The translations under genes and the position numbers were made by a program. DNA of 64,000 bases from Rebecca billardiae RCC1528 (Eukaryota; Protista; Haptophyta). A model generated the notes under the pieces. That model was not told the DNA's origin, made no database searches, and saw only the letters and a list, made by a program, of their open reading frames with translations. The stretch is taken from contig OZ251237.1 of assembly GCA_965240325.2 (NCBI GenBank), positions 1,612,001 through 1,676,000 of the forward strand. Direction: 5' to 3'. Of this stretch, positions 1 to 64,000 are shown one piece after another. Numbering within the stretch: the stretch's first letter is position 1; each line of letters begins with the position of its first letter.

Positions 1-125
1 GCCCAGTGGGGATGCGGGGGAATTTTTTTCATGCCGCGTTCGCGGCACTTCGCGCCGCGATATATATATAAATAAAATAAGCCTGCGTGCGACCAGCGCA
101 CCCGCAGCAGCGGCCCATCAGGCAC

Positions 126-1553
126 TCAGCGCGGCCCACATCGCAGGGGCGACAGCTGCACCACGCGCTGAAGCAACGGCTGCACTCCGACGCCATCGTT
201 GCCCACGCCCAGGCCGAGCGCGCCCGAGCGTCTGCCGTATGCGTGCACGCCGCCGTCCGCCGTCACGTAGAGGGCGTGAGATCGGCCGAGCGAGCAGTCG
301 ACCACGCGCGCATGCGCGAGGCCCTCCACCCGCTCGGGCAGCGTGCGATCCACTCGGTCCCCCAGCCCCAGCTGGCCACTGCTGTTGCTCCCAAACGTGT
401 GCACGCTGCCGTCCGCGCACACCACTGCGCTGCTGCGCGAGCCCGCGTTGGCGCGCACGGCACGCACGCCCATCAGTGCGTCGATGCGCGTGGGCACCAA
501 GCGATGCGCCACGTCACCGCAGCCGAGCGCGCCACCAAACGCGCCTCCGAAGGAGTGCACGCCGCCCGCTGCGTCCACCACCAGGCTGTGCTCGAAGCCC
601 GCGCTCACGTGCACGGCGCGCACGCCCGCGAGCGCCTCGATGCGCCGCGGCGTGCGCTGCTGCTGCTCGTCACCGTGGCCAAGGCAGCCGCCAGAGCCAT
701 ACCCGCACGAGTACACAGCGCCGCACGCCGAGAGCAGCAGCGTGTGCCCCCAGCCCGCGGCCATGCCGCCCACGCGCACGCCGTCCAGCGCCTCGATGCG
801 CGTCGGCTCCAGCCGGTCCTCCGTGTCGCCATGGCCGAGCTGGCCATAGCGGTTGTGGCCCCAGCTGTACGCCGCGCCCGCAGCTGTGAGCGCGAAGCTG
901 TGGTCGGCGCTAGCGCAAATCCCGACGACGAGCTCCGCACCCAATGCCGCCACCTGCACGAACGCCCGTCGCTCAGCCTTGTCGCCCACGCCCAGCTGGC
1001 CGTGGTCGTTGCTGCCGCACGCGTACACGGCACCCGCCTCGCTGAGCGCGAGCAGGTGCTTGTCGTCGGCAGCTACTGCACACACGCGCACCGCCTCGAG
1101 CGAGTTCACGCGCGTCGGCACGAGCACGCGAGACTCCCTGCTGAGCTCGGGATGGCCCAGCGGTGCGCCGCACGTGTGCACGCCGCCGTCCGCGTCAACA
1201 AAAGCGCTGAACGCGTCGGGATACATTCCACCGGAGGCTGCAATGCGCGTGTGCGCGTGCGCGAGCTCGAGCACACGCTCGCGCGCGAGCAGCTCCTCAG
1301 CCCACGTGGACACGCCAACGGGCAGGCTCGCCGGCAGCGCGGCCTTGTGCCCTCGCGTGCGTGCGCGCTCGCGCAGCGCGTGCTCGAGCGGCGCGCCGCG
1401 GAAGAGGCGCGCGGCGGCGTTGGCGGCAGCGAGGTCGCGCGTGCCACCGAGATGAGTGAGGATGCGCGCGACCAGCTCGGGCGGCACGTCGGTGAGCCGC
1501 ACGGCCGCCGCTGCCGACGCGCCCTCGGCGCGCGCGCGCGTGGTCGGTGCCAT
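126..1553 (-). CDS. F-box + RCC1-repeat (7-blade beta-propeller) protein, array copy 1
   Basis: N-terminal F-box-like motif LTDVPPELVARILTHL..RDL; repeated RCC1 motifs (VYACGSNxxGQLG, HTLLL, HSLVV, HSFG..LG.G). ATG at 1553 (MAPTTR) matches the paralogues. Confidence 0.9.
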   Translation of the reverse strand: MAPTTRARAEGASAAAAVRLTDVPPELVARILTHLGGTRDLAAANAAARLFRGAPLEHALRERARTRGHKAALPASLPVGVSTWAEELLARERVLELAHAHTRIAASGGMYPDAFSAFVDADGGVHTCGAPLGHPELSRESRVLVPTRVNSLEAVRVCAVAADDKHLLALSEAGAVYACGSNDHGQLGVGDKAERRAFVQVAALGAELVVGICASADHSFALTAAGAAYSWGHNRYGQLGHGDTEDRLEPTRIEALDGVRVGGMAAGWGHTLLLSACGAVYSCGYGSGGCLGHGDEQQQRTPRRIEALAGVRAVHVSAGFEHSLVVDAAGGVHSFGGAFGGALGCGDVAHRLVPTRIDALMGVRAVRANAGSRSSAVVCADGSVHTFGSNSSGQLGLGDRVDRTLPERVEGLAHARVVDCSLGRSHALYVTADGGVHAYGRRSGALGLGVGNDGVGVQPLLQRVVQLSPLRCGPR

Positions 1554-1716
1554 CAAGGGTGGTCGCGCCACTTGCTGTCGTCAACTCGCGCGCCGACGAC
1601 CACGGCGGTTCTGCACGTTAAATCATAGTAAACTGTAGCCGATTGGTTTTTGTAATTGCAGGATTTACAGCGCTAGTCGTGATGATTTTCGCGCTCGCTC
1701 CATTCTTCCGATGATG

Positions 1717-2629
1717 ATTGACCAAGGGCGCGAAAGGGGGTCGCTCGCTAAGCCCCACCCGCTCCGGCCAGCATGGCTGCCTGGCCGGCGGCGGCGTGCT
1801 TAAGCGAGCCGTAAGCCGGGAATCCACGCGCTGGCGGTGCGGTTTTGGCGGCGCAGGTGGCCTCGCAGGTCGCCTGCAGGTATGCTCAGAGCCTTAGGAC
1901 AGGTTGGTGGCCCGCAACCCCAGGCTCCTTGTCGCTGCTTGCCGACTGCAAGCGATCACGAGTCGACCGTGCAATCCCGCGTGCACGCGGCCCAACGTAG
2001 GGTGCTGCACATGCTAGCAGATGGTGAAGGGGGGTCGCCCGCCACGCAGACGTCCTCGGAGAGGACGTCGACCCCCGTGCGTCGTCTCGATCCCGACCTC
2101 TCCAGCCCAGGCTTGCGTGCTTCCTAATATGCAATGACATACGAACAACCATAGGCATTTCAAAATGTTATCTCGACTTTTGGGCTAGAACTTCACATTG
2201 TCCGTGGCTCTCTGGGCAGCAGGCCTTCAGCGACTCCTTGCGGGACAACGCCCAATCAAGGCGACGCACGGGGGTCGACGTCCTCTCCGAGGACGTCTGC
2301 GTGGCGGGCGACCCCCCTTCACCATCTGCTGGCATGTGCAGCACCCTACGTTGGGCCGCGTGCAACGCGGGACCGCACGGTCGACGCGTGATCGCTTGCA
2401 GTCGGCAAGCAGCGACAAGGAGCCGGGGTTGCGGGCCACCAACCTGTCCTAAGGCCCTGAGCATACCTGCAGGCGACCTGCGAGGCCACCTGCGCCGCCA
2501 AAACCGCACCGCCAGCGCGTGGATTCCCGGCTTACGGCTCGCTTAAGCACGCCGCCGCCGGCCAGGCAGCCATGCTGGCCGGAGCGGGTGGGGCTTAGCG
2601 AGCGACCCCCTTTCGCGCCCTTGGTCAAT
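1717..2629. mobile_element. Foldback/MITE-like non-autonomous element with ~370-bp inverted arms
   Basis: 1717-~2090 is the near-exact reverse complement of ~2255-2629, around a ~165-bp AT-richer spacer. Flanks tgatgattg / caatgattg resemble a degenerate 9-bp TSD (Mutator-like; inference). Confidence 0.75.
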
Positions 2630-2794
2630 GATTGATGGCGATGACGGGCCGTAAATCTGATCGACAGCCGACGCCGCGTCGACGTCGTGTTGTACGTACG
2701 TGCTTGCACAACGCTGGCCCAAGCCGCCAGCGGTGTGCGGAGCCCACGCGCGCAGCTGAATGAGCGCACCATCTCAGATCTCCCAGAATGATGC

Positions 2795-4195
2795 TCAGCG
2801 CGGCTCACAGCGCAGGGGCGGCAGCTGCACCACGCGCTGCGGCGTCGGCTGCACTCCGCCATCGTGGCTCACGCCCAGGCCGAGCGTGCCTGGCAGGTAG
2901 CCGCATGCGTGCACGCTGCCGTCCGCTGTGACGTAGAGGGTGTGACATGTGCCGAATGCGCAGACCAGCACGCGCGCATGCGCGAGGCCCTCCACCCGCT
3001 CGGGCAGCGTGCGATCCATTCTGTCCCCCAGCCCCAGCAGGCCCAAGCGGTTGTACCCAAACGCGTGCACGCTGCCGTCCGCACACACCACTGCGCTGCT
3101 GCAACCGCCCGCGCTGGCGCGCACGGCACGCATGCCGCCCAGTGCTTCTATGCGCGTGGGCACCAAACGACGCGCCGTGTCACCGTGGCCGAGCGCGCCA
3201 TCGTCACCGTCTCCGAAGGAGTGCATGCCGCCCGCCGCGTCCACCACCAGGCTGTGCTGGGAGCCCGCGCTCACGTGCACGGCGCGCACGCCTGCAAGCG
3301 CAGCGATGCGCCGCGGCGTGCGCTGTGCCTGCTCGTCACCGTGGCCAAGGCAGCCGCCATAGCCATACCCGCACGAGTACACGGCGCCGCACGCCGAGAG
3401 CAGCAGCGTGTGCCACCTGCCCGCGGCCACGCCGCCCACTCGCACGCCGTCCAGCGCCTCGATGCGCGTCGGCTCCAGACGGTCCTCCGTGTCGCCGTGG
3501 CCGAGGTAACCGAAGAGGTTGCGGCCCCAGCTGCACGCCACGCCCGCTGTCGTGAGCGCGAGGCTGTGGTCGGCGCCAGCGCAAATCCCGACGACGAGCT
3601 CCGCACCCAGCGCCGCCACCTGCACGAACGCCCGTCGCTCAGCCTTGTCGCCCACGCCAAGCTGGCCGTACTCGTTGCTGCCGCACGCGTACACGGCGCC
3701 CGCCTCGCTCAGCGCGAGCAGGTGCTTGTAGCCGGCAGCCACTGCACGCACGCGCACCGCCTCGAGCGAGGCCACGCGCGTCGGCACGAGCACCCGCGCC
3801 TCCCCGCTGAGGTCGGGATGGCCCAGCGGTGCGCCGCACGTGTGCACGCCGCCGTCCGCGTCGACAAATGCGCTGAACGCGTTGTCATGATATCCGCCGA
3901 AGGCTGTACTGTGCGTGTGCGCGTGCGCGAGCTGGAGAATGCGCTCGCGCGCGAGCAGCTCCTCCGTCCACGTGGACACGCCAACGGGCAGGCTCGCCGG
4001 CAGGACGGCCTTGTGCCCTCGCGTGCGTGCGCGCTCGCGCAGCGCGTGATCGAGTGGCGCGCCGCGGAAGAGGCGCGCGGCTGCGTTGGCGGCGGTGAGG
4101 TCACGTGTGCCACCGAGATGAGTGAGAATGCGCGCGACCAGCTCGGGCGGCACGTCGGTGAGCCGCGCCTCGGCAGGCGCGCACGGCGGTGGCAT
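2795..4195 (-). CDS. F-box + RCC1-repeat protein, array copy 2
   Basis: Same F-box and RCC1 motifs. Likely start MPPPCAPAEARLTDVP at 4195; the ORF is open upstream to 4354. Confidence 0.88.
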   Translation of the reverse strand: MPPPCAPAEARLTDVPPELVARILTHLGGTRDLTAANAAARLFRGAPLDHALRERARTRGHKAVLPASLPVGVSTWTEELLARERILQLAHAHTHSTAFGGYHDNAFSAFVDADGGVHTCGAPLGHPDLSGEARVLVPTRVASLEAVRVRAVAAGYKHLLALSEAGAVYACGSNEYGQLGVGDKAERRAFVQVAALGAELVVGICAGADHSLALTTAGVACSWGRNLFGYLGHGDTEDRLEPTRIEALDGVRVGGVAAGRWHTLLLSACGAVYSCGYGYGGCLGHGDEQAQRTPRRIAALAGVRAVHVSAGSQHSLVVDAAGGMHSFGDGDDGALGHGDTARRLVPTRIEALGGMRAVRASAGGCSSAVVCADGSVHAFGYNRLGLLGLGDRMDRTLPERVEGLAHARVLVCAFGTCHTLYVTADGSVHACGYLPGTLGLGVSHDGGVQPTPQRVVQLPPLRCEPR

Positions 4196-4458
4196 CGTCG
4201 AGGTGGCAAGCGAATGACGGTTGGCCAATGGCCACTGCGACACTCTTGAACTCCCGCCTCTTGGGCAACGGCGGCTTTTTCTGCTGCTGCCGCCATTTTC
4301 TGACGCCCAGCAAAACGCGACTACGAGCGGGAATACAGTAGGGCGGATATGCATGCGCTCATCAATCGGAAGTTTTTGTTCGGCTTAGGGCTGAGGCCGC
4401 ATGAGCCTGTGACAACGGCGGCGGACGGAAGAAGCATCAGGGGCCGCAAACAAAGCAG

Positions 4459-5094
4459 TCACTCTGTTTGCAGCCCGAAGCCGGGCACGCGCGCCTCCTG
4501 AACGTCTGTCGGCCAGTGCAGCGCGCGGATGGCGCGCACCTCGAGCCTGAAAGGGCCGGTGCGCACTTCCTTGCGCGGCACGCCGTGGTCATCCCACTTG
4601 GAGACCATCAGGCCGACCGAGCGTATCTGCGTCACGTCCACGCCGGGCGCTTCAGGCACGATGCGCCCGCGCCACGACGCGCAGAAGCCGTACCAGGGCA
4701 GCTCGCACGCGCGCCATTCGCGGCCGGCGGGCGGGATGAAGTCCTGCTGGTAGGCCACGCCGTCGACGCGCGGGTCCATGCGCAGCGAGAGCTTGAACAT
4801 CGTGTGCCCATCGCCCCGGCAGACGACCGCCATGCCCTTCGTGCCCGGCATGGTCCAGCGCGTGTCGCGGCCGTCTGTGCGCACAGACGCAAAGCCGCCG
4901 CGCTCGCACACGAGCTGGCCGCCGAAGACGGCGAAGCCGTCGTCGGGCGCGAGCGAGCTCACGCTCGAGCCGCCCATCACGCGGTCGTCCACGGCTATGA
5001 ACGCGCGCGCCGCGTGCGGCTCGGCCGCGAAGTCGAAGAGCACCTGCGGCTCGTCGAGCGTGGTGAGGAAGGTGGAGCTGAACCCGAGCGCCAT
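4459..5094 (-). CDS. CIA30/NDUFAF1-domain protein (complex I intermediate-associated protein 30 family)
   Basis: Motifs VDDRVMGGSSVS, FGGQL..ERGGFASVR, RGDG..FKL, YQQDF, LPW..F..SWRGR, GPFRLEV. Confidence 0.85.
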   Translation of the reverse strand: MALGFSSTFLTTLDEPQVLFDFAAEPHAARAFIAVDDRVMGGSSVSSLAPDDGFAVFGGQLVCERGGFASVRTDGRDTRWTMPGTKGMAVVCRGDGHTMFKLSLRMDPRVDGVAYQQDFIPPAGREWRACELPWYGFCASWRGRIVPEAPGVDVTQIRSVGLMVSKWDDHGVPRKEVRTGPFRLEVRAIRALHWPTDVQEARVPGFGLQTE

Positions 5095-5332
5095 CGTGAA
5101 CCAGCCAGCATCAGCCGCCCGGTTTATTTTCTCACGTCCGCCCCGCGGGCCCGCGGGGCCGCCGGACTCCTTCATTGACTGCACTTCAGAATGTAGTAGT
5201 CAAGACTTTGTACTCAGTACTGCGTAAGTCTTCATCAGCGCGACTCGGACGGCATGCCGCGTGTGACACGTTCTCAGGCTCCGTCCGAGACAGTGAGCGG
5301 GCCCATCCTGCTCACTCGGAGTGAGTCTGAGC

Positions 5333-6733
5333 TCATCGCCTCGGCGCGAGGCGGATGCCCTCGATCTCGGCCGCCTCGGCGCGCACGCCGATCTGGCCGA
5401 CGCCGAGCTCGCCGCTCGCGCCGAGGCCGCAGGCGAACGCGCGGCCGTCCGCGGTGGCGAAGAGCGAGTGGCCGTGCCCGCTCGCCGCGCCCACCACCAC
5501 CTCCGCGTCGAGCGGCCCGCGCAGCCGCTGCGGCAGCGAGACGGCGGGCAGCAGCCCCGCCTGGCCGAGCCCGAGGCAGCCGTCTGCGCCCGCGCCCCAC
5601 GCAAACGCGCCGCCGTCCGCGCCGACGGCGACGCAGAAGCTCGTGCCCGCCGCGGCGCAGCGGATGCGCACGCCCGCCGCGGCGAGCGCCTCGATGCGCT
5701 GCGGCAGCCAGCGGTCGAGCGAGTCGCCGTGCCCCAGCCGCCCCGCCGCGCCCCGGCCGAAGCTGAAGAGCTCGCCCGAGCGGCAGACGACCAGCGAGTG
5801 CGCTGAGCCCGCGGAGACGCAGGTGGCGCGCTGGCCGTCGAGCGCGGCGCGCACGCGCACGGGCGAGCGCGCGCGCGTCACGCCCGGCCCGAGGCCCAGC
5901 GCGCCGCTCGCGCCGTACCCGCACGCGTACACGGCGCCGTCCGCGCTCAGGAAGAGCGTGTGCGCCGCGCACGTCGAGGCGTCGATCAGCCGCGGCTCTG
6001 AGGCCCACGGCGGTGGGTGCGCGCGCGCGGAGCCGTGCGCGTGGTGGCCCGTGGAGTGGTGCACCGTGCTCGCGAGGCTCGCGGCCGAGTGCGCCGCCGA
6101 GAGCGCCGCGTGGTGGTGGTGCTGCTGCGGCGCCGCGCTGCTGACGGTCGTGTCGGACGAGGAGGAAGGCGAGACGGCTGGCAGCTGGAAGCGCACCTGC
6201 ACCGGGCTCGAGTAGGACTCCGTGTCACCCAGCCCGAGCGCGCCCGCGTCGCCGCAGCCCCAGGCCCACGCGCGGCCGCACTCGCCGATCGCGATCGAGG
6301 TGCCGTCGCCCGCCGCCACGCGCGCCACGCGCACGCCCGCGAGCTCGCCGCCCACGCGGCACGGCAGCGCGCACGTCGGCTCAGCGCCGGGCGGCGGCGA
6401 GGGCGAGGCCGAGCGCGCCGCCGAGCTCGCGCTCATCGCGCGCGGCGAGTGCGGCCGCGAGCCGTGGCCGAGGCCGAGCTGGCCGCGCGTGTTCCCGCCG
6501 AACGCGAAGAGCGCGCCCGTCTCGCGGCACACGGCGAGCACGTGGTCCGAGCCCACGGCGACCGCGGCGATCGACGTGGCGGCGAGCGCGGGCGGCACAG
6601 TCGGCAGCGTGAGCCGCACGGGCAGCGCGGGCGGGAGCGAGAGCGGGCCGTGGCCGAGCGCGGCGACGGCGGCGTCGCGCCGGGCGCCCATCGCGAGCAT
6701 CTGCCGCAGCTGCTCCGCCGCCGCGTCCACCGA

Positions 6734-6764
<31 letters not shown>

Positions 6765-7534
6765 GGGGCGGCGGGCAGGAGCCCGGCGGCGGCGGCGGCG
6801 GCTGCGGGGCCCATCGCCGCGGGGTCAGCCGCGGTCGCGGCGGCGGCGGCGGCGGCGTAGGCGGTCATCTCGTCGCCGCGCCAGCCGCCGCACAGCGCGA
6901 GCTGGCCGCTCGCCTGTATGAACACCGAGTGCGCGCGGCCCGCGGCGAACGGCGCCGGCGGCGGGAAGCGCGCGTGCACCTCGGCCCACAGCAGCTGCTG
7001 CGTCGCAGAGGGCGCGGCCGCGGGCGCGGCGCACGCGAGCGGGTGCGGCGCGGCGGCGTCGAGCTCCATCGGCGTGGGCGCCTCGGCGTCATGCGAGCCA
7101 CGCGCCAGCGGCGGCGCGCCCCGCCCCGCCGCGCTCGCGCGCAGCCGCAGCGCGAGCTCGACCGGCGAGGGCGCGCCGCCGCAGCCGACGTGGAACGCGC
7201 GGCAGACCGCGTCGAGGCGCGCGAGGTGCTCGGGCTCGGGGAGGTGCGCGAAGATGCGCGCGAGCACGTCGAGCGGGAGCATGTCGAGCCGAACCGCGGC
7301 GTGCGGCGCGCGCTGCCGCCGCAGCTCGGCGGGTGCGGACGCGGACGGCGGCACCAGCGGCGGCGGCGGCGGCGAGACGGCCGAGGCGCGCTGGTGGCAG
7401 TGGTGCGTGGGCGAGCAGCTGATGCGCGGTGGCGGCAGCCCGAGGAACACGTCCTCGTCCCGCGCGCGCTTCGGCATGATCGGGCCCTGGTCGGCGGCGT
7501 GCCGCCCGGGCGAGTGGTCGCGCAGCGGAGGCAT
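5333..7534 (-). CDS. Divergent F-box + RCC1-repeat protein with low-complexity insertions
   Basis: Strong F-box LDMLPLDVLARIFAHL..EHLARLDAVCRAF; RCC1 repeats (FGGNTRGQLGLG, WGCGDAGALGLG, FGRGAAGRLGHGD). Start uncertain (7534 or MPKRARD slightly downstream). Confidence 0.8.
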
Positions 7535-8400
7535 CCTCCCGCTGTGCGCGGTGCGTGGCGCCAGGTGTGTGTGCACTGAGTGCGAGGCTGGGGCTCTCAA
7601 CCGGGATGATGTGGAGCGCGGCTTCGCGCATTGGAGGGGGCCTGGATAGGAATGATCGAGAATCCGCTGATGAGCGACCCCTGACCAATCAGCGTGAACG
7701 CCAATACGCGGTTTGGTCGCGCACACACGCGAGAAAGCGCGCCGAAGGCCCACGTCACGCCTACGGGTCTTGCTTCTAAATATATTGCGACCGCCCTCGC
7801 CTGGGCCACTTTCGAGCACGTTCCCGCTGCCCGCCGCGTTTCGCGCGCGGTCGCGCGCGTGCGCGCTGCGAGTGCGCGGGGTCAACCGCCAAGGCGGGAG
7901 CCGTGCGCCGAGAACGGCGCGATTCCCCATCCAGATCGCGTGGCGAGATTATGGCGAATATTCTACTCACCGAGCGCTCGAAAAGCCCGAAAAGGCTAGA
8001 ACCACCACTTTTGGTGATGAGCAGGATCCCGATGACTCGCACCCGCCCTGTCCGCACCAATGGGCGCGAATGATTGCTAAAAAATGACGATAGGCGACTC
8101 GCGGCTTGATACGTGAAGCTAACCCGAAAATGAGTACAAGTAACAACCTTTTTTAAGGTTACGCAAGTAATCACTTGTGGATGATACTCGCGATGTGGAT
8201 AAGCGGAACCGCGAGGAGCAAAATTGCGACGCTCCGCGGATCATCTCGGCCACCAATCGGGGAGCCGTGATTGATGACATGCTTTTTCGGACGAAAGATC
8301 GACGACCCCTTTCAAATTCGAATTCACGCGCAGCTTTCAAGTTCCAAGCAAGTTCCAAGTCCGGGAGTCTCAAACCCACGCGGCCGGCAGTCGGCTCGGC

Positions 8401-9183
8401 ATGGCGGCCATCCACAACCTTGACCCGCACACCCTCGCGGCCACGGGCCGCGCGGAGGACCTGCGCATGCTGCTCGACGTGGGCTCGGTGGACGCGAACG
8501 ACATGAAGACGACGGGCATCAACAAGGGCTCCAACCTCCTCCACCGCGCCGCCGCCGCCGGCCACGTCGCCGTCTGCTCGCTGCTGGTCGAGCGCGGCGC
8601 CAACGTGACGACCCGCACGGCCAGGGGGCAGACGGCGGCGGAGCTCGCGTACACGAAGGGCCACACGGCGCTCGCGATGATATTGCAGCAGGTCGCCGAC
8701 GCGGGCGGCGCCGTCCCCGCGCCGCTGCCCCACGCGCACACGCCGCTCGTCTCGCGCGGCGTGGACGCGGAGGGCTTCGAGGTGCGCGACGGCGACGGCC
8801 TCGAGGTGGTGGCGCCGGCGTCGGCGCACGGGGCGGCGATGGACGCGGAGATGGGCGCGCACGGGGCGCACGCCGCCGCCGCCGCGTACTACCACCACGC
8901 GCACGCGGCCGCGCAGCAGCACGGAGGCATGCGCGCGTGGGACGGGGGCAACGGCGCGCGCCCGCAGCCGCAGCCGCAGCAGCCGTCGCCGCACGCGTAC
9001 GCGGCGTGGCAGCAGCAGCAGCAGCAGCAGGCGCAGCAGCAGCACGAGCGGATGCTGCGCGAGCAGCAGCTCATGCAGCAGCAGCAGCAGCTCGCAGCAG
9101 CGGCTGCCGCCGAGCACGCAGCCGCCTTCGAGCGCGCCGCCGCCGAGCGCGCCGCCGCCGAGCGCGCCGCCGCCGCGCGGGCA

Positions 9184-9217
<34 letters not shown>

Positions 9218-10434
9218 TCTCGCCGCCACCGCCGCAGCCGCAGCCGCAGCCGCGGCAGTACCCGCCGCAGCCGGCCGCGGCGGCCGCGCCGCCGCCCGGG
9301 CCCGCCGCGCTGCCGCCGCCGAGCGCGGCGGCGGGCGCGCAGCGTGCGCACAGCCGCGCCGCCGAGCCGCGCGCCGGGGCTTCGTCGGCCCACGCGCTCC
9401 GCGCGGCGCCCGCCGCGCCCCCGGCCGTGCTCGGCCCGCCGCCGCTCCCGCCCGCGCTCCGCGTGCCGCTGCTGCGCGTGCAGAACGGGCTGCGCGCCGC
9501 TGTGAACGGCGGCAGCGTCGGCATCGGCTCGTCGGCGCTGCTGCTGCCCGCGCCGCTGCTGCAGCCGCAGCCGGCGGCGGGCGGCGCGCCCGACGCGCGC
9601 GGCGGCACGGGCGGCGCGCTGGGCGCGCTCGCGCGCGCGTGCGACGGCGCGGGCGTCGAGCACCTGGTCGACGCGCCAGCGCCAGCAGCCGAGGGCGGTG
9701 GCGGGCAGGTGGCGACGGTGTCGCTGCAGCGGCGGCGCGGCGCGGCGCTGAGCGAGGCCGAGGCGCTGGGCCGCGTGCTGCGCGCGGCCCTGCTCGAGAG
9801 CGCGCTGCCAGACTGCCCGTGTGGCCTCGGCCTCGAGCTCACCTCCGCCTTTGCCGCCGACGCCGAGCTGGGGCGGCGCGCGCGCGCCGACGCGGCGGCG
9901 GCGCCCTCCGCGCCGCCGCCGCTCGAGCCGTGGCAGCTGGAGCACGTGGAGGGCAGCGCGGGCGTGCAGATCGCGCACGCAGGCAACATCCTGCTGCTCT
10001 CGGGCAGCGCGGCGCAGGTGTATGCCGCGTGGTGCGCCGTGCGCACACTGGTGGCGGTGGCCGCGGGCGCGGCCGCGCGCCCGCCGCTCGTTGCCGCCGC
10101 CGCCGCTACCGCCGCTACCGCCGCCGCCGCGCCCGCCGCCGCCCTCGCCGAGCCGCCGTCGGTCGCCAAGAAGCGCAAGGCGGAGGCGGCCGTCGCCGTG
10201 GAGCCTCGCGCCGCCGCCGCCGAGCCCGGGGCGGAGGCGGTGGCGAGCGCCGCGGGCGCGCGCGCGGCCGAGCAGCCCGCGGGCAGCGGCGCGCGTGCGG
10301 ACGTCGGCGGAGAGGGCGGCGGCGGGGACGGCGAGGCGGAGGAGGAGGGCGAGGGCGAGGGCGAGGGCGCGGAGGAAGATGACGAGGTGGCAGAGGAGGA
10401 GGGCGAGGAGGAGGAGGGCGCGAAGGAGGCGTAG
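8401..10434 (+). CDS. Ankyrin-repeat protein with polyQ/polyA tracts and acidic C-terminus
   Basis: LLHRAAAAGHVAVCSLLVERGANV..RTARGQTAAELA..GH ankyrin repeats; Q-rich middle; KKRK putative NLS; E-rich tail. Confidence 0.8.
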
Positions 10435-10832
10435 GCGCGCGTCTCGATGCGTGCATGGTCGATCGATGCGCTGCGCTACTCCCGCCACTAGCGCCCCAGC
10501 CGCATGTTCATGTTGCCAGTCGGTGTCAACGGACAACGGTGATGCTGTGTCCGCTGCATGACCGGCTGATGCAGCAGGCGCAGCGGCCTCGGCTGTCGCG
10601 ACAGTTGACGTCTGCGCCTGCAGGCACTGCTAGACAGTGCCCGTGCATACGCATGCGCTTTATCAGCAGTGCAGCATCGCAGTCCTCGCAGACGGGAGGG
10701 TATCCCGCGGCCGAGCGCAGGCCGATGATGATCGAATGAAAAAAAGGCGCGGAGAACATATTAACGACAGCAAAGCTTATTTTTTCCCAATTTTTTTCCG
10801 CGCGCCAACCGTCGTTCGCTTGGGCCATCCCG

Positions 10833-12236
10833 ATGGCATTGGTGCGCGCGTGTGCCGAGGCGCGCCTCACCGACGTGCCACCCGAGCTCGTCGCGCGCAT
10901 CCTCGCCCACCTCGATGGCACGCGCGACCTCGCCGCCGCCAACGCCGCCGCGCGCCTCTTCCGCGGCGCGCCGCTCGAGCACGCGCTGCGCGAGCGCGCG
11001 CGCGCGCGTGGGCACGAGGCCGCGCTGCCGGCGACCCTGCCCGTTGGTGTGTCCACGTGGGCGGAGGAGCTGCTCGCGCGCGAGCGTGTACTCGAGCTCA
11101 CGCTCGCGCACACGCGCATTGCAGCCTCCGGTGGATCGTATCGCCACGCGTTCAGCGCGTTTGTCGACGCGGACGGCGGCGTGCACACGTGCGGCGCACC
11201 GCTGGGCCATCCCGAGCTCAGCAAGCAGACGCGCGTGCTCGTGCCGACGCGCGTGGGCTCGCTCGAGGCGGTGCGCGTGCGTGCAGTGGCTGCCGGCGAC
11301 AATCACCTGCTCGCGCTGAGTGAGGCGGGTGGTGTGTACGCGTGCGGCAGCAATGACTACGGCCAGCTGGGCGTGGGCGACAAGGCTGAGCGACGGGCGT
11401 TCGTGCAGGTGGCGGCGCTGGGTGCGGAGCTCGTCGTCGGCATCGGCGCTGGCGCGTACCACAGCTTCGCGCTCACAGCTGCGGGCGCGGCGTACAGCTG
11501 GGGCCACAACGGCTATGGCCAGCTCGGCCACGGCGACACGAAGCAGCGGCTGGAGCCGACGCGCATCGAGGCGCTGGACGGCGTGCGCGTGGGCGGCGTG
11601 GCCCCAGGCAGCCTCCACACGCTGCTGCTCTCGGCGTGCGGCGGCATGTACTCGTGCGGGTATGGTGATCACGGCCGCCTTGGGCACGGTAACGAGCGGC
11701 AGAAGCGCACGCCGCGGCGCATCGTGGTGCTTGCAGGCGTGCGCGCCGTGCACGTGAGCGCTGGCCGCTTCCACAGCCTGGTGGTGGACGCATCGGGCGG
11801 CGCGCACTCCTTCGGACATGGTAGCGGTGGCGCGCTCGGCCACGGTGACGAGGTGCGGCGCTTGGTACCCACGCGCATCGAAGCGCTGATGGGCGTGCAT
11901 GCCGTGCGCGCCAGCGCGGGCGCTTACAGCAGCGCGGTGGTGTGCGCGGACGGCAGCGTGCACACGTTTGGGCTCAACTACTACGGCCAGCTGGGGTTGG
12001 AGGACCGACTCGCTTGCACGCTGCCCGAGCGGGTGGAGGGCCTCGCGCATGCGCGCGTGCTCGACTGCTCGCTCGGTGACGAGCGAGCCCTCTACGTCAC
12101 GGTGGACGGCGGCGTGCACGCGTGCGGCATGCATTCGGGCGCGCTCGGCCTGGGCGTGGGCTTCGATGGCGCACTGCAGCCGACGCTTCAGCGCGTGGTG
12201 CAGCTGCCGCCCCTGCTGCGCTGTGGGCCGCGTTGA
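10833..12236 (+). CDS. F-box + RCC1-repeat protein, array copy 3
   Basis: Intact 467-aa ORF, same architecture as copies 1 and 2. Confidence 0.9.
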   Translation: MALVRACAEARLTDVPPELVARILAHLDGTRDLAAANAAARLFRGAPLEHALRERARARGHEAALPATLPVGVSTWAEELLARERVLELTLAHTRIAASGGSYRHAFSAFVDADGGVHTCGAPLGHPELSKQTRVLVPTRVGSLEAVRVRAVAAGDNHLLALSEAGGVYACGSNDYGQLGVGDKAERRAFVQVAALGAELVVGIGAGAYHSFALTAAGAAYSWGHNGYGQLGHGDTKQRLEPTRIEALDGVRVGGVAPGSLHTLLLSACGGMYSCGYGDHGRLGHGNERQKRTPRRIVVLAGVRAVHVSAGRFHSLVVDASGGAHSFGHGSGGALGHGDEVRRLVPTRIEALMGVHAVRASAGAYSSAVVCADGSVHTFGLNYYGQLGLEDRLACTLPERVEGLAHARVLDCSLGDERALYVTVDGGVHACGMHSGALGLGVGFDGALQPTLQRVVQLPPLLRCGPR

Positions 12237-12713
12237 CCGACCATGCGGTGGCGGGCGCTCGTGTGAGTGTACGGTGTGCGCGTGCTCGCCGCCGCCTTCC
12301 GCACGCCGAATGGGCTGCGATGGGCTGCCAGACGCCAGTCACGGGGCCTGCGCCCATCGTCTCTCACTACACTGAATGTGCAGTACCTGTGCCGCGCACG
12401 CAGCCCGAGCGGACCGAGGCTGAGGCTCGTGTTCAGTCGGGTGCAGCACGGCGGTGCCGGAGCAGCCCACCCAGCAGCCGCCCGAGCTCGCGCTGCCCCA
12501 TGGCGCGGTGCGCCGGCGGGTGGCGAGAGCGATGCTAAGGCGTTCGAGCTGCGTGTGTGGGTGCCATGCATCGCTGGCACCCGGCTCGAGCCTGCGCTGC
12601 TGTGCAAGCACACCCGACACCGCGCGCGCTGGATGACTAGGCGACGATCGAGAAGTCGAGAACCGCCGCCATTATTATTGCGATGACAAGAAAAATAATG
12701 CCAGTAGCGGCTA
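12237..12713 (+). repeat. Intergenic spacer duplicated near-identically at 14815-15284 (tandem gene duplication unit)
   Basis: Direct by-eye alignment shows only a handful of differences; a more diverged partial copy follows 16771. Confidence 0.9.
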
Positions 12714-13317
12714 CAGTTTACTAAGAATAAGAGACGCACACAGCTCAGGCAGGCGAGATTGACGCCCGCCAACTGTCACCGCCCATGGGCATGAAGCCGT
12801 CGCCGATGGTAGCGCCGCCGGAAAAAATCGTTCAGCCGTCCGCCTGCGAGGCCTGGATGTCGATGAGGGCTGCGGCCGCCTCGCGGCGCGCCAGCGCCCG
12901 TCGTCCTCGCCCCACCGTCGTCCACAAAACGTCGTCGTCCGAACTCGCCGACTGGGCGCCGATGCGACAGCGCGCCGACAGGATGAGGATGCCACCCGTC
13001 CCAGAAAGCCTCTGAGCCCGTCTTCGGCTCAGCGGGCTCAAAAACTTCGCAGCGAGGTTTTTGAGCTCAGTGACTATGAAATGGACTGGCAACGAATAGC
13101 TGCGGGTATTTTTCAATACCAGGGGCCTTGATGTAGGGGGCTGGGACGGGTGGAGTAGGGAATGTAGAGCCCCACTGTCGGTTGGGGAAGGTGTGTATCA
13201 AGCGGCATGACTGGGGTAGCTTATCACACAGAAGGCCTGATGGCCCTCACCGTCAGGTTCAAGGTGGTATGTGCCCCAGTGTGGCGTGTCGGCCTCAACC
13301 GGCCGGCGGCAGGGTTC
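12714..13317. mobile_element. Insertion at a TA site with one Tc1/pogo-like terminus (CAGTTTACTAAGAATAAGAGACGCAC)
   Basis: Absent from the paralogous spacer (ggcTAgagaatcc at ~15280) and flanked by TA on both sides. The same 43-nt end recurs inverted at 27683-27725. No matching TIR at the right end. Confidence 0.65.
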
Positions 13318-13386
13318 TAGAGAATCCATTTCCTGGATGTCCCTGATCGGTGCGCCCAAGCCAACGAAGCGCGCCGACGACAGCGC

Positions 13387-14814
13387 ATGGCACCGACGAC
13401 GCGTGCGCGCGCCAAGGCGCGCTCGGCAGCGGCTGCCGTGCGGCTGACCGACGTGCCGCCCGAGCTGGTCGCGCGCGTCCTCGGCCATCTCGATCACGTG
13501 CGAGACCTCGCCGCCGCCAACGCCGCCGCGCGCCTCTTCCGCGGCGCGCCGCTCGAGCACGCGCTGCGCGAGCGCGCGCGCGCGCGCGGGCACGAGGCCG
13601 CGCTGCCGGCAATCCTGCCCGTTGGCGTGTTCACGTGGGCGGAGGAGCTGCTCGCGCGCGAGCGCGTTCTCGAGCTCGCGCACGCGCACACGCGCATTGC
13701 AGCCTCCGGTGGAGTGTATCCCGACATGTTCAGCGCGTTTGTCGACGCGGACGGCGGCGTGCACACATGTGGCGCACCGCTGGGCCATCCCGAGCTCAGC
13801 AGGGAGGCGCGCGTGCTCGTGCCGACGGGCGTGAGCTCGCTCGAGTCGGTGCGCGTGGATGCAGTGGCTGCCGGCGACAAGCACCTGCTCGCGCTGAGCG
13901 AGGCGGGCGCCGTGTACGCGTGCGGCAGCAACAGCTTCGGCCAGCTGGGCGTGGGTGACAAGGCTGAGCGACGGGCATTCGTGCAGGTGGCGGCGCTGGG
14001 CGCAGAGCTCGTCGTCGGCATTTGCGCTGGCGCATTCTACAGCCTTGCGCTTACGGCCGCCGGTGCGGCGTACAGCTGGGGCTGTGACAGCTATGGCCAG
14101 CTCGGCCACGGCGACAAGGTGGACCGGCTGGAGCCAACGCGCATCGAGGCGCTGGACGGCGTGCGTGTGGGCGGCGTGGCCGCGGGCGAGGCGCACACGC
14201 TGCTGCTCTCGGCGTGCGGCGCCGTGTTCTCGTGCGGGGGTGCCAATGCCGGCCGCCTCGGCCACGGTGACGAGCAGCGGCAGCGCACGCCGCGGCGCAT
14301 CGAGGCGCTCGAAGGCGTGCGCGCCGTGCACGTGAGCGCGGGCCGCTACCACAGCCTGGTGGTGGACGCAGCGGGCGGCGTGCACTCCTTCGGAGACACG
14401 TTTGCTGGCGCGCTCGGCCACGGTGACCGGGCGCTTCGTTTGGTGCCCACGCGCATCGAAGCATTGGGCGGCATGCGTGCCGTGCGCGCCAGCGCGGGCT
14501 GTTACACCAGCGCTGTGGTGTGTGCGGACGGCAGCGTGCACGCGTTTGGGAACAACAGCTGCGGCCAGCTGGGGCTGGGGGACCGAGAGGATCGCCTGCT
14601 GCCCGAGCGGGTGGAGGGCCTGGCGCATGCGCGCGTGGTCGACTGCTCGCTCGGTGACGAGCAAGCCCTCTACGTCACGGTGGACGGCGGCGTGCACGCG
14701 TGCGGCACGCATTCGGGCGCGCTCGGCCTGGGCGTGGGCGACGACGGTGGAGCGCAGCCGACGCTTCAGCGCGTGGTGCAGCTGCCGCCCCTGCTGCGCT
14801 GTGAGCCGCGCTGA
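13387..14814 (+). CDS. F-box + RCC1-repeat protein, array copy 4
   Basis: Intact 475-aa ORF. Confidence 0.9.
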   Translation: MAPTTRARAKARSAAAAVRLTDVPPELVARVLGHLDHVRDLAAANAAARLFRGAPLEHALRERARARGHEAALPAILPVGVFTWAEELLARERVLELAHAHTRIAASGGVYPDMFSAFVDADGGVHTCGAPLGHPELSREARVLVPTGVSSLESVRVDAVAAGDKHLLALSEAGAVYACGSNSFGQLGVGDKAERRAFVQVAALGAELVVGICAGAFYSLALTAAGAAYSWGCDSYGQLGHGDKVDRLEPTRIEALDGVRVGGVAAGEAHTLLLSACGAVFSCGGANAGRLGHGDEQRQRTPRRIEALEGVRAVHVSAGRYHSLVVDAAGGVHSFGDTFAGALGHGDRALRLVPTRIEALGGMRAVRASAGCYTSAVVCADGSVHAFGNNSCGQLGLGDREDRLLPERVEGLAHARVVDCSLGDEQALYVTVDGGVHACGTHSGALGLGVGDDGGAQPTLQRVVQLPPLLRCEPR

Positions 14815-15346
14815 CCGACCGTGCGGTGGCGGGCGCTCGTGTGAGTGTACGGTGTGCGCGTGCTCGCCGCCGCCTTCCGCACGCCGAATGGGCTGCGATG
14901 GGCTGCCAGGCGCCAGTCACGGGGCCTGCGCCCATCGTCTCTCACTACACTGAATGTGCAGTACCTGTGCCGCGCACGCAGCCCGAGCGGACCGAGGCTG
15001 AGGCTCGTGTTCAGTCGGGTGCAGCACGGCGGTGCCGGAGCAGCCCAGCCAGCAGCCGCCCGAGCTCGCGCTGCCCCATGGCGCGGTGCGCCGGCGGGTG
15101 GCGAGAGCGATGCTAAGGCGTTCGAGCTGCGTGTGTGGGTGCCATGCATCGCTGGCACCCGGCTCGAGCCTGCGCTGCTGTGCAAGCACACCCGACACCG
15201 CGCGCGCTGGATGACTTGGCCACGATCGAGAAGTCGCGAGAACCGCCGCCATTATTGCGACAAGAAAAATAATGCCAGCGGCTAGAGAATCCATTTTCCT
15301 GGATGTCCCTGATCGGTGCGCCCACCAAGCGCGCCGACGACAGCGC

Positions 15347-16771
15347 ATGGCACCGACGACGCGTGCGCGCGCCAAGGCGCGCTCGGCAGCGGCTGCCGTG
15401 CGGCTGACCGACGTGCCGCCCGAGCTGGTCGCGCGCATCCTCGGCCATCTCGATCACGTGCGTGACCTCGCCGCCGCCAACGCCGCCGCGCGCCTCTTCC
15501 GCGGCGCGCCGCTCGAGCACGCGCTGCGCGAGCGCGCGCGCACGCGCGGGCACGAGGCCGCGCTGCCGGCAACCCTGCCCGTTGGCGTGTTCACGTGGGC
15601 GGAGGAGCTGCTCGCGCGCGAGCGCATTCTCGAGCTCGCACACGAGCACAAGCGCATTGCAGCCTCCGGTGGATCGTATGACGATGCGTTCAGCGCGTTT
15701 GTCGACGCGGACGGCGGCGTGCACACATGTGGCGCACCGCTGGGCCATCCCGAGCTCAGCAGGGAGGCGCGCGTGCTCGTGCCGACGGGCGTGAGCTCGC
15801 TCGAGGCGGTGCGCGTGCGTGCAGTGGCTGCCGGCCACACGCACCTGCTCGCGCTGAGCGAGGCGGGTGCCGTGTACGCGTGCGGCAGCAACGGCTACGG
15901 CCAGCTGGGCGTGGGCGACAAGGCTGAGCGACGGGCGTTCGTGCAGGTGGCGGCGCTGGGTGCGGGGCTCGTCGTCGGCATCGGCGCTGGCCTTGCCCTC
16001 AGCCTGGCGCTCACGACCGCTGGCTCGGCGTACAGCTGGGGCATCAACGATATGGGCCAGCTCGGCCACGGCGACACGGAGGACCGGCTGGAGCCGACGC
16101 GCATCGAGGCGCTGGACGGCGTGCGCGTGGGCGGCGTGGCCGCTGGCAGGTGGCACACGCTGCTGCTCTCGGCGTGCGGCGCCGTGTACTCGTGCGGGTA
16201 TGCCGATTCCGGCCGCCTTGGCCATGGTGACGAGCAGGCACAGCGCATGCCGCGGCGCATCGAGGCGCTCGAAGGCGTGCGCGCCGTGCATGTGAGCGCT
16301 GGCCGCTACCACAGCCTGGTGGTGGACGCAGCGGGCGGTGTGCACTCCTTTGGAGGCGGTGGCGTTGTGGCGCTCGGCCACGGTGACCGGGCGCTTCGTT
16401 TGGTGCCCACGCGCATCGAAGCGCTGGGCGGCATGCGTGCCGTGCGCGCCAGCGCGGGCTGTTACACCAGCGCTGTGGTGTGTGCGGACGGCAGCGTGCA
16501 CACGTTTGGGTCCAACTGCTTGGGCGAGCTGGGCCTGGGGCACCGAATGGGTCGCACGCTGCCAGAGCGTGTGGAGGGCCTCACGCATGCGTGCGTGCTC
16601 GACTGCTCACTCGGCGATAGCCACGCCCTCTACGTCACGGCGGACGGCTGCGCGCACGCATGCGGCAGACGCTCGGGCGCGCTCGGCCTGGGCGTGGGCA
16701 ACGGTGGCGGAGTGCAGCTGACGCTGCAGCGCGTGGCGCAGCTGCCGCCCCTGCGCTGTGGGCGTCGCTGA
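15347..16771 (+). CDS. F-box + RCC1-repeat protein, array copy 5
   Basis: Intact ORF; ATG at 15347 (MAPTTR) by homology, with an in-frame upstream ATG at 15272. Confidence 0.9.
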   Translation: MAPTTRARAKARSAAAAVRLTDVPPELVARILGHLDHVRDLAAANAAARLFRGAPLEHALRERARTRGHEAALPATLPVGVFTWAEELLARERILELAHEHKRIAASGGSYDDAFSAFVDADGGVHTCGAPLGHPELSREARVLVPTGVSSLEAVRVRAVAAGHTHLLALSEAGAVYACGSNGYGQLGVGDKAERRAFVQVAALGAGLVVGIGAGLALSLALTTAGSAYSWGINDMGQLGHGDTEDRLEPTRIEALDGVRVGGVAAGRWHTLLLSACGAVYSCGYADSGRLGHGDEQAQRMPRRIEALEGVRAVHVSAGRYHSLVVDAAGGVHSFGGGGVVALGHGDRALRLVPTRIEALGGMRAVRASAGCYTSAVVCADGSVHTFGSNCLGELGLGHRMGRTLPERVEGLTHACVLDCSLGDSHALYVTADGCAHACGRRSGALGLGVGNGGGVQLTLQRVAQLPPLRCGRR

Positions 16772-17429
16772 GCGACCGGCCAGAGGTGGGTGCTGGCTGC
16801 GCAGGCTGGTGAGTGTACGGCGTGCGCGTGCTCGCCGCCGCCTTCCTCACGCCGAACGGGCTGCGATGGGCTGCCAGGCGCCGGTCACGGGGTCAAACCT
16901 GCGGCCATGACGGCCATCGTCCCTCGCTGTGCTGACTGTGCAGTCAGCAGTGCATGTGCCGCGCACGCAGCCCGAGCGGTGCGAGGATCGTGTTCAGTCG
17001 TCGGACATTGCAGCACCGAGCACGGCGGTGCCGGAGCAGCCCAGGCTGTCGCAGGCACAGATCGACTCACTAGCCGCCGCCGCTCCGCAACCGAATGCGC
17101 ATGAGGCGGCGCAGCCGCCGTCGGCCCGCACGGGCGCACGGCGGCCGGCGCGCCGGTCGTGCAATCTGACGGACACAGACGAGACAGAGACGACAGGCGG
17201 CCGCCAGACTGAATCGTCACAACGCGCGAACGAAAACACATGATGCATCATCAGCATCGTCATCTAATCATATCATCATCGGCCTGTTTTATTTCTACCA
17301 GATTCCATTTACTATGTCACGGCGACAAACCCGTGCGGACCCGCCAGTGGGAATGAGTGTCACGCCCCGTTCAGTGTACCTCTCACGGCCGATGGCGGCC
17401 CCCACGTGCGTGAGGAATGCGATTCGTGC

Positions 17430-17830
17430 ACTCCTCGGTGACCGGTGAGTGCACGAATCCAGTTGCGGCGCTCGTCCGCCTCGTCGTCGTCGCACACGAG
17501 GTACACTGAAGAGCACGGGTCAGAAGCCAGATCTCTCTGCGCGCTCGCCGGCCCGCGTGGTGAGGCACTGGCAGGCTTGTTCTCATCATCTTGGCCAAGA
17601 CTGCAGCCTGCCAGATGCGCGATGACGCGTGTGCACGCCTTTCTGCGCGCCATGGGTGCGCGGGGCACGCACCTTGTCGTCATCTACGCCGAGGAGGCCT
17701 GAACAACCGGCCCACCAACCTGCCGTGACAACGTTCAAATGCAGGCGACAAGCTGCATGCGCAAACATCTCACGCTCGACAAGGAAGTGGCGGCGGAGCG
17801 AGTAGAGCTGGTATCGTTTGCAGTCCATCT
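17430..17830 (-). pseudogene. Possible decayed PH-domain gene fragment
   Basis: Pieces RRHFLV, IAHLAGCS and VYLVCDDDEADERRNWIRAL are in PH-domain order but interrupted by a stop codon/frame change. Confidence 0.35.
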
Positions 17831-18186
17831 GTCGTTCAACACTCCTGGTTCACCAACTCACACGGGCGCGACGCAGCCACGGCAGAGTGCTTGCAGCTTG
17901 CAACGCGCCCGCAACCGCGGTTTGCTGCCGCGGCGCGGCGATCGTCACACTGCCGTGCGCTGCGAGTGACCCGTCTGTGTCATGGCGAAGCACCATGGCA
18001 AGGCTTAGCAGCAAGCATTGGCATGATCTTTAGCTACAGCTCAGCGCCCTAGTACGAACATGCGCCAACGACGTGCCATCACTACTCCAATCGCGCCGGT
18101 ACCCACCACCAGCGGGCAAGCCGCCATTTTACCGCGTTGGCGAATGTCGCCGTTGGGCTCTGGTAGAAATAAAACAGGCCCATCAC

Positions 18187-18740
<554 letters not shown>

Positions 18741-19165
18741 GTAGGGGGTCCATGACAGCAGCCCACTGAATTGTGATTTTCGACAACCATGCGATTTAGG
18801 TGTCTGACGAGCGTTGCGCTTGCGGAGGCACCCACAAATATGTCCCGGAACCCAGCCCAGCCGTCAGAAGCACCCAAAACCGACTCCGCGTGCCGTCGCG
18901 CGGTCGTGCGCGCACGCCAGCTGCACCACTGTGTCACATACAGATTCAGCCAAACGTCAACGACTTGTTATGGCGGCTAAATGACGGTATATATCGTCGA
19001 AATCACTTATTCATAACCGTTGCAACCCGCCCCAACAAAATTAAGGTGGACTTGCTAAATTTTAGTAGGCACGATGAGTGTGCTTAGAGGTCGGTGAAAA
19101 ACTACTCCAAGATCGAGCATGTTACCCACTTAATTAGAGACACGTACCCGCATATATGCGCTTAC

Positions 19166-19639
19166 TGATAGCGGCGTGTAAGCGCTTTGGATGCGTGTGG
19201 TGCGTGAGCTCCTGAGGCGATGCGGAACGCGAGTCCCTGACGGTGTGTCTGCACTGGGCAATGGCCGACAGACGGACACGAAAACGATGAGACGAGCTTC
19301 CAGACACAACACAGCACGCTCAGCGACTTTTGATCTCAAGTCCGGGGATTGCAACTGCAAATAACAAAGTTGATGAAATCGGTTCAGCACTTAGTCGTTG
19401 ACAAATTAACTTTGATAGTACGCGTGCAGCTTGGATTATGGATAGGAAAACTGGAAGCAGCGGACGGACATCACTAGTCGTGCAGAAATTGACGAGACAT
19501 CTCTAGGATGCTCGTCAACTGTTCAGGCTGTAGATTGGAACTCAAGGAGGGTTTGTTTATCCGGAAATCCCAGTGTGGGTCTCTTTTCCCAGTGGCTCTC
19601 AGCGTGGAAAACCCCGAACAACTCGGATAACCTCGGACA
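19166..19639 (-). repeat. 3' LTR of Copia element
   Basis: Direct repeat of 26548-27021. Confidence 0.97.
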
Positions 19640-19670
19640 CCCCCCCACAATCGGAAGCTTACCCTGTGAC

Positions 19671-21644
19671 TTATATGTCCAGGACAAAAGCATGAAGCAT
19701 CCGATGTAGGAACTTCAAGAAATCCGCCTTTGGTAACGCCTTGGTGAATATATCAGCAATATTCTCAGCAGTGTGGACTTTCTCCACGACGACTGCGCCC
19801 AATTCCACGCAATCGCGGATAAAATGATGGCGCACGTCTATGTGCTTGGAGCGGCGATGGTGAACGGCATTCTTGGACAGATCTTTCGCCCCCTTATTAT
19901 CTTCGTGGATGACCACGTGATTTGGGCATGTCTGACCAAGTAGATCGGTAAGTACATCTCTGAGATATACTGCCTCCTTGGCTCCCTCAGAAAGAGTGAT
20001 GTACTCCGCTTCACACGAGGATAAAGCAGCGATAGACTGCTTGAACGAACGCCAGGTGACTGGAGCACCGGCGAAGAAATAAACGTATCCTCCGGTGGAG
20101 CGTCGCCGTTCGGCATCATTGGCCCAATCCGAGTCCACAAACATTTCGTTGTGAATGTATCTCGGCTGCGCAGGATCGCGCTGTGAAGCCGCTGCCTTGC
20201 TGATATATTTCAGTCCCACGGTGCGAGTACCAGCGAGATACCGCAACACGCGTTTGGCTGCCACCATATCGGTGGAGTCAGGCTTTGCCATCTTCCGTGC
20301 GAGCATGTTCACCGCGTAGCTGATGTCAGGACGACACGCGTTCATGACAAACAGCAGCGCGCCGACGAGAGCTCGAAATTTCGATGCATCTCGGTCGCTC
20401 AGCGCCTCGCCCTCAGGCTCAGGCTGGCTGTTGCTCACTCGCATCGGAGTCTCGGATCCGCTCAAATTGGACACGGAGTGCTTCTCAAGCAACTCGCTGA
20501 TGTACTTGCTCATGTGAATGAGCGTACAATCGCGCTCCTGTCGGATACTCAATCCGACAAAGCTGTCCAGCGGACCGAGGTCCTTGACTTCGTAAAATTT
20601 GCCTAGCTCGGCGATGATCCCCTTGGGGCGATTCTTGTCTGCCGAGTTGCTCATGACGATAATATCGTCGACGTAAACACCGATGATATCGGTTACGTCT
20701 TTCTCACGCCTGATGTAAATGCACCAAGATTGTGCCAGGCGCTCGAAACGAATCTTGAGCAGAATTTTGTGGTTGTGTAAGTACCACATACGACTCCCTT
20801 GTTTGAAGCCGTTCAAATTCTTAATTGCTCTGCCAGCTGCAATCTCATTTTCACCTGGTGACAGATTGTGATGATACAGCGGCGGCAAGCTGATGTACAT
20901 GTTTGTACTCTCAGCGTCAGCATTGAGGAATGCTGTGGCTGCATCTGCTCCGTGTACCAACCAAGGACGCTGAGGGCTCCTGTAATAGGTGGCGATCGCG
21001 AGCAGCAGCCTGACTTCCTCGTACCTGATGGTAGGAGAGAAGACTTCATCGTAATTCAAGCCCTTGATCTGTCGGAAACCTTGCACGACCAAGCGCGCTT
21101 TGAATTTCTCGACAGTGCCGTCAGGCTTGGCCTTTACCTTGAAGACCAGCTTCGACGGAATAACCTTCGTATTCTTCGGTACCAAGACCGGCTTAAAGGT
21201 TTTGAGATTCTCGTGAGCTTGATATTCGGCCATAATAGCTTTGGCCCACTCATCTGCGTACTCGGACTCCAAAGCTTCCTTGACGGAATTGGGTACCGGA
21301 ATATTTGCAGCGAGTCTTACGAGGTTCGCATGCTGTTCGACGCTCAAAGCGCGTTCCAGCAGTCGATTGGAGCGGCGCACTGCGCCTCCGAGGGACGTTG
21401 GCCTGTCCAACTCGGTTTCCTCCAATGTCTCATCCTCCTCATCATCTGCCTCTTCTCCATCGCGATCAGTCTCAGACGTGCCGCGCACATGACTGCCGTC
21501 AAACGGCGAAACGGCTTGGTCGGTGTCTTGCGACTGACGCTCTGGCGGATCACGCTCGTCATCTGACGAGTCGTCTATGTCCTCGAGAGCAGGTTGGGGA
21601 GGTAGCTTGGAAGCCTTATCCTTGGGACCGCCCCCCCAGGTCAA
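19671..21644 (-). CDS. Copia reverse transcriptase + RNase H (pol C-terminal part)
   Basis: KFKARLVVQGF.Q..G..Y.EVFSP, YVDD, RPDISYAV, DSDWA, SSCEAEY, EDN, KHIDVRHH, ADIFTKAL. Confidence 0.95.
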   Translation of the reverse strand: MTWGGGPKDKASKLPPQPALEDIDDSSDDERDPPERQSQDTDQAVSPFDGSHVRGTSETDRDGEEADDEEDETLEETELDRPTSLGGAVRRSNRLLERALSVEQHANLVRLAANIPVPNSVKEALESEYADEWAKAIMAEYQAHENLKTFKPVLVPKNTKVIPSKLVFKVKAKPDGTVEKFKARLVVQGFRQIKGLNYDEVFSPTIRYEEVRLLLAIATYYRSPQRPWLVHGADAATAFLNADAESTNMYISLPPLYHHNLSPGENEIAAGRAIKNLNGFKQGSRMWYLHNHKILLKIRFERLAQSWCIYIRREKDVTDIIGVYVDDIIVMSNSADKNRPKGIIAELGKFYEVKDLGPLDSFVGLSIRQERDCTLIHMSKYISELLEKHSVSNLSGSETPMRVSNSQPEPEGEALSDRDASKFRALVGALLFVMNACRPDISYAVNMLARKMAKPDSTDMVAAKRVLRYLAGTRTVGLKYISKAAASQRDPAQPRYIHNEMFVDSDWANDAERRRSTGGYVYFFAGAPVTWRSFKQSIAALSSCEAEYITLSEGAKEAVYLRDVLTDLLGQTCPNHVVIHEDNKGAKDLSKNAVHHRRSKHIDVRHHFIRDCVELGAVVVEKVHTAENIADIFTKALPKADFLKFLHRMLHAFVLDI

Positions 21645-22876
21645 CGTGCCCGCAGGAGCGTTGAGCGGCGGAAGCGACTCTGGATCATAATCGAACAGGT
21701 GCTGCTCGTGCTGGCGCCGAGCTCATCGATCATGAAGCGGAGCTTCTCGGGGGCTTCCGACTTGGCTTTCATGGCATAAAAGCGCATGTAACCAGAGTAA
21801 TCATCCACAAATATGATGCCCCATCGCGGTACTCCGCTAGGCAGCCCGTTGATCGGCCCAACGACATCAACGTGGATGAATTGCAGCGGCGCGGTTGCGC
21901 GCTCGCGGGTGCCGGGAAAAGGCTTAGCCTTCAACTTGGCAACATCGCCCTGAAGCACGCGGTCGGCCTTGGCCGTATCCGCGCCTTCAACGAGCTTGCA
22001 AGTAGCCGAGACGGCATCCTGGTCGGCGGAGCCAAAGCGGAGCCGCCACAGCCTTGCAGAATGCTTGTCGCGCGCGCGCTGAGGCTCAGGCGCGCCAGCA
22101 TTCCCGGGCGGCGGCGCACTCGCGCCGCCCGACCCAGTCTCGTTGCCACGTGCGTCGAGTGCGCGAGCACACGAAGGCACGATTGGCGCGAGTTCAAGAC
22201 TGTAGTCATCTCGTAGATACGCGCGCCGATCTCCAAGCTGGAGATACGGCTGCTTACCGAACACGGCGGTGCAGCCCGCGCGCGCGAACGACTGCACCGA
22301 AAGCAGTGTAGTCTGAAGACTCTGCACCGCGACAACACCAGTGAGCCTAACTCGGAACTCTTGCTGGCGAGCGTCGGTGATCACGACGTGAAGGACACCG
22401 CGACACGTGGCGCGGAGCCTCGCGCCTTGCTTCGCGCTGTTGACTTCGAAGTCGGCCGGCTGCCGGTCAGTCAACAAATGCGCGAGCGAGTCATCCAGAA
22501 ACGACTGACTGGCGCCCGAGTCCAAGTACGCGCGGAACGTTGTGGGAGCGACCGATACATCTCGGCGCTGCTCCACCCGCGCCATCTTGGCCGTGCGTCC
22601 GTTGTCGTCAGCAGCAGGGATGTCAATAAAGTGACTCCTCTGCGTGCCCTTCTGGGGCGTATTTTTGTTCTTGTTTCCTCCACCGTTGCCGGCGCGCGCA
22701 CCACCGCGCGCGCCCCCCTTAGCCTTAAGCTCCGGGTGCAACTGCCAGCACCTATCAACGGTGTGGCCTGGCTTGCCGCAGTGATTGCACTTCGGCTTGG
22801 GAGGGTGAGGCGGGTGCTGTTGCTGCCCAGCCTGCATGGCGGCGGCGCGCTCATGTTGAGCTTTGGAGGGTTCCCC
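21641..22876 (-). CDS. Copia zinc knuckle + aspartic protease + truncated integrase
   Basis: CNHCGKPGHTVDRC, YLDSGAS, PLQFIHVDVVGP, FVDDYS; homology ends shortly afterwards. Confidence 0.9.
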   Translation of the reverse strand, partial: GEPSKAQHERAAAMQAGQQQHPPHPPKPKCNHCGKPGHTVDRCWQLHPELKAKGGARGGARAGNGGGNKNKNTPQKGTQRSHFIDIPAADDNGRTAKMARVEQRRDVSVAPTTFRAYLDSGASQSFLDDSLAHLLTDRQPADFEVNSAKQGARLRATCRGVLHVVITDARQQEFRVRLTGVVAVQSLQTTLLSVQSFARAGCTAVFGKQPYLQLGDRRAYLRDDYSLELAPIVPSCARALDARGNETGSGGASAPPPGNAGAPEPQRARDKHSARLWRLRFGSADQDAVSATCKLVEGADTAKADRVLQGDVAKLKAKPFPGTRERATAPLQFIHVDVVGPINGLPSGVPRWGIIFVDDYSGYMRFYAMKAKSEAPEKLRFMIDELGASTSSTCSIMIQSRFRRSTLLRAR

Positions 22877-25800
22877 TCACATCAGCTGCTGCTGATGATG
22901 CTGAGGCTGGCGCGCGCCGCGCTTGGCATCATTTTTGTTTTTATTGTTGTTGTGGATTTGCGCCTTGGCGGCCAAGTGGCGCTGCCAGGCGTCTTCCATC
23001 TGCGCCATAAGCTGGCTAGTGTTCTTCACACACTCAGCTGGCGAAATGGCGCCAAAGTATGAGATCACAGTCTCATAAATTTCAGGCGATGCGTGCATGC
23101 TGTCATACAGCTTGAACACGAGTAAAGTGGCATCGTCGAGACTGCGGAAGCGCGACGAGCGCACTCGCTCAACGGATTGCCTGATAATGTCAGCCGCGTT
23201 GTTAGGCGGCGACTTGTCTCGAGGATACAGCTTGAGGTACTCTGCCCTCAGCTCCGACATCGTAGTGATGCGTAGTTCCTCTTCAAAGACTTCCAGCAGC
23301 GATTCGAGATCGAGGTACCCTTTGGTCGGATCATTGATCTGCTGCTTGGATTCAAGGTACGCAAAGAGTTGCGGGTTCATAGCGTCTGTAATGCGCTTAA
23401 AAAGCACTTCAGCCGAGCGGCTGTAGACAGACGAGAGGGTCACCCCCCTGTCCGCGTCCGGCAAGGATTTGTAGGGCTCAATTTTTTCACTCGAGCGAAC
23501 CCAATTGGATTCTTGGACGAGCTTGAAGCCTGATCCTTTGTCAGATGCAAGGGTGACTATCGTGGTAGATAAGTCGGTCGGGCGTCCCTTGTAGAGCGCT
23601 CGCATTTCCGCGAGTGAGTCTCGAATTACAGAGTGGACAGCCCGCTTCGACTTAATCGAACTCTGGGTGAGTTTCGAATTTGCCGATGATTTGGTCGTGA
23701 CCTCGTGAAGCGCAAAAGCGCGTTCGGGCACGATGGCGGACGTCGCGGATGCGGCGAAATCGCTCTCGGTGCCGACCACGATCCAGTCGCACGAGGCATC
23801 GTAGGAGGAGAACGGTGTCTCCGGTGCACCGCTTGACTCACGAGGCGTAGTATCATGCACGTGATCCGCCTCGGAATGGTGCGCCTCCGTCGCGGAGGCT
23901 TGCTCAGGGTCCGCGCGCGGGCTCGCGCCCGCGGGCGTGCTGCTGCTGCAGCTGCTGAGTTCTGAGCCGCCATCAGCCCCTGAGTCATCCGACTGCGGGT
24001 GATGGTCGGGCTTCGCAGGCTTGTCATCGTCATCGTCATCGTCATCGTCATCATCGCTGTCCCCAGGGCTCCAGCCATCGGGGCTGAGCTCCCGTGAGAG
24101 ACTGTCGATGGAAGCGAGCTCGCGAGGAACGTGCTCAGGCAGTGTGACGTCGTTGCAGTGATACTGCACGTCATACTGCGCGAGGAGCTTGTCTTTCCAG
24201 CGATACTCTTCGGTGACGGTACGATCCAGCATTGCGATGTGCTGGTAGTACGAAGCCTCGTGGTAGAGGTAAGCGAAGGCTGATACCTCGCGAGCCGACG
24301 CAGGGTCGAGCTCAACAAGATCTTTCGGGTAGCCGTCGGACCAGTGGCCCGAGTGCTTGGCCCCCGCAGCGTAATGCTGCTGGTACTTGACGAGGCACCG
24401 GATCTGGCAGCACTCACCCAAGTGTGCCATCTGGTACTCGTCGGCGCACTTCAATGAGCACACCATCGCGATGCCGCAGAGCGAGCATCGGTAGCGCACG
24501 CTGCGCGCGCTGCAACACGGGTTGTTGCAGCACTCGCGGCAGCTGCTGTCGATGTCGTTGTCATCGTACAGCCCATCGATGTCATCCCAGCCGACATACG
24601 GGTTCTCGAGGGCACCGTTCGAAAAATCGGCGCCAGGCGGCATGTTGGGATGCACATCGATCGTGCAGATCTCATGTAGCATGATCTGCGCGCCTGACTT
24701 GTCATAGCCAAGTCCGGCGACGACAGTCGGGTCGCATTTCTGCAACAAGAGAGTCAGCTGACGCGACCAGGTCACGAAGACCCCCGCGTAATTACTCGAC
24801 TCTAGGTACGGCCGGTTGGCACAGTAGCGATGCATACTGAAAGGCCATGTGGCCGGCCTGGCCAGGTCAATATGCGGCTCCCAGGCCCGCTCGACGTTGT
24901 GCCAGTTATGCGGCTCGAGCCATACTGGCGGGTCAGGGAAGAGGACTTCAAGCACCAAGATGGGCTTGAGCGTCTCAATCCCACCGCTGGGCCTGCAGGG
25001 CACGCAGAATGGGCCGGGGGCGATTGTCAGCAGTGCTTTCAGCACGCAGCACAGCGGCGCGTCAGCGCTCGCGCCCCAGCCGCCACGCACCCGTTTGAGT
25101 GCGTATGGCGCGGCCAACTTGAAGGCCTGCACGAGGAGGCCCTCCACTGCTTCCTTGGCAGCGGCCGTGACGAAGCTCGTCATCTCCTCGTGGTACGACC
25201 TGAACTCGTTCGAGAACGAGGGTCCGAGGTTGTCCGCAATTATCCGCTGCAGATCGTAAAAATCCAGCCGCGAGAGCGGGCTGTCAGGCCCGTCGTCGAC
25301 CAGGCTGAGGATCTTGCAAATGCGGTTGAACGCCTCAAGCGTGTGCGGGGTACGCGGTCCAACACGCATCTGCGTCTGCAGGTAGCGGATGAGCGGGTCG
25401 ATGGCTCCGTTGGAGAACTGCCCTAAGTACTGCCCGAGCGCCGAGCCAGGCTCGGCCACCCCGACACCTGATGGACCGGCGCCATCGTAGGCGCGGATCG
25501 GGTGATCGATCACGGCGGTCGCCTGTTTGGCCGGTGCCGCCGGAGGATCGGCTTTGGCAGGGGGCGAGTCTCCTTTCGCACATTGCTCTTCGAGCGTGCG
25601 GAGAGGTGAGTCATCGACATCGCTCGGCAGGGACGGTGAAGGATCACCGTCCGCCGCCCGCGGATCAGCCGCAGCTGAGTTATTGCCGCCACATGGGCGC
25701 TTATTGGGCGACTGCCCAGCCTCACGATCGGGGCTCCGATCGGGGCGAGAGCGCTTGTCGCGCGAGCTAGTCTGATCTAGCTGCTTCGACCGATGGTCAT

Positions 25801-26548
25801 CGGTCTGAAGCGTCTGGCCCGACCGAGGGTCGGCCTCGCGCGAGCCGCCGCGCGATTGCTCGCGCGGCCGCTGCGCCTGTTTGGGCGGCACCGCGCCGGA
25901 ACCATCCGGTGCGTGCACAACCCGCGGCCCGTGGCCGCCTTGTCCGCCGCGACCATGCGCGTGGCCGGACTTGTGCGAGCCGCCGCGCGATTGCTCGCGC
26001 GGCTGCTGCCTCGCCTCGGGCGGCACCACACCGGACGAATCCTGTGCGTGCGCGACCTTTGGCTTGCGCCCACGGCGCGGGCCGCGGCCGCGACCGTGCG
26101 CGGGACCGGACTGGCCGTGGACGGCCTCCGACCCGGAGGTCGGCTGCTCCTTGGGCTTCTTGAAACGCGGGACCACCTTGTCGCCCTGCCTGATGGTCGC
26201 CTTGCCCTTGGGCTGCTCCTCGATCTGCTCCTCGGTCTGCTGGTGCTCCTCGTTGGCGATCATGCGCTGGAAGCGGTTGCGGCACTTCGGCTTGTTCTGG
26301 ACCTGCGCGTCCTGGTCAGACGGCGGCATGCCGTTGTTCTCCTGCGAGTTCTCGCAAGCCTCCTTCTCCGCCTCCTTCTTCGCCTGCTCATACTCCGCCT
26401 CCGCCAGCTTCTTCGCGATGCGCGCCTGTTCGAGCCGGGCGGCGCGCGCTTTCTCGCGCAGGAAGCGGATCTCCTCGGGCTTCCCAGCAACGACCTGGAG
26501 GTAGGTGATATCGCCGTCGTACTTCGCATCCGAGCCGTTTGTCGACAT
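22877..26548 (-). CDS. Extended gag-like ORF with MYND-type zinc finger
   Basis: About 1220 codons from ATG(STNGS) at the LTR edge; CNNPC..RCSLC..VCSLKC..AH..EC motif; helical gag-like C-terminal third, in frame with the zinc knuckle. Confidence 0.75.
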   Translation of the reverse strand: MSTNGSDAKYDGDITYLQVVAGKPEEIRFLREKARAARLEQARIAKKLAEAEYEQAKKEAEKEACENSQENNGMPPSDQDAQVQNKPKCRNRFQRMIANEEHQQTEEQIEEQPKGKATIRQGDKVVPRFKKPKEQPTSGSEAVHGQSGPAHGRGRGPRRGRKPKVAHAQDSSGVVPPEARQQPREQSRGGSHKSGHAHGRGGQGGHGPRVVHAPDGSGAVPPKQAQRPREQSRGGSREADPRSGQTLQTDDHRSKQLDQTSSRDKRSRPDRSPDREAGQSPNKRPCGGNNSAAADPRAADGDPSPSLPSDVDDSPLRTLEEQCAKGDSPPAKADPPAAPAKQATAVIDHPIRAYDGAGPSGVGVAEPGSALGQYLGQFSNGAIDPLIRYLQTQMRVGPRTPHTLEAFNRICKILSLVDDGPDSPLSRLDFYDLQRIIADNLGPSFSNEFRSYHEEMTSFVTAAAKEAVEGLLVQAFKLAAPYALKRVRGGWGASADAPLCCVLKALLTIAPGPFCVPCRPSGGIETLKPILVLEVLFPDPPVWLEPHNWHNVERAWEPHIDLARPATWPFSMHRYCANRPYLESSNYAGVFVTWSRQLTLLLQKCDPTVVAGLGYDKSGAQIMLHEICTIDVHPNMPPGADFSNGALENPYVGWDDIDGLYDDNDIDSSCRECCNNPCCSARSVRYRCSLCGIAMVCSLKCADEYQMAHLGECCQIRCLVKYQQHYAAGAKHSGHWSDGYPKDLVELDPASAREVSAFAYLYHEASYYQHIAMLDRTVTEEYRWKDKLLAQYDVQYHCNDVTLPEHVPRELASIDSLSRELSPDGWSPGDSDDDDDDDDDDDKPAKPDHHPQSDDSGADGGSELSSCSSSTPAGASPRADPEQASATEAHHSEADHVHDTTPRESSGAPETPFSSYDASCDWIVVGTESDFAASATSAIVPERAFALHEVTTKSSANSKLTQSSIKSKRAVHSVIRDSLAEMRALYKGRPTDLSTTIVTLASDKGSGFKLVQESNWVRSSEKIEPYKSLPDADRGVTLSSVYSRSAEVLFKRITDAMNPQLFAYLESKQQINDPTKGYLDLESLLEVFEEELRITTMSELRAEYLKLYPRDKSPPNNAADIIRQSVERVRSSRFRSLDDATLLVFKLYDSMHASPEIYETVISYFGAISPAECVKNTSQLMAQMEDAWQRHLAAKAQIHNNNKNKNDAKRGARQPQHHQQQLM

Positions 26549-27021
26549 GATAGCGGCGTGTAAGCGCTTTGGATGCGTGTGGTGCGTGAGCTCCTGAGGC
26601 GATGCGGAACGCGAGTCCCTGACGGTGTGTCTGCACTGGGCAATGGCCGACAGACGGACACGAAAACGATGAGACGAGCTTCCAGACACAACACAGCACG
26701 CTCAGCGACTTTTGATCTCAAGTCCGGGGATTGCAACTGCAAATAACAAAGTTGATGAAATCGGTTCAGCACTTAGTCGTTGACAAATTAACTTTGATAG
26801 TACGCGTGCAGCTTGGATTATGGATAGGAAAACTGGAAGCAGCGGACGGACATCACTAGTCGTGCAGAAATTGACGAGACATCTCTAGGATGCTCGTCAA
26901 CTGTTCAGGCTGTAGATTGGAACTCAAGGAGGGTTTGTTTATCCGGAAATCCCAGTGTGGGTCTCTTTTCCCAGTGGCTCTCAGCGTGGAAAACCCCGAA
27001 CAACTCGGATAACCTCGGACA
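26548..27021 (-). repeat. 5' LTR of Copia element
   Basis: Direct repeat of 19166-19639. Confidence 0.97.
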
Positions 27022-27037
27022 CTTACCTACCCGTTAA

Positions 27038-28590
27038 TGGCGGGCCGTAGGTCCGCCCCTTGTAGTGCCCGGGAAAAAGATAAGAAAAAGAAAAAGGAAA
27101 AAGAAAATCGCCTCGCAAAGAAAAGAAAATCGCCTCGCTCACTGCCCAGGCCGGGTCGCTTCGCTCACTACCGGGCGCCCTCGCAGCTCCCACTGGGGAC
27201 GCTCGGCCGAAAACCATCTTGGTTATGGCGCGGAGCGCGTGGGCGGCGCGCGCCAAATCCAACGCCAGCGCGGACATCGCGCGAGGATTCCCGAGACGTG
27301 TTTTCGCCCGATTCGCGATTGCTGCCCTCGTCGTCTCGCGTGCAGGTCGAACGAGGGCCAAAGTCGACGCGTTTGGAGGCACGCTCGGCGCGTCGACACG
27401 ATCGTGCGACCTGGGGCGGTCCTCGCTTGACTTGCACGTCGAGCGCTCGCACCGGCCATAGCATCAAGCGCTGCGCACGATGGCCGCCTCGCGCGATCCA
27501 CCGTCGCGCGTCGAGCTCGGTACGAAAGGCCCTCATCAAGAGGCGTCTCGCGGGCGGGAAGCGCCATCGCACGCGACGCAAGCTTTGGCGCGGCCTCTGA
27601 ACACCATAACCGGAATGCACACACCGGACTGTCGCGTGCCCCGGTTGGCAAGGTCGGGCGCATGCAAATCCGTTTGCTACTGTCGCCTGCCTGAGCTGTG
27701 TGCGTCTCTTATTCTTAGTAAACTGTACGGTCGGTGGTGTTCCAGAGCGGGCGATCATCTTTCGCGCTCGCGAGCTCGCGGCCAAAAATCGCTCGGCGCC
27801 TCAGGGCCCACGTCCGGCCTGCATGGCGTCGACGGTGACCAATGCGATGGAGGCGCAGCGCAAAGCGGCGTACGAGGCGCACCGCACGCACCTGCCGGGT
27901 TTGCAGCCGTGGACAGAACCGCATCTTGGCGAGTCGGCGGCCCTCGTCGCACAGCGCTCGATCCCACGGACGCACATCCGCCACGAGAGTGAAACGCCGA
28001 GCGTGCAACATCGTCGCCCCATCCTCCACCATGGCACGGGCGCTGCTGGACGAGGCCGACGTCGTGAAGCCAGTGGCACATGCGCTGCGCTTCATGTGCC
28101 TGCTCGAGCAGCGCGTGCCCACCCTCGATCGCGAGTGGCACACGCTCTCGCACTGCGCGCGCACGCACCGCACAGTCCAGACGACCTAAACAAATGAAAC
28201 ATGACATCACACTCCGCCACCACTGTTTAGCTCCGAGGACATTGAACCGTCACCGTCAGGCGTCACAAGCAAGCCGCCGTCGCACGCCAATCAGTTGGCA
28301 GTGCGCCGTGCGCGCAGTCGACGCCGGCTCGGCACGATGACGAGTAGCGCAGTGGGTGCACGAATACACGCGCAATCACACTGTCGGTGAGATCACCAGA
28401 GTCATCTGTCGCGTTATTATTCGTCAGTGAGTCAGGTAGCTCACCATCATCTGTGTGTCGCACTGTTATTCGTCATCCTGCCCGTCAAACCGCTAAATAA
28501 AACTAAAAGGCGCGAATAACGACCCGCTGAAGGAAATATTGCGACAGCACTGGCACGGCCCGCCGACCCCCCCGCCCGCCAGGGCAGAGT
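27038..28590. mobile_element. ~1.55-kb insertion specific to TIR-element copy 1
   Basis: Absent at the equivalent position of copy 2 (~39540). Short inverted ends GGCGGGCCGT / ACGGCCCGCC; contains the pogo-like end at 27683-27725. Confidence 0.55.
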
Positions 28591-28969
28591 TTTTATTATA
28601 CAGTGCGGGTGAGTTTTAAATATATATTCAGGGTGGTGTCAATATGGGGGTACCTTGTTCACTATTCGTGCTGGGTCATCCGAATAGGCCGCGCCGCCGC
28701 GCGGAGACGGCGGGCTCATGCCACTCAAACCGTCCCGCAGCAGGCCCGGCCGGACCTGATGCGGGCGGCGGGCTGCGTGCCGAAGCACACTACCAAGCGC
28801 ACCTCTGAGCATGCCACCATCCCCAAAGTTGTGAGAGATTCCTCCGCCATCGACGCTTGCGTGCGATCGCCGCCGCCGAGCTTGCCGCGTCCGTTCGGCG
28901 ACTTCCGTGCCCGTGCTCTGTGTCACCGGCGTCGTCGCCGTTCGTCGTACCCCAGCCCACGCGAGGCCG

Positions 28970-30292
28970 TCACCGGTCCACCGGTACTGCGGCGGACTGC
29001 GCGCGCTTCGCCGCGCGCTCGCCCTCGAGCTCCGCCGCTCTCCTCTCGCGCTCGAACTGGACGCAGTCGGCAGCCATGGCAGCCCGCTCGGCCGCAGCGC
29101 GATCTGTGCCCCCGCGCGCGCTGCGCTCGGTTGCGTCGGCGCGCAAGCTGGCGCGCGCAGCGTCGGCGACGGCGCGCGCGGTCGCCTTGCGCGACGAGTC
29201 CAGCTCCACCTGCTGCTCCGTCAGGCGCACCTGCTGCTCCAAGATGATCGCGTGCTCAGCAGGAGTCACGCGCTGCTCGTGCAGCGGCACCTGCACGCGG
29301 CCTGCTGCGGACGCGCGCGGCGCGCCGGCGTCGGGGGGCGAGTAGAGGTCGCGGAAGGGGCAGCTGTCATCGCCGGCGCCCAGCGACGTGTCGTCGGCAT
29401 CCAGCTCCGCCTTCCTCTCCGCCGCCGACGCGCCCTGCTTCCGGCTCAGGATGCGCTCCATGTCCTTGTTCTTATTGCCCTTCCACCACCTGTGCACGGT
29501 CATCAGCCAGATGCCGATCACCTCCAGCAGCGGCGAGTCGTGGCGCGCCGAGATGCCGAGCGCATCCGCGCAGACGAGCGCGAGTGCCTTGGGCTTCTTC
29601 GTCCCACCGTCGCGCGCGGTCTGGGCGCACGCCGGGGTGAACACTCTGACCAACGGCTTGTGCTTCTTCAAGTTCTCGAGCATGAGGTCCATGAGCGTGC
29701 GGAGGAGGTCGAGGAGCATGAAGTTGAGCACCGATGCGTACCGCGGGCGAGTGCCGGCCACGAGCCGACCGGCCAAGGGCTGCAGCACGTGGATGGCGCG
29801 CGCCGCCACCGCCGTCTCCTCGAGCTGCTGCGCGCTGACGTTGTCGTCAGGCCGTAGCTCGGGCCTGCACGGTTGCACACAGCCGAGGCCGTCCGCGGAG
29901 GAGGCGAGCCCCTCGGCGGTGCCGGCGGGGACCTCGGGCGGGTCGCACACATCCATGGTCACGCGTGCATCATCATCTGCCGCGCCCTGGACCTCGTCAT
30001 GCCCGGCACAGCGGTCCGCAAGTTGGTCAGCGGTAGCTGGCCCTTGCAGCAGAGGCGTCGCGGGCACGTCCGAGGGCGAGAAGGCAGCGTCGGGTGGGGA
30101 AGGAGACAGCGTCGAGTCGTTGCCGATGCCCATCCCACCGCGTTGCGCATGTTCGTCTCCGCGTTGCTCGCCTGCACGTGCTCCTAGGACGCGCTCCTTG
30201 GTCGCGGGCAGCACACGTTGAGCACGCATATTCAAATCATGAAGCACGAGCGTCGACTGATCAGCGACTCCCAGCGAGAGCCCGGTCCACAC
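28970..30292 (-). CDS. Unknown protein encoded by TIR element copy 1
   Basis: 440-codon ORF homologous to 39739-41241; no DDE motif recognised; start uncertain. Confidence 0.55.
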
Positions 30293-30575
30293 GAAGCATG
30301 GCTACCTGTCCGCAGCCGCCCAGCCGCTCGGCGAGGCGCCTGCGCCGAGGTGGGCGCGCCCAACGGCGAGCGGACGGCCGTCGACGAGGGCCATCAGCCT
30401 CGCCGACCCCGTTCAGAGCTCCGCTCCCGCGCCGGGGCCAGCCGAGCGCGGATTTGGAATCTGCCGATCGCGAAAACACGCCGAACAAGTTCTGAAAAGG
30501 AAAAGAAAAGAAATCAAAACTCAATTTAATCTGATGGACCCCCTACGCGCTGAGGCGCGCGCGCCACGTGTCCCT

Positions 30576-31921
<1,346 letters not shown>

Positions 31922-33467
31922 GGTGTCGTGCCGCTGCCGCTGCTCCGGGCCGTCGCCCTCCCAGAGCAGGTCGGGGCGGAAGTGCATGAGCAGCTCGCGC
32001 GTGCGCGCCGCCCTGCGCGCGCTCACCCCCGCCACCGCGCGCCCGAGCGCCGCCGCCGGCTCCGCCAGCACCTCCGCCTCGCGCAGCTCCACCGCCAGGT
32101 GTTCGTACGGCAGCAGCGGCTGAAAGTGCATGCCGCTCTCAAACACGCCGTCTGAGACGATCAGCGGGATGGCGCCGGTGGCGGCGCTCTCCTGCATGCG
32201 CCGCGTGGTGGGCTTGTCGCCGCGGAGGTACAGCAGGAACTGCGCGCGCACGCCGAGCTCGCCGAGGTCGGCGTCGCCCTCGCACACGAGCGGCCGGGGC
32301 GGCGCGAGCGCGCCCAGCCGCGCGGCGAGCGCGAGCTGCGCGCGCGCCGACTCTGGGCAGCGGCTGAGGGGCAGGCGCGCGCGCGTGGACGCGAGGGCCT
32401 TGCGCGTGGCGTCGGTCGGGTGGTGCACGAGGAGCGCGCCGCCGCGCGGCAGCGAGCGCGCCGCCGCCCGCCCCGCCGCGCCGTCGCCGGCGTCGCCCCG
32501 GCCCGGCGCCATCAGCGCCGCCATCGCGCGCAGCAGCGGCAGCCGCACCGCGCCCACGCCGCCGCCCTCGCGGTCGGCGGCGCGGCCGGCGAAGAGCAGG
32601 GGGAGCGGGCGGGCGGCGCGGAGCGCGCGGCGCGCGGGCGCGGGCGCGGCGCGCGGGGCGAGCGTCTGCGGCACGGCGACCAGCGTGTACTCCGACGTGT
32701 TCAGCTCCGCCGCCGGCTGCACCAGCCGCTGCGCGGTGTACCAGCCCCACACTGTGCCCACGGGCGGCCGCAGCGCGCCGCGCAGCACGTGCCGCCACCA
32801 CGGCGCCACAAACAGGTGCGCCTCGCGGCGCGCGCGGAAGAGCGGCGAGGCCGTGACGAGGCGCAGCACCGCGGCGGCGTCGCGCACGTGGTACGCGGCG
32901 CACCGCTTCGACGCCGCGAGCGAGAGGAACACGGGCGGCACGAAGAGCGCCGCGTCGCGCGGGTCCCGCACGCGCCACGGGTGGGCGAGCAGCTGCCGCA
33001 CGAAGAACAGGTCGCCGCGGTAGGGCGCGTAGGTGGTGCCCGGCTCGAAGGCGTCCGAGCAGTTCGCCTCGACGTGCGCCAGCTCCGCCGCCGCCGAGCG
33101 CCCGCCGAGCCACGCGCCGTCGTACACGAAGAAGGGCACGCGCGGCAGCCGGCGGCGCCGGTCGTCCGCGCACGCGAGCAGCTCGCGCGCGCTCCACGCG
33201 TCGTCCGCCGCGTCGAAGCGCGGGCACGGCGGCGGCCACGCGTCGAGCAGCGCGCGCAGCTCCGGCGTGCGCCGCGGCGCCGCCGCGCCGCACGCCGTCG
33301 CCACCGTGAGCGCGACGACGCAGGCGACTCGACGTCGCCGCCCGGGCCGGGCCGCCGCCATGCTTTGCTGTCGCACGAGTTCACGAAAACGCCGATCACG
33401 AAAACGAATACAGTATTGAGCGGAAATCGCCACTGCAAAAAGGTCCGTCTTCGCGACCACGGCCCTC

Positions 33468-34913
33468 ATGGCACCGACGACGCGCGCGCACGCCAAGGCG
33501 CGCTCGGCAGCGGCGGCCGTGCGGCTCATCGACCTGCCGCCCGAGCTGGTCGCGCGCATCCTCACTCATCTCGGTGGCACACGTGACCTCGCCGCCGCCA
33601 ACGCCGCCGCGCGCCTCTTCCGCGGCGCGCCGCTCGAGCACGCGCTGCGCGAGCGCTCGCGCGCGCGCGGGCACGAGGCCGCGCTGCCGGCGACCCTGCC
33701 CGTTGGTGTGTCAACGTGGGCAGAGGAGCTGTTCGCGCGCGAGGGAGTTCTCGAGCTCGCGCGCGTGCACGCGCACAGTGCAGCCTCCGGTGGATTGTTT
33801 GACGACGCGCTCAGCGCGTTTGTCGACGCGGACGGCGGCGTGCACACGTGCGGCGCACCGCTGGGCCATCCCGAGCTCAGCAGGCAGGCGCGCGTGCTCG
33901 TGCCGACGCGCGTGGGCTCGCTGGAGGCGTTGCGCGTGTGTGCAGTGGCTGCCAGCCACAAGCACCTGCTCGCGCTGAGCGAGGCGGGCGCCGTGTACGT
34001 GTGCGGCAGCAACGACTACGGCCAGCTGGGCGTGGGCGACCAGGCTGAGCGACGGGCGTTCGTGCAGGTGGCGGCGCTGTGTGCGGAGCTCGTCGTGGGC
34101 ATCGGCGCAGGCGCTCGCCACAGCCTCGCGCTCACGACAGCGGGCGTGGCGTACAGCTGGGGCCGCAACGGCGTGGGCCAGCTCGGCCAAGGCAACACTA
34201 GGCACCGGCTGGAGCCGACGCGCATCGAGGCGCTGCATGGCGTGCGCGTGGGCGGCGTGGCCGCGGGCTGGGAGCACACGCTGCTGCTCGCGGTGGATGG
34301 CGGCGTGTACGCGTCCGGGAATGGTGATCACGGCCGCCTTGGGCACGGTGACGAGCGGCGGCAGCGCACGCCGCTGCGCATCGAGGCGCTAGCGGGTGTG
34401 CGCGCCGTGCACGTGAGCGCAGGCCTCTCGCACAGCCTGGTGGTGGACGCAGCGGGCCGCGTGCACTCCTTCGGAGCCGGTTTTAGTGGCGCGCTCGGCC
34501 ACGGTGACCAGGCGCGTTGCTTGGTGCCCACGCGCATCGACGCACTGGGTGGCGTGTGTGCCGTGCGCGCCAGCGTGGGCCTTAACACCAGTGCAGTGCT
34601 GTGCGCGGACGGCAGCGTGCACACGTTTGGGAGCAACTACTATGGCCAGCTGGGGCTGGGGCACCAAACGGTTTATACGCTGCCCGAACGGGTGGAGGGC
34701 CTCGCGCATGCGCGCGTGCTCGACTGCTCACTTGGCGACGTTCACGCCCTCTACGTGACGGCGGATGCCGGTGTGCACGCATGCGGCAGACGCTCTGGCG
34801 CGCTCGGCCTGGGCGTGGACAGCGATGGCGCAGTGCAGCCGACGCCGCAGCGCGTGGTGCAGCTGCCGCCCCTGCGCTGTGGGCAGCGCTGGGCATCATT
34901 CGGGCAGATCTGA
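33468..34913 (+). CDS. F-box + RCC1-repeat protein, array copy 6
   Basis: Intact 481-aa ORF; the stop of other copies reads TGG here, giving the extension WASFGQI. Confidence 0.9.
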   Translation: MAPTTRAHAKARSAAAAVRLIDLPPELVARILTHLGGTRDLAAANAAARLFRGAPLEHALRERSRARGHEAALPATLPVGVSTWAEELFAREGVLELARVHAHSAASGGLFDDALSAFVDADGGVHTCGAPLGHPELSRQARVLVPTRVGSLEALRVCAVAASHKHLLALSEAGAVYVCGSNDYGQLGVGDQAERRAFVQVAALCAELVVGIGAGARHSLALTTAGVAYSWGRNGVGQLGQGNTRHRLEPTRIEALHGVRVGGVAAGWEHTLLLAVDGGVYASGNGDHGRLGHGDERRQRTPLRIEALAGVRAVHVSAGLSHSLVVDAAGRVHSFGAGFSGALGHGDQARCLVPTRIDALGGVCAVRASVGLNTSAVLCADGSVHTFGSNYYGQLGLGHQTVYTLPERVEGLAHARVLDCSLGDVHALYVTADAGVHACGRRSGALGLGVDSDGAVQPTPQRVVQLPPLRCGQRWASFGQI

Positions 34914-35653
34914 GGCGGTGCGCCTATTGAGCTTCGCGCGTGCTATCCGCACACCGCTGTCGGCTCGAGCCAGCGTTGCGCATGCGCACGCACATGACAC
35001 AACACGACGTCATTGCGGAGTGCTGTCGATCCGAGAGCCCATGCATCTTGAAACGAATTGCAGATATACAATTTATGCTGAGTGCGAATAAGTCGTCATC
35101 GCGCGTCATCACCGTTGCAAAAACAATATAATACGGCGGTAAGCAGACACCTGCCTCATCTACTAATGCCAATGGCCCTGTCTTAACGGCCGGCGGGTCG
35201 CTCTGCGACACCGCCATCACTAATAATCTATCAGCCTGCAGAGGCCCAGGCCAGCTGGTATAGCAGTGTAACATCACGGACCGAGTCTGCCTCGCCCTCG
35301 GCACTAAGTGCGCCCATAGCACTCACCTCGAGTCCGGCCACGGCTGGCCATCACTCATCAGGGTGATGCTTATTTGGGAGAAAGAGGAAAGGCACAGTCG
35401 CCGGCCCTTTCCGCCGGCCTAGGCGCACCGAGCCACATCTTTGTGTGGCGACCAGGCGCCTGTTGCCGCGTGCCGATCTTTGTGTGGCGAGCGGGCGCCT
35501 CGGTTGCCGCGTGCCGCGTGCCGAGTGCGCGCGTACGTGCGGCAGTTTTGCCTCAGAGTGCGCCCCGGACGCAGCGCCCGGGCCGCTGGCCGATACGGCT
35601 GGGCCTCGCGGTCCGGCGACCGGCTGTAGATTAGTCAGCTGCCACGAGCCTGC

Positions 35654-36973
35654 GGCTTGTCAGACAAACCCACAGGATGGCCAATTGTCCGGGAGGCGCA
35701 GATCAGCAACCGGACGACACACCTGCCCAGTGGAAGGTGTGTCGTCCGGTGCGCAGCGAATAGGCGTCGCGCGTGCGCGGACGCCGGGCTATGGCGGGAT
35801 GGCGCTCAGTCTCACCAGGCGACGCGAGGGCCCGCCTTGCGCCACGCGCCCAAGGCGGCACACGAGCTTGACGGCCGTGCGCGGGCGCCTCTTGGTGGCG
35901 AGAAGACCCGGTGGCAGCATTTCCGCCGCCTTGTCGACGCCCTGGCCACCCTTTCTGCGCGCAGAGACTGCTGACTGGCACGAGCGGCCTTGAGAGAAGG
36001 GACTTGAAGGCCTGCCCGATGAGCACGAAGGGCACGCGTGCGCCCCTGAAGTATTCAACGGTCGGGGTTTTCACTCCTGTGCGAGGGACCTGAGAGTGCT
36101 GAACATCACCGCTGCGTCTTGAGCCATGCTGGCATCGGTCAGACCGCACGCATGTGCTTGACTGCCTTGAGAGCCCGGACGGGCCAGTGTCACTTGGCAT
36201 TCGCGCCGCCGTTGGCACGCGTCGCACAGACGCCACAGTTCAGTGAGTGTTGCGTCGACTCCCGATACCTTGCGATCTGCTTCGTCGCGCATGCCTCGAC
36301 CTCCCTACGAATGGTGGCATGGGCACCCGGCTCGCCGCGTCTGCGAGCGGCCGCCTGAACTCAGAATGACTGGCGCCGGGAGATTGTGTAATGTGTTGAC
36401 CGGCCTTCTTCCGGTGCAGCAGTGGACACCTTCCTGCTCCAGATCAGACCACACCACGCTACCAGCGTAGGTACACACGAGCCTGCAGACGATCGCTCAC
36501 AGGTCGAGCGCGCTGTCTACGGCCAGCAGGTGCCCGAGAACGCACCATGCGGCAACATGAGCATTTGAGGTGTTTGAACAATATACTCACCAAGCAACAA
36601 AACCGCTCAACTCCGCTGAGTATGCACGGGGATCGTCGCGCGCGGGGGCTCGACGACGCGCCAACACCTAGGCCCATCAGGCGGACGCTGTAACTCGTCC
36701 TTAGGAGGCCTCTGGCACTTGCGTGCGCGCGTTCGCGCGCGGCAGTCGCGCCTCGTGTACATGTCGCGTCGAAAATAACAGGGCCCTGCGCGCGGCGAGA
36801 GCGGCGAGGGCGGGCAGGAGCGCGCGGGCGTGAGGCCCATAGGTGTCCTCGGCCGCGCCGACCTCGCGCGCGCACCCGCAGCGGCCGTGGGTGCGCGTTC
36901 GAGCGCGCCGCGTGAGGCCGCCATCGTGCCGTGCGCGCGCCGAGCCCCATCCTGTGGGTTTGTCTGACAAGCC
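35654..36973. mobile_element. Non-autonomous DNA transposon with perfect 27-bp TIR and 3-bp TSD (TGC); PIF/Harbinger-like by inference
   Basis: GGCTTGTCAGACAAACCCACAGGATGG at 35654-35680 is inverted at 36947-36973; TGC on both flanks. Confidence 0.85.
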
Positions 36974-36992
36974 TGCGGTCGTTATCGCATCA

Positions 36993-37630
36993 GAAAGGAC
37001 AGTGGAAACCCGGGGACTTTGACCCCGCGCCCCTCTCGCGGGCTCTGGCGCGCGAACGCTTTGTCACTACTGGCCGCCGAGCCGTAGATTGGCGCTCCGT
37101 GCACCAACAAAGACATCCCCAGCCGCATGTTGCCACTCGACACCTCGTCTAGCCTCGCGCGGAGCCAACTTGTGGTGTGCGGGAGCCACCCGTAGCACAC
37201 TGAGCCGTGTAGCGACGCGCGTGGCGGGTCAACAGTGCATCGCGAAGGCGTCGCACGCGCAATCCGTTGAGTACATACTCATGTCTGTCCCATGGCACGT
37301 CATGCACCGCCTGTCGACACCTCGTCTCGCCTCGCGCGGAGCCAACTTGTGGTGTGCGGGAGCTACCCGAAGCACAGGCTGTGCTGCACGCGGCGCGTCG
37401 CGAGTCGGGAGTGCATCGGAGCACACGGCGGCGCATGACGTGCCAAGGGACAGACATGAGTATGTACTCAACGGATTGCGCGTGCGACGCCTTCGCGATG
37501 CACTGTTGACCCGCCACGCGCGTCGCTACACGGCCCTACGGCTCGGCGGCCAGTAGTGACAAAGCGTTCGCGCGCCAGAGCCCGCGAGAGGGGCGCGGGG
37601 TCAAAGTCCCCGGGTTTCCACTGTCCTTTC
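36993..37630. repeat. Compound foldback: nested inverted repeats plus internal direct repeat
   Basis: 95-bp IR 36993-37087/37536-37630; 102-bp IR 37204-37305/37433-37534; ~63-bp direct repeat at ~37137 and ~37314. Confidence 0.9.
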
Positions 37631-37747
37631 CGCCGCCCGTCGCACAGTGAGGGGTGCTCGACCGTTACGGGAGATTAGATGCACCTGGTAAGCAGACCAA
37701 GTCCTCGCGGCGCGCGCGACCTGACAGCGGTGGCGCGACCACGCTTG

Positions 37748-39127
37748 ATGGCACCGACGACGCGCGCGCGCGCCAAGGCGCGCTCGGCAGCGGGGGCCGT
37801 GTGGCTGACCGACGTGCCGCCCGAGCTGGTCGCGCGCATCCTCGCTCACCTCGATGAGCTGTACGACCTCGCCGCCGCCAACGCCGCCGCGCGCCTCTTC
37901 CGCGGCGCGCCGCTCGAGCACGCGCTGCGCGAGCGCGCGCGCACGCGCGGGCAAGAGGCCGCGCTGCCGGTGACCCTGCCAGTTGGTGCGACCACGTGGG
38001 CAGAGGAGCTGTTCGTGCGCGAGCGCATTCTCGAGCTCGCGCACGCGCACGCGCACATTGCAGCCTCCGGTGGATCGTATGACGAACCACTCAGCGCGTT
38101 TGTCGGCGCGGACGGCGGCGTGCACACGTGCGGCGCACCGCTGGGCCATCCCGAGCTCAGCAGGGAGGCGCGCGTGCTCGTGCCGACCCGCGTGTGCTCG
38201 CTCGAGTCGGCGCGCGTGCGTGCGGTGGCCGCCGGCGGCCGGCACCTGCTCGCGCTGAGCGAGGCGGGCGCCGTGTACGCGTGCGGCAGCAACGGCTACG
38301 GCCAGCTGGGCGTGGGCGACAAGGCTGAGCGACGGGCGTTCGTGCAGGTGGCGGCGCTGGCTGCGGAGCTCGTCGTCGGCATTTGCGCTGGCGCGCACCA
38401 CAGCCTCGCGCTCGCAGCTGCGGGCGCGGCGTACAGCTGGGGCCACAATGGCGTGGGCCAGCTCGGCCACGGCGACACGGAGGACCGGCTGGAGCCGACG
38501 CGCATCGAGGCGCTGGACGGCGTGCGCGTGGGCGGCGTGGCCGCGGGCGGGAGGCACACGCTGCTGCTCTCGGCGTGCGGCGCCGTGTACGCGTGCGGGA
38601 ATGGTGATCACGGCCGCCTTGGGCACGGTGACGAGCAGGCACAGCGCACGCCGCGGCGCATCGCTGCGCTTGCAGGCGTGCGCGCCGTGCACGTGAGCGC
38701 GGGCCTCTCGCACAGCCTGGTGGTGGACGCAGCGGGCCGCGTGCACTCCTTCGGAGCCGGTGGCGCTTGGGCGCTCGGCCACGGTGACACGGCGTGTCGC
38801 TTGGTGCCCGCGCGCATCGAAGCGCTGGGCGGCATGCGTGCCGTGCGCGCGCGCGCGGGCTATCACAGCAGCGCGCTGGTGTGCGCGGACGTTAGCGTGC
38901 ACACGTTTGGGTTCAACGACCGCAGCCATCTGGGGCTGGGGGACCGAATGGAGCGCACGCTGCCCGAGCGGGTGGCGGGCCTCACGCATGCGCGCGTGGT
39001 CGACTGCTCACTGGGCCGATCTCACGCCCTCTACGTCACGGCGGACGGCGGCGTGCACGCATGCGGCAAGCGTTCGGGTGCGCTCGGCCTAGGTGTCAGT
39101 AGGGGGTCCATGACAGCAGCCCATTGA
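37748..39127 (+). pseudogene. F-box + RCC1 array copy 7, interrupted near its 3' end by TIR element copy 2
   Basis: Homology stops at GALGLGVS (~39098) and the ORF ends 29 nt inside the element; the missing tail is at 47626-47727. Confidence 0.85.
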
Positions 39128-39738
39128 TTTGTGCTTTTCGACAACCATGCGATTTAGGTGTCTGACGAGCGTGGCGCTTGCGGAGTCACTTACAAATATG
39201 TCCCAGAGCCCAGCCCAGCCGTTGGAAGCACTCACTGAAACCGACTCCGCGCGCCGTCGCGCGGTCGTGCGCGCACGCCAGCTGCGCCACTGTACGTCAC
39301 ATACAGATTCAGCCAAACGTCAAGGACTTGTGATGGCGGCTAAATGACGATATGTCGTCGGACTTACTTATTCATAACCGTTGCAACCCGCCCCAACAAA
39401 ATTAGGGTGGAATTGCTAAATTTTAGTAGGCATGATGAGTGCGCGTAGCGGTCGGTGAAAAACTACTCCAAGATCGAGCATTTTACCCATTTAATTAGAG
39501 ACCCCCTACCCGCACATACGCACAGACTTACCCGTTAATATATAATACGGGTGCGCTCTCCTATATATATTCATATTGGTGCCTATATGTGGGTACCGTG
39601 TTCAATATTGAGACTGGGTCATCCGAATAGGCCGCCGCCGCCGCGGAGCAGTCACTGCGGCTGCTCATGCCACTCGAACAGTGCCGCAGCAGGCCCGGAC
39701 GGGCCTGATGCGGGCGGCGGGCTGCGTGCCGAGGCACA

Positions 39739-41241
39739 CTAGCAAGACCACCTCTGAGCATGCCACCATCCCAACACTGGCAGGAGAGCCCTCCGGCTCC
39801 GCCGTCGAGGCTTGCGTGCGCAGACTGGCAGTCGATTGCCGCCGCCAAGCTTGACGCGGTCCGTTCGGCGACTTCCAAGCCCGTACTCTGTGTCACCGGC
39901 ATCGTCGCCGTTCGTCGTACCCCGGCCCACGCGCGGCTGCCACCGGTTCACCGCTACTGCGACGGACTGCGCGCGCTTCGCCACGCGCTCGCCCCGAAGC
40001 TCCGCCGCTCTCCTCTCGCGCTTGAGCTCGGCGCCGTCGGCAGCCATGGCCGCCCGCTCGGCCGCAGCGCGATCTGTGCCACAGCACGCGCTGCGCTCGG
40101 CTTCGTCGGCGCGCAAGCTGGCGCGCGCAGCGTCGGCGACGGCGCGCGCGGTCGCCTTGCGCGACGAGTCCAGCTCCACCTGCTGCTCCGAGATGATCGC
40201 GTGCTCAGCAGGAGTCACGCGCTGCTCGTGCAGCGGCACCGGCACGCGGCCTGATGCGGAAATGCGCGGCGCGTCAGCGTCGGGGTGCGAGTCGAGGTCG
40301 CGGAAGGGGCAGCTGACGTGGGCGGCGCCCAGCAACTGGTCGTCGGTGTCCAGCTCCGCCAACCTCTCCGCCGCCGACGCGCCCAGCTTCCGGCTCAGGA
40401 TGCGCTCCACGTCCTGGCGCTTGCCCTTCGACCACCTGTGCACGGTCATCAGCCAGTTGCCGATCATCTCGAGCCGCGGCGAGTCGTGGCGTGCCGAGAT
40501 GCCGTGCACGTCCGCGCAGGCGTGCGCGACCTTCTTGGGCTTCCTCATCCCACCGTCGCCCGCGGTCTGGGCGTACGCCGCGGTGAACACTCTGACCAAC
40601 TGCTTGCGCTTTCTCAAGTTCTTCTCGAGCATGAGGTCCACGAGCGTGCGGAGGAGGTCGAGGAGCACGAAGTTGAGCACCGATGCGTACCGCGGGTGCG
40701 TGCCGGCCACGAAGCGGCAGCCAAAAGTGTGCATCACGTGAATGGCGCGCGCCGCCGCCGCCGTCTCCTCGACCTGCTCCACGCGGACGTTGATGTCTGG
40801 CGGCAGCTCGAGCCTTGACTGCTGCACGCCATCGTGGCCGTCCGCGGAGGAGGTGAGCCCCTCTGCGGTGCTGGCGGGGACCTCGGGCGGGTCGCACATG
40901 TCCATGGACACGCGCACATCATCATCCGCCACGCCCTGGACCTCGTCATGCCCGGCACGGCGGTCAGCAAGTTGATCGACGTCGAGCGGCCCTTGCGGCA
41001 GAGGCCCGCGGGGAGCGTCAGAGCGCGAGAGCGCGGCGTCGGGTGGGCAAGGAGGCTGCGTCGAGTCGTTGTCGATGTCCACCCCACCGCGTAGGTCATG
41101 TTCGTCTCCGCGTAGGTCGCCAGCACGTGCTGCTAGGACTCGCTCCTTGGTCGCGAGCAGCACACGTTGAGCACGCAGATGCAAATTATGAAGCACGAGC
41201 TTCGGTTGGACCACGACTCCCAGCGAGAGCCCGGTCCGCAC
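39739..41241 (-). CDS. Unknown protein encoded by TIR element copy 2
   Basis: 500-codon ORF homologous to 28970-30292; start uncertain. Confidence 0.55.
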   Translation of the reverse strand: MRTGLSLGVVVQPKLVLHNLHLRAQRVLLATKERVLAARAGDLRGDEHDLRGGVDIDNDSTQPPCPPDAALSRSDAPRGPLPQGPLDVDQLADRRAGHDEVQGVADDDVRVSMDMCDPPEVPASTAEGLTSSADGHDGVQQSRLELPPDINVRVEQVEETAAAARAIHVMHTFGCRFVAGTHPRYASVLNFVLLDLLRTLVDLMLEKNLRKRKQLVRVFTAAYAQTAGDGGMRKPKKVAHACADVHGISARHDSPRLEMIGNWLMTVHRWSKGKRQDVERILSRKLGASAAERLAELDTDDQLLGAAHVSCPFRDLDSHPDADAPRISASGRVPVPLHEQRVTPAEHAIISEQQVELDSSRKATARAVADAARASLRADEAERSACCGTDRAAAERAAMAADGAELKRERRAAELRGERVAKRAQSVAVAVNRWQPRVGRGTTNGDDAGDTEYGLGSRRTDRVKLGGGNRLPVCARKPRRRSRRALLPVLGWWHAQRWSC

Positions 41242-41823
41242 GAGCCATGGCTACCCGTCCGCAGCCGCCCAGCCGCTTGACGAGGCGCCTGCACCGAGGT
41301 GGGTGCGCCCAATGGCGAGCGGACGGCCGTCGATGAGGGCCATCAGCCTCGCCGACCCCGTTCAGAGCTCCGCTCCCGCGCCGGGGCCAGCCGAGCGCGG
41401 ATATAACTGGGACCAGGCCCGCCTCGGCGGACTCGCCGGCCGCGGTTCGGCGGCATGGCAGCCGGGGCGGCGGCCGCGGGTGACAGTAGCGGCGGAGCGC
41501 CCGACTGTTATTCCTCCTTCCGCGCGACGCTCCGGCTGCGCGGCTAAGGTAGCGATGGGCCCGCCGACCCCCCTTTCTGCCAGTCGCCCCGACTCTGCCC
41601 GCAACCCGCGCTATCTAACGAGGGTCGCAGTTGATCAGAGAGGGGACTGGCTGAGGGGCGGCGGCTCCCGGCCACCGTCGCGTAGGGGGGTGCCACACCT
41701 CGGAGAGGTGGAGGCCCGGTGGCCCGGGGGCCGGCGGCTCGAGGCCGTCCGGGCCGCCGCCGCAGAGGGAAGGGGGGAAGAGACGCGAGAGTCGAGTGCC
41801 AGCAGCGCCACAGGCGGTCGGCG

Positions 41824-42777
41824 TCAGCCAGGATCCGCAAAGACGGCGGCCAGCCGAAGGCGCAGCTCCCGGCGCTCCGCCGCGCGGGGGAAATACGTCG
41901 CAGGGGCGGCGTTCCAGCGACCGGCCAGCGCGCGTTCCTGCCCAGTGAAGCCGAGGTGGTCAGCCACGGCAGCGGCACACCGGCGCACCGAGTTGGTAGA
42001 CACGTCAGCGGGCCGCAGCCCAACTTCCGCGCCCACCCTGCGAAGCCAAGCCAAATAAGCCGAGTAGGGGACCGGTGCCCCCGAAGGGAGCACGAACAGG
42101 GGGTCGTCGGCCGAGGACTCCCGGGGGCGGCGAAGGAGGTACCTGCCCAATGCCGCCACTGGGCACAGCGTCGCACCCGCCGGTAGGCGGGGCAGGAGCT
42201 CAACTGCCAAGCGGCCCGCGTGGTGTTTCTCGCTGCGAAGGGTCACCAGGAAGCCGAGGGCGGTGGGTGCGAGGTCCCTGAGCCGAATGAACTTGGAGGA
42301 CCCGTACCTTGCGACTCCGGCCACGCACTCGGCCCGACACATCGTAAAAAGCTGCACAAGCAGCATGGCCCAGAAAGCAGCGTCACCATCGCGCACGCGT
42401 GCGCCGATTGCGCGGACCGAATCCAGCGAAAGCGCCGGGGCAGGGGCAGGTTGGCGGGCGGGGAGCCGCCGAAAAGCGGCGACGATGTGCTGACGTCCGA
42501 GGTCCATGATGGGCCCCTCCTGCACACCCAGGACTTGAGCCGCCACCTGCACCGCCGACACGTATTGCGAGATGGTCGTGGGAGCTTTCCCCTGCAGCCC
42601 CAAGTGCGCTGCAAACAGCCGCAGGGCCAGGGCCGACGGGGGCCACACGGGCGCCACGCCACCCGAGCGGAAGAAGGCGACGTACGCTCGGACCCCCGCC
42701 GCGTTCGGGCCCGAGCCCACCGCCGCCGCCGCGAGCGCCACACACCCCGCGGCTGCGGCCACGATGGGGTTGTCCAT
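41824..42777 (-). CDS. Tyrosine recombinase
   Basis: N-terminal SAM-like region (LGLQGKAPTTISQYVSAV); catalytic R (MCRAE), K (RSEK), LCPV.AL..YL, PLF, NSVRR, GRW, ATY. Confidence 0.9.
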   Translation of the reverse strand: MDNPIVAAAAGCVALAAAAVGSGPNAAGVRAYVAFFRSGGVAPVWPPSALALRLFAAHLGLQGKAPTTISQYVSAVQVAAQVLGVQEGPIMDLGRQHIVAAFRRLPARQPAPAPALSLDSVRAIGARVRDGDAAFWAMLLVQLFTMCRAECVAGVARYGSSKFIRLRDLAPTALGFLVTLRSEKHHAGRLAVELLPRLPAGATLCPVAALGRYLLRRPRESSADDPLFVLPSGAPVPYSAYLAWLRRVGAEVGLRPADVSTNSVRRCAAAVADHLGFTGQERALAGRWNAAPATYFPRAAERRELRLRLAAVFADPG

Positions 42778-43049
42778 TACCGCCGGGTATTCCCAGCTTG
42801 TTTGCCCAGCAATGAAGGGCCATGGCCGCCTGGCGCTTGGAGGGTAGCGGCCGCCCGAAGCCCACGCTGAGACCGACCGGATCGCACCCGGCGGAGCGCT
42901 CAGGACGGAGTCCCGCCCGCTGGCAGGGGCTCCGATAGGAACGGGCGCCGGGGCAAGGTCTGCCCGGTCGGCCGGGCCGCTGGTGAAGGCAGCGACGAAA
43001 GACGCCTGCCGCTGAGCGACGAGATCGCAAGAAGCGACGACAGCACGCG

Positions 43050-43350
43050 GTGTGCATATCGACCGCTGGGATGGCCAGCAAGCGAAGTGCACATCGCAGA
43101 TTATTGAAGATAGCGAAGATGAGACTGATGCAAGCAAGCGATGTGCACATCGCTGAAGGGTGAGACTGCAAGCAAGCGATGTGCATATCGCTGAAAGATG
43201 AGACTGCAAGCAAGCGATGTGCATATCGCTGAAAGATGAGATTGCAAGCAAGCGATGTGCATATCGCTGAAAGATGATGAGATTGCAAGCAAGCGATGTG
43301 CATATCGCTGATGAAAGATGAGATTGCAGGAAAGCGATGCGCGGATCGCC
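43050..43350. repeat. 38-bp palindromic minisatellite between RT/RH and YR
   Basis: Unit TGCAAGCAAGCGATGTGCATATCGCTGAAAGATGAGAY at 43129, 43167, 43205, 43243 and 43284, plus degenerate copies on both sides. Confidence 0.93.
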
Positions 43351-43412
43351 GAACGGCGGAGAGAGGATGGCCGGAGGCGAGCCCGCGCGCCGTGCGGCGA
43401 GAACGCCCCGCG

Positions 43413-45170
43413 TCAAAGGGCCAGCGCCGCTTCGCCCGCCAACCGAGGCTCGGCCGCGAGCGAGCAGAGGTCGAGCCACATGTCAGCCGACGTCTCCCGG
43501 CGCCGGCTGAGGGCGTCGGCGAGGCGGTTGCGCGCACCGGGTAGATGGCAGCACCAGAGCGTGATCGCGTGCTCCGCCACCAGCAGCGCGAGGCGCTGCA
43601 GGAGGCCATTGAGCAGCGCAGAGCCCGGCACACGCCACCGGCGCAGCCACCCGAGGGCCACCGTGCTGTCCGTGAAAAGGCGAACGTGGCAGCCCGCCAA
43701 GTACGGCGCCCACTCGATGGCAGCATGGAGGAGCATGTACAGCTCCATGTCTGCGATGTGCCTCAGCTCGCCCGACGCGCGCAGCGACGCCAAGTCCCTG
43801 CGCAGCGCCCAGCCGTTGGAGCAGGCGGCGCCGCCGCCCGCCGCCTCCCAGGCGGCGTCGGTAGCGATCACCGGCGCGCCCACCGCCAGGCCCACCGGGC
43901 GGAACAGCCGCCGCCAGCCGGCACCCCGCTCGAGGAGCGCGGCGAAGAATGCGCACTCGCTGGGCAGCGCGGCGCCGAGCTGGGTCGAGAGACGGCCCTG
44001 CGCAAACGCCGATGGCGTGTGTGCGAGGTCGACGAAGGGGCGAAGGAAGGCCCGGCACGACGGCTGGATCGTAGCCGCCCAGCCGAGGCAGCCAATGAGC
44101 TTCTGCAGCTCACGCTCGGAGGGCCGCGATACCCGCAGCTCGGAGAGGAGCGCGGCGTACCGGGCGCGCTTCTCTGCCGGCAGCGAGACGGCATCGTTGG
44201 CGACGTCGACGTCAAAGCCCAGGACCACGGCACGCTTGGCGGGCGCCACGAGCTTGCCCGGCTTGTCGGCCGGGTCGAGGCCCATGGCGGTCAGCGTGGC
44301 GCACAGCCGCTCGAACGCCGCCTCGAGATCGGCCTTGCGATCGCCCCACCCGAAGAAATCGTCGATGTACGAACCGAGGCTGAACGAGAGGAGGCCGGAC
44401 CAACGCGCGACGAAGGCGTCGCGAACGGCGTCGGACAGGCGCACAAACCAGTAAGGAGAGGATGCGAGACCGAAGGGAAGAGATGTGAAGAAGTAGTAGA
44501 ACCCGCGCCAGAACACGCAGAGCAGGCTGTAGTCCTCCGGACGTACGGCCATCCGCGTGTACGCGCGCGCGATGTCCACCTTGAACACGTAAGAGTCAGG
44601 CGTGAGGGAAGACAGCATGCGGTCGATGCGCTCGAAGGAGAAGGAAGGGGCGTGCACCCGCGGGTTCACGCCCGATGCGGTCATGTCGACGATGAGGCGC
44701 CGATCGGCGCCCCCATCTTTGGGCACCGAGCCCAGCGGGGACACGACCATGTGCGCGCGCGGGAAGGGGCGGTGCTGGAACGGGCCAGCCAAAACGCCGA
44801 GAGAGACGTACTCCGCGATGCGCGCGTCGACAAACTCGGGGAAAGCGCGCGCTGAAGGATGATTGGGACGGAATGCGGCAGAAGGCTGGCCGGCGAAGAG
44901 CACGTCGACGCCGTCGCGCAGCTCGCGCGACAGGTCGACGCCCGCGCCGCCCAGCAGGAACGCAGAAACTTGCTGGAAACGAAGTTGGAGCGCAGTCGGC
45001 GCGACTGGCAGGCTGGCGGCGAGGCCAGCCAGCATGCGCGAGCGCTGGCACATCTCGGCGGCTGTGATCGGCGGGCAGGTCACTGTAGGGGCAGCACCGG
45101 CAGCCCACGACACCGGCAGGTCGAGCGCATCGACGCCGGCGTTCTCGCCACCCGCCGCCGCCGCCGCCTC
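43413..45170 (-). CDS. DIRS-type reverse transcriptase + RNase H
   Basis: SPLGSVPK..RRLIVD, KVDIARAY, LPFGLASSP, YIDDF, LGF; RNase H ATDA, ELY, TDS, HLPGARNRLADALSR. The frame is open up to the gag TAG; first ATG at 45053. Confidence 0.93.
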   Translation of the reverse strand, partial: EAAAAAGGENAGVDALDLPVSWAAGAAPTVTCPPITAAEMCQRSRMLAGLAASLPVAPTALQLRFQQVSAFLLGGAGVDLSRELRDGVDVLFAGQPSAAFRPNHPSARAFPEFVDARIAEYVSLGVLAGPFQHRPFPRAHMVVSPLGSVPKDGGADRRLIVDMTASGVNPRVHAPSFSFERIDRMLSSLTPDSYVFKVDIARAYTRMAVRPEDYSLLCVFWRGFYYFFTSLPFGLASSPYWFVRLSDAVRDAFVARWSGLLSFSLGSYIDDFFGWGDRKADLEAAFERLCATLTAMGLDPADKPGKLVAPAKRAVVLGFDVDVANDAVSLPAEKRARYAALLSELRVSRPSERELQKLIGCLGWAATIQPSCRAFLRPFVDLAHTPSAFAQGRLSTQLGAALPSECAFFAALLERGAGWRRLFRPVGLAVGAPVIATDAAWEAAGGGAACSNGWALRRDLASLRASGELRHIADMELYMLLHAAIEWAPYLAGCHVRLFTDSTVALGWLRRWRVPGSALLNGLLQRLALLVAEHAITLWCCHLPGARNRLADALSRRRETSADMWLDLCSLAAEPRLAGEAALAL

Positions 45171-46979
45171 CTAGATGCGGCCCACCGCCGCCGGCCAGCC
45201 GTCGCCGGACAGCCCCACAGCGTGGGCCCCGGCGAGGTGATCGGGCGACGCGCAAATGGCACACCGCCGCGCGTGGAACTCGTCGAATTCGCCGGGGCCA
45301 AACGGCGCGCCGGGGCGGCGGCCGATCGGGCACGTCGCGACGGTGCAGCGCACGCCAGTGAGCTGGAAGCGCTGGCAGGCGCGCGCCGCGTTCGCCTGCG
45401 CCTTGGTGAGCAGCGGTGCGCCCCCCGCGCCCACAAACTTCTGCAGCGACGGCGGGACGTAGTTGTCAGGCCGCGCGGTGCGCGGCTCGAAGCCCCCACC
45501 GCCGCCGGGTGGGAGCGCCCCGCCCCCGCCCCCCGCCGCTTCGAGCGCCGCGCCGCCGGCCCCACCCAGCTCGGCGGGTGCGAGGCGAGGCCGTTGCGAC
45601 GCCGCCCCCGCGTCGTGATCGCCCACCGGCGCCGACCGCTTCAGCATAGGAGCGGCAGCGACCGCGGCGTTGGCCGCGCGCAGCGATGCCGACACCGCTT
45701 GCGCCGCCGTCAGCTCGGCGTTGAGCGCGCGCGCCTCGGCCGACTCGCTGTCGCGCAGGAAGAGGATCGATGACGCGCGGCCCGAGCGCCGCTCCTCCGC
45801 CGCGGCGGCAACGAACGATTTGTTCACCACCGAGAGGAGGGACTCGGCGGGCATCAGGCCGCGCAGCTGCTCGAGCCACGACGAGAACTCGAGCGCCTCG
45901 GCCCGCATGGCCGGCGACCAATGAGAGGCTGGGGAGGGGTCATCTGGCGAGGCGGCCGGGATAAACGTCGTTGTGAGGCAGCCCAGCAGCGCCTCGAGGG
46001 ACTGGAAGGGCTGGTCCTTCGGCTGCACCCCGCCGAGGAGACGCCCCCCGCGAGAGAACTCGCGAGCGAAGCGCTCCCCCAGGCTTGGAAACGCCTGGAC
46101 CATGTCGCGCAGGTTGTAGCTCGTGCAGAGCTGGCCAGACGAGTCGCGCACCACGAGCGCGCGGGGCGCGTCACGCGCCGGGTCCGCCACCACCCGGCGC
46201 GCCGGGCCGGCCCCCGACGACGCCCCGGCCTGCTCCGTCATCGCCTGCATGAGCGCCGCCACCGACTGGGCCGAGAACCCGAGCCCCGCGGCATGAGCGG
46301 GCAGCGCGGCGGCAGCGGCAGGGCCAGCAGCGCCCCCCGGCGCGCGGTCGGCCGCCGCCGCCGCCGTCCCCGCCGGCAGCGCGGTAAGGCCGGGGGCGAG
46401 CGCGTGCGCCGCGAGGCCTGCAAGCAGCGACGAAGGCGCGGCCGCCGCCGCCGCGCCCGCCGCGTCCAGCGCGACCGAAACCCCGGGAGCAGCAGAAGCA
46501 GCCGCGCCGAGCGTGGGTGCGAGGCTGGGGAGCAGCTGGTCCGAGGAGGGAGGCGGAGGCATCGCCGCCGCGGCCGCCGCTGGGACCGAGGTGGGCGGGC
46601 GGGGCAGCGCGGCCGGGACGGCAGGCGTCGGGGCGAGCAGGGCCGGCGCCGCCGGGGCGAGCCCCGCCGCCCCCGCTGGGACCAACGCGGCGAGCTGGGC
46701 CAGCAACGGCGACAGCTGCGCCAGCTGCGCGGTGAGCTGCGCCGCGACGCCGGCGCTGAGCGGGACCCCCTCCACCGGGGCCGCCGGCGGGACCAGAGCG
46801 GCACTCGCCGCTAGCGGGGCACTCACCGACGGGGCCGCCGGCGCCGCCGACGCGGGCACTGGACCTTGAGCGTCTTGAGCACCGCCGCGCCCCGCGGCCG
46901 GGCCCTGTCGCTCGCGAGAGCGGCCGCCGCGGAGGGCCATCAGGCGCCCCAGCGAGAGCGCAGCCGAAATGCAGATCAT
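45171..46979 (-). CDS. gag-like ORF1 of YR retrotransposon
   Basis: Ala/Pro-rich N-terminus, helical core, C-terminal Cys/His cluster (CQRF..C..C..H..CAIC..H); position upstream of RT. Confidence 0.7.
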   Translation of the reverse strand: MICISAALSLGRLMALRGGRSRERQGPAAGRGGAQDAQGPVPASAAPAAPSVSAPLAASAALVPPAAPVEGVPLSAGVAAQLTAQLAQLSPLLAQLAALVPAGAAGLAPAAPALLAPTPAVPAALPRPPTSVPAAAAAAMPPPPSSDQLLPSLAPTLGAAASAAPGVSVALDAAGAAAAAAPSSLLAGLAAHALAPGLTALPAGTAAAAADRAPGGAAGPAAAAALPAHAAGLGFSAQSVAALMQAMTEQAGASSGAGPARRVVADPARDAPRALVVRDSSGQLCTSYNLRDMVQAFPSLGERFAREFSRGGRLLGGVQPKDQPFQSLEALLGCLTTTFIPAASPDDPSPASHWSPAMRAEALEFSSWLEQLRGLMPAESLLSVVNKSFVAAAAEERRSGRASSILFLRDSESAEARALNAELTAAQAVSASLRAANAAVAAAPMLKRSAPVGDHDAGAASQRPRLAPAELGGAGGAALEAAGGGGGALPPGGGGGFEPRTARPDNYVPPSLQKFVGAGGAPLLTKAQANAARACQRFQLTGVRCTVATCPIGRRPGAPFGPGEFDEFHARRCAICASPDHLAGAHAVGLSGDGWPAAVGRI

Positions 46980-47625
46980 GATGCGAAATCAGTAGCGACG
47001 CCACCGCCCGCACCCGAGGAGGAATAAGCCGACGGCCCGCACGCAGCCGACGAGGGTTGCGCCCGCCCTTCAGCCGAGGTCGCCACCGAGCGGGATACGG
47101 TCGGTCGACCGAAGTGCTGCTGACTGAGCAGCTGGGGCTTTCGGCCCAGGCCCAGCCCCGCCTCGGCTGCCGACAGACGGGCCGGCCGCGGCACCGCATC
47201 GGCGGCGCTCAGAGGTAGAATCTACCGGTTCGGTAGGCGGGTCCGGCTGCTCGTATATAGACCGCCCAGGAATCATACCGCTTCGCTGGGCGCGCACCCG
47301 GCGCCCGGAGCTTGCTGCCCGCCCAGCACGGTCCGATCACTTTGCGGAAGCCCGCGGCTCTGCGCAGCTCGGGGGAGAGTGGTGAGTGGGACCGAGAGTG
47401 ATAAGTGAGGTCAGGTTACTGCCGCCCTGAGCAGGTCAGTCGACAGCGGTTAGCAGCGTTGAGGAGCAGCCGATCATGGCGGCGGGCTGGCCCAGTTATA
47501 CCCCTATAACCGAACGGTTATAGAACATTGGAATCTGCCGATCGCGAAAACCCGCCGAACAAGTTCTGAATGGAAAAGAAAAGAAAATCAAAACTCAATT
47601 TAATCTGATGGACCCCCTACAGACT

Positions 47626-47727
47626 GGTGTGGGCGACGACGGCGGAGCGCGGCTGACGCCGCAGCGCGTGGTGCAGCTGCCGCCCCTGCGCTCTGGGCCG
47701 CGCTGGGCATCATTCGGGCAGATTTGA
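47626..47727 (+). pseudogene. Detached 3' tail of array copy 7
   Basis: GVGDDGGARLTPQRVVQLPPLRSGPRWASFGQI*. Confidence 0.85.
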
Positions 47728-47951
47728 GGCGGTGCGCCTAATTGAGATGCGCGCGTCAAGGGCCCGCCTGCTTCCGCGCGTGGTAGGTATCCGCACCCCG
47801 GTCGATCAGATCTATCATCCTTTGGATCTATGGTAGCCAGAGCCCATGAAAAAGCAGAATTGATCGGGCGAAAAATGTATTCGTCCGCCGCCGGACTGAG
47901 CGCGACCACCCCAAGTCCCCGGAGATTCCTAGAATAGTAGAATCCTTATTG

Positions 47952-49376
47952 ATGGCACCCGCGACACGCGCGCGCGCCAAGGCGCGCTCCGCAGCGGCGG
48001 CCGTGCGGCTCATCGGCCTGCCGCCCGAGCTGGTCGCGCGCGTCCTCGCCCACCTCGGTGGCACACGTGACCTCGCCGCCGCCAACGCCGCCGCGCGCCT
48101 CTTCCGCGGCGCGCCGCTCGAGCACGCGCTGCGCGAGCGCGCGCGCTCGCGCGGGCACGAGGCCGCGCTGCCGACGACCCTGCCCGTTGGCGTGTCCACG
48201 TGGGTGGAGGAGCTGCTCGCGCGCGAGCGCATTCTCGAGCTCGCGCACGCGCACACGCACAGTACAGCCTTCGGCGGATATCATGACAACGCGTTCAGCG
48301 CGTTTGTCGACGCGGACGGCGGCGTGCACACGTGCGGCGCACCGCTGGGCCATCCCGAGCTCAGCAGGGAGGCGCGGGTGCTCGTGCCGACGCGCGTGCG
48401 CTCGCTCGAGGCGGTGCGCGTGCGCGCAATGGCTGCCGGCTACAAGCACCTGCTCGCGCTGAGCGAGGCGGGCGCCGTGTACGCGTGCGGCAGCAACGGC
48501 TTCGGCCAGCTGGGCGTGGGCGACAAGGCTGAGCGACGGGCGTTCGTGCAGGTGGCGGCGCTGGGTGCGGAGCTCATCGTCGGCATCGGCGCTGGCGAGC
48601 ATAACAGCTTTGCGCTGGCGACAGCTGGCGTGGCGTACAGCTGGGGCCGCAACGCCTGGGGCCAGCTCGGCCACGGCGACAGGCAACGACGGCTGGAGCC
48701 GACGCGCATCGAGGCGCTGGACGGCATGCGCGTGGGCGGCGTGGCCACGGGCGCGGGGCACACGCTGCTGCTCTCGGCGTGCGGCGGCGTGTACTCGTGC
48801 GGGGATGGCTATGCCGGCCGCCTCGGCCACGGTGACGAGCAGCAGCAGTGCACACCACGGCGCATCGAAGTGCTCGCGGGCGTGCGCGCCGTGCACGTGA
48901 GCGCGGGCGTGACGCACAGCCTGGTGGTGGACGCAGCGGGCGGCGTGCACTCCTTCGGAGGCGGTTTAGGTGGCGCGCTCGGCCACGGTGACGAGGCGCG
49001 TCGTTTGGTGCCCACGCTCATCGAAGCACTGATGGGCGTGCGGGTCGTGCGCGCCAGCGCGGGCCTGCACAGCAGCGCGGTGGTGTGCACGGACGGCAGC
49101 GTGCACGCGTTTGGGAACAACCACTGTGGCCAGCTGGGGCTGGGGGACCGAATGGCTCGCACGCTGCCCACGCGGGTGGAGGGCCTCGCGCATGCGCGCG
49201 TGCTCGACTGCTCGCTCAGCGACTGCCACGCCCTCTACGTCACGGCGGACGGCGGCGTGCACGCATGTGGCAGACATGCGGGCGCGCTTGGCCTCGGCGC
49301 GGGCAACGATGGCGGAGTGCAGCGGGCGCTGCAGCGCGTGGCGCAGCTGCCGCCCCTGCGCTGTGGGGTGCGCTGA
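47952..49376 (+). CDS. F-box + RCC1-repeat protein, array copy 8
   Basis: Intact ORF from ATG 47952. Confidence 0.9.
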   Translation: MAPATRARAKARSAAAAVRLIGLPPELVARVLAHLGGTRDLAAANAAARLFRGAPLEHALRERARSRGHEAALPTTLPVGVSTWVEELLARERILELAHAHTHSTAFGGYHDNAFSAFVDADGGVHTCGAPLGHPELSREARVLVPTRVRSLEAVRVRAMAAGYKHLLALSEAGAVYACGSNGFGQLGVGDKAERRAFVQVAALGAELIVGIGAGEHNSFALATAGVAYSWGRNAWGQLGHGDRQRRLEPTRIEALDGMRVGGVATGAGHTLLLSACGGVYSCGDGYAGRLGHGDEQQQCTPRRIEVLAGVRAVHVSAGVTHSLVVDAAGGVHSFGGGLGGALGHGDEARRLVPTLIEALMGVRVVRASAGLHSSAVVCTDGSVHAFGNNHCGQLGLGDRMARTLPTRVEGLAHARVLDCSLSDCHALYVTADGGVHACGRHAGALGLGAGNDGGVQRALQRVAQLPPLRCGVR

Positions 49377-49690
49377 GCATCATTCTGGCAGATCGATCTG
49401 AAACGGTACGCGTATTGAGCTGCGCGCGTGGGTTTCGCACGCCGCTGTCGGCTCGAGCCAGCGTTGCGTTTCAAGCACGCACATGACACGACACAACGTC
49501 ATCGCAGAGTGGCCACGCCCACTGTCGATGAGAGACGAGCCCATCAATCATCGTCGTCATCATCCAAGGCTGAAAAAGAATTGATGACAGCGTGCGAAAA
49601 TCGTCGTCATCATCACGTGCTCACGAAAAAACCTGGGGCCAACCGCCTCGGTTCCGAGCGCGAGCGACAGCGGCTGCGCGACCACCCTTG

Positions 49691-51115
49691 ATGGCACCGA
49701 CGACGCGCGCGCGCGCCAAGGCGCGCTCGGCAGCGGCGGCCGTGCGGCTCACCGACCTGCCGCCCGAGCTGGTCGCGCGCGTCCTCGTCCACCTCGGTGG
49801 CACGCGCGACCTCGCCGCCGCCAACGCCGCCGCGCGCCTCTTCCGCGGCGCGCCGCTCGAGCACGCGCTGCGCGAGCGCGCGCGCGCGCGCGGGCACGAG
49901 GCCGCGCTGCCGGCGACCCTGCCCGTTGGTGTGTCCACGTGGGCGGAGGAGCTGCTCATGCGCGAGCGCATTCTCGAGCTCGCACACGAGCACACGCGCA
50001 TTGCAGCCTCCGGTGGATCGTATGACAACGCGTTCAGCGCGTTTGTCGATGCGGCCGGCGGCGTGCACACGTGCGCCGCACCGCTGGGCCATCCCGAGCT
50101 CAGCAGGCAGGCGCGGGTGCTCGTGCCGACGCGCGTGTGCTCGCTCGAGGCGGTGCGCGTGCGTGCAGTGGCTGCCGGCTACAATCACCTGCTCGCGCTG
50201 AGTGAGGCGGGCGCCGTGTACGCGTGCGGCTGCAACGAGTACGGCCAGCTGGGCGTGGGCGACAAGGCTGAGCGACAGGCGTTCGTGCAGGTGGCGGCGC
50301 TGGGTGCGGAGCTCATCGTCGGCATCGGCGCTGGCGAGCATTACAGCTTTGCGCTGGCGACAGCTGGCGTGGCGTACAGCTGGGGCCGCAACGCCTGGGG
50401 CCAGCTCGGCCACGGCGACAGGCAACGACGGCTGGAGCCGACGCGCATCGAGGCGCTGGACGGCGTGCGCGTGGGCGGCGTGGCCACGGGCGCGGGGCAC
50501 ACGCTGCTGCTCTCGGCGTGCGGCGGCGTGTACTCGTGCGGGGATGGCTATGCTGGCCGCATTGGGCACGGTGACGAGCAGCAGCAGTGCACACCACGGC
50601 GCATCGAAGTGCTCGCGGGCGTGCGCGCCGTGCACGTGAGCGCGGGCGTGACGCACAGCCTGGTGGTGGACGCAGCGGGCGGCGTGCACTCCTTCGGAGG
50701 CGGTTTAGGTGGCGCGCTCGGCCACGGTGACCAGGCGCGTCGCTTCGTGCCCACGCGCATCGAAGCACTGATGGGCGTGCGGGTCGTGCGCGCCAGCGCG
50801 GGCCTGCACAGCAGCGCGGTGGTGTGCACGGACGGCAGCGTGCACACGTTTGGGAACAACCGCTTGGGCCAGCTTGGGCTGGGGGACCGAATGGATCGCA
50901 CGCTGCCCGAGCGGGTGGAGGGCCTCGCGCATGCGCGCGTGCTCGACTGCTCGCTCGGTGACGCCCACGCCCTGTACGTGACTGCTGATGTCGGCGTGCA
51001 CGCATGTGGCATGCATTCGGGCGCGCTCGGCCTGGGCGTGGGCAGCGATGGCAGAGTGCAGCCGATGCTTCAGCGCGTGGTGCAGCTGCCCCCCTTGCGC
51101 TGTGGGCTGCGCTGA
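49691..51115 (+). CDS. F-box + RCC1-repeat protein, array copy 9
   Basis: Intact ORF from ATG 49691; upstream gcgcgaccacccttgATG is shared with copy 1. Confidence 0.9.
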   Translation: MAPTTRARAKARSAAAAVRLTDLPPELVARVLVHLGGTRDLAAANAAARLFRGAPLEHALRERARARGHEAALPATLPVGVSTWAEELLMRERILELAHEHTRIAASGGSYDNAFSAFVDAAGGVHTCAAPLGHPELSRQARVLVPTRVCSLEAVRVRAVAAGYNHLLALSEAGAVYACGCNEYGQLGVGDKAERQAFVQVAALGAELIVGIGAGEHYSFALATAGVAYSWGRNAWGQLGHGDRQRRLEPTRIEALDGVRVGGVATGAGHTLLLSACGGVYSCGDGYAGRIGHGDEQQQCTPRRIEVLAGVRAVHVSAGVTHSLVVDAAGGVHSFGGGLGGALGHGDQARRFVPTRIEALMGVRVVRASAGLHSSAVVCTDGSVHTFGNNRLGQLGLGDRMDRTLPERVEGLAHARVLDCSLGDAHALYVTADVGVHACGMHSGALGLGVGSDGRVQPMLQRVVQLPPLRCGLR

Positions 51116-51846
51116 GCAACGGGCCCGTGGCGGGTGCGGTGCTCACGCGCAGGCTTGCGAGTGCGCGGTGCGCGAGTGCTGGCAGTGCTACTCCCGCTCC
51201 GCACGTGCTACCCTCAGTGCTACCCGAGGCCGACGAGGGTAGAAAATAGAGTCTGATGAACCTAATACCTATTGGACGCGACGACTCAATTGGAGATGTG
51301 GCTGATGATCCACCTGGCTGTAATGGTCTGCGGTGCAGGGCGGAGCGCGCAGCGTGGAGCCCGCTTCCGACTCTCCGCGCACTACTGACCCGAGTGACTA
51401 TGATACTGTAACTGGTCGCCACGTTATATTTCGTCAAAAAGATCTAGCTGCTTTGATCATCATATGATATATATATAGAAAAACTAGCAGAAAAAATAAT
51501 AATGGTCGGACGGGGTCAGACTCAGACGATTTTCAGCAGGGCGACTGGAGGAGACTCTCCGCCAGGATTACCGAATTTCGAATTTTGAGCAGACCCTGCT
51601 CGTCTTTATAATAATAGCATATATGCATGCATTATTAGGCACGAAATCGGAAATGGGCACGTCCGGCTTGTTTGTATTCAGAGGAATCAACGAAACACAC
51701 GCGCCCAAGTGTCCGACTCCGAGAGCAGACGACCGAGACTACTGATGGGTATAATTGTGGGTGCGGGGGCGGGCAGGGGGGATGGACCAGGGCCCGCGGA
51801 GCCGGAGCCGACTTCGTCGGCAATAATAATATATTTAGTCAATGTA

Positions 51847-52799
51847 TAGGCTCCGGTCACTGTCCGGGACGTCCAGCAGGGGTGCATTCAGACTCTCTGG
51901 GGGGGTCGGGGGGGGGACTCCCCCCAGCCGATCGAAGGACCAAATACGCCTCAATAAGGCCCCAACTCGCCAGAATTCGCATAGCAGACCGTGTTCGCTG
52001 GTGTTGGCTGAGGGCTGCGTCATGCGGCGTCGGCTCTGCGCCGGGCGGCCATGACGCATTACACACAGCCCCGATATCGGCGCCTCCCTCGCGAGTCAAG
52101 ACGTAGCGCAGTGCAGGATCGAGCAACGCATTGACCGCTGCGGCGCACCGCGCAGGCCACGCCGCACCTCAGCACTCGCGAACAAGCTCTGAGCCAGCCA
52201 GCTGTGGCAGTCCTCTGAGGAGCTGCAGCCAAGCACGAGCTCGTGCGCATACCCGTGGCACCACGAGCTGACGGCGCGGCCCGGGGCGCGAGCAGCTAGA
52301 AGCCGACAAGCTCATGCGCACGCCCGCACCGCCGCGAGGTGTGGCCGCCGGCGCGAGCAGCTCGACGCGGATAGCGCGCAGCTTGCTCGAGTCGACGAGC
52401 AGCTTCTCGCCCATCGGTGACTCTCAGTGCACGAAGGTGCACCCGGGGCGCGAGCGCGACAGGGTGCCGCGGCCAACCAGGGGATGCGCCCGGATCAAGG
52501 CCTCCAAGGCGTCTCGTCTCCTCGCCCGCTCGGCGGAGCTCCATCGTGCGAGAGACCGGTCCGGGAGCCCCAAAAAAAGTTCAGCACGATGGAGTCCTCC
52601 GTGTTCGACTGTGACGACGCGTTCAAGGACAAAGAAACATACGAAATCGTCTGCGGCTTCGGTTTTGAACCTGCGGCTTCGTCCGCCGCCCCGGAGATCT
52701 TTCGATTGGTACCCTCATCGCTCCCTGGCTCCCAGGGGTTCGTCTAAATGCACCCCCCCCATAGGGTCAGTGGACGTCCCTGACTGTGGCTGGAGCCTG
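51847..52799. mobile_element. Degenerate MITE-like element with imperfect ~50-bp TIRs flanked by TA
   Basis: taggctccggtcactgtccgggacgtcca..ggggtgcattcagac versus gtctaaatgcacccc..tggacgtccctgactgtggctggagcctg. Confidence 0.55.
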
Positions 52800-53189
52800 T
52801 AACGCGTCGCAGCATCATCAGCAGGGTTCCGGCGGGAGCCGGCCCGGGCACAGAGCACCTAAGCCGCCGAACTCCGTAAGCCGCCGCCGCGCGGGCCACA
52901 TGCAGGCTGCACTACACGCGGACCCGAGGCGGCGTGACTGTGAGGCCGGCCCGTCCGCCCGCGCCAACTATCGGACACGCGAAGCAAGCCCGGCAGCGGC
53001 ACTCGGCAGCCCGCGCACGGCACGGGCGGAGCGGGAGGCTCAACGCCCAATAGGCCACGTGCGCGCGCGCGCTTGACGATCGAGCCGCGGCGCAGTGCAC
53101 CGAGACGCGCGTGGAGCGCGGGCTGGCTCCTTCGCTGTGAGCGGCAGCTGGCCAGTGGCGGTGGCACAGGCACTGGGCGTCCGCTCGCT

Positions 53190-54470
53190 CTAGAGGAGGC
53201 CGAGCTTGAGCGGGTTGCCCCACGCGGCTTTGCGCTTGGCGCCGCCGTCGGCGCTGGGCGGCGCCGCCGCCTTGCCGCCGTCGCCGCCGGCCCCAACCCC
53301 CCTGCCGGCCGCGCTGCCGTTGGGCGCGGCGGCGCCCGCCGCGCCGCCGGCCGGCGGCGGCGCGGCGGCGGCGGCGCCGCTGCCGGGCGCGCGGCCGGCG
53401 GCGGCGCCCCGCGAGCCGTCGGCCGGCTCGGCGAGCGCGACGTACCCGCCCTTGAGCGGGTCGCCCGACTGCGCGCGCGCCGCCGCCTCGCGCGCCTCCC
53501 GCGCGCGCGCCCGCTCCGCCGGCTCGATGTCCGGGTCGGAGGCGTCGGCGTCGTCGCCGCCCAGCACGCCATGGTGGCCGTCGTCCGAGGAGGCGAGCAG
53601 CACGAGCCCGGCGATGGTGAGGACGACGCCCGCGGCGAAGCCGGCGAAGTAGCGCCCGGCGAAGTGGTCGAACTCGCGGTAGAACGTGCCGCCCGCCGTC
53701 ACCGTCAGGATGATCAGCAGCGACTCGTACAGCGGCACGGCGTACGAGACGGGCGAGCGCACGAGGCAGCTGTTGAGCAGCGCCAGCTGCAGCGGCGCGA
53801 GCACGAGGATCGCCAGCAGCGAGAGCGCGCAGTGCGGGCGGAAGAGCTGGCCCGGGGCGGCGTCGGCGATCGCGACGCGCATCGCCAGCGCGAGCACCTT
53901 GAGGAAGTTGAGCGAGAGCGCGCCGCACGACGCCGCCGCGTACGCCAGGAAGGGCACGACCGCGCGCGCGTGCACGTACCCGTGGCCTAGGATCCAGATC
54001 GCGACGACGATCGAGATGGCGGCGGCGGAGAGCGAGCCGAAGACGACAAAGTCGGTGTTGGTGAGCAGCTCGTACACGTTCTCCTCCGTCACGTCCGCCG
54101 TCGAGTGCGGCCCGAACGCCGACACCAGCCCGACGCCGACGATGATGACGCCGATCGACGCCCAGCGCAGCGCCGCGACCGCCTCCGCAAACGCGATCGC
54201 GCCGTGCTGCGCGAGCAGCGTGGAGAAGACGATGGTGAGCCCGGCGAACGGGCCGATGAGCGAGAGCGGCGCGAGCGCGAGCGCCACCGTGTCGCACACC
54301 GTCGCGTTCACCACGAGGAAGACGAAGCCGAGCGCCCAGCGCTTGCGCGCGAGGAAGGGCAGGTGCGCCTCGAGCTGCGTGGAGGACTTCATCAGCACGA
54401 GGCCGGTGGCGGAGCAGAAGCAGCCGACCACGATGCAGCCGAGGCCGATCAGCCACGCGAAGCTGCCCAT
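53190..54470 (-). CDS. NIPA-family magnesium transporter (DMT superfamily)
   Basis: About 9 TM segments; GLVLMK, WALG, ALALAPLSLIGPF, FGP, LQL.LLN, AVPLY, GGTFYREF. Confidence 0.88.
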   Translation of the reverse strand: MGSFAWLIGLGCIVVGCFCSATGLVLMKSSTQLEAHLPFLARKRWALGFVFLVVNATVCDTVALALAPLSLIGPFAGLTIVFSTLLAQHGAIAFAEAVAALRWASIGVIIVGVGLVSAFGPHSTADVTEENVYELLTNTDFVVFGSLSAAAISIVVAIWILGHGYVHARAVVPFLAYAAASCGALSLNFLKVLALAMRVAIADAAPGQLFRPHCALSLLAILVLAPLQLALLNSCLVRSPVSYAVPLYESLLIILTVTAGGTFYREFDHFAGRYFAGFAAGVVLTIAGLVLLASSDDGHHGVLGGDDADASDPDIEPAERARAREAREAAARAQSGDPLKGGYVALAEPADGSRGAAAGRAPGSGAAAAAPPPAGGAAGAAAPNGSAAGRGVGAGGDGGKAAAPPSADGGAKRKAAWGNPLKLGLL

Positions 54471-54889
54471 GCCGCGCGCACGCGCGCGCCGCCGCGCCTC
54501 GGGGGCAGCCGCGGCCGCAGTTGGGCGAGGACGACGCTTCCTTTCCGGCCGCCGCTGCGAAGGCTGCGAGCTGCCGCCCCAACCCAGGCGCAGGATTTTT
54601 TTGTTTGAGCTGGCCTGACGCTGATGAGAAGGCGCGCGATGGACGCCGCGGGGTCGCATCATTATCGGCACGAGCTTCGTCGATCGAGCGCGCGAACAAT
54701 AGTTGATGAATACGGCCGAAGCCTCGGCAATACTGGAGGCGGGTACCCCCACGATTCCACGAATAAGACTTGGAAGGCATTCGTCAAGGTGTAGTGCGCG
54801 ATGGCCGCGCCGATCCGCGGTTAGGTGAATCCACGTGCGCGCGCGGCGAGCATGCACACGCCACGCGGCACGTGTGCTCCGCGCGTGCC

Positions 54890-56423
54890 TCAGCCGGACA
54901 GCATCAGGTTCATCCCCGCGAACAGCGTGTCGCCGCCCTGCTTCCGCTGCGTCACCCACGCCTGCTTGATCACGCCGTCCGACGCGAGGTTGAACTTGTT
55001 TGCGCTGCGGCACGGCCAGCGCCGAGCGCAGCGCACGCGGCACACGCGTCCGGGCGCGCGCGGGGCCGCGGTCAGGCGGCGGCGCGTGCGCGCGCCTTCT
55101 CGCGCGGCGCGCCCCTCGCGCGCGCGCACCGCAGGTCGAGCGAGCGGATCGACGAGTTGGCCTTGGCGGTGCGCACGATCGGCGTGACGGACGCGTCCGT
55201 CGCGCCCACGCGCCGCAGCGAGAGCGTCTTGAGCGCCGTGGCGGGGTTGGCGATGATCGCCTCGAGGATGGCGGCGACGCCCTCGTCGCGCAGCGTGTTC
55301 TGCGCGAGCGTGAGCTCGGACAGCGGCGCGCTCTTCAGCAGCTGCGCGATCTCGAGCGCGCCGTCCGTGCCTGCGGGCGCGCGGCGCGCGCGGGCGAGTC
55401 GAGTGTCGCGGCGCGGGCGCCGGCTCAGCGCGGCGGCGGGCAGGGGGGCGCGGCGGCGGGCGGCGGGCGTCGGGCGCGCGGACCAAAGTCGTTGTCGTCG
55501 AGGTTGAGCACGCGCACGCTGCGCGTCTTCGCCAGCGCCCTCGCGAGCATCTGCACGCCCTCGTCGCCCATGGCCACGCCTCGCATCGAGACGATCGTGA
55601 TGGCGCGGTTCTGCCCCACCAGCCGCGAGATTGCGGCGAGATCGGCGAGGGAGAGGCGCACCTCCTCGAGGCGCGCCTGCGGGGCGGACGCGGGGCGGGG
55701 GCGCGCGCGCGAGGCGCCGGACGGCGGCGCGCTGGGTGCCACGGCCTTCGCCCGCGCCGCGCTGTGCGCTGGTGTGCCGCGCGGGACCGCGCAGCGGCGC
55801 GTGGCGCTCGGCGCGCGCGGCGCGCGCGGCGCGCGCGGCGCGCGTGGCGCGCGTGGTGCGCGTGGCGCGCGCCTCCTGCCCCGTGCTCAGCTCCCGGCAG
55901 TCCATGTCCGCGCGCTCGCCGCTCAGGTTGAGGAAGCGCGGGCTGCCCGTGAAGATGACCGCGTCGGCCAGCGCCTCCGCGCCGCCCACGCCCAGCCTGC
56001 GCGCGGCGCCGCGGCGCGGCGGGGCGCGCCGTGCGGATCAGAGGCGGCGCCGCGCGCGCGGAGGCGGAGGCGGCGACGCGCGCGCGGCGCACGCGGCGCG
56101 CGGCGCAGCGGCGCCGACGGCGGCGGCGCGGCTGCGCCGAGAGGTGGCGAGGCGCGCGCGCGCGCGGCGGCGGCGGCGGCGCACCTGTCGTTGCGCGCCA
56201 GCTCCAGCCTCTCGACGGACGCGGCGGAGGCGGAGCGCAGCGCAGAGCTGATCGAGCGCGCGCCGCCGTCGCCCAGCCCGCAGCCGCGCAGTGACAACAG
56301 GCGGATCGTCTGCGCGCCGCCCGAGCGACGGCCCCACCCGCCGCCGCCGCCGCCGCCGCCGCCGGCGGCGGCGGCTGGCTGGCCCGCGGCGGCGGCGGCA
56401 GCGGCGACGAGGTCGAGCATCGA

Positions 56424-56483
<60 letters not shown>

Positions 56484-59400
56484 TGGCTTCTTGCCGCCGG
56501 GCAGCGGCGGCTTGGCCGCGCCCGCGGCCGGCCTGGCGCCGCCGCCGCCGCCCTCCGCCGCCGCCGGCGGCGCGGCGCTCGGCGGCGGCGCGGGCGTGAG
56601 CAGCGGCCACAGCGCGGCCGCGCCCGCGTCCCCGATCTCGTTGTCGTCGAGGGTGAGCGAGCTGACGGCGCGCTTGTCCGCGAGCACGCGCGCGACGATG
56701 AGCGCGCCCGGCGCGCCGCCCGCCTTGCCTGCGCGCGGCGCAGCGCGCGGGGCGAGGCGGGCCGCAGCGAGCGCTCAGCGCACCGCGCACCGCGCGCCGC
56801 GCCGCGCCGCGGGCTCAAGGCGTGCGCACGCGCGCGCGGAGGGTGGGGGCGGGGCGCACGGCGCAGCAGCGGCGGCGCAGACGGGGGCGGAGGGGCTGCG
56901 CGCGCGGAGAGGAGGAGGAGGCCGGGCGGCGTGGGCGCGGCGCGGGCGGCACCAGAACGGCACACTGCGCGAGCGCAGCAGCGGCGGCGGCAGCAGCCAG
57001 CGGCCGCCGCCCTTGGGCCGCGAGTGCGCTGTGCGCTGTGCGCTGTGCGCTGTGTGTGTGCGTGTGCTGTGCGTGTGTGTGCCTGCGCGCATGCGCGGCC
57101 TCACCCTTTGGCACGAGGATGGCTGCCGCGTCCTTGGTGCCCCTCTTCAGCGCGCCCACGTCCAGCTCGCCGCCCGCCGGCAGCTCGAGCGCGCCGAGCG
57201 AGGCGCTGCCGATGCACGCCTCCGCCAGCGCGGCCGCGCCGCGCATGTCCAGCTGCACGCCGGGCAGCTTGAGCGTGCGCAGGTTGCCTGCGCGCACGCG
57301 CGCGCGCGCGGCCCAGCGCCGCATGAGCGCGCCGCGCCGCATGCCGCGCGCGGTCCAGTCCGGTGCGCTCCGGTGCGCTCCGGTGCGGTGCTCGCGTGTG
57401 CTCGCGGCGCGCGCTGCGGCGCTGCCGCGTGCGCGCACGCGCTGCCGGCAGCTTCTCGCCGAGGAACTCGAGGCCGCGGTGCCCGATGGCGGAGGCGCCG
57501 ATGCTGAGGCTCGTCAGGCTCGTGTTCGCCGAGAGGAAGCTGGGAGGCGGTGGGAGGCGGGGCGCGCGCGGCACGCACACACACCGCCAGCAGGGCGGCA
57601 GGGCAGCAGCGCGTCAGCAGCCGGCGGGCGCGCGCGCGCTCGCCGCAGCGCCGCGGCGCGCGCAGCCGGCGCGGGCGGGCGGGCGCGCGCGCGGGCGCGG
57701 GCGCGCACCGGCCGATCACGATGGCGTCGTAGTCGTCGAGCTGCGGGCTCGCGGACTCGCCGCCGCCCGCGTCCGCGCGGCGCATCAGGATCGACTTGCG
57801 CCGCGCGCCGCTGCCGCCGTCCGCGCGCTTGCCGCCCAGCCCGGGCAGCCTCAGCCCACGGCCCGCCCCGGCCGCGCCGCCGCCGCGCTTGGCCCCGCCG
57901 AGCTCGACGATCTCGGCGCCGCCGCGCAGCTCGGAGATGGGCAACACCACGCCTGGCGGCAGCAAGCACGGCGCGCGCGTCACGATGGCAGCGCGCGTCG
58001 CCCACCGGCCGCGGCGGAGGGCGCGCGGTGTGAGCGGCGCGCGCAGAGGCGGGGCCGCGCGCAGCACAGCCCAGCGCGCACACACCGCGCATGTTGAAGG
58101 CGACGACCGTCTTGGTCTTCTGCACGCCCAGCGCGAGCGCGAGCACGCCCGCGTGCGCGAACGCGTTGCCCTGCGCGGCGCACGGCACACGCGGCACGCA
58201 CGCACGCACACAGCGGGCGGCGCGTGGGCGACGGTGGGCGGCGTGTGCCACGCGCCCTGCAGCGCGCGCCCTGCTGCGCCCACTGCTGCGCCCACCTGCA
58301 TCTCGAGCGTCTCCATGCGCGTGGTGGGCAGCATCAGCCCCACCGCCTTGGCGCCCTTGTCGCCCACGCGGTTGGCGGCGAGGCTGAGCATGCGCACGCC
58401 CCTGTGCTCGCGCAGCCCCTCCGCCACCGCCTCCGCGCCCGCGTCGCCGATGTTGTTGTCCTCGAGGTTGAGCGCCTCGAGCACAGCGTTGGCCTGTGCG
58501 CGGGCAGCGGGAGAGAGGGGGCGTCGGCTGAGCCGCGCACACACACTCAGCACACAGCGCACAGCACGCAGCGCACAGCAGGCAGCGCACACCTGGATGA
58601 GCGGCCGCAGCGCGCCCGCGTGCCCGTCGACGAGCTTGCGCCCGCCGAGCTCGAGCGTGCTCTGCGTGAGCGCGTCGCGCACCACCACCGTCTCCCCCTC
58701 CGCGCCGCCCGCGCGCACGCCGTGCGGCTGCCGCCCCTGCCGGCCCAGCACTGCGAAGAAGATGCGCGCGGTGGGCGCCGCGATGTCGCCGTCGCGCAGC
58801 TCCCAGACCACGCCGTCCTGCGCGGCGCTCGTGGAGGTGTTGAGCTCGCCCAGCGGCTCGGGGCCGCGGAGCAGCTTGAGCGACTTGTTGCGCGCCAGCG
58901 CCTCGCACAGCGTGTCGAGCGCCGTGCCCTGCACGCGCGCACGCACGCGCGCGCGGTGCGGTGCGGTGCGGTGCGCGGCCGCTGAGCTGCCGCCGAGCGC
59001 GCGCGCCGTGCACGGCGGCGCCACGCCCCAGCCGCGCGCAGCGGCCCTCGGCGCGCGGCGTGTGCGGCGGCGCACGGCGTGCCCACGGTGCGCGGTGCGC
59101 GCACGTGCGGGATGAAGCCGAGCGTCATCGCCTCCACCTCCTCGCCCGCCAGCTCTGCGACGGGCAGCCCGCCCCCCAGCGAGACGAGGTAGCGCACCGG
59201 GTCCATGTTGGCCTTGTACGCGCCGTAGACGACGTGCAGGCACAGCATCAGGATGGAGGAGGAGAGCGAGACGGTGAGCGCGTACGGGTTGACCTGCGGG
59301 AGGGGGGCGGGGGGCGGCGACGCGCGCACGCGCTCAGCCGCCGCGTGAGCGCGTGCGTGCGTGCGCGTGCGTGCGCGTGCGCGTGCGCGCGTGCGTGTGC

Positions 59401-60433
59401 GTGCGCGCGTGCGTGCGCGTACGCGGAAGTCGTTGCCCGTGTAGTGCGTGTACGACTGCTCGGCGAAGATGTACGTCTGCAGCAGCACCTGCGGGAACGC
59501 CTCGCACACCGACTCGTACGCGATGCGCGTCGCGTTGTACCTGCAGCCGGCAGCGCCGCATATCGCACGGAGGGGGCAGGGGGCGGGCGCGCGCTCAGCC
59601 AGGCGCGGCACCACGGGGAGCGGTGTGCCGGCGGCGCACGCGGCCGCACGGCCGCCGTGCGCCGCGCCTCACCACGTGAAGAAGGCGTGCAGCTGCCCGA
59701 AGCGCTTGCGGTCCAGCGGCAGCTCGTTGCCGTTGAGGACGCGCACCGCCAGGCCTACGTCCAGCGCAAACACGCCTGCGCGTGCGCACGGGGGCGGGCG
59801 GGGGTGAGCGGCGCGAAGGGCCGCGGCGCCTCTCCGTCGCCGCGTGCGCTGTGCCGTGCGCTGTGCGTGCGCGGTGCGTGCGCACCAAAGGGCCCGGTGA
59901 GGATGAGCGCCATCAGCAAGCCGCGCCCCGCCTGGCCCGTCGTCGCGGTGAGCGCCGTGCGCACAAAGTAGAAGGAGGCGACCTGCGGGCAGCCGAGGGC
60001 GGGCGGCGGAGAGCGCGGCCGCGCCGCGCGCGCGCGCGCAGCACGCGCCTGAGCGCGCGGCCCAGGGGCGAGGCCGCGCGAGGCCGCGCTCTCCGCCGCC
60101 CGCCGCGCGGCCGCGCGGTGCGCGCGCGCGGCGCGCGCGCACGGTGGTGACGGCGTACTGCGTGGCGATGAACATCATGGAGAAGGTGGCCCACCACGGG
60201 TGCCCCGCCGCGAACAGCTGGTTGATCAGGTACAGGTCCAGCCCGATGTCCGCCACGAAGATGAAGGCCGACCCCACGTCGCTCAGCCACATGAAGTTGC
60301 TCACCAGCCGCACGGTCGCGCGCTTGGTGCGCGCGAGGCGCGAGTTGTCGATCTGCGCCCGGGCGGACGGGCGGGGAGGGGGAGCCACGCGGCAGGCCGG
60401 GCGCGCACGCAGCTCAGCCGCGGCGCGTCGCGC

Positions 60434-60467
<34 letters not shown>

Positions 60468-60808
60468 GGGCGCCGCCGCCGCCGCATGCCGGCGCGCTCG
60501 CGCCGCGCGCGCGCCGCGCGCACCTCGACCTGGTTGGCGTAGACGCTCTCGATGCGCGCGAGCTCCTCATCCTGCTCCTCCGCCTCCTCCCCCTGCCGCA
60601 CGAACTCGGCGTACCGCTGGCGCGTGCTCGAGAGGAGCCCCTTCACGCCCTTCGCCTGCTGCTTCACGCCCGCCCACGCGGCGCCGCCGCCCGCGCGCCT
60701 GGCGGGCTGGCCGTCGCTCGGCTCGGCGCCGTCGACGAGCGGCGTGCCGTCGGCGGGCTGGCCCTTCGGGGCGAGCATCGTGCGCATGCTGCGCATCTGC
60801 GCGCTCAT
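54890..60808 (-). CDS. Multi-exon XK-related membrane domain + RI-like leucine-rich-repeat protein
   Basis: Phase-consistent exons: 60524-60808, 60143-60352, 59886-59982, 59673-59775, 59423-59540, 59105-59293, 58593-58928, 58296-58493, 58086-58170, 57709-57952, 57439-57539, 57105-57287, (56953-56964), 56185-56728, 55873-55996, 55484-55676, 55130-55370, 54890-55004. Motifs ADIGLDLYL, ESVCEAFPQVLLQTY, LNLEDNNIGDAGA. Confidence 0.8.
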
Positions 60809-62102
60809 GGTGCCTCGCGCGCCGCGGTGATTGGCCCGCGGGGCTGCGGGGCTGCGCGCGCCAAATAGAATGTCGGGCACGCCCGAGCGAGCTCCCGCGG
60901 GCGAAAAGAAAGTCTCGCAGAGTCGCTGGAGAGCTGGCTAGGGCGGCGCAGCGCTGACCAAGGCGCGGCGCGACTGCGCTCAGCTTTCGCACGATGGCGG
61001 TGTTCCGTGCGTGCGAGCCGCCTCACTGCAAGCGGCTGGCGGCGAGCACCGCGCGGGCGCGGCCGACCTGCGCTGAGCGCACCTGCCGCCGACCCCGGCG
61101 CGCGCGCTCGCCGAGAGGAGCGCGCGCGCTCACCGCCGCTCTGGGCCCGGAGCCGAGCGTGTGAGCGCTCCAGGGTCAACGGGCGCGAGGGGAGGGCAAC
61201 AAGGAGGGGCGCGCGCAACGCGGCGCGGCTCGGCCGCCTGGGGCCTCCGCGCGCTTGGCGCGCTGAGGCTGAGTCACTCCGGCGAGCCCCCCGCCCGTCT
61301 GAGCTGTGCGCGCTGCTCCGCTGCCAATGCGCTGCCCGGGCGCACTGTGACTGAGACTGCCGCGCGGACATAATGCGGCGCCGGCTGCCTGCGGGCTGGC
61401 GGGCTGGCGCTGCTGCGCAGCGTGCTCGGCCAGGCTAGTCGCACTCGGGCCGACCGTCCTCCACGCGCGCCCTCCGCCGGCGCCATGCTGCGGCCGCACG
61501 CACCGCCGCGTGGTCGCAACGGCCGCCGCCACCGAGCCGCCCCGCGGCACCGCCCGGCGCTCCGGACGCTGACGTGTTGGTGCGCCGCGCACGCGTGCGC
61601 GGGGCAGCAGCTCGGTCGGATCGGCACGTGCAATGGCGCATCGTGCCGGGCGAGGCGACCAAGTGGCCCGCCGCGCACGCGCTCTCTGTCTCTCCCGCGC
61701 GCGCGCGCGCCGTGTCGCCCGCGGCCCGGGCAGCTCCGCGGGCACGGGGCAGCGCGTGCTGATAGTGCTTGGCTGCAGCCCGCGCGGCGTGGTGCGGAGG
61801 CGCTGCGGCGGGCACATCCACGCATCGTCGAGGACTGCATGGTACGCCGGTGGCTCTCGCCCGCCGGGCTCGAGCCACACGCGCGGCAGGCACTGACCAC
61901 GGTGGGGCTACCGGACTGCGCTCACTTTGGTCCGCCGAAGCTTCTGCGGATGCTCCTGACCCTCAATCAGCAATCGCCGACGCCGCCGCCGGTTTGAGCC
62001 CTGTTTCGTCAAGCGTAGCCCACAAAAGTTTCCGACGGCGACAGGTTCCTCCGTCAAACCCATACAGGAGCGCGCGTGGCCGTGGGCGGCACGCTGCCGC
62101 CG

Positions 62103-64000
62103 ATGGCGTGGAATGACGGGTCGCCGAGCGCGCAGCTGACCGAGCCGCTCTTCCCGCCAGTCGACAAGCCGCGCGCCGCTGGCGCGCCAGGCCGCGCTGG
62201 CCGCCGCGCGGCCGAGCGCGGCGGCGACGCGCGGCGGCGCGGCCTGGGCGGCGGCGGCGGCGGCGGCGACACCTTCATCGCGCGCGGGCGCACGCGCGAG
62301 GAGGAGGAGGCGCTGAGGGTCGAGTCGCTCCTCGCGCGCGCCGGCGCGCCCGACGCCTCCGCGCCCTTCGCCCTGCGCCTCGCCGAGCCGCTCGAGTGCG
62401 TGTGCGGCGCGGTGGAGCGGCTCTGGGCTGCGCTGCTGCGGTGCGTGCTGGGCGCGCGCTGGCGGATGACGCGGCACGGGCCCGGGCGGGGCGGCGAGCT
62501 GCAGCTGCGCTCGGCGCAGCTCCCCCGGCAGCTCGTCGTCGAGTCCGACGTGCGTCCGGGCAGCCGCTTCGCCGACCACTTCGCGCTGCGCGAGCTGCTG
62601 GGCGTGGGCGCGTCCTCGCGCGTGCACCGCGCGCGCAGGCTGGTGGGCGGCCGGCGGGTGCGCGGCGAGGGCGGCGTGTTCGCCGCGAAGGTGGTCTCGA
62701 AGGCGCGCCTCGGCATCGACGCGCGCTCGCGCGCCGCCGCCCTCCGCCAGGTCCACGCCGAGCTCGACGCGCTGAGCGCGTGCGCGGGCCACCCGTGCGT
62801 GCTGGCGCTGGCGTGTGCGTTCGAGGGGCGCATGCAGATTGTGATCGTGCTGGAGCACTGCGCGGGCGGCGAGCTGTTCGACTTCTTGGTGGCGCAGGGC
62901 GCGCTCACCGAGGCCGACTGCGCGTGCATCCTCGCGCAGGTCTGCGCCGCCCTTTGCCACGTGCACGCGTGCGGCTACATGCACCGCGACGTGAAGCCGG
63001 GTGAGTGAGGGGCACGCGCACGCACCCGCTGCTGCCGCGGCTGCTGGCGCGGCTGCTGCTGGCGCGGCTGCGTGCTGGGGGCGCGGGCGGAAGCGCGCGC
63101 GGCGGCGTCGTGCGCCCAGCCGCGCCGCACCCCCGCTGAGCGCGCCCGCCCCCCATCCCCCTCCGCCCGCATGCGCGCCCGCGCCCCCGCCCGCGCCCCT
63201 GCCGCCTGCTGCTGCGCTGCGCTGCGGCCCGCACGCCGATGGCGGCGCGACCTCCGCCGGCGTGGCGGCGCGCGCGTGGCGCAGAGAATATCCTGCTCTC
63301 GGCGCCCGGCCAGCTCGGCTCGCTCAAGCTCGCCGACTTTGGCTACGCGCGCGCGCTGCCCCGCGCCGCGCGAGCGCCGCCGCGCGAGCACGAGGGTGCG
63401 GCGCACGCGCGCGCACCGCCCGCGCCCGCGCCCGCGCGCTCGGAGGCGCAGCGGCCGCAGCGGCCGCGAGAAGCGCGCGAGGAGCCCGCGCCGAGCGGTG
63501 GCGGCGGCGCGGCGGCGGCGCGGGCGGGCTCGGCCGAGCCACGCGACGCGTCGGCCGCCGCTGCCGCGCGCGCTCGGCACACGGCAGCGCTGGCGCACAG
63601 CGCGGCGCAGCGGCCGGCGCGCGCGCGCACGGGCGACGGCTGCGCGGACGCGGCGGCGGGCGGCGGCGGCGGCGGCGGCGGGGTGCGGACGGCAGGCGGT
63701 GGGTCAGCGGCGCACACGCCGCCGTCGCCGCGCTCGACGGCGCCCGCCTCGCCCGCCGCCTGCGCGCAGGCGCGCCCGTCCGCGCGCGCCGCCGCGCGCG
63801 CCGAGCGCGCGCGCGCGGCGGCGGGCGCGGCGTCGGCGGCCACCGGCGCGGCCGAGGCGGCGGCGGGCGGCGTGGCGAGGCGTGGCGCGGCGGCGGCGGG
63901 CGGCGCGAAGCCCAACGGTACGCTCGCGGCGCGCGCCGCGCTGGAGGCGGCCGCGGCGGCGCTCTGCGGCGACGGCGACGGCGACTGGTCGGGCGGCGGC
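62103..64000 (+). CDS. Ser/Thr protein kinase (CAMK-like), partial, intron-containing
   Basis: LGVGASSRV, FAAKVV, HPCV, LEHCAGGELFD, HRDVKP|ENIL joined across GT-AG intron 63001-63284, then KLADFG. Downstream structure unresolved. Confidence 0.85.

Follow-up and report, generated by a model that had tools for sequence, protein, structure and literature searches.

The window, that is, the whole stretch of 64,000 nucleotides of haptophyte DNA that was analysed, carries nine intronless paralogous genes of about 475 codons each (79–84% amino acid identity), encoding an F-box-like N-terminus followed by a seven-bladed RCC1-like propeller. The scaffold of these proteins is under purifying selection, and about 26 codons, located mainly in blades 3–7, are under strong diversifying selection with ω close to 9. 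The explanation favoured here, to which a probability of about 0.62 is given, is that they form a multigene family of substrate receptors, in which the F-box-like module and the diversified face of the propeller would together recruit fast-evolving targets to an SCF ubiquitin ligase.

The paralogue array and its domain architecture

All nine paralogues listed by the initial annotation, eight of them intact, were found where it had placed them. Each copy is a single open reading frame, the alignment of the propellers is free of gaps, and the number of blades is fixed at seven in all copies. They form the tandem sets c2-c1, c3-c4-c5 and c7-c8-c9. Two intact copies lie on the reverse strand: c1 (126..1553), with its ATG at 1553 and the listed reading frame beginning with GTG at 1571, and c2 (2795..4195), the 5' end of which is unlike that of most copies, the family homology beginning near the ATG at 4195 and the frame being open to 4354. 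The remaining intact copies are found on the forward strand, i.e. c3 (10833..12236), the first of its tandem trio, c4 (13387..14814), c5 (15347..16771, frame open from 15272), c6 (33468..34913), which has a slightly longer C-terminal tail ending in WASFGQI, c8 (47952..49376) and c9 (49691..51115, frame open from 49592). An 865-residue distant relative on the reverse strand (5333..7930) also combines an F-box-like domain, scoring 26.4 bits and thus above the Pfam cut-off (24.3), with an RCC1 propeller carrying low-complexity inserts; it aligns with c4 in local matches only, at 31–39% identity, and is outside the hypervariable subfamily. The genome of the host alga is very GC-rich.

The ninth copy, c7, shows no decay; it was split by a transposon of 8.5 kb inserted at about codon 450. 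Its body (37748..39096, forward strand) covers codons 1 to about 450, and the frame continues for 10 codons inside the element up to a stop at 39127. The insertion (39097..47625) is bounded by 13-bp terminal inverted repeats (GTAGGGGGTCCAT) and a 5-bp duplication, GGTGT, and contains a nested reverse-transcriptase retroelement at about 41402–47528. Behind it, the final ~33 codons and the stop (47626..47727, forward strand) match the family C-terminus in frame and resemble c6, with the same WASFGQI ending. Since this tail lies only ~225 nt upstream of c8, c7, c8 and c9 were formerly a tandem trio.

The propeller is a member of the RCC1-like domain (RLD) superfamily, as judged from seven repeats recognised by profile and from a superposable fold. 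In every copy tested PF00415 was matched with E = 1e-62 to 1e-65 and PF25390 with 231–247 bits (cut-off 150), RCC1 and RLD Pfam matches overall ranging from E = 1e-62 to 1e-73. The AF2 model of c4 (pLDDT 92.4, pTM 0.90) has seven blades of four strands each, and a Foldseek search of solved structures placed UVR8 first (TM 0.92, 30% identity) and the HERC1/2 RLDs next (HERC2 0.85–0.87), RCC1 itself being a weaker match (0.70–0.76).

For the N-terminus, the indications of an F-box are weak but consistent. F-box-like was the top Pfam match of this region in the nine copies (E = 0.003–0.055), but at 13.7–17.7 bits it stayed below the curated cut-off of 24.3. Among 41 family members, 23 match it at E <= 0.01 (best 4e-9), a criterion based on E-value and not on the curated cut-off. 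When a profile of the N-terminus was compared with the PDB, solved F-box proteins came first (FBXO22 with E = 5e-4, FBXO31, FBH1, FBXW7, GID2, cyclin F and FBXO4). In the model of this region (pLDDT 86) residues 12–20, 25–34 and 41–53 are helical, and the best Foldseek fits of this model were Skp1-bound Fbw7, Fbs1, FBXO3, FBXO31 and D3, with TM up to 0.54, all non-significant at E>1. The motif core P-x-E-L-(V/L)-x-x-(I/V)-L and the D-L ... R-L-F stretch are retained, and a C-terminal protein-interaction domain, as in F-box proteins, is present in the form of the propeller. The initial assignment as an F-box, and hence an SCF adaptor, is less well supported than the diversifying selection described below: it agrees with the top N-terminal match and with the order of the PDB matches, not with the sub-threshold scores of the nine copies or the non-significant fold match.

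Diversifying selection at fixed loop positions

Variability follows the period of the 52-residue blade, being concentrated at positions 7–8, which form the loop between strands a and b, and at positions 24–27 and 35–37, the two ends of the long c-d loop, most strongly in blades 3–7. Every variable string quoted in the initial annotation is present, i.e. those after WG (HNRY, RNLF, HNGY, CDSY, INDM, RNGV, HNGV, RNAW), after AG (WG, RW, SL, EA, WE, GR, AG) and after SAG (FE, SQ, RF, RY, LS, VT), as well as the SFG and FGxNxx sets. Its description of the scaffold has to be toned down: the scaffold is conserved, but with a silent divergence of about 0.15–0.19 between copies it is not almost identical.

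Codon site models were fitted with our own implementation, not with PAML or HyPhy, to nine sequences with heavy recombination among them. M2a (lnL -5502.0) was strongly preferred to M1a (-5626.9; 2ΔlnL = 250), with 8.7% of sites at ω 9.4, and the M8a/M8 comparison gave 2ΔlnL = 244. The result did not depend on one tree, since a star tree gave 2ΔlnL = 314 and separate trees for three propeller segments 38.6, 69.5 and 94.0. The ω of the selected class was 8.6–11.5 with all full-alignment trees and 5.7–8.9 in the propeller segments. In the N-terminal segment selection was barely significant (2ΔlnL = 8.6; M0 ω 0.40), and about two thirds of all codons have ω of about 0.09. Null simulations yielded likelihood-ratio statistics of about 0, or 0–4.6 with nine segments on shuffled trees, as compared with 246 for the observed data under the same procedure. 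The initial annotation had proposed diversifying selection, to be checked by site-wise dN/dS; with an M7/M8 2ΔlnL of 275, about 9% of sites at ω of about 9, and the agreement of M1a/M2a, M7/M8, star and segment trees and null simulations, that proposal is strongly supported.

At a posterior above 0.95 for ω>1, 26 sites were identified, 22 of which fall inside the three loop windows that make up 70 of the 450 codons (hypergeometric p = 7e-16). Tyrosine (6-fold), tryptophan (4.8-fold) and aspartate (2.2-fold) are enriched at the selected sites, a chemistry which, as read from the residues, is of the binding type. The two-state sites at alignment columns 100, 164 and 367 that also appeared as selected are probably recombination artefacts, and the strong codon bias (GC3 ~0.85) may lower dS to some extent. 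Nucleotide diversity at codon positions 1, 2 and 3 is 0.53, 0.55 and 0.29 in hypervariable codons and 0.08, 0.065 and 0.12 elsewhere. Because silent diversity in the invariant codons adjoining hypervariable ones is not raised (0.06 vs 0.08–0.11), there is no local hot spot of mutation and no patch of old divergence at the loops.

Loop diversification recurs in a second lineage. In an independent set of eight Emiliania huxleyi-type genes, 2ΔlnL was 172 with ω 12, and 14 of the 15 selected sites lie in the same loop windows.

According to DSSP on the model, the selected a-b and c-d loops exit on the same side of the four-stranded blade. Furthermore, positions 7/8, 24, 26 and 37 align with W285/R286 (and W233/R234), W94, D96 and D107 of UVR8, residues of its dimer interface (PMC5091643), so that hypervariable positions coincide with the interface residues of UVR8; the UVR8 and HERC RLDs used for comparison are PDB 4DNW, 3KCI and 7Q40. 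From this equivalence and from blade topology we infer, in support of the initial proposal, that the residues under selection lie together on a single uninterrupted face of the propeller, the one that usually binds ligands. A UVR8-type UV-B receptor is ruled out, as the GWRHT motifs and their tryptophan triad (W233, W285, W337), sought in the copies, are not conserved; the protein varies most at the AGxxH positions that correspond to them (WG, RW, SL, EA, RY, LS and others).

The closest paralogue switches blade by blade, incompatibility affects 46% of informative site pairs, and a PHI-like test gave p<0.001. The c8 gene is a mosaic, since its blades 3–6 match c9 (95–99% DNA identity) and its blades 1–2 are closest to c2 (96–97%). 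Such copies point to gene conversion among paralogues, and the exchange of segments would therefore reshuffle loop sets among the genes.

Proposed function and alternative explanations

In this reading, each protein consists of an F-box-like three-helix module, a helical linker of ~60 residues and a seven-bladed propeller of the UVR8/HERC type. By homology, the F-box-like module may dock on Skp1/cullin, and each paralogue would then bring a different target to the SCF ubiquitin ligase. The regime of selection suggests that the targets are themselves fast-evolving, virus or selfish-element proteins being the likeliest candidates and self/non-self determinants an alternative; the 'immune-like' role put forward initially is likewise deduced from the selection pattern. 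The lineage of E. huxleyi is engaged in an ecologically important arms race with giant viruses. A wider and rather doubtful proposal is that haptophytes, this lineage included, possess SCF receptors that form a germline-encoded repertoire comparable to antibodies; their RCC1 propeller face would be diversified by point substitution and inter-paralogue gene conversion, allowing them to recognise and ubiquitinate giant-virus or selfish-element proteins. If true, protist innate immunity would have a further arm that has so far gone unrecognised.

It is unlikely, but deserves weight, that the propellers are diversifying binding modules of another pathway, attached to an F-box that has degenerated or taken on another role and lacks Skp1 binding, and act as scaffolds, as GTPase or chromatin regulators, or as mating-type or allorecognition determinants like the fungal het genes. 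The sub-threshold F-box-like scores in 9 of 9 copies and the non-significant Foldseek matches would fit such a role, as would the many non-ubiquitin settings of RCC1-like propellers, UVR8, RPGR and RCC1 being among the top structural matches; however, F-box-like outscores every other match of the N-terminus and is the only one to recur consistently, its core motif is kept, relatives of the same architecture reach it by the E-value criterion given above, and the N-terminus is conserved among the copies. An origin in selfish or mobile systems, in which the genes travel on transposons, multiply together with them or belong to a toxin-antidote-like drive with ubiquitin-ligase adaptors, would make the diversity a product of intragenomic conflict and not of host defence. 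This is quite improbable: no copy lies within a recognisable element, the sole transposon contact being the insertion that breaks c7, the local duplicates c3, c4 and c5 simply follow one another head to tail and have their 3' flanks in common, and one E. huxleyi relative is a lone gene surrounded by ordinary genes, even though the arrays lie among several transposons, dispersed copies are homologous only in the coding sequence and short flanks, and Caenorhabditis F-box families are reported to be tied to genomic conflict and hybrid incompatibility.

Least credible, and already largely refuted, is the absence of positive selection, with loops that are unconstrained or older, a scaffold homogenised by gene conversion, and false positives from recombination. 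Recombination is indeed pervasive; in most copies homology ends within ~20–50 nt of the coding sequence, inside which silent divergence is only ~0.15, hinting at gene-confined conversion; and NG86 pS is raised in loop codons (0.27 vs 0.135). Unconstrained sites, however, cannot pass ω = 1, which all estimates exceed by far, and null data with extreme mosaicism stay at or below 4.6. The third positions of hypervariable codons are far less diverse than the first and second, no excess of silent divergence is seen in invariant codons within two positions of such codons, patches of 2–4 codons are too short for passive escape from conversion tracts, and the same sites are selected in the unrelated E. 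huxleyi-type gene set.

Should the favoured substrate receptors be confirmed as such, the family would be a tractable system for studying the recognition of viruses or selfish elements by protists and, with its variable positions defined on an unchanging scaffold, might be used as a natural library of binders. Even if Skp1 binding or expression were to fail, the family would remain a striking example of diversifying selection. The signal of selection is unusually clean and recurs in the E. huxleyi-type genes.

Comparison with known systems

The S-locus F-box (SLF) arrays of Solanaceae and Rosaceae consist of many clustered F-box paralogues that form a collaborative repertoire, each recognising a subset of variable targets; SLF proteins have FBA-type domains and act in self-incompatibility. 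The present array is likewise a cluster of paralogues, here F-box-like, that may serve as a recognition repertoire, but with an RCC1 propeller and without known mating link. FBXO24 is a mammalian F-box protein with RCC1 repeats, encoded by a single-copy gene, and we know of no report of a hypervariable face or a paralogue array for it. One paper calls it an orphan F-box protein and links it to sperm formation, F-box and RCC1 terms both occurring in the text (PMC10932545). No published description of a hypervariable F-box/RCC1 family was found in a literature search.

In the HERC proteins, too, an RLD is coupled to ubiquitin-ligase function, through a HECT domain, whereas here this would be through the F-box-like module. 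The RLDs of HERC5/6 have few positively selected sites (~2 in HERC5), linked to antiviral activity (PMC7775381); selection is far denser here (~26 sites) and extends across a large paralogue repertoire.

Precedents exist both for fast-evolving F-box adaptors, in nematodes and plants, and for hypervariable propellers, in fungal NOD-like receptors. The HNWD/het-d/het-e receptors carry hypervariable WD40 propellers of variable repeat number, with repeats ~85% identical within a gene (PMC4986451). They share with the present family a fixed propeller scaffold, few diversifying positions per repeat on the interaction surface and sequence exchange between members. Unlike them, the proteins described here have an F-box-like and not a NACHT/HET effector end, an RCC1 and not a WD40 fold, and always seven blades, with a blade-to-blade DNA identity within a gene of only ~65% (64–68%), so that a repeat receptor of the HNWD type, with high internal conservation, was rejected. 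The nematode and plant F-box and MATH-BTB adaptor families (Thomas 2006, cited after PMC8120010) are fast-evolving, with a proposed and largely unproven role in immunity. [quoted passage not shown] The differences from these F-box families are that the variable domain is an RCC1-like propeller and not FTH/FBA, kelch or LRR, that the selected sites are strictly blade-periodic, and that the host is a GC-rich haptophyte. Among the F-box adaptor families known to evolve fast, this one thus appears to be a variant built on an RCC1 propeller, and such a version in marine algae appears to be hitherto undescribed.

Organisation of the array

Nine uninterrupted open reading frames of about 470–480 codons, encoding intronless F-box-like/RCC1 propeller paralogues (c1–c9) with a gap-free alignment of about 450 codons, are found in the window, which has a G+C content of 57–79% and contains eukaryotic transposons. 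They are arranged head to tail as c2–c1 on the minus strand (2795–4195 and 126–1553) and as c3–c4–c5 (10833–12236, 13387–14814 and 15347–16771) and c7–c8–c9 (37748–39096, 47952–49376 and 49691–51115) on the plus strand, with c6 (33468–34913, plus strand) being solitary. The amino-acid identity of c1 to the other copies is 79–84%; pairwise dN and dS among the copies are 0.05–0.16 and 0.08–0.20, respectively, with whole-gene ω values of 0.6–1.0. The nine-copy hypervariable array described in the initial annotation was borne out, and each of the loop strings reported there was recovered from the copies. A distant F-box/RCC1 gene of 865 amino acids is situated within the array between c2 and c3 (5333–7930, minus strand); its F-box-like domain scores above threshold and its RCC1 propeller is broken up by long Ala/Pro/Ser-rich low-complexity inserts. 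Ordinary neighbours are genes for a protein containing ankyrin repeats and long stretches of Gln/Ala (8401–10434, plus strand), a weakly matched GT47 exostosin-like glycosyltransferase (31628–33565, minus strand), a NIPA-type magnesium transporter (53190–55043, minus strand) and a leucine-rich-repeat (LRR_6) protein (57147–59243, minus strand).

Homology of c7 to the other copies is lost at codon ~450, after which its reading frame reaches a stop. The missing end was located at 47626–47727 (plus strand), in frame, resembling the tail of c6 and lying about 225 nt upstream of c8. The 8.5 kb separating body and tail (39097–47625) consist of a transposon whose terminal inverted repeats are 13 bp long (GTAGGGGGTCCAT; four occurrences in the window versus 0.04 expected) and which carries a nested reverse-transcriptase element at about 41402–47528; the insertion is flanked by a 5-bp duplication, GGTGT. 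Since the tail continues in frame beyond the transposon and the duplication is present, c7 was broken by insertion; the ninth copy is indeed not intact, as had been noted, the cause being the transposon and not decay. A sister copy of the transposon (~18739–30548), with a nested Copia-like element at about 19160–28593, has in common with the first a 425-bp left end (91%), a part of ~1.9 kb (85%) and a 94-bp right end (96%). In both copies the ~1.9-kb part holds an open reading frame on the minus strand, of 440 amino acids in the sister copy (28970–30292) and of 500 in the copy splitting c7 (39739–41241). A Pfam search with both yielded no match, and the product may be an undescribed transposase or accessory protein.

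For most pairs of copies, DNA homology starts 20–50 nt before the ATG and stops at or near the stop codon. Flanks (intergenic stretches such as 12237–13386 between c3 and c4 and 14815–15346 between c4 and c5) are shared only within subgroups, namely a 3′ flank in c3/c4/c5 (~480 nt at ~90% for c3–c4) and ~100–130 nt in c2/c6/c8. A retrocopy origin, an idea arising from the coding-only homology, finds no support in the local tandems, given their common 3′ flanks. Because homology ends near the genes while silent divergence inside them is only ~0.15, the comparison suggests either gene conversion that did not extend past the coding region or constraint on silent sites (GC3 ~0.85). Within the c3–c4 spacer, the stretch 12615–13010 had a word depth of 52–128, versus 0–14 in all other bins (one public run), and probably contains a high-copy repeat.

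Propeller fold and F-box-like N-terminus

The RCC1 and RLD profiles matched every copy tested, far over threshold. The AF2 model of c4 (pLDDT 92.4, pTM 0.90) comprises four N-terminal helices followed by seven four-stranded blades, and its top match among solved structures is UVR8 (TM 0.92, 30% identity), followed by the RLDs of HERC2/HERC1, RPGR, RCC2 and RCC1. The tryptophan triad of UVR8 is not conserved in the copies, and an identity as UV-B receptors was therefore rejected.

The N-terminal region carries the motif L-x-D-[VL]-P-P-E-L-V-A-R-[IV]-L ... D-L ... R-L-F. Its top match in Pfam is F-box-like, but in the copies the score is under the cut-off; in an alignment of 41 members, which took in 33 relatives from the database with this architecture, F-box-like was matched by 23 (best E = 4e-9). 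With a profile of the 87 N-terminal columns, the first thirteen matches were all solved F-box proteins, headed by FBXO22 (E = 5e-4) and FBXO31 (5e-3), then FBH1, FBXW7, GID2, cyclin F and FBXO4. Modelled alone (pLDDT 86), the N-terminus superimposed best on Skp1-bound F-boxes, without statistical significance. A pairing of an F-box with RCC1 repeats is found in FBXO24. By homology, the N-terminus is probably an F-box, and the SCF-adaptor mechanism proposed in the initial annotation is likewise probable; the Pfam score of the copies themselves and the non-significant fold match speak against it.

Diversifying selection on the propeller loops

Codon site models were fitted to the nine copies with a self-written GY94/F3x4 implementation, not with PAML or HyPhy. 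The average ω under M0 was 0.48. M2a (lnL −5502.0) was favoured over M1a (−5626.9; 2ΔlnL = 250), with 66% of sites at ω 0.09, 25% at ω 1 and 8.7% at ω 9.4. Positive selection was also indicated by the M7/M8 comparison, named as a check in the initial annotation (2ΔlnL = 275), and by M8a/M8 (244). The copies are, at the same time, mosaics: a PHI-like permutation test gave p < 0.001, the four-gamete test was failed by 46% of informative site pairs, and the nearest neighbour of a copy differs blade by blade, c8 being 95–99% identical to c9 in blades 3–6 and closest to c2 in blades 1–2. The selection test was therefore repeated with a star tree (2ΔlnL = 314) and with four segments on their own trees (8.6 for the N-terminus; 38.6, 69.5 and 94.0 for the propeller), as well as on simulations of the fitted null, for which the likelihood-ratio statistic was ~0 without recombination and 0–4.6 with nine segments on shuffled trees, versus 246 for the real data under the identical procedure.

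Stacking of the seven 52-residue blades demonstrated variability maxima at blade positions 7–8, 24, 26–27 and 35–37, with low variability in blades 1–2 and high variability in blades 3–7. Among the 26 selected sites with a posterior >0.95, 22 are inside the three loop windows (positions 7–8, 24–27 and 35–37; 70 of 450 codons; p = 7e-16), and a few two-state selected sites beyond these windows resemble artefacts of recombination. Tyr (6-fold) and Trp (4.8-fold) are enriched at the selected positions, as are Asp, Arg and Ser, a composition typical of binding hot spots. According to DSSP on the c4 model, positions 7–8 form the loop joining strands a and b, and positions 24–27 and 35–37 the two ends of the long c–d loop. 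As both loops exit the same side of the four-stranded antiparallel blade, the selected positions would lie on one face of the propeller. This placement, although indirect, is consistent with the alignment to UVR8, in which positions 24, 26 and 37 correspond to W94, D96 and D107, and positions 7 and 8 to W and R within the GWRHT motifs (W233/R234 and W285/R286), residues by which the two UVR8 monomers are joined at their interaction surface (PMC5091643).

Explanations other than selection were weighed at the nucleotide level. Nucleotide diversity at the hypervariable codons is 0.53 at the first, 0.55 at the second and 0.29 at the third position, compared with 0.08, 0.065 and 0.12 elsewhere, and in several of them the third base is invariant while the first two positions have three or four bases. 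Silent divergence in the invariant codons adjoining them is 0.06, versus 0.08–0.11 further off. Together, these values rule out that the codons lie in a local mutational hot zone or an island of old divergence, and also that constraint on them has simply been relaxed. DGR-like directed hypermutation was rejected on the same grounds, neither third positions nor neighbouring silent sites being hypervariable; base changes at the hypervariable codons involve all four bases, and the loop variants are fixed germline paralogues. Pseudogene decay does not apply either, since eight of the reading frames are intact, two thirds of the codons are at ω ~0.09 and the sole broken copy is due to transposon insertion.

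Relatives and comparison with known systems

The window's own proteins are absent from the protein collection; the closest match there, 52% identical, is from a Logan assembly, and the nearest named relatives are from the haptophytes E. huxleyi and Prymnesium. Sixteen database proteins, including an annotated ‘E3 ubiquitin ligase’ of E. huxleyi CCMP1516, have a near-identical F-box-like N-terminus in common, are 64–77% identical to one another and exhibit entropy peaks at the same positions 7, 8, 24, 26, 27, 35 and 37 (2.5–2.9 bits versus ~0.5 elsewhere). Eight of them were analysed at the DNA level: one gene of the E. huxleyi reference genome and seven from assemblies of marine metagenomes, a single assembly supplying five. 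The site test gave 2ΔlnL = 172, with 6% of sites at ω 12 and 14 of 15 selected sites within the same loop windows (p = 2e-12). Since the same loop sites are selected at only ~38–40% identity to the copies of the window, the hypervariable face characterises the family at large. In the E. huxleyi reference (CCMP1516; KB864830.1, L001 9010–9831) the F-box/RCC1 relative stands alone, outside any array, with SPRY-domain and GST genes next to it; the SPRY-domain gene is 170 nt away and divergently oriented. SPRY domains, too, are common in ubiquitin-ligase receptors that act in immunity. With regard to a viral origin or mimicry, narrow N-terminal patterns detected no relative in viral contigs, where distant homologues could escape such patterns, and nothing close in metagenome contigs, with one 28%-identical locus only. 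Among the public runs searched for c4, no RNA run was listed; a single DNA run holds its sequence (share 0.11), in contigs of 100–330 nt with many differences that are uninformative on alleles or expression.

That one face of the propeller has been under diversifying selection is well supported and reproducible, and an immune role of the family is a possibility. No description of F-box/RCC1 expansions or of hypervariable RCC1 propellers was found in the literature covered, most subscription journals being outside it. FBXO24 is an F-box protein linked in the literature with RCC1 (PMC10932545), and HERC5/6 provide a precedent for pathogen-driven selection acting on RCC1-like domains coupled to ubiquitin ligases, albeit at few sites (PMC7775381). 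Hypervariable WD40 propellers occur in fungal NLRs, where selection acts on a few positions of each repeat, located at the interaction surface, and paralogues trade sequence with one another (PMC4986451). The geometry of variation in c1–c9 matches theirs, although c1–c9 have neither strongly conserved repeats within a gene nor a repeat number that varies. In the adaptively evolving F-box adaptors of nematodes and plants, a constrained F-box is combined with a substrate domain under selection, and the genes have expanded in tandem (PMC8120010), a regime that c1–c9 match.
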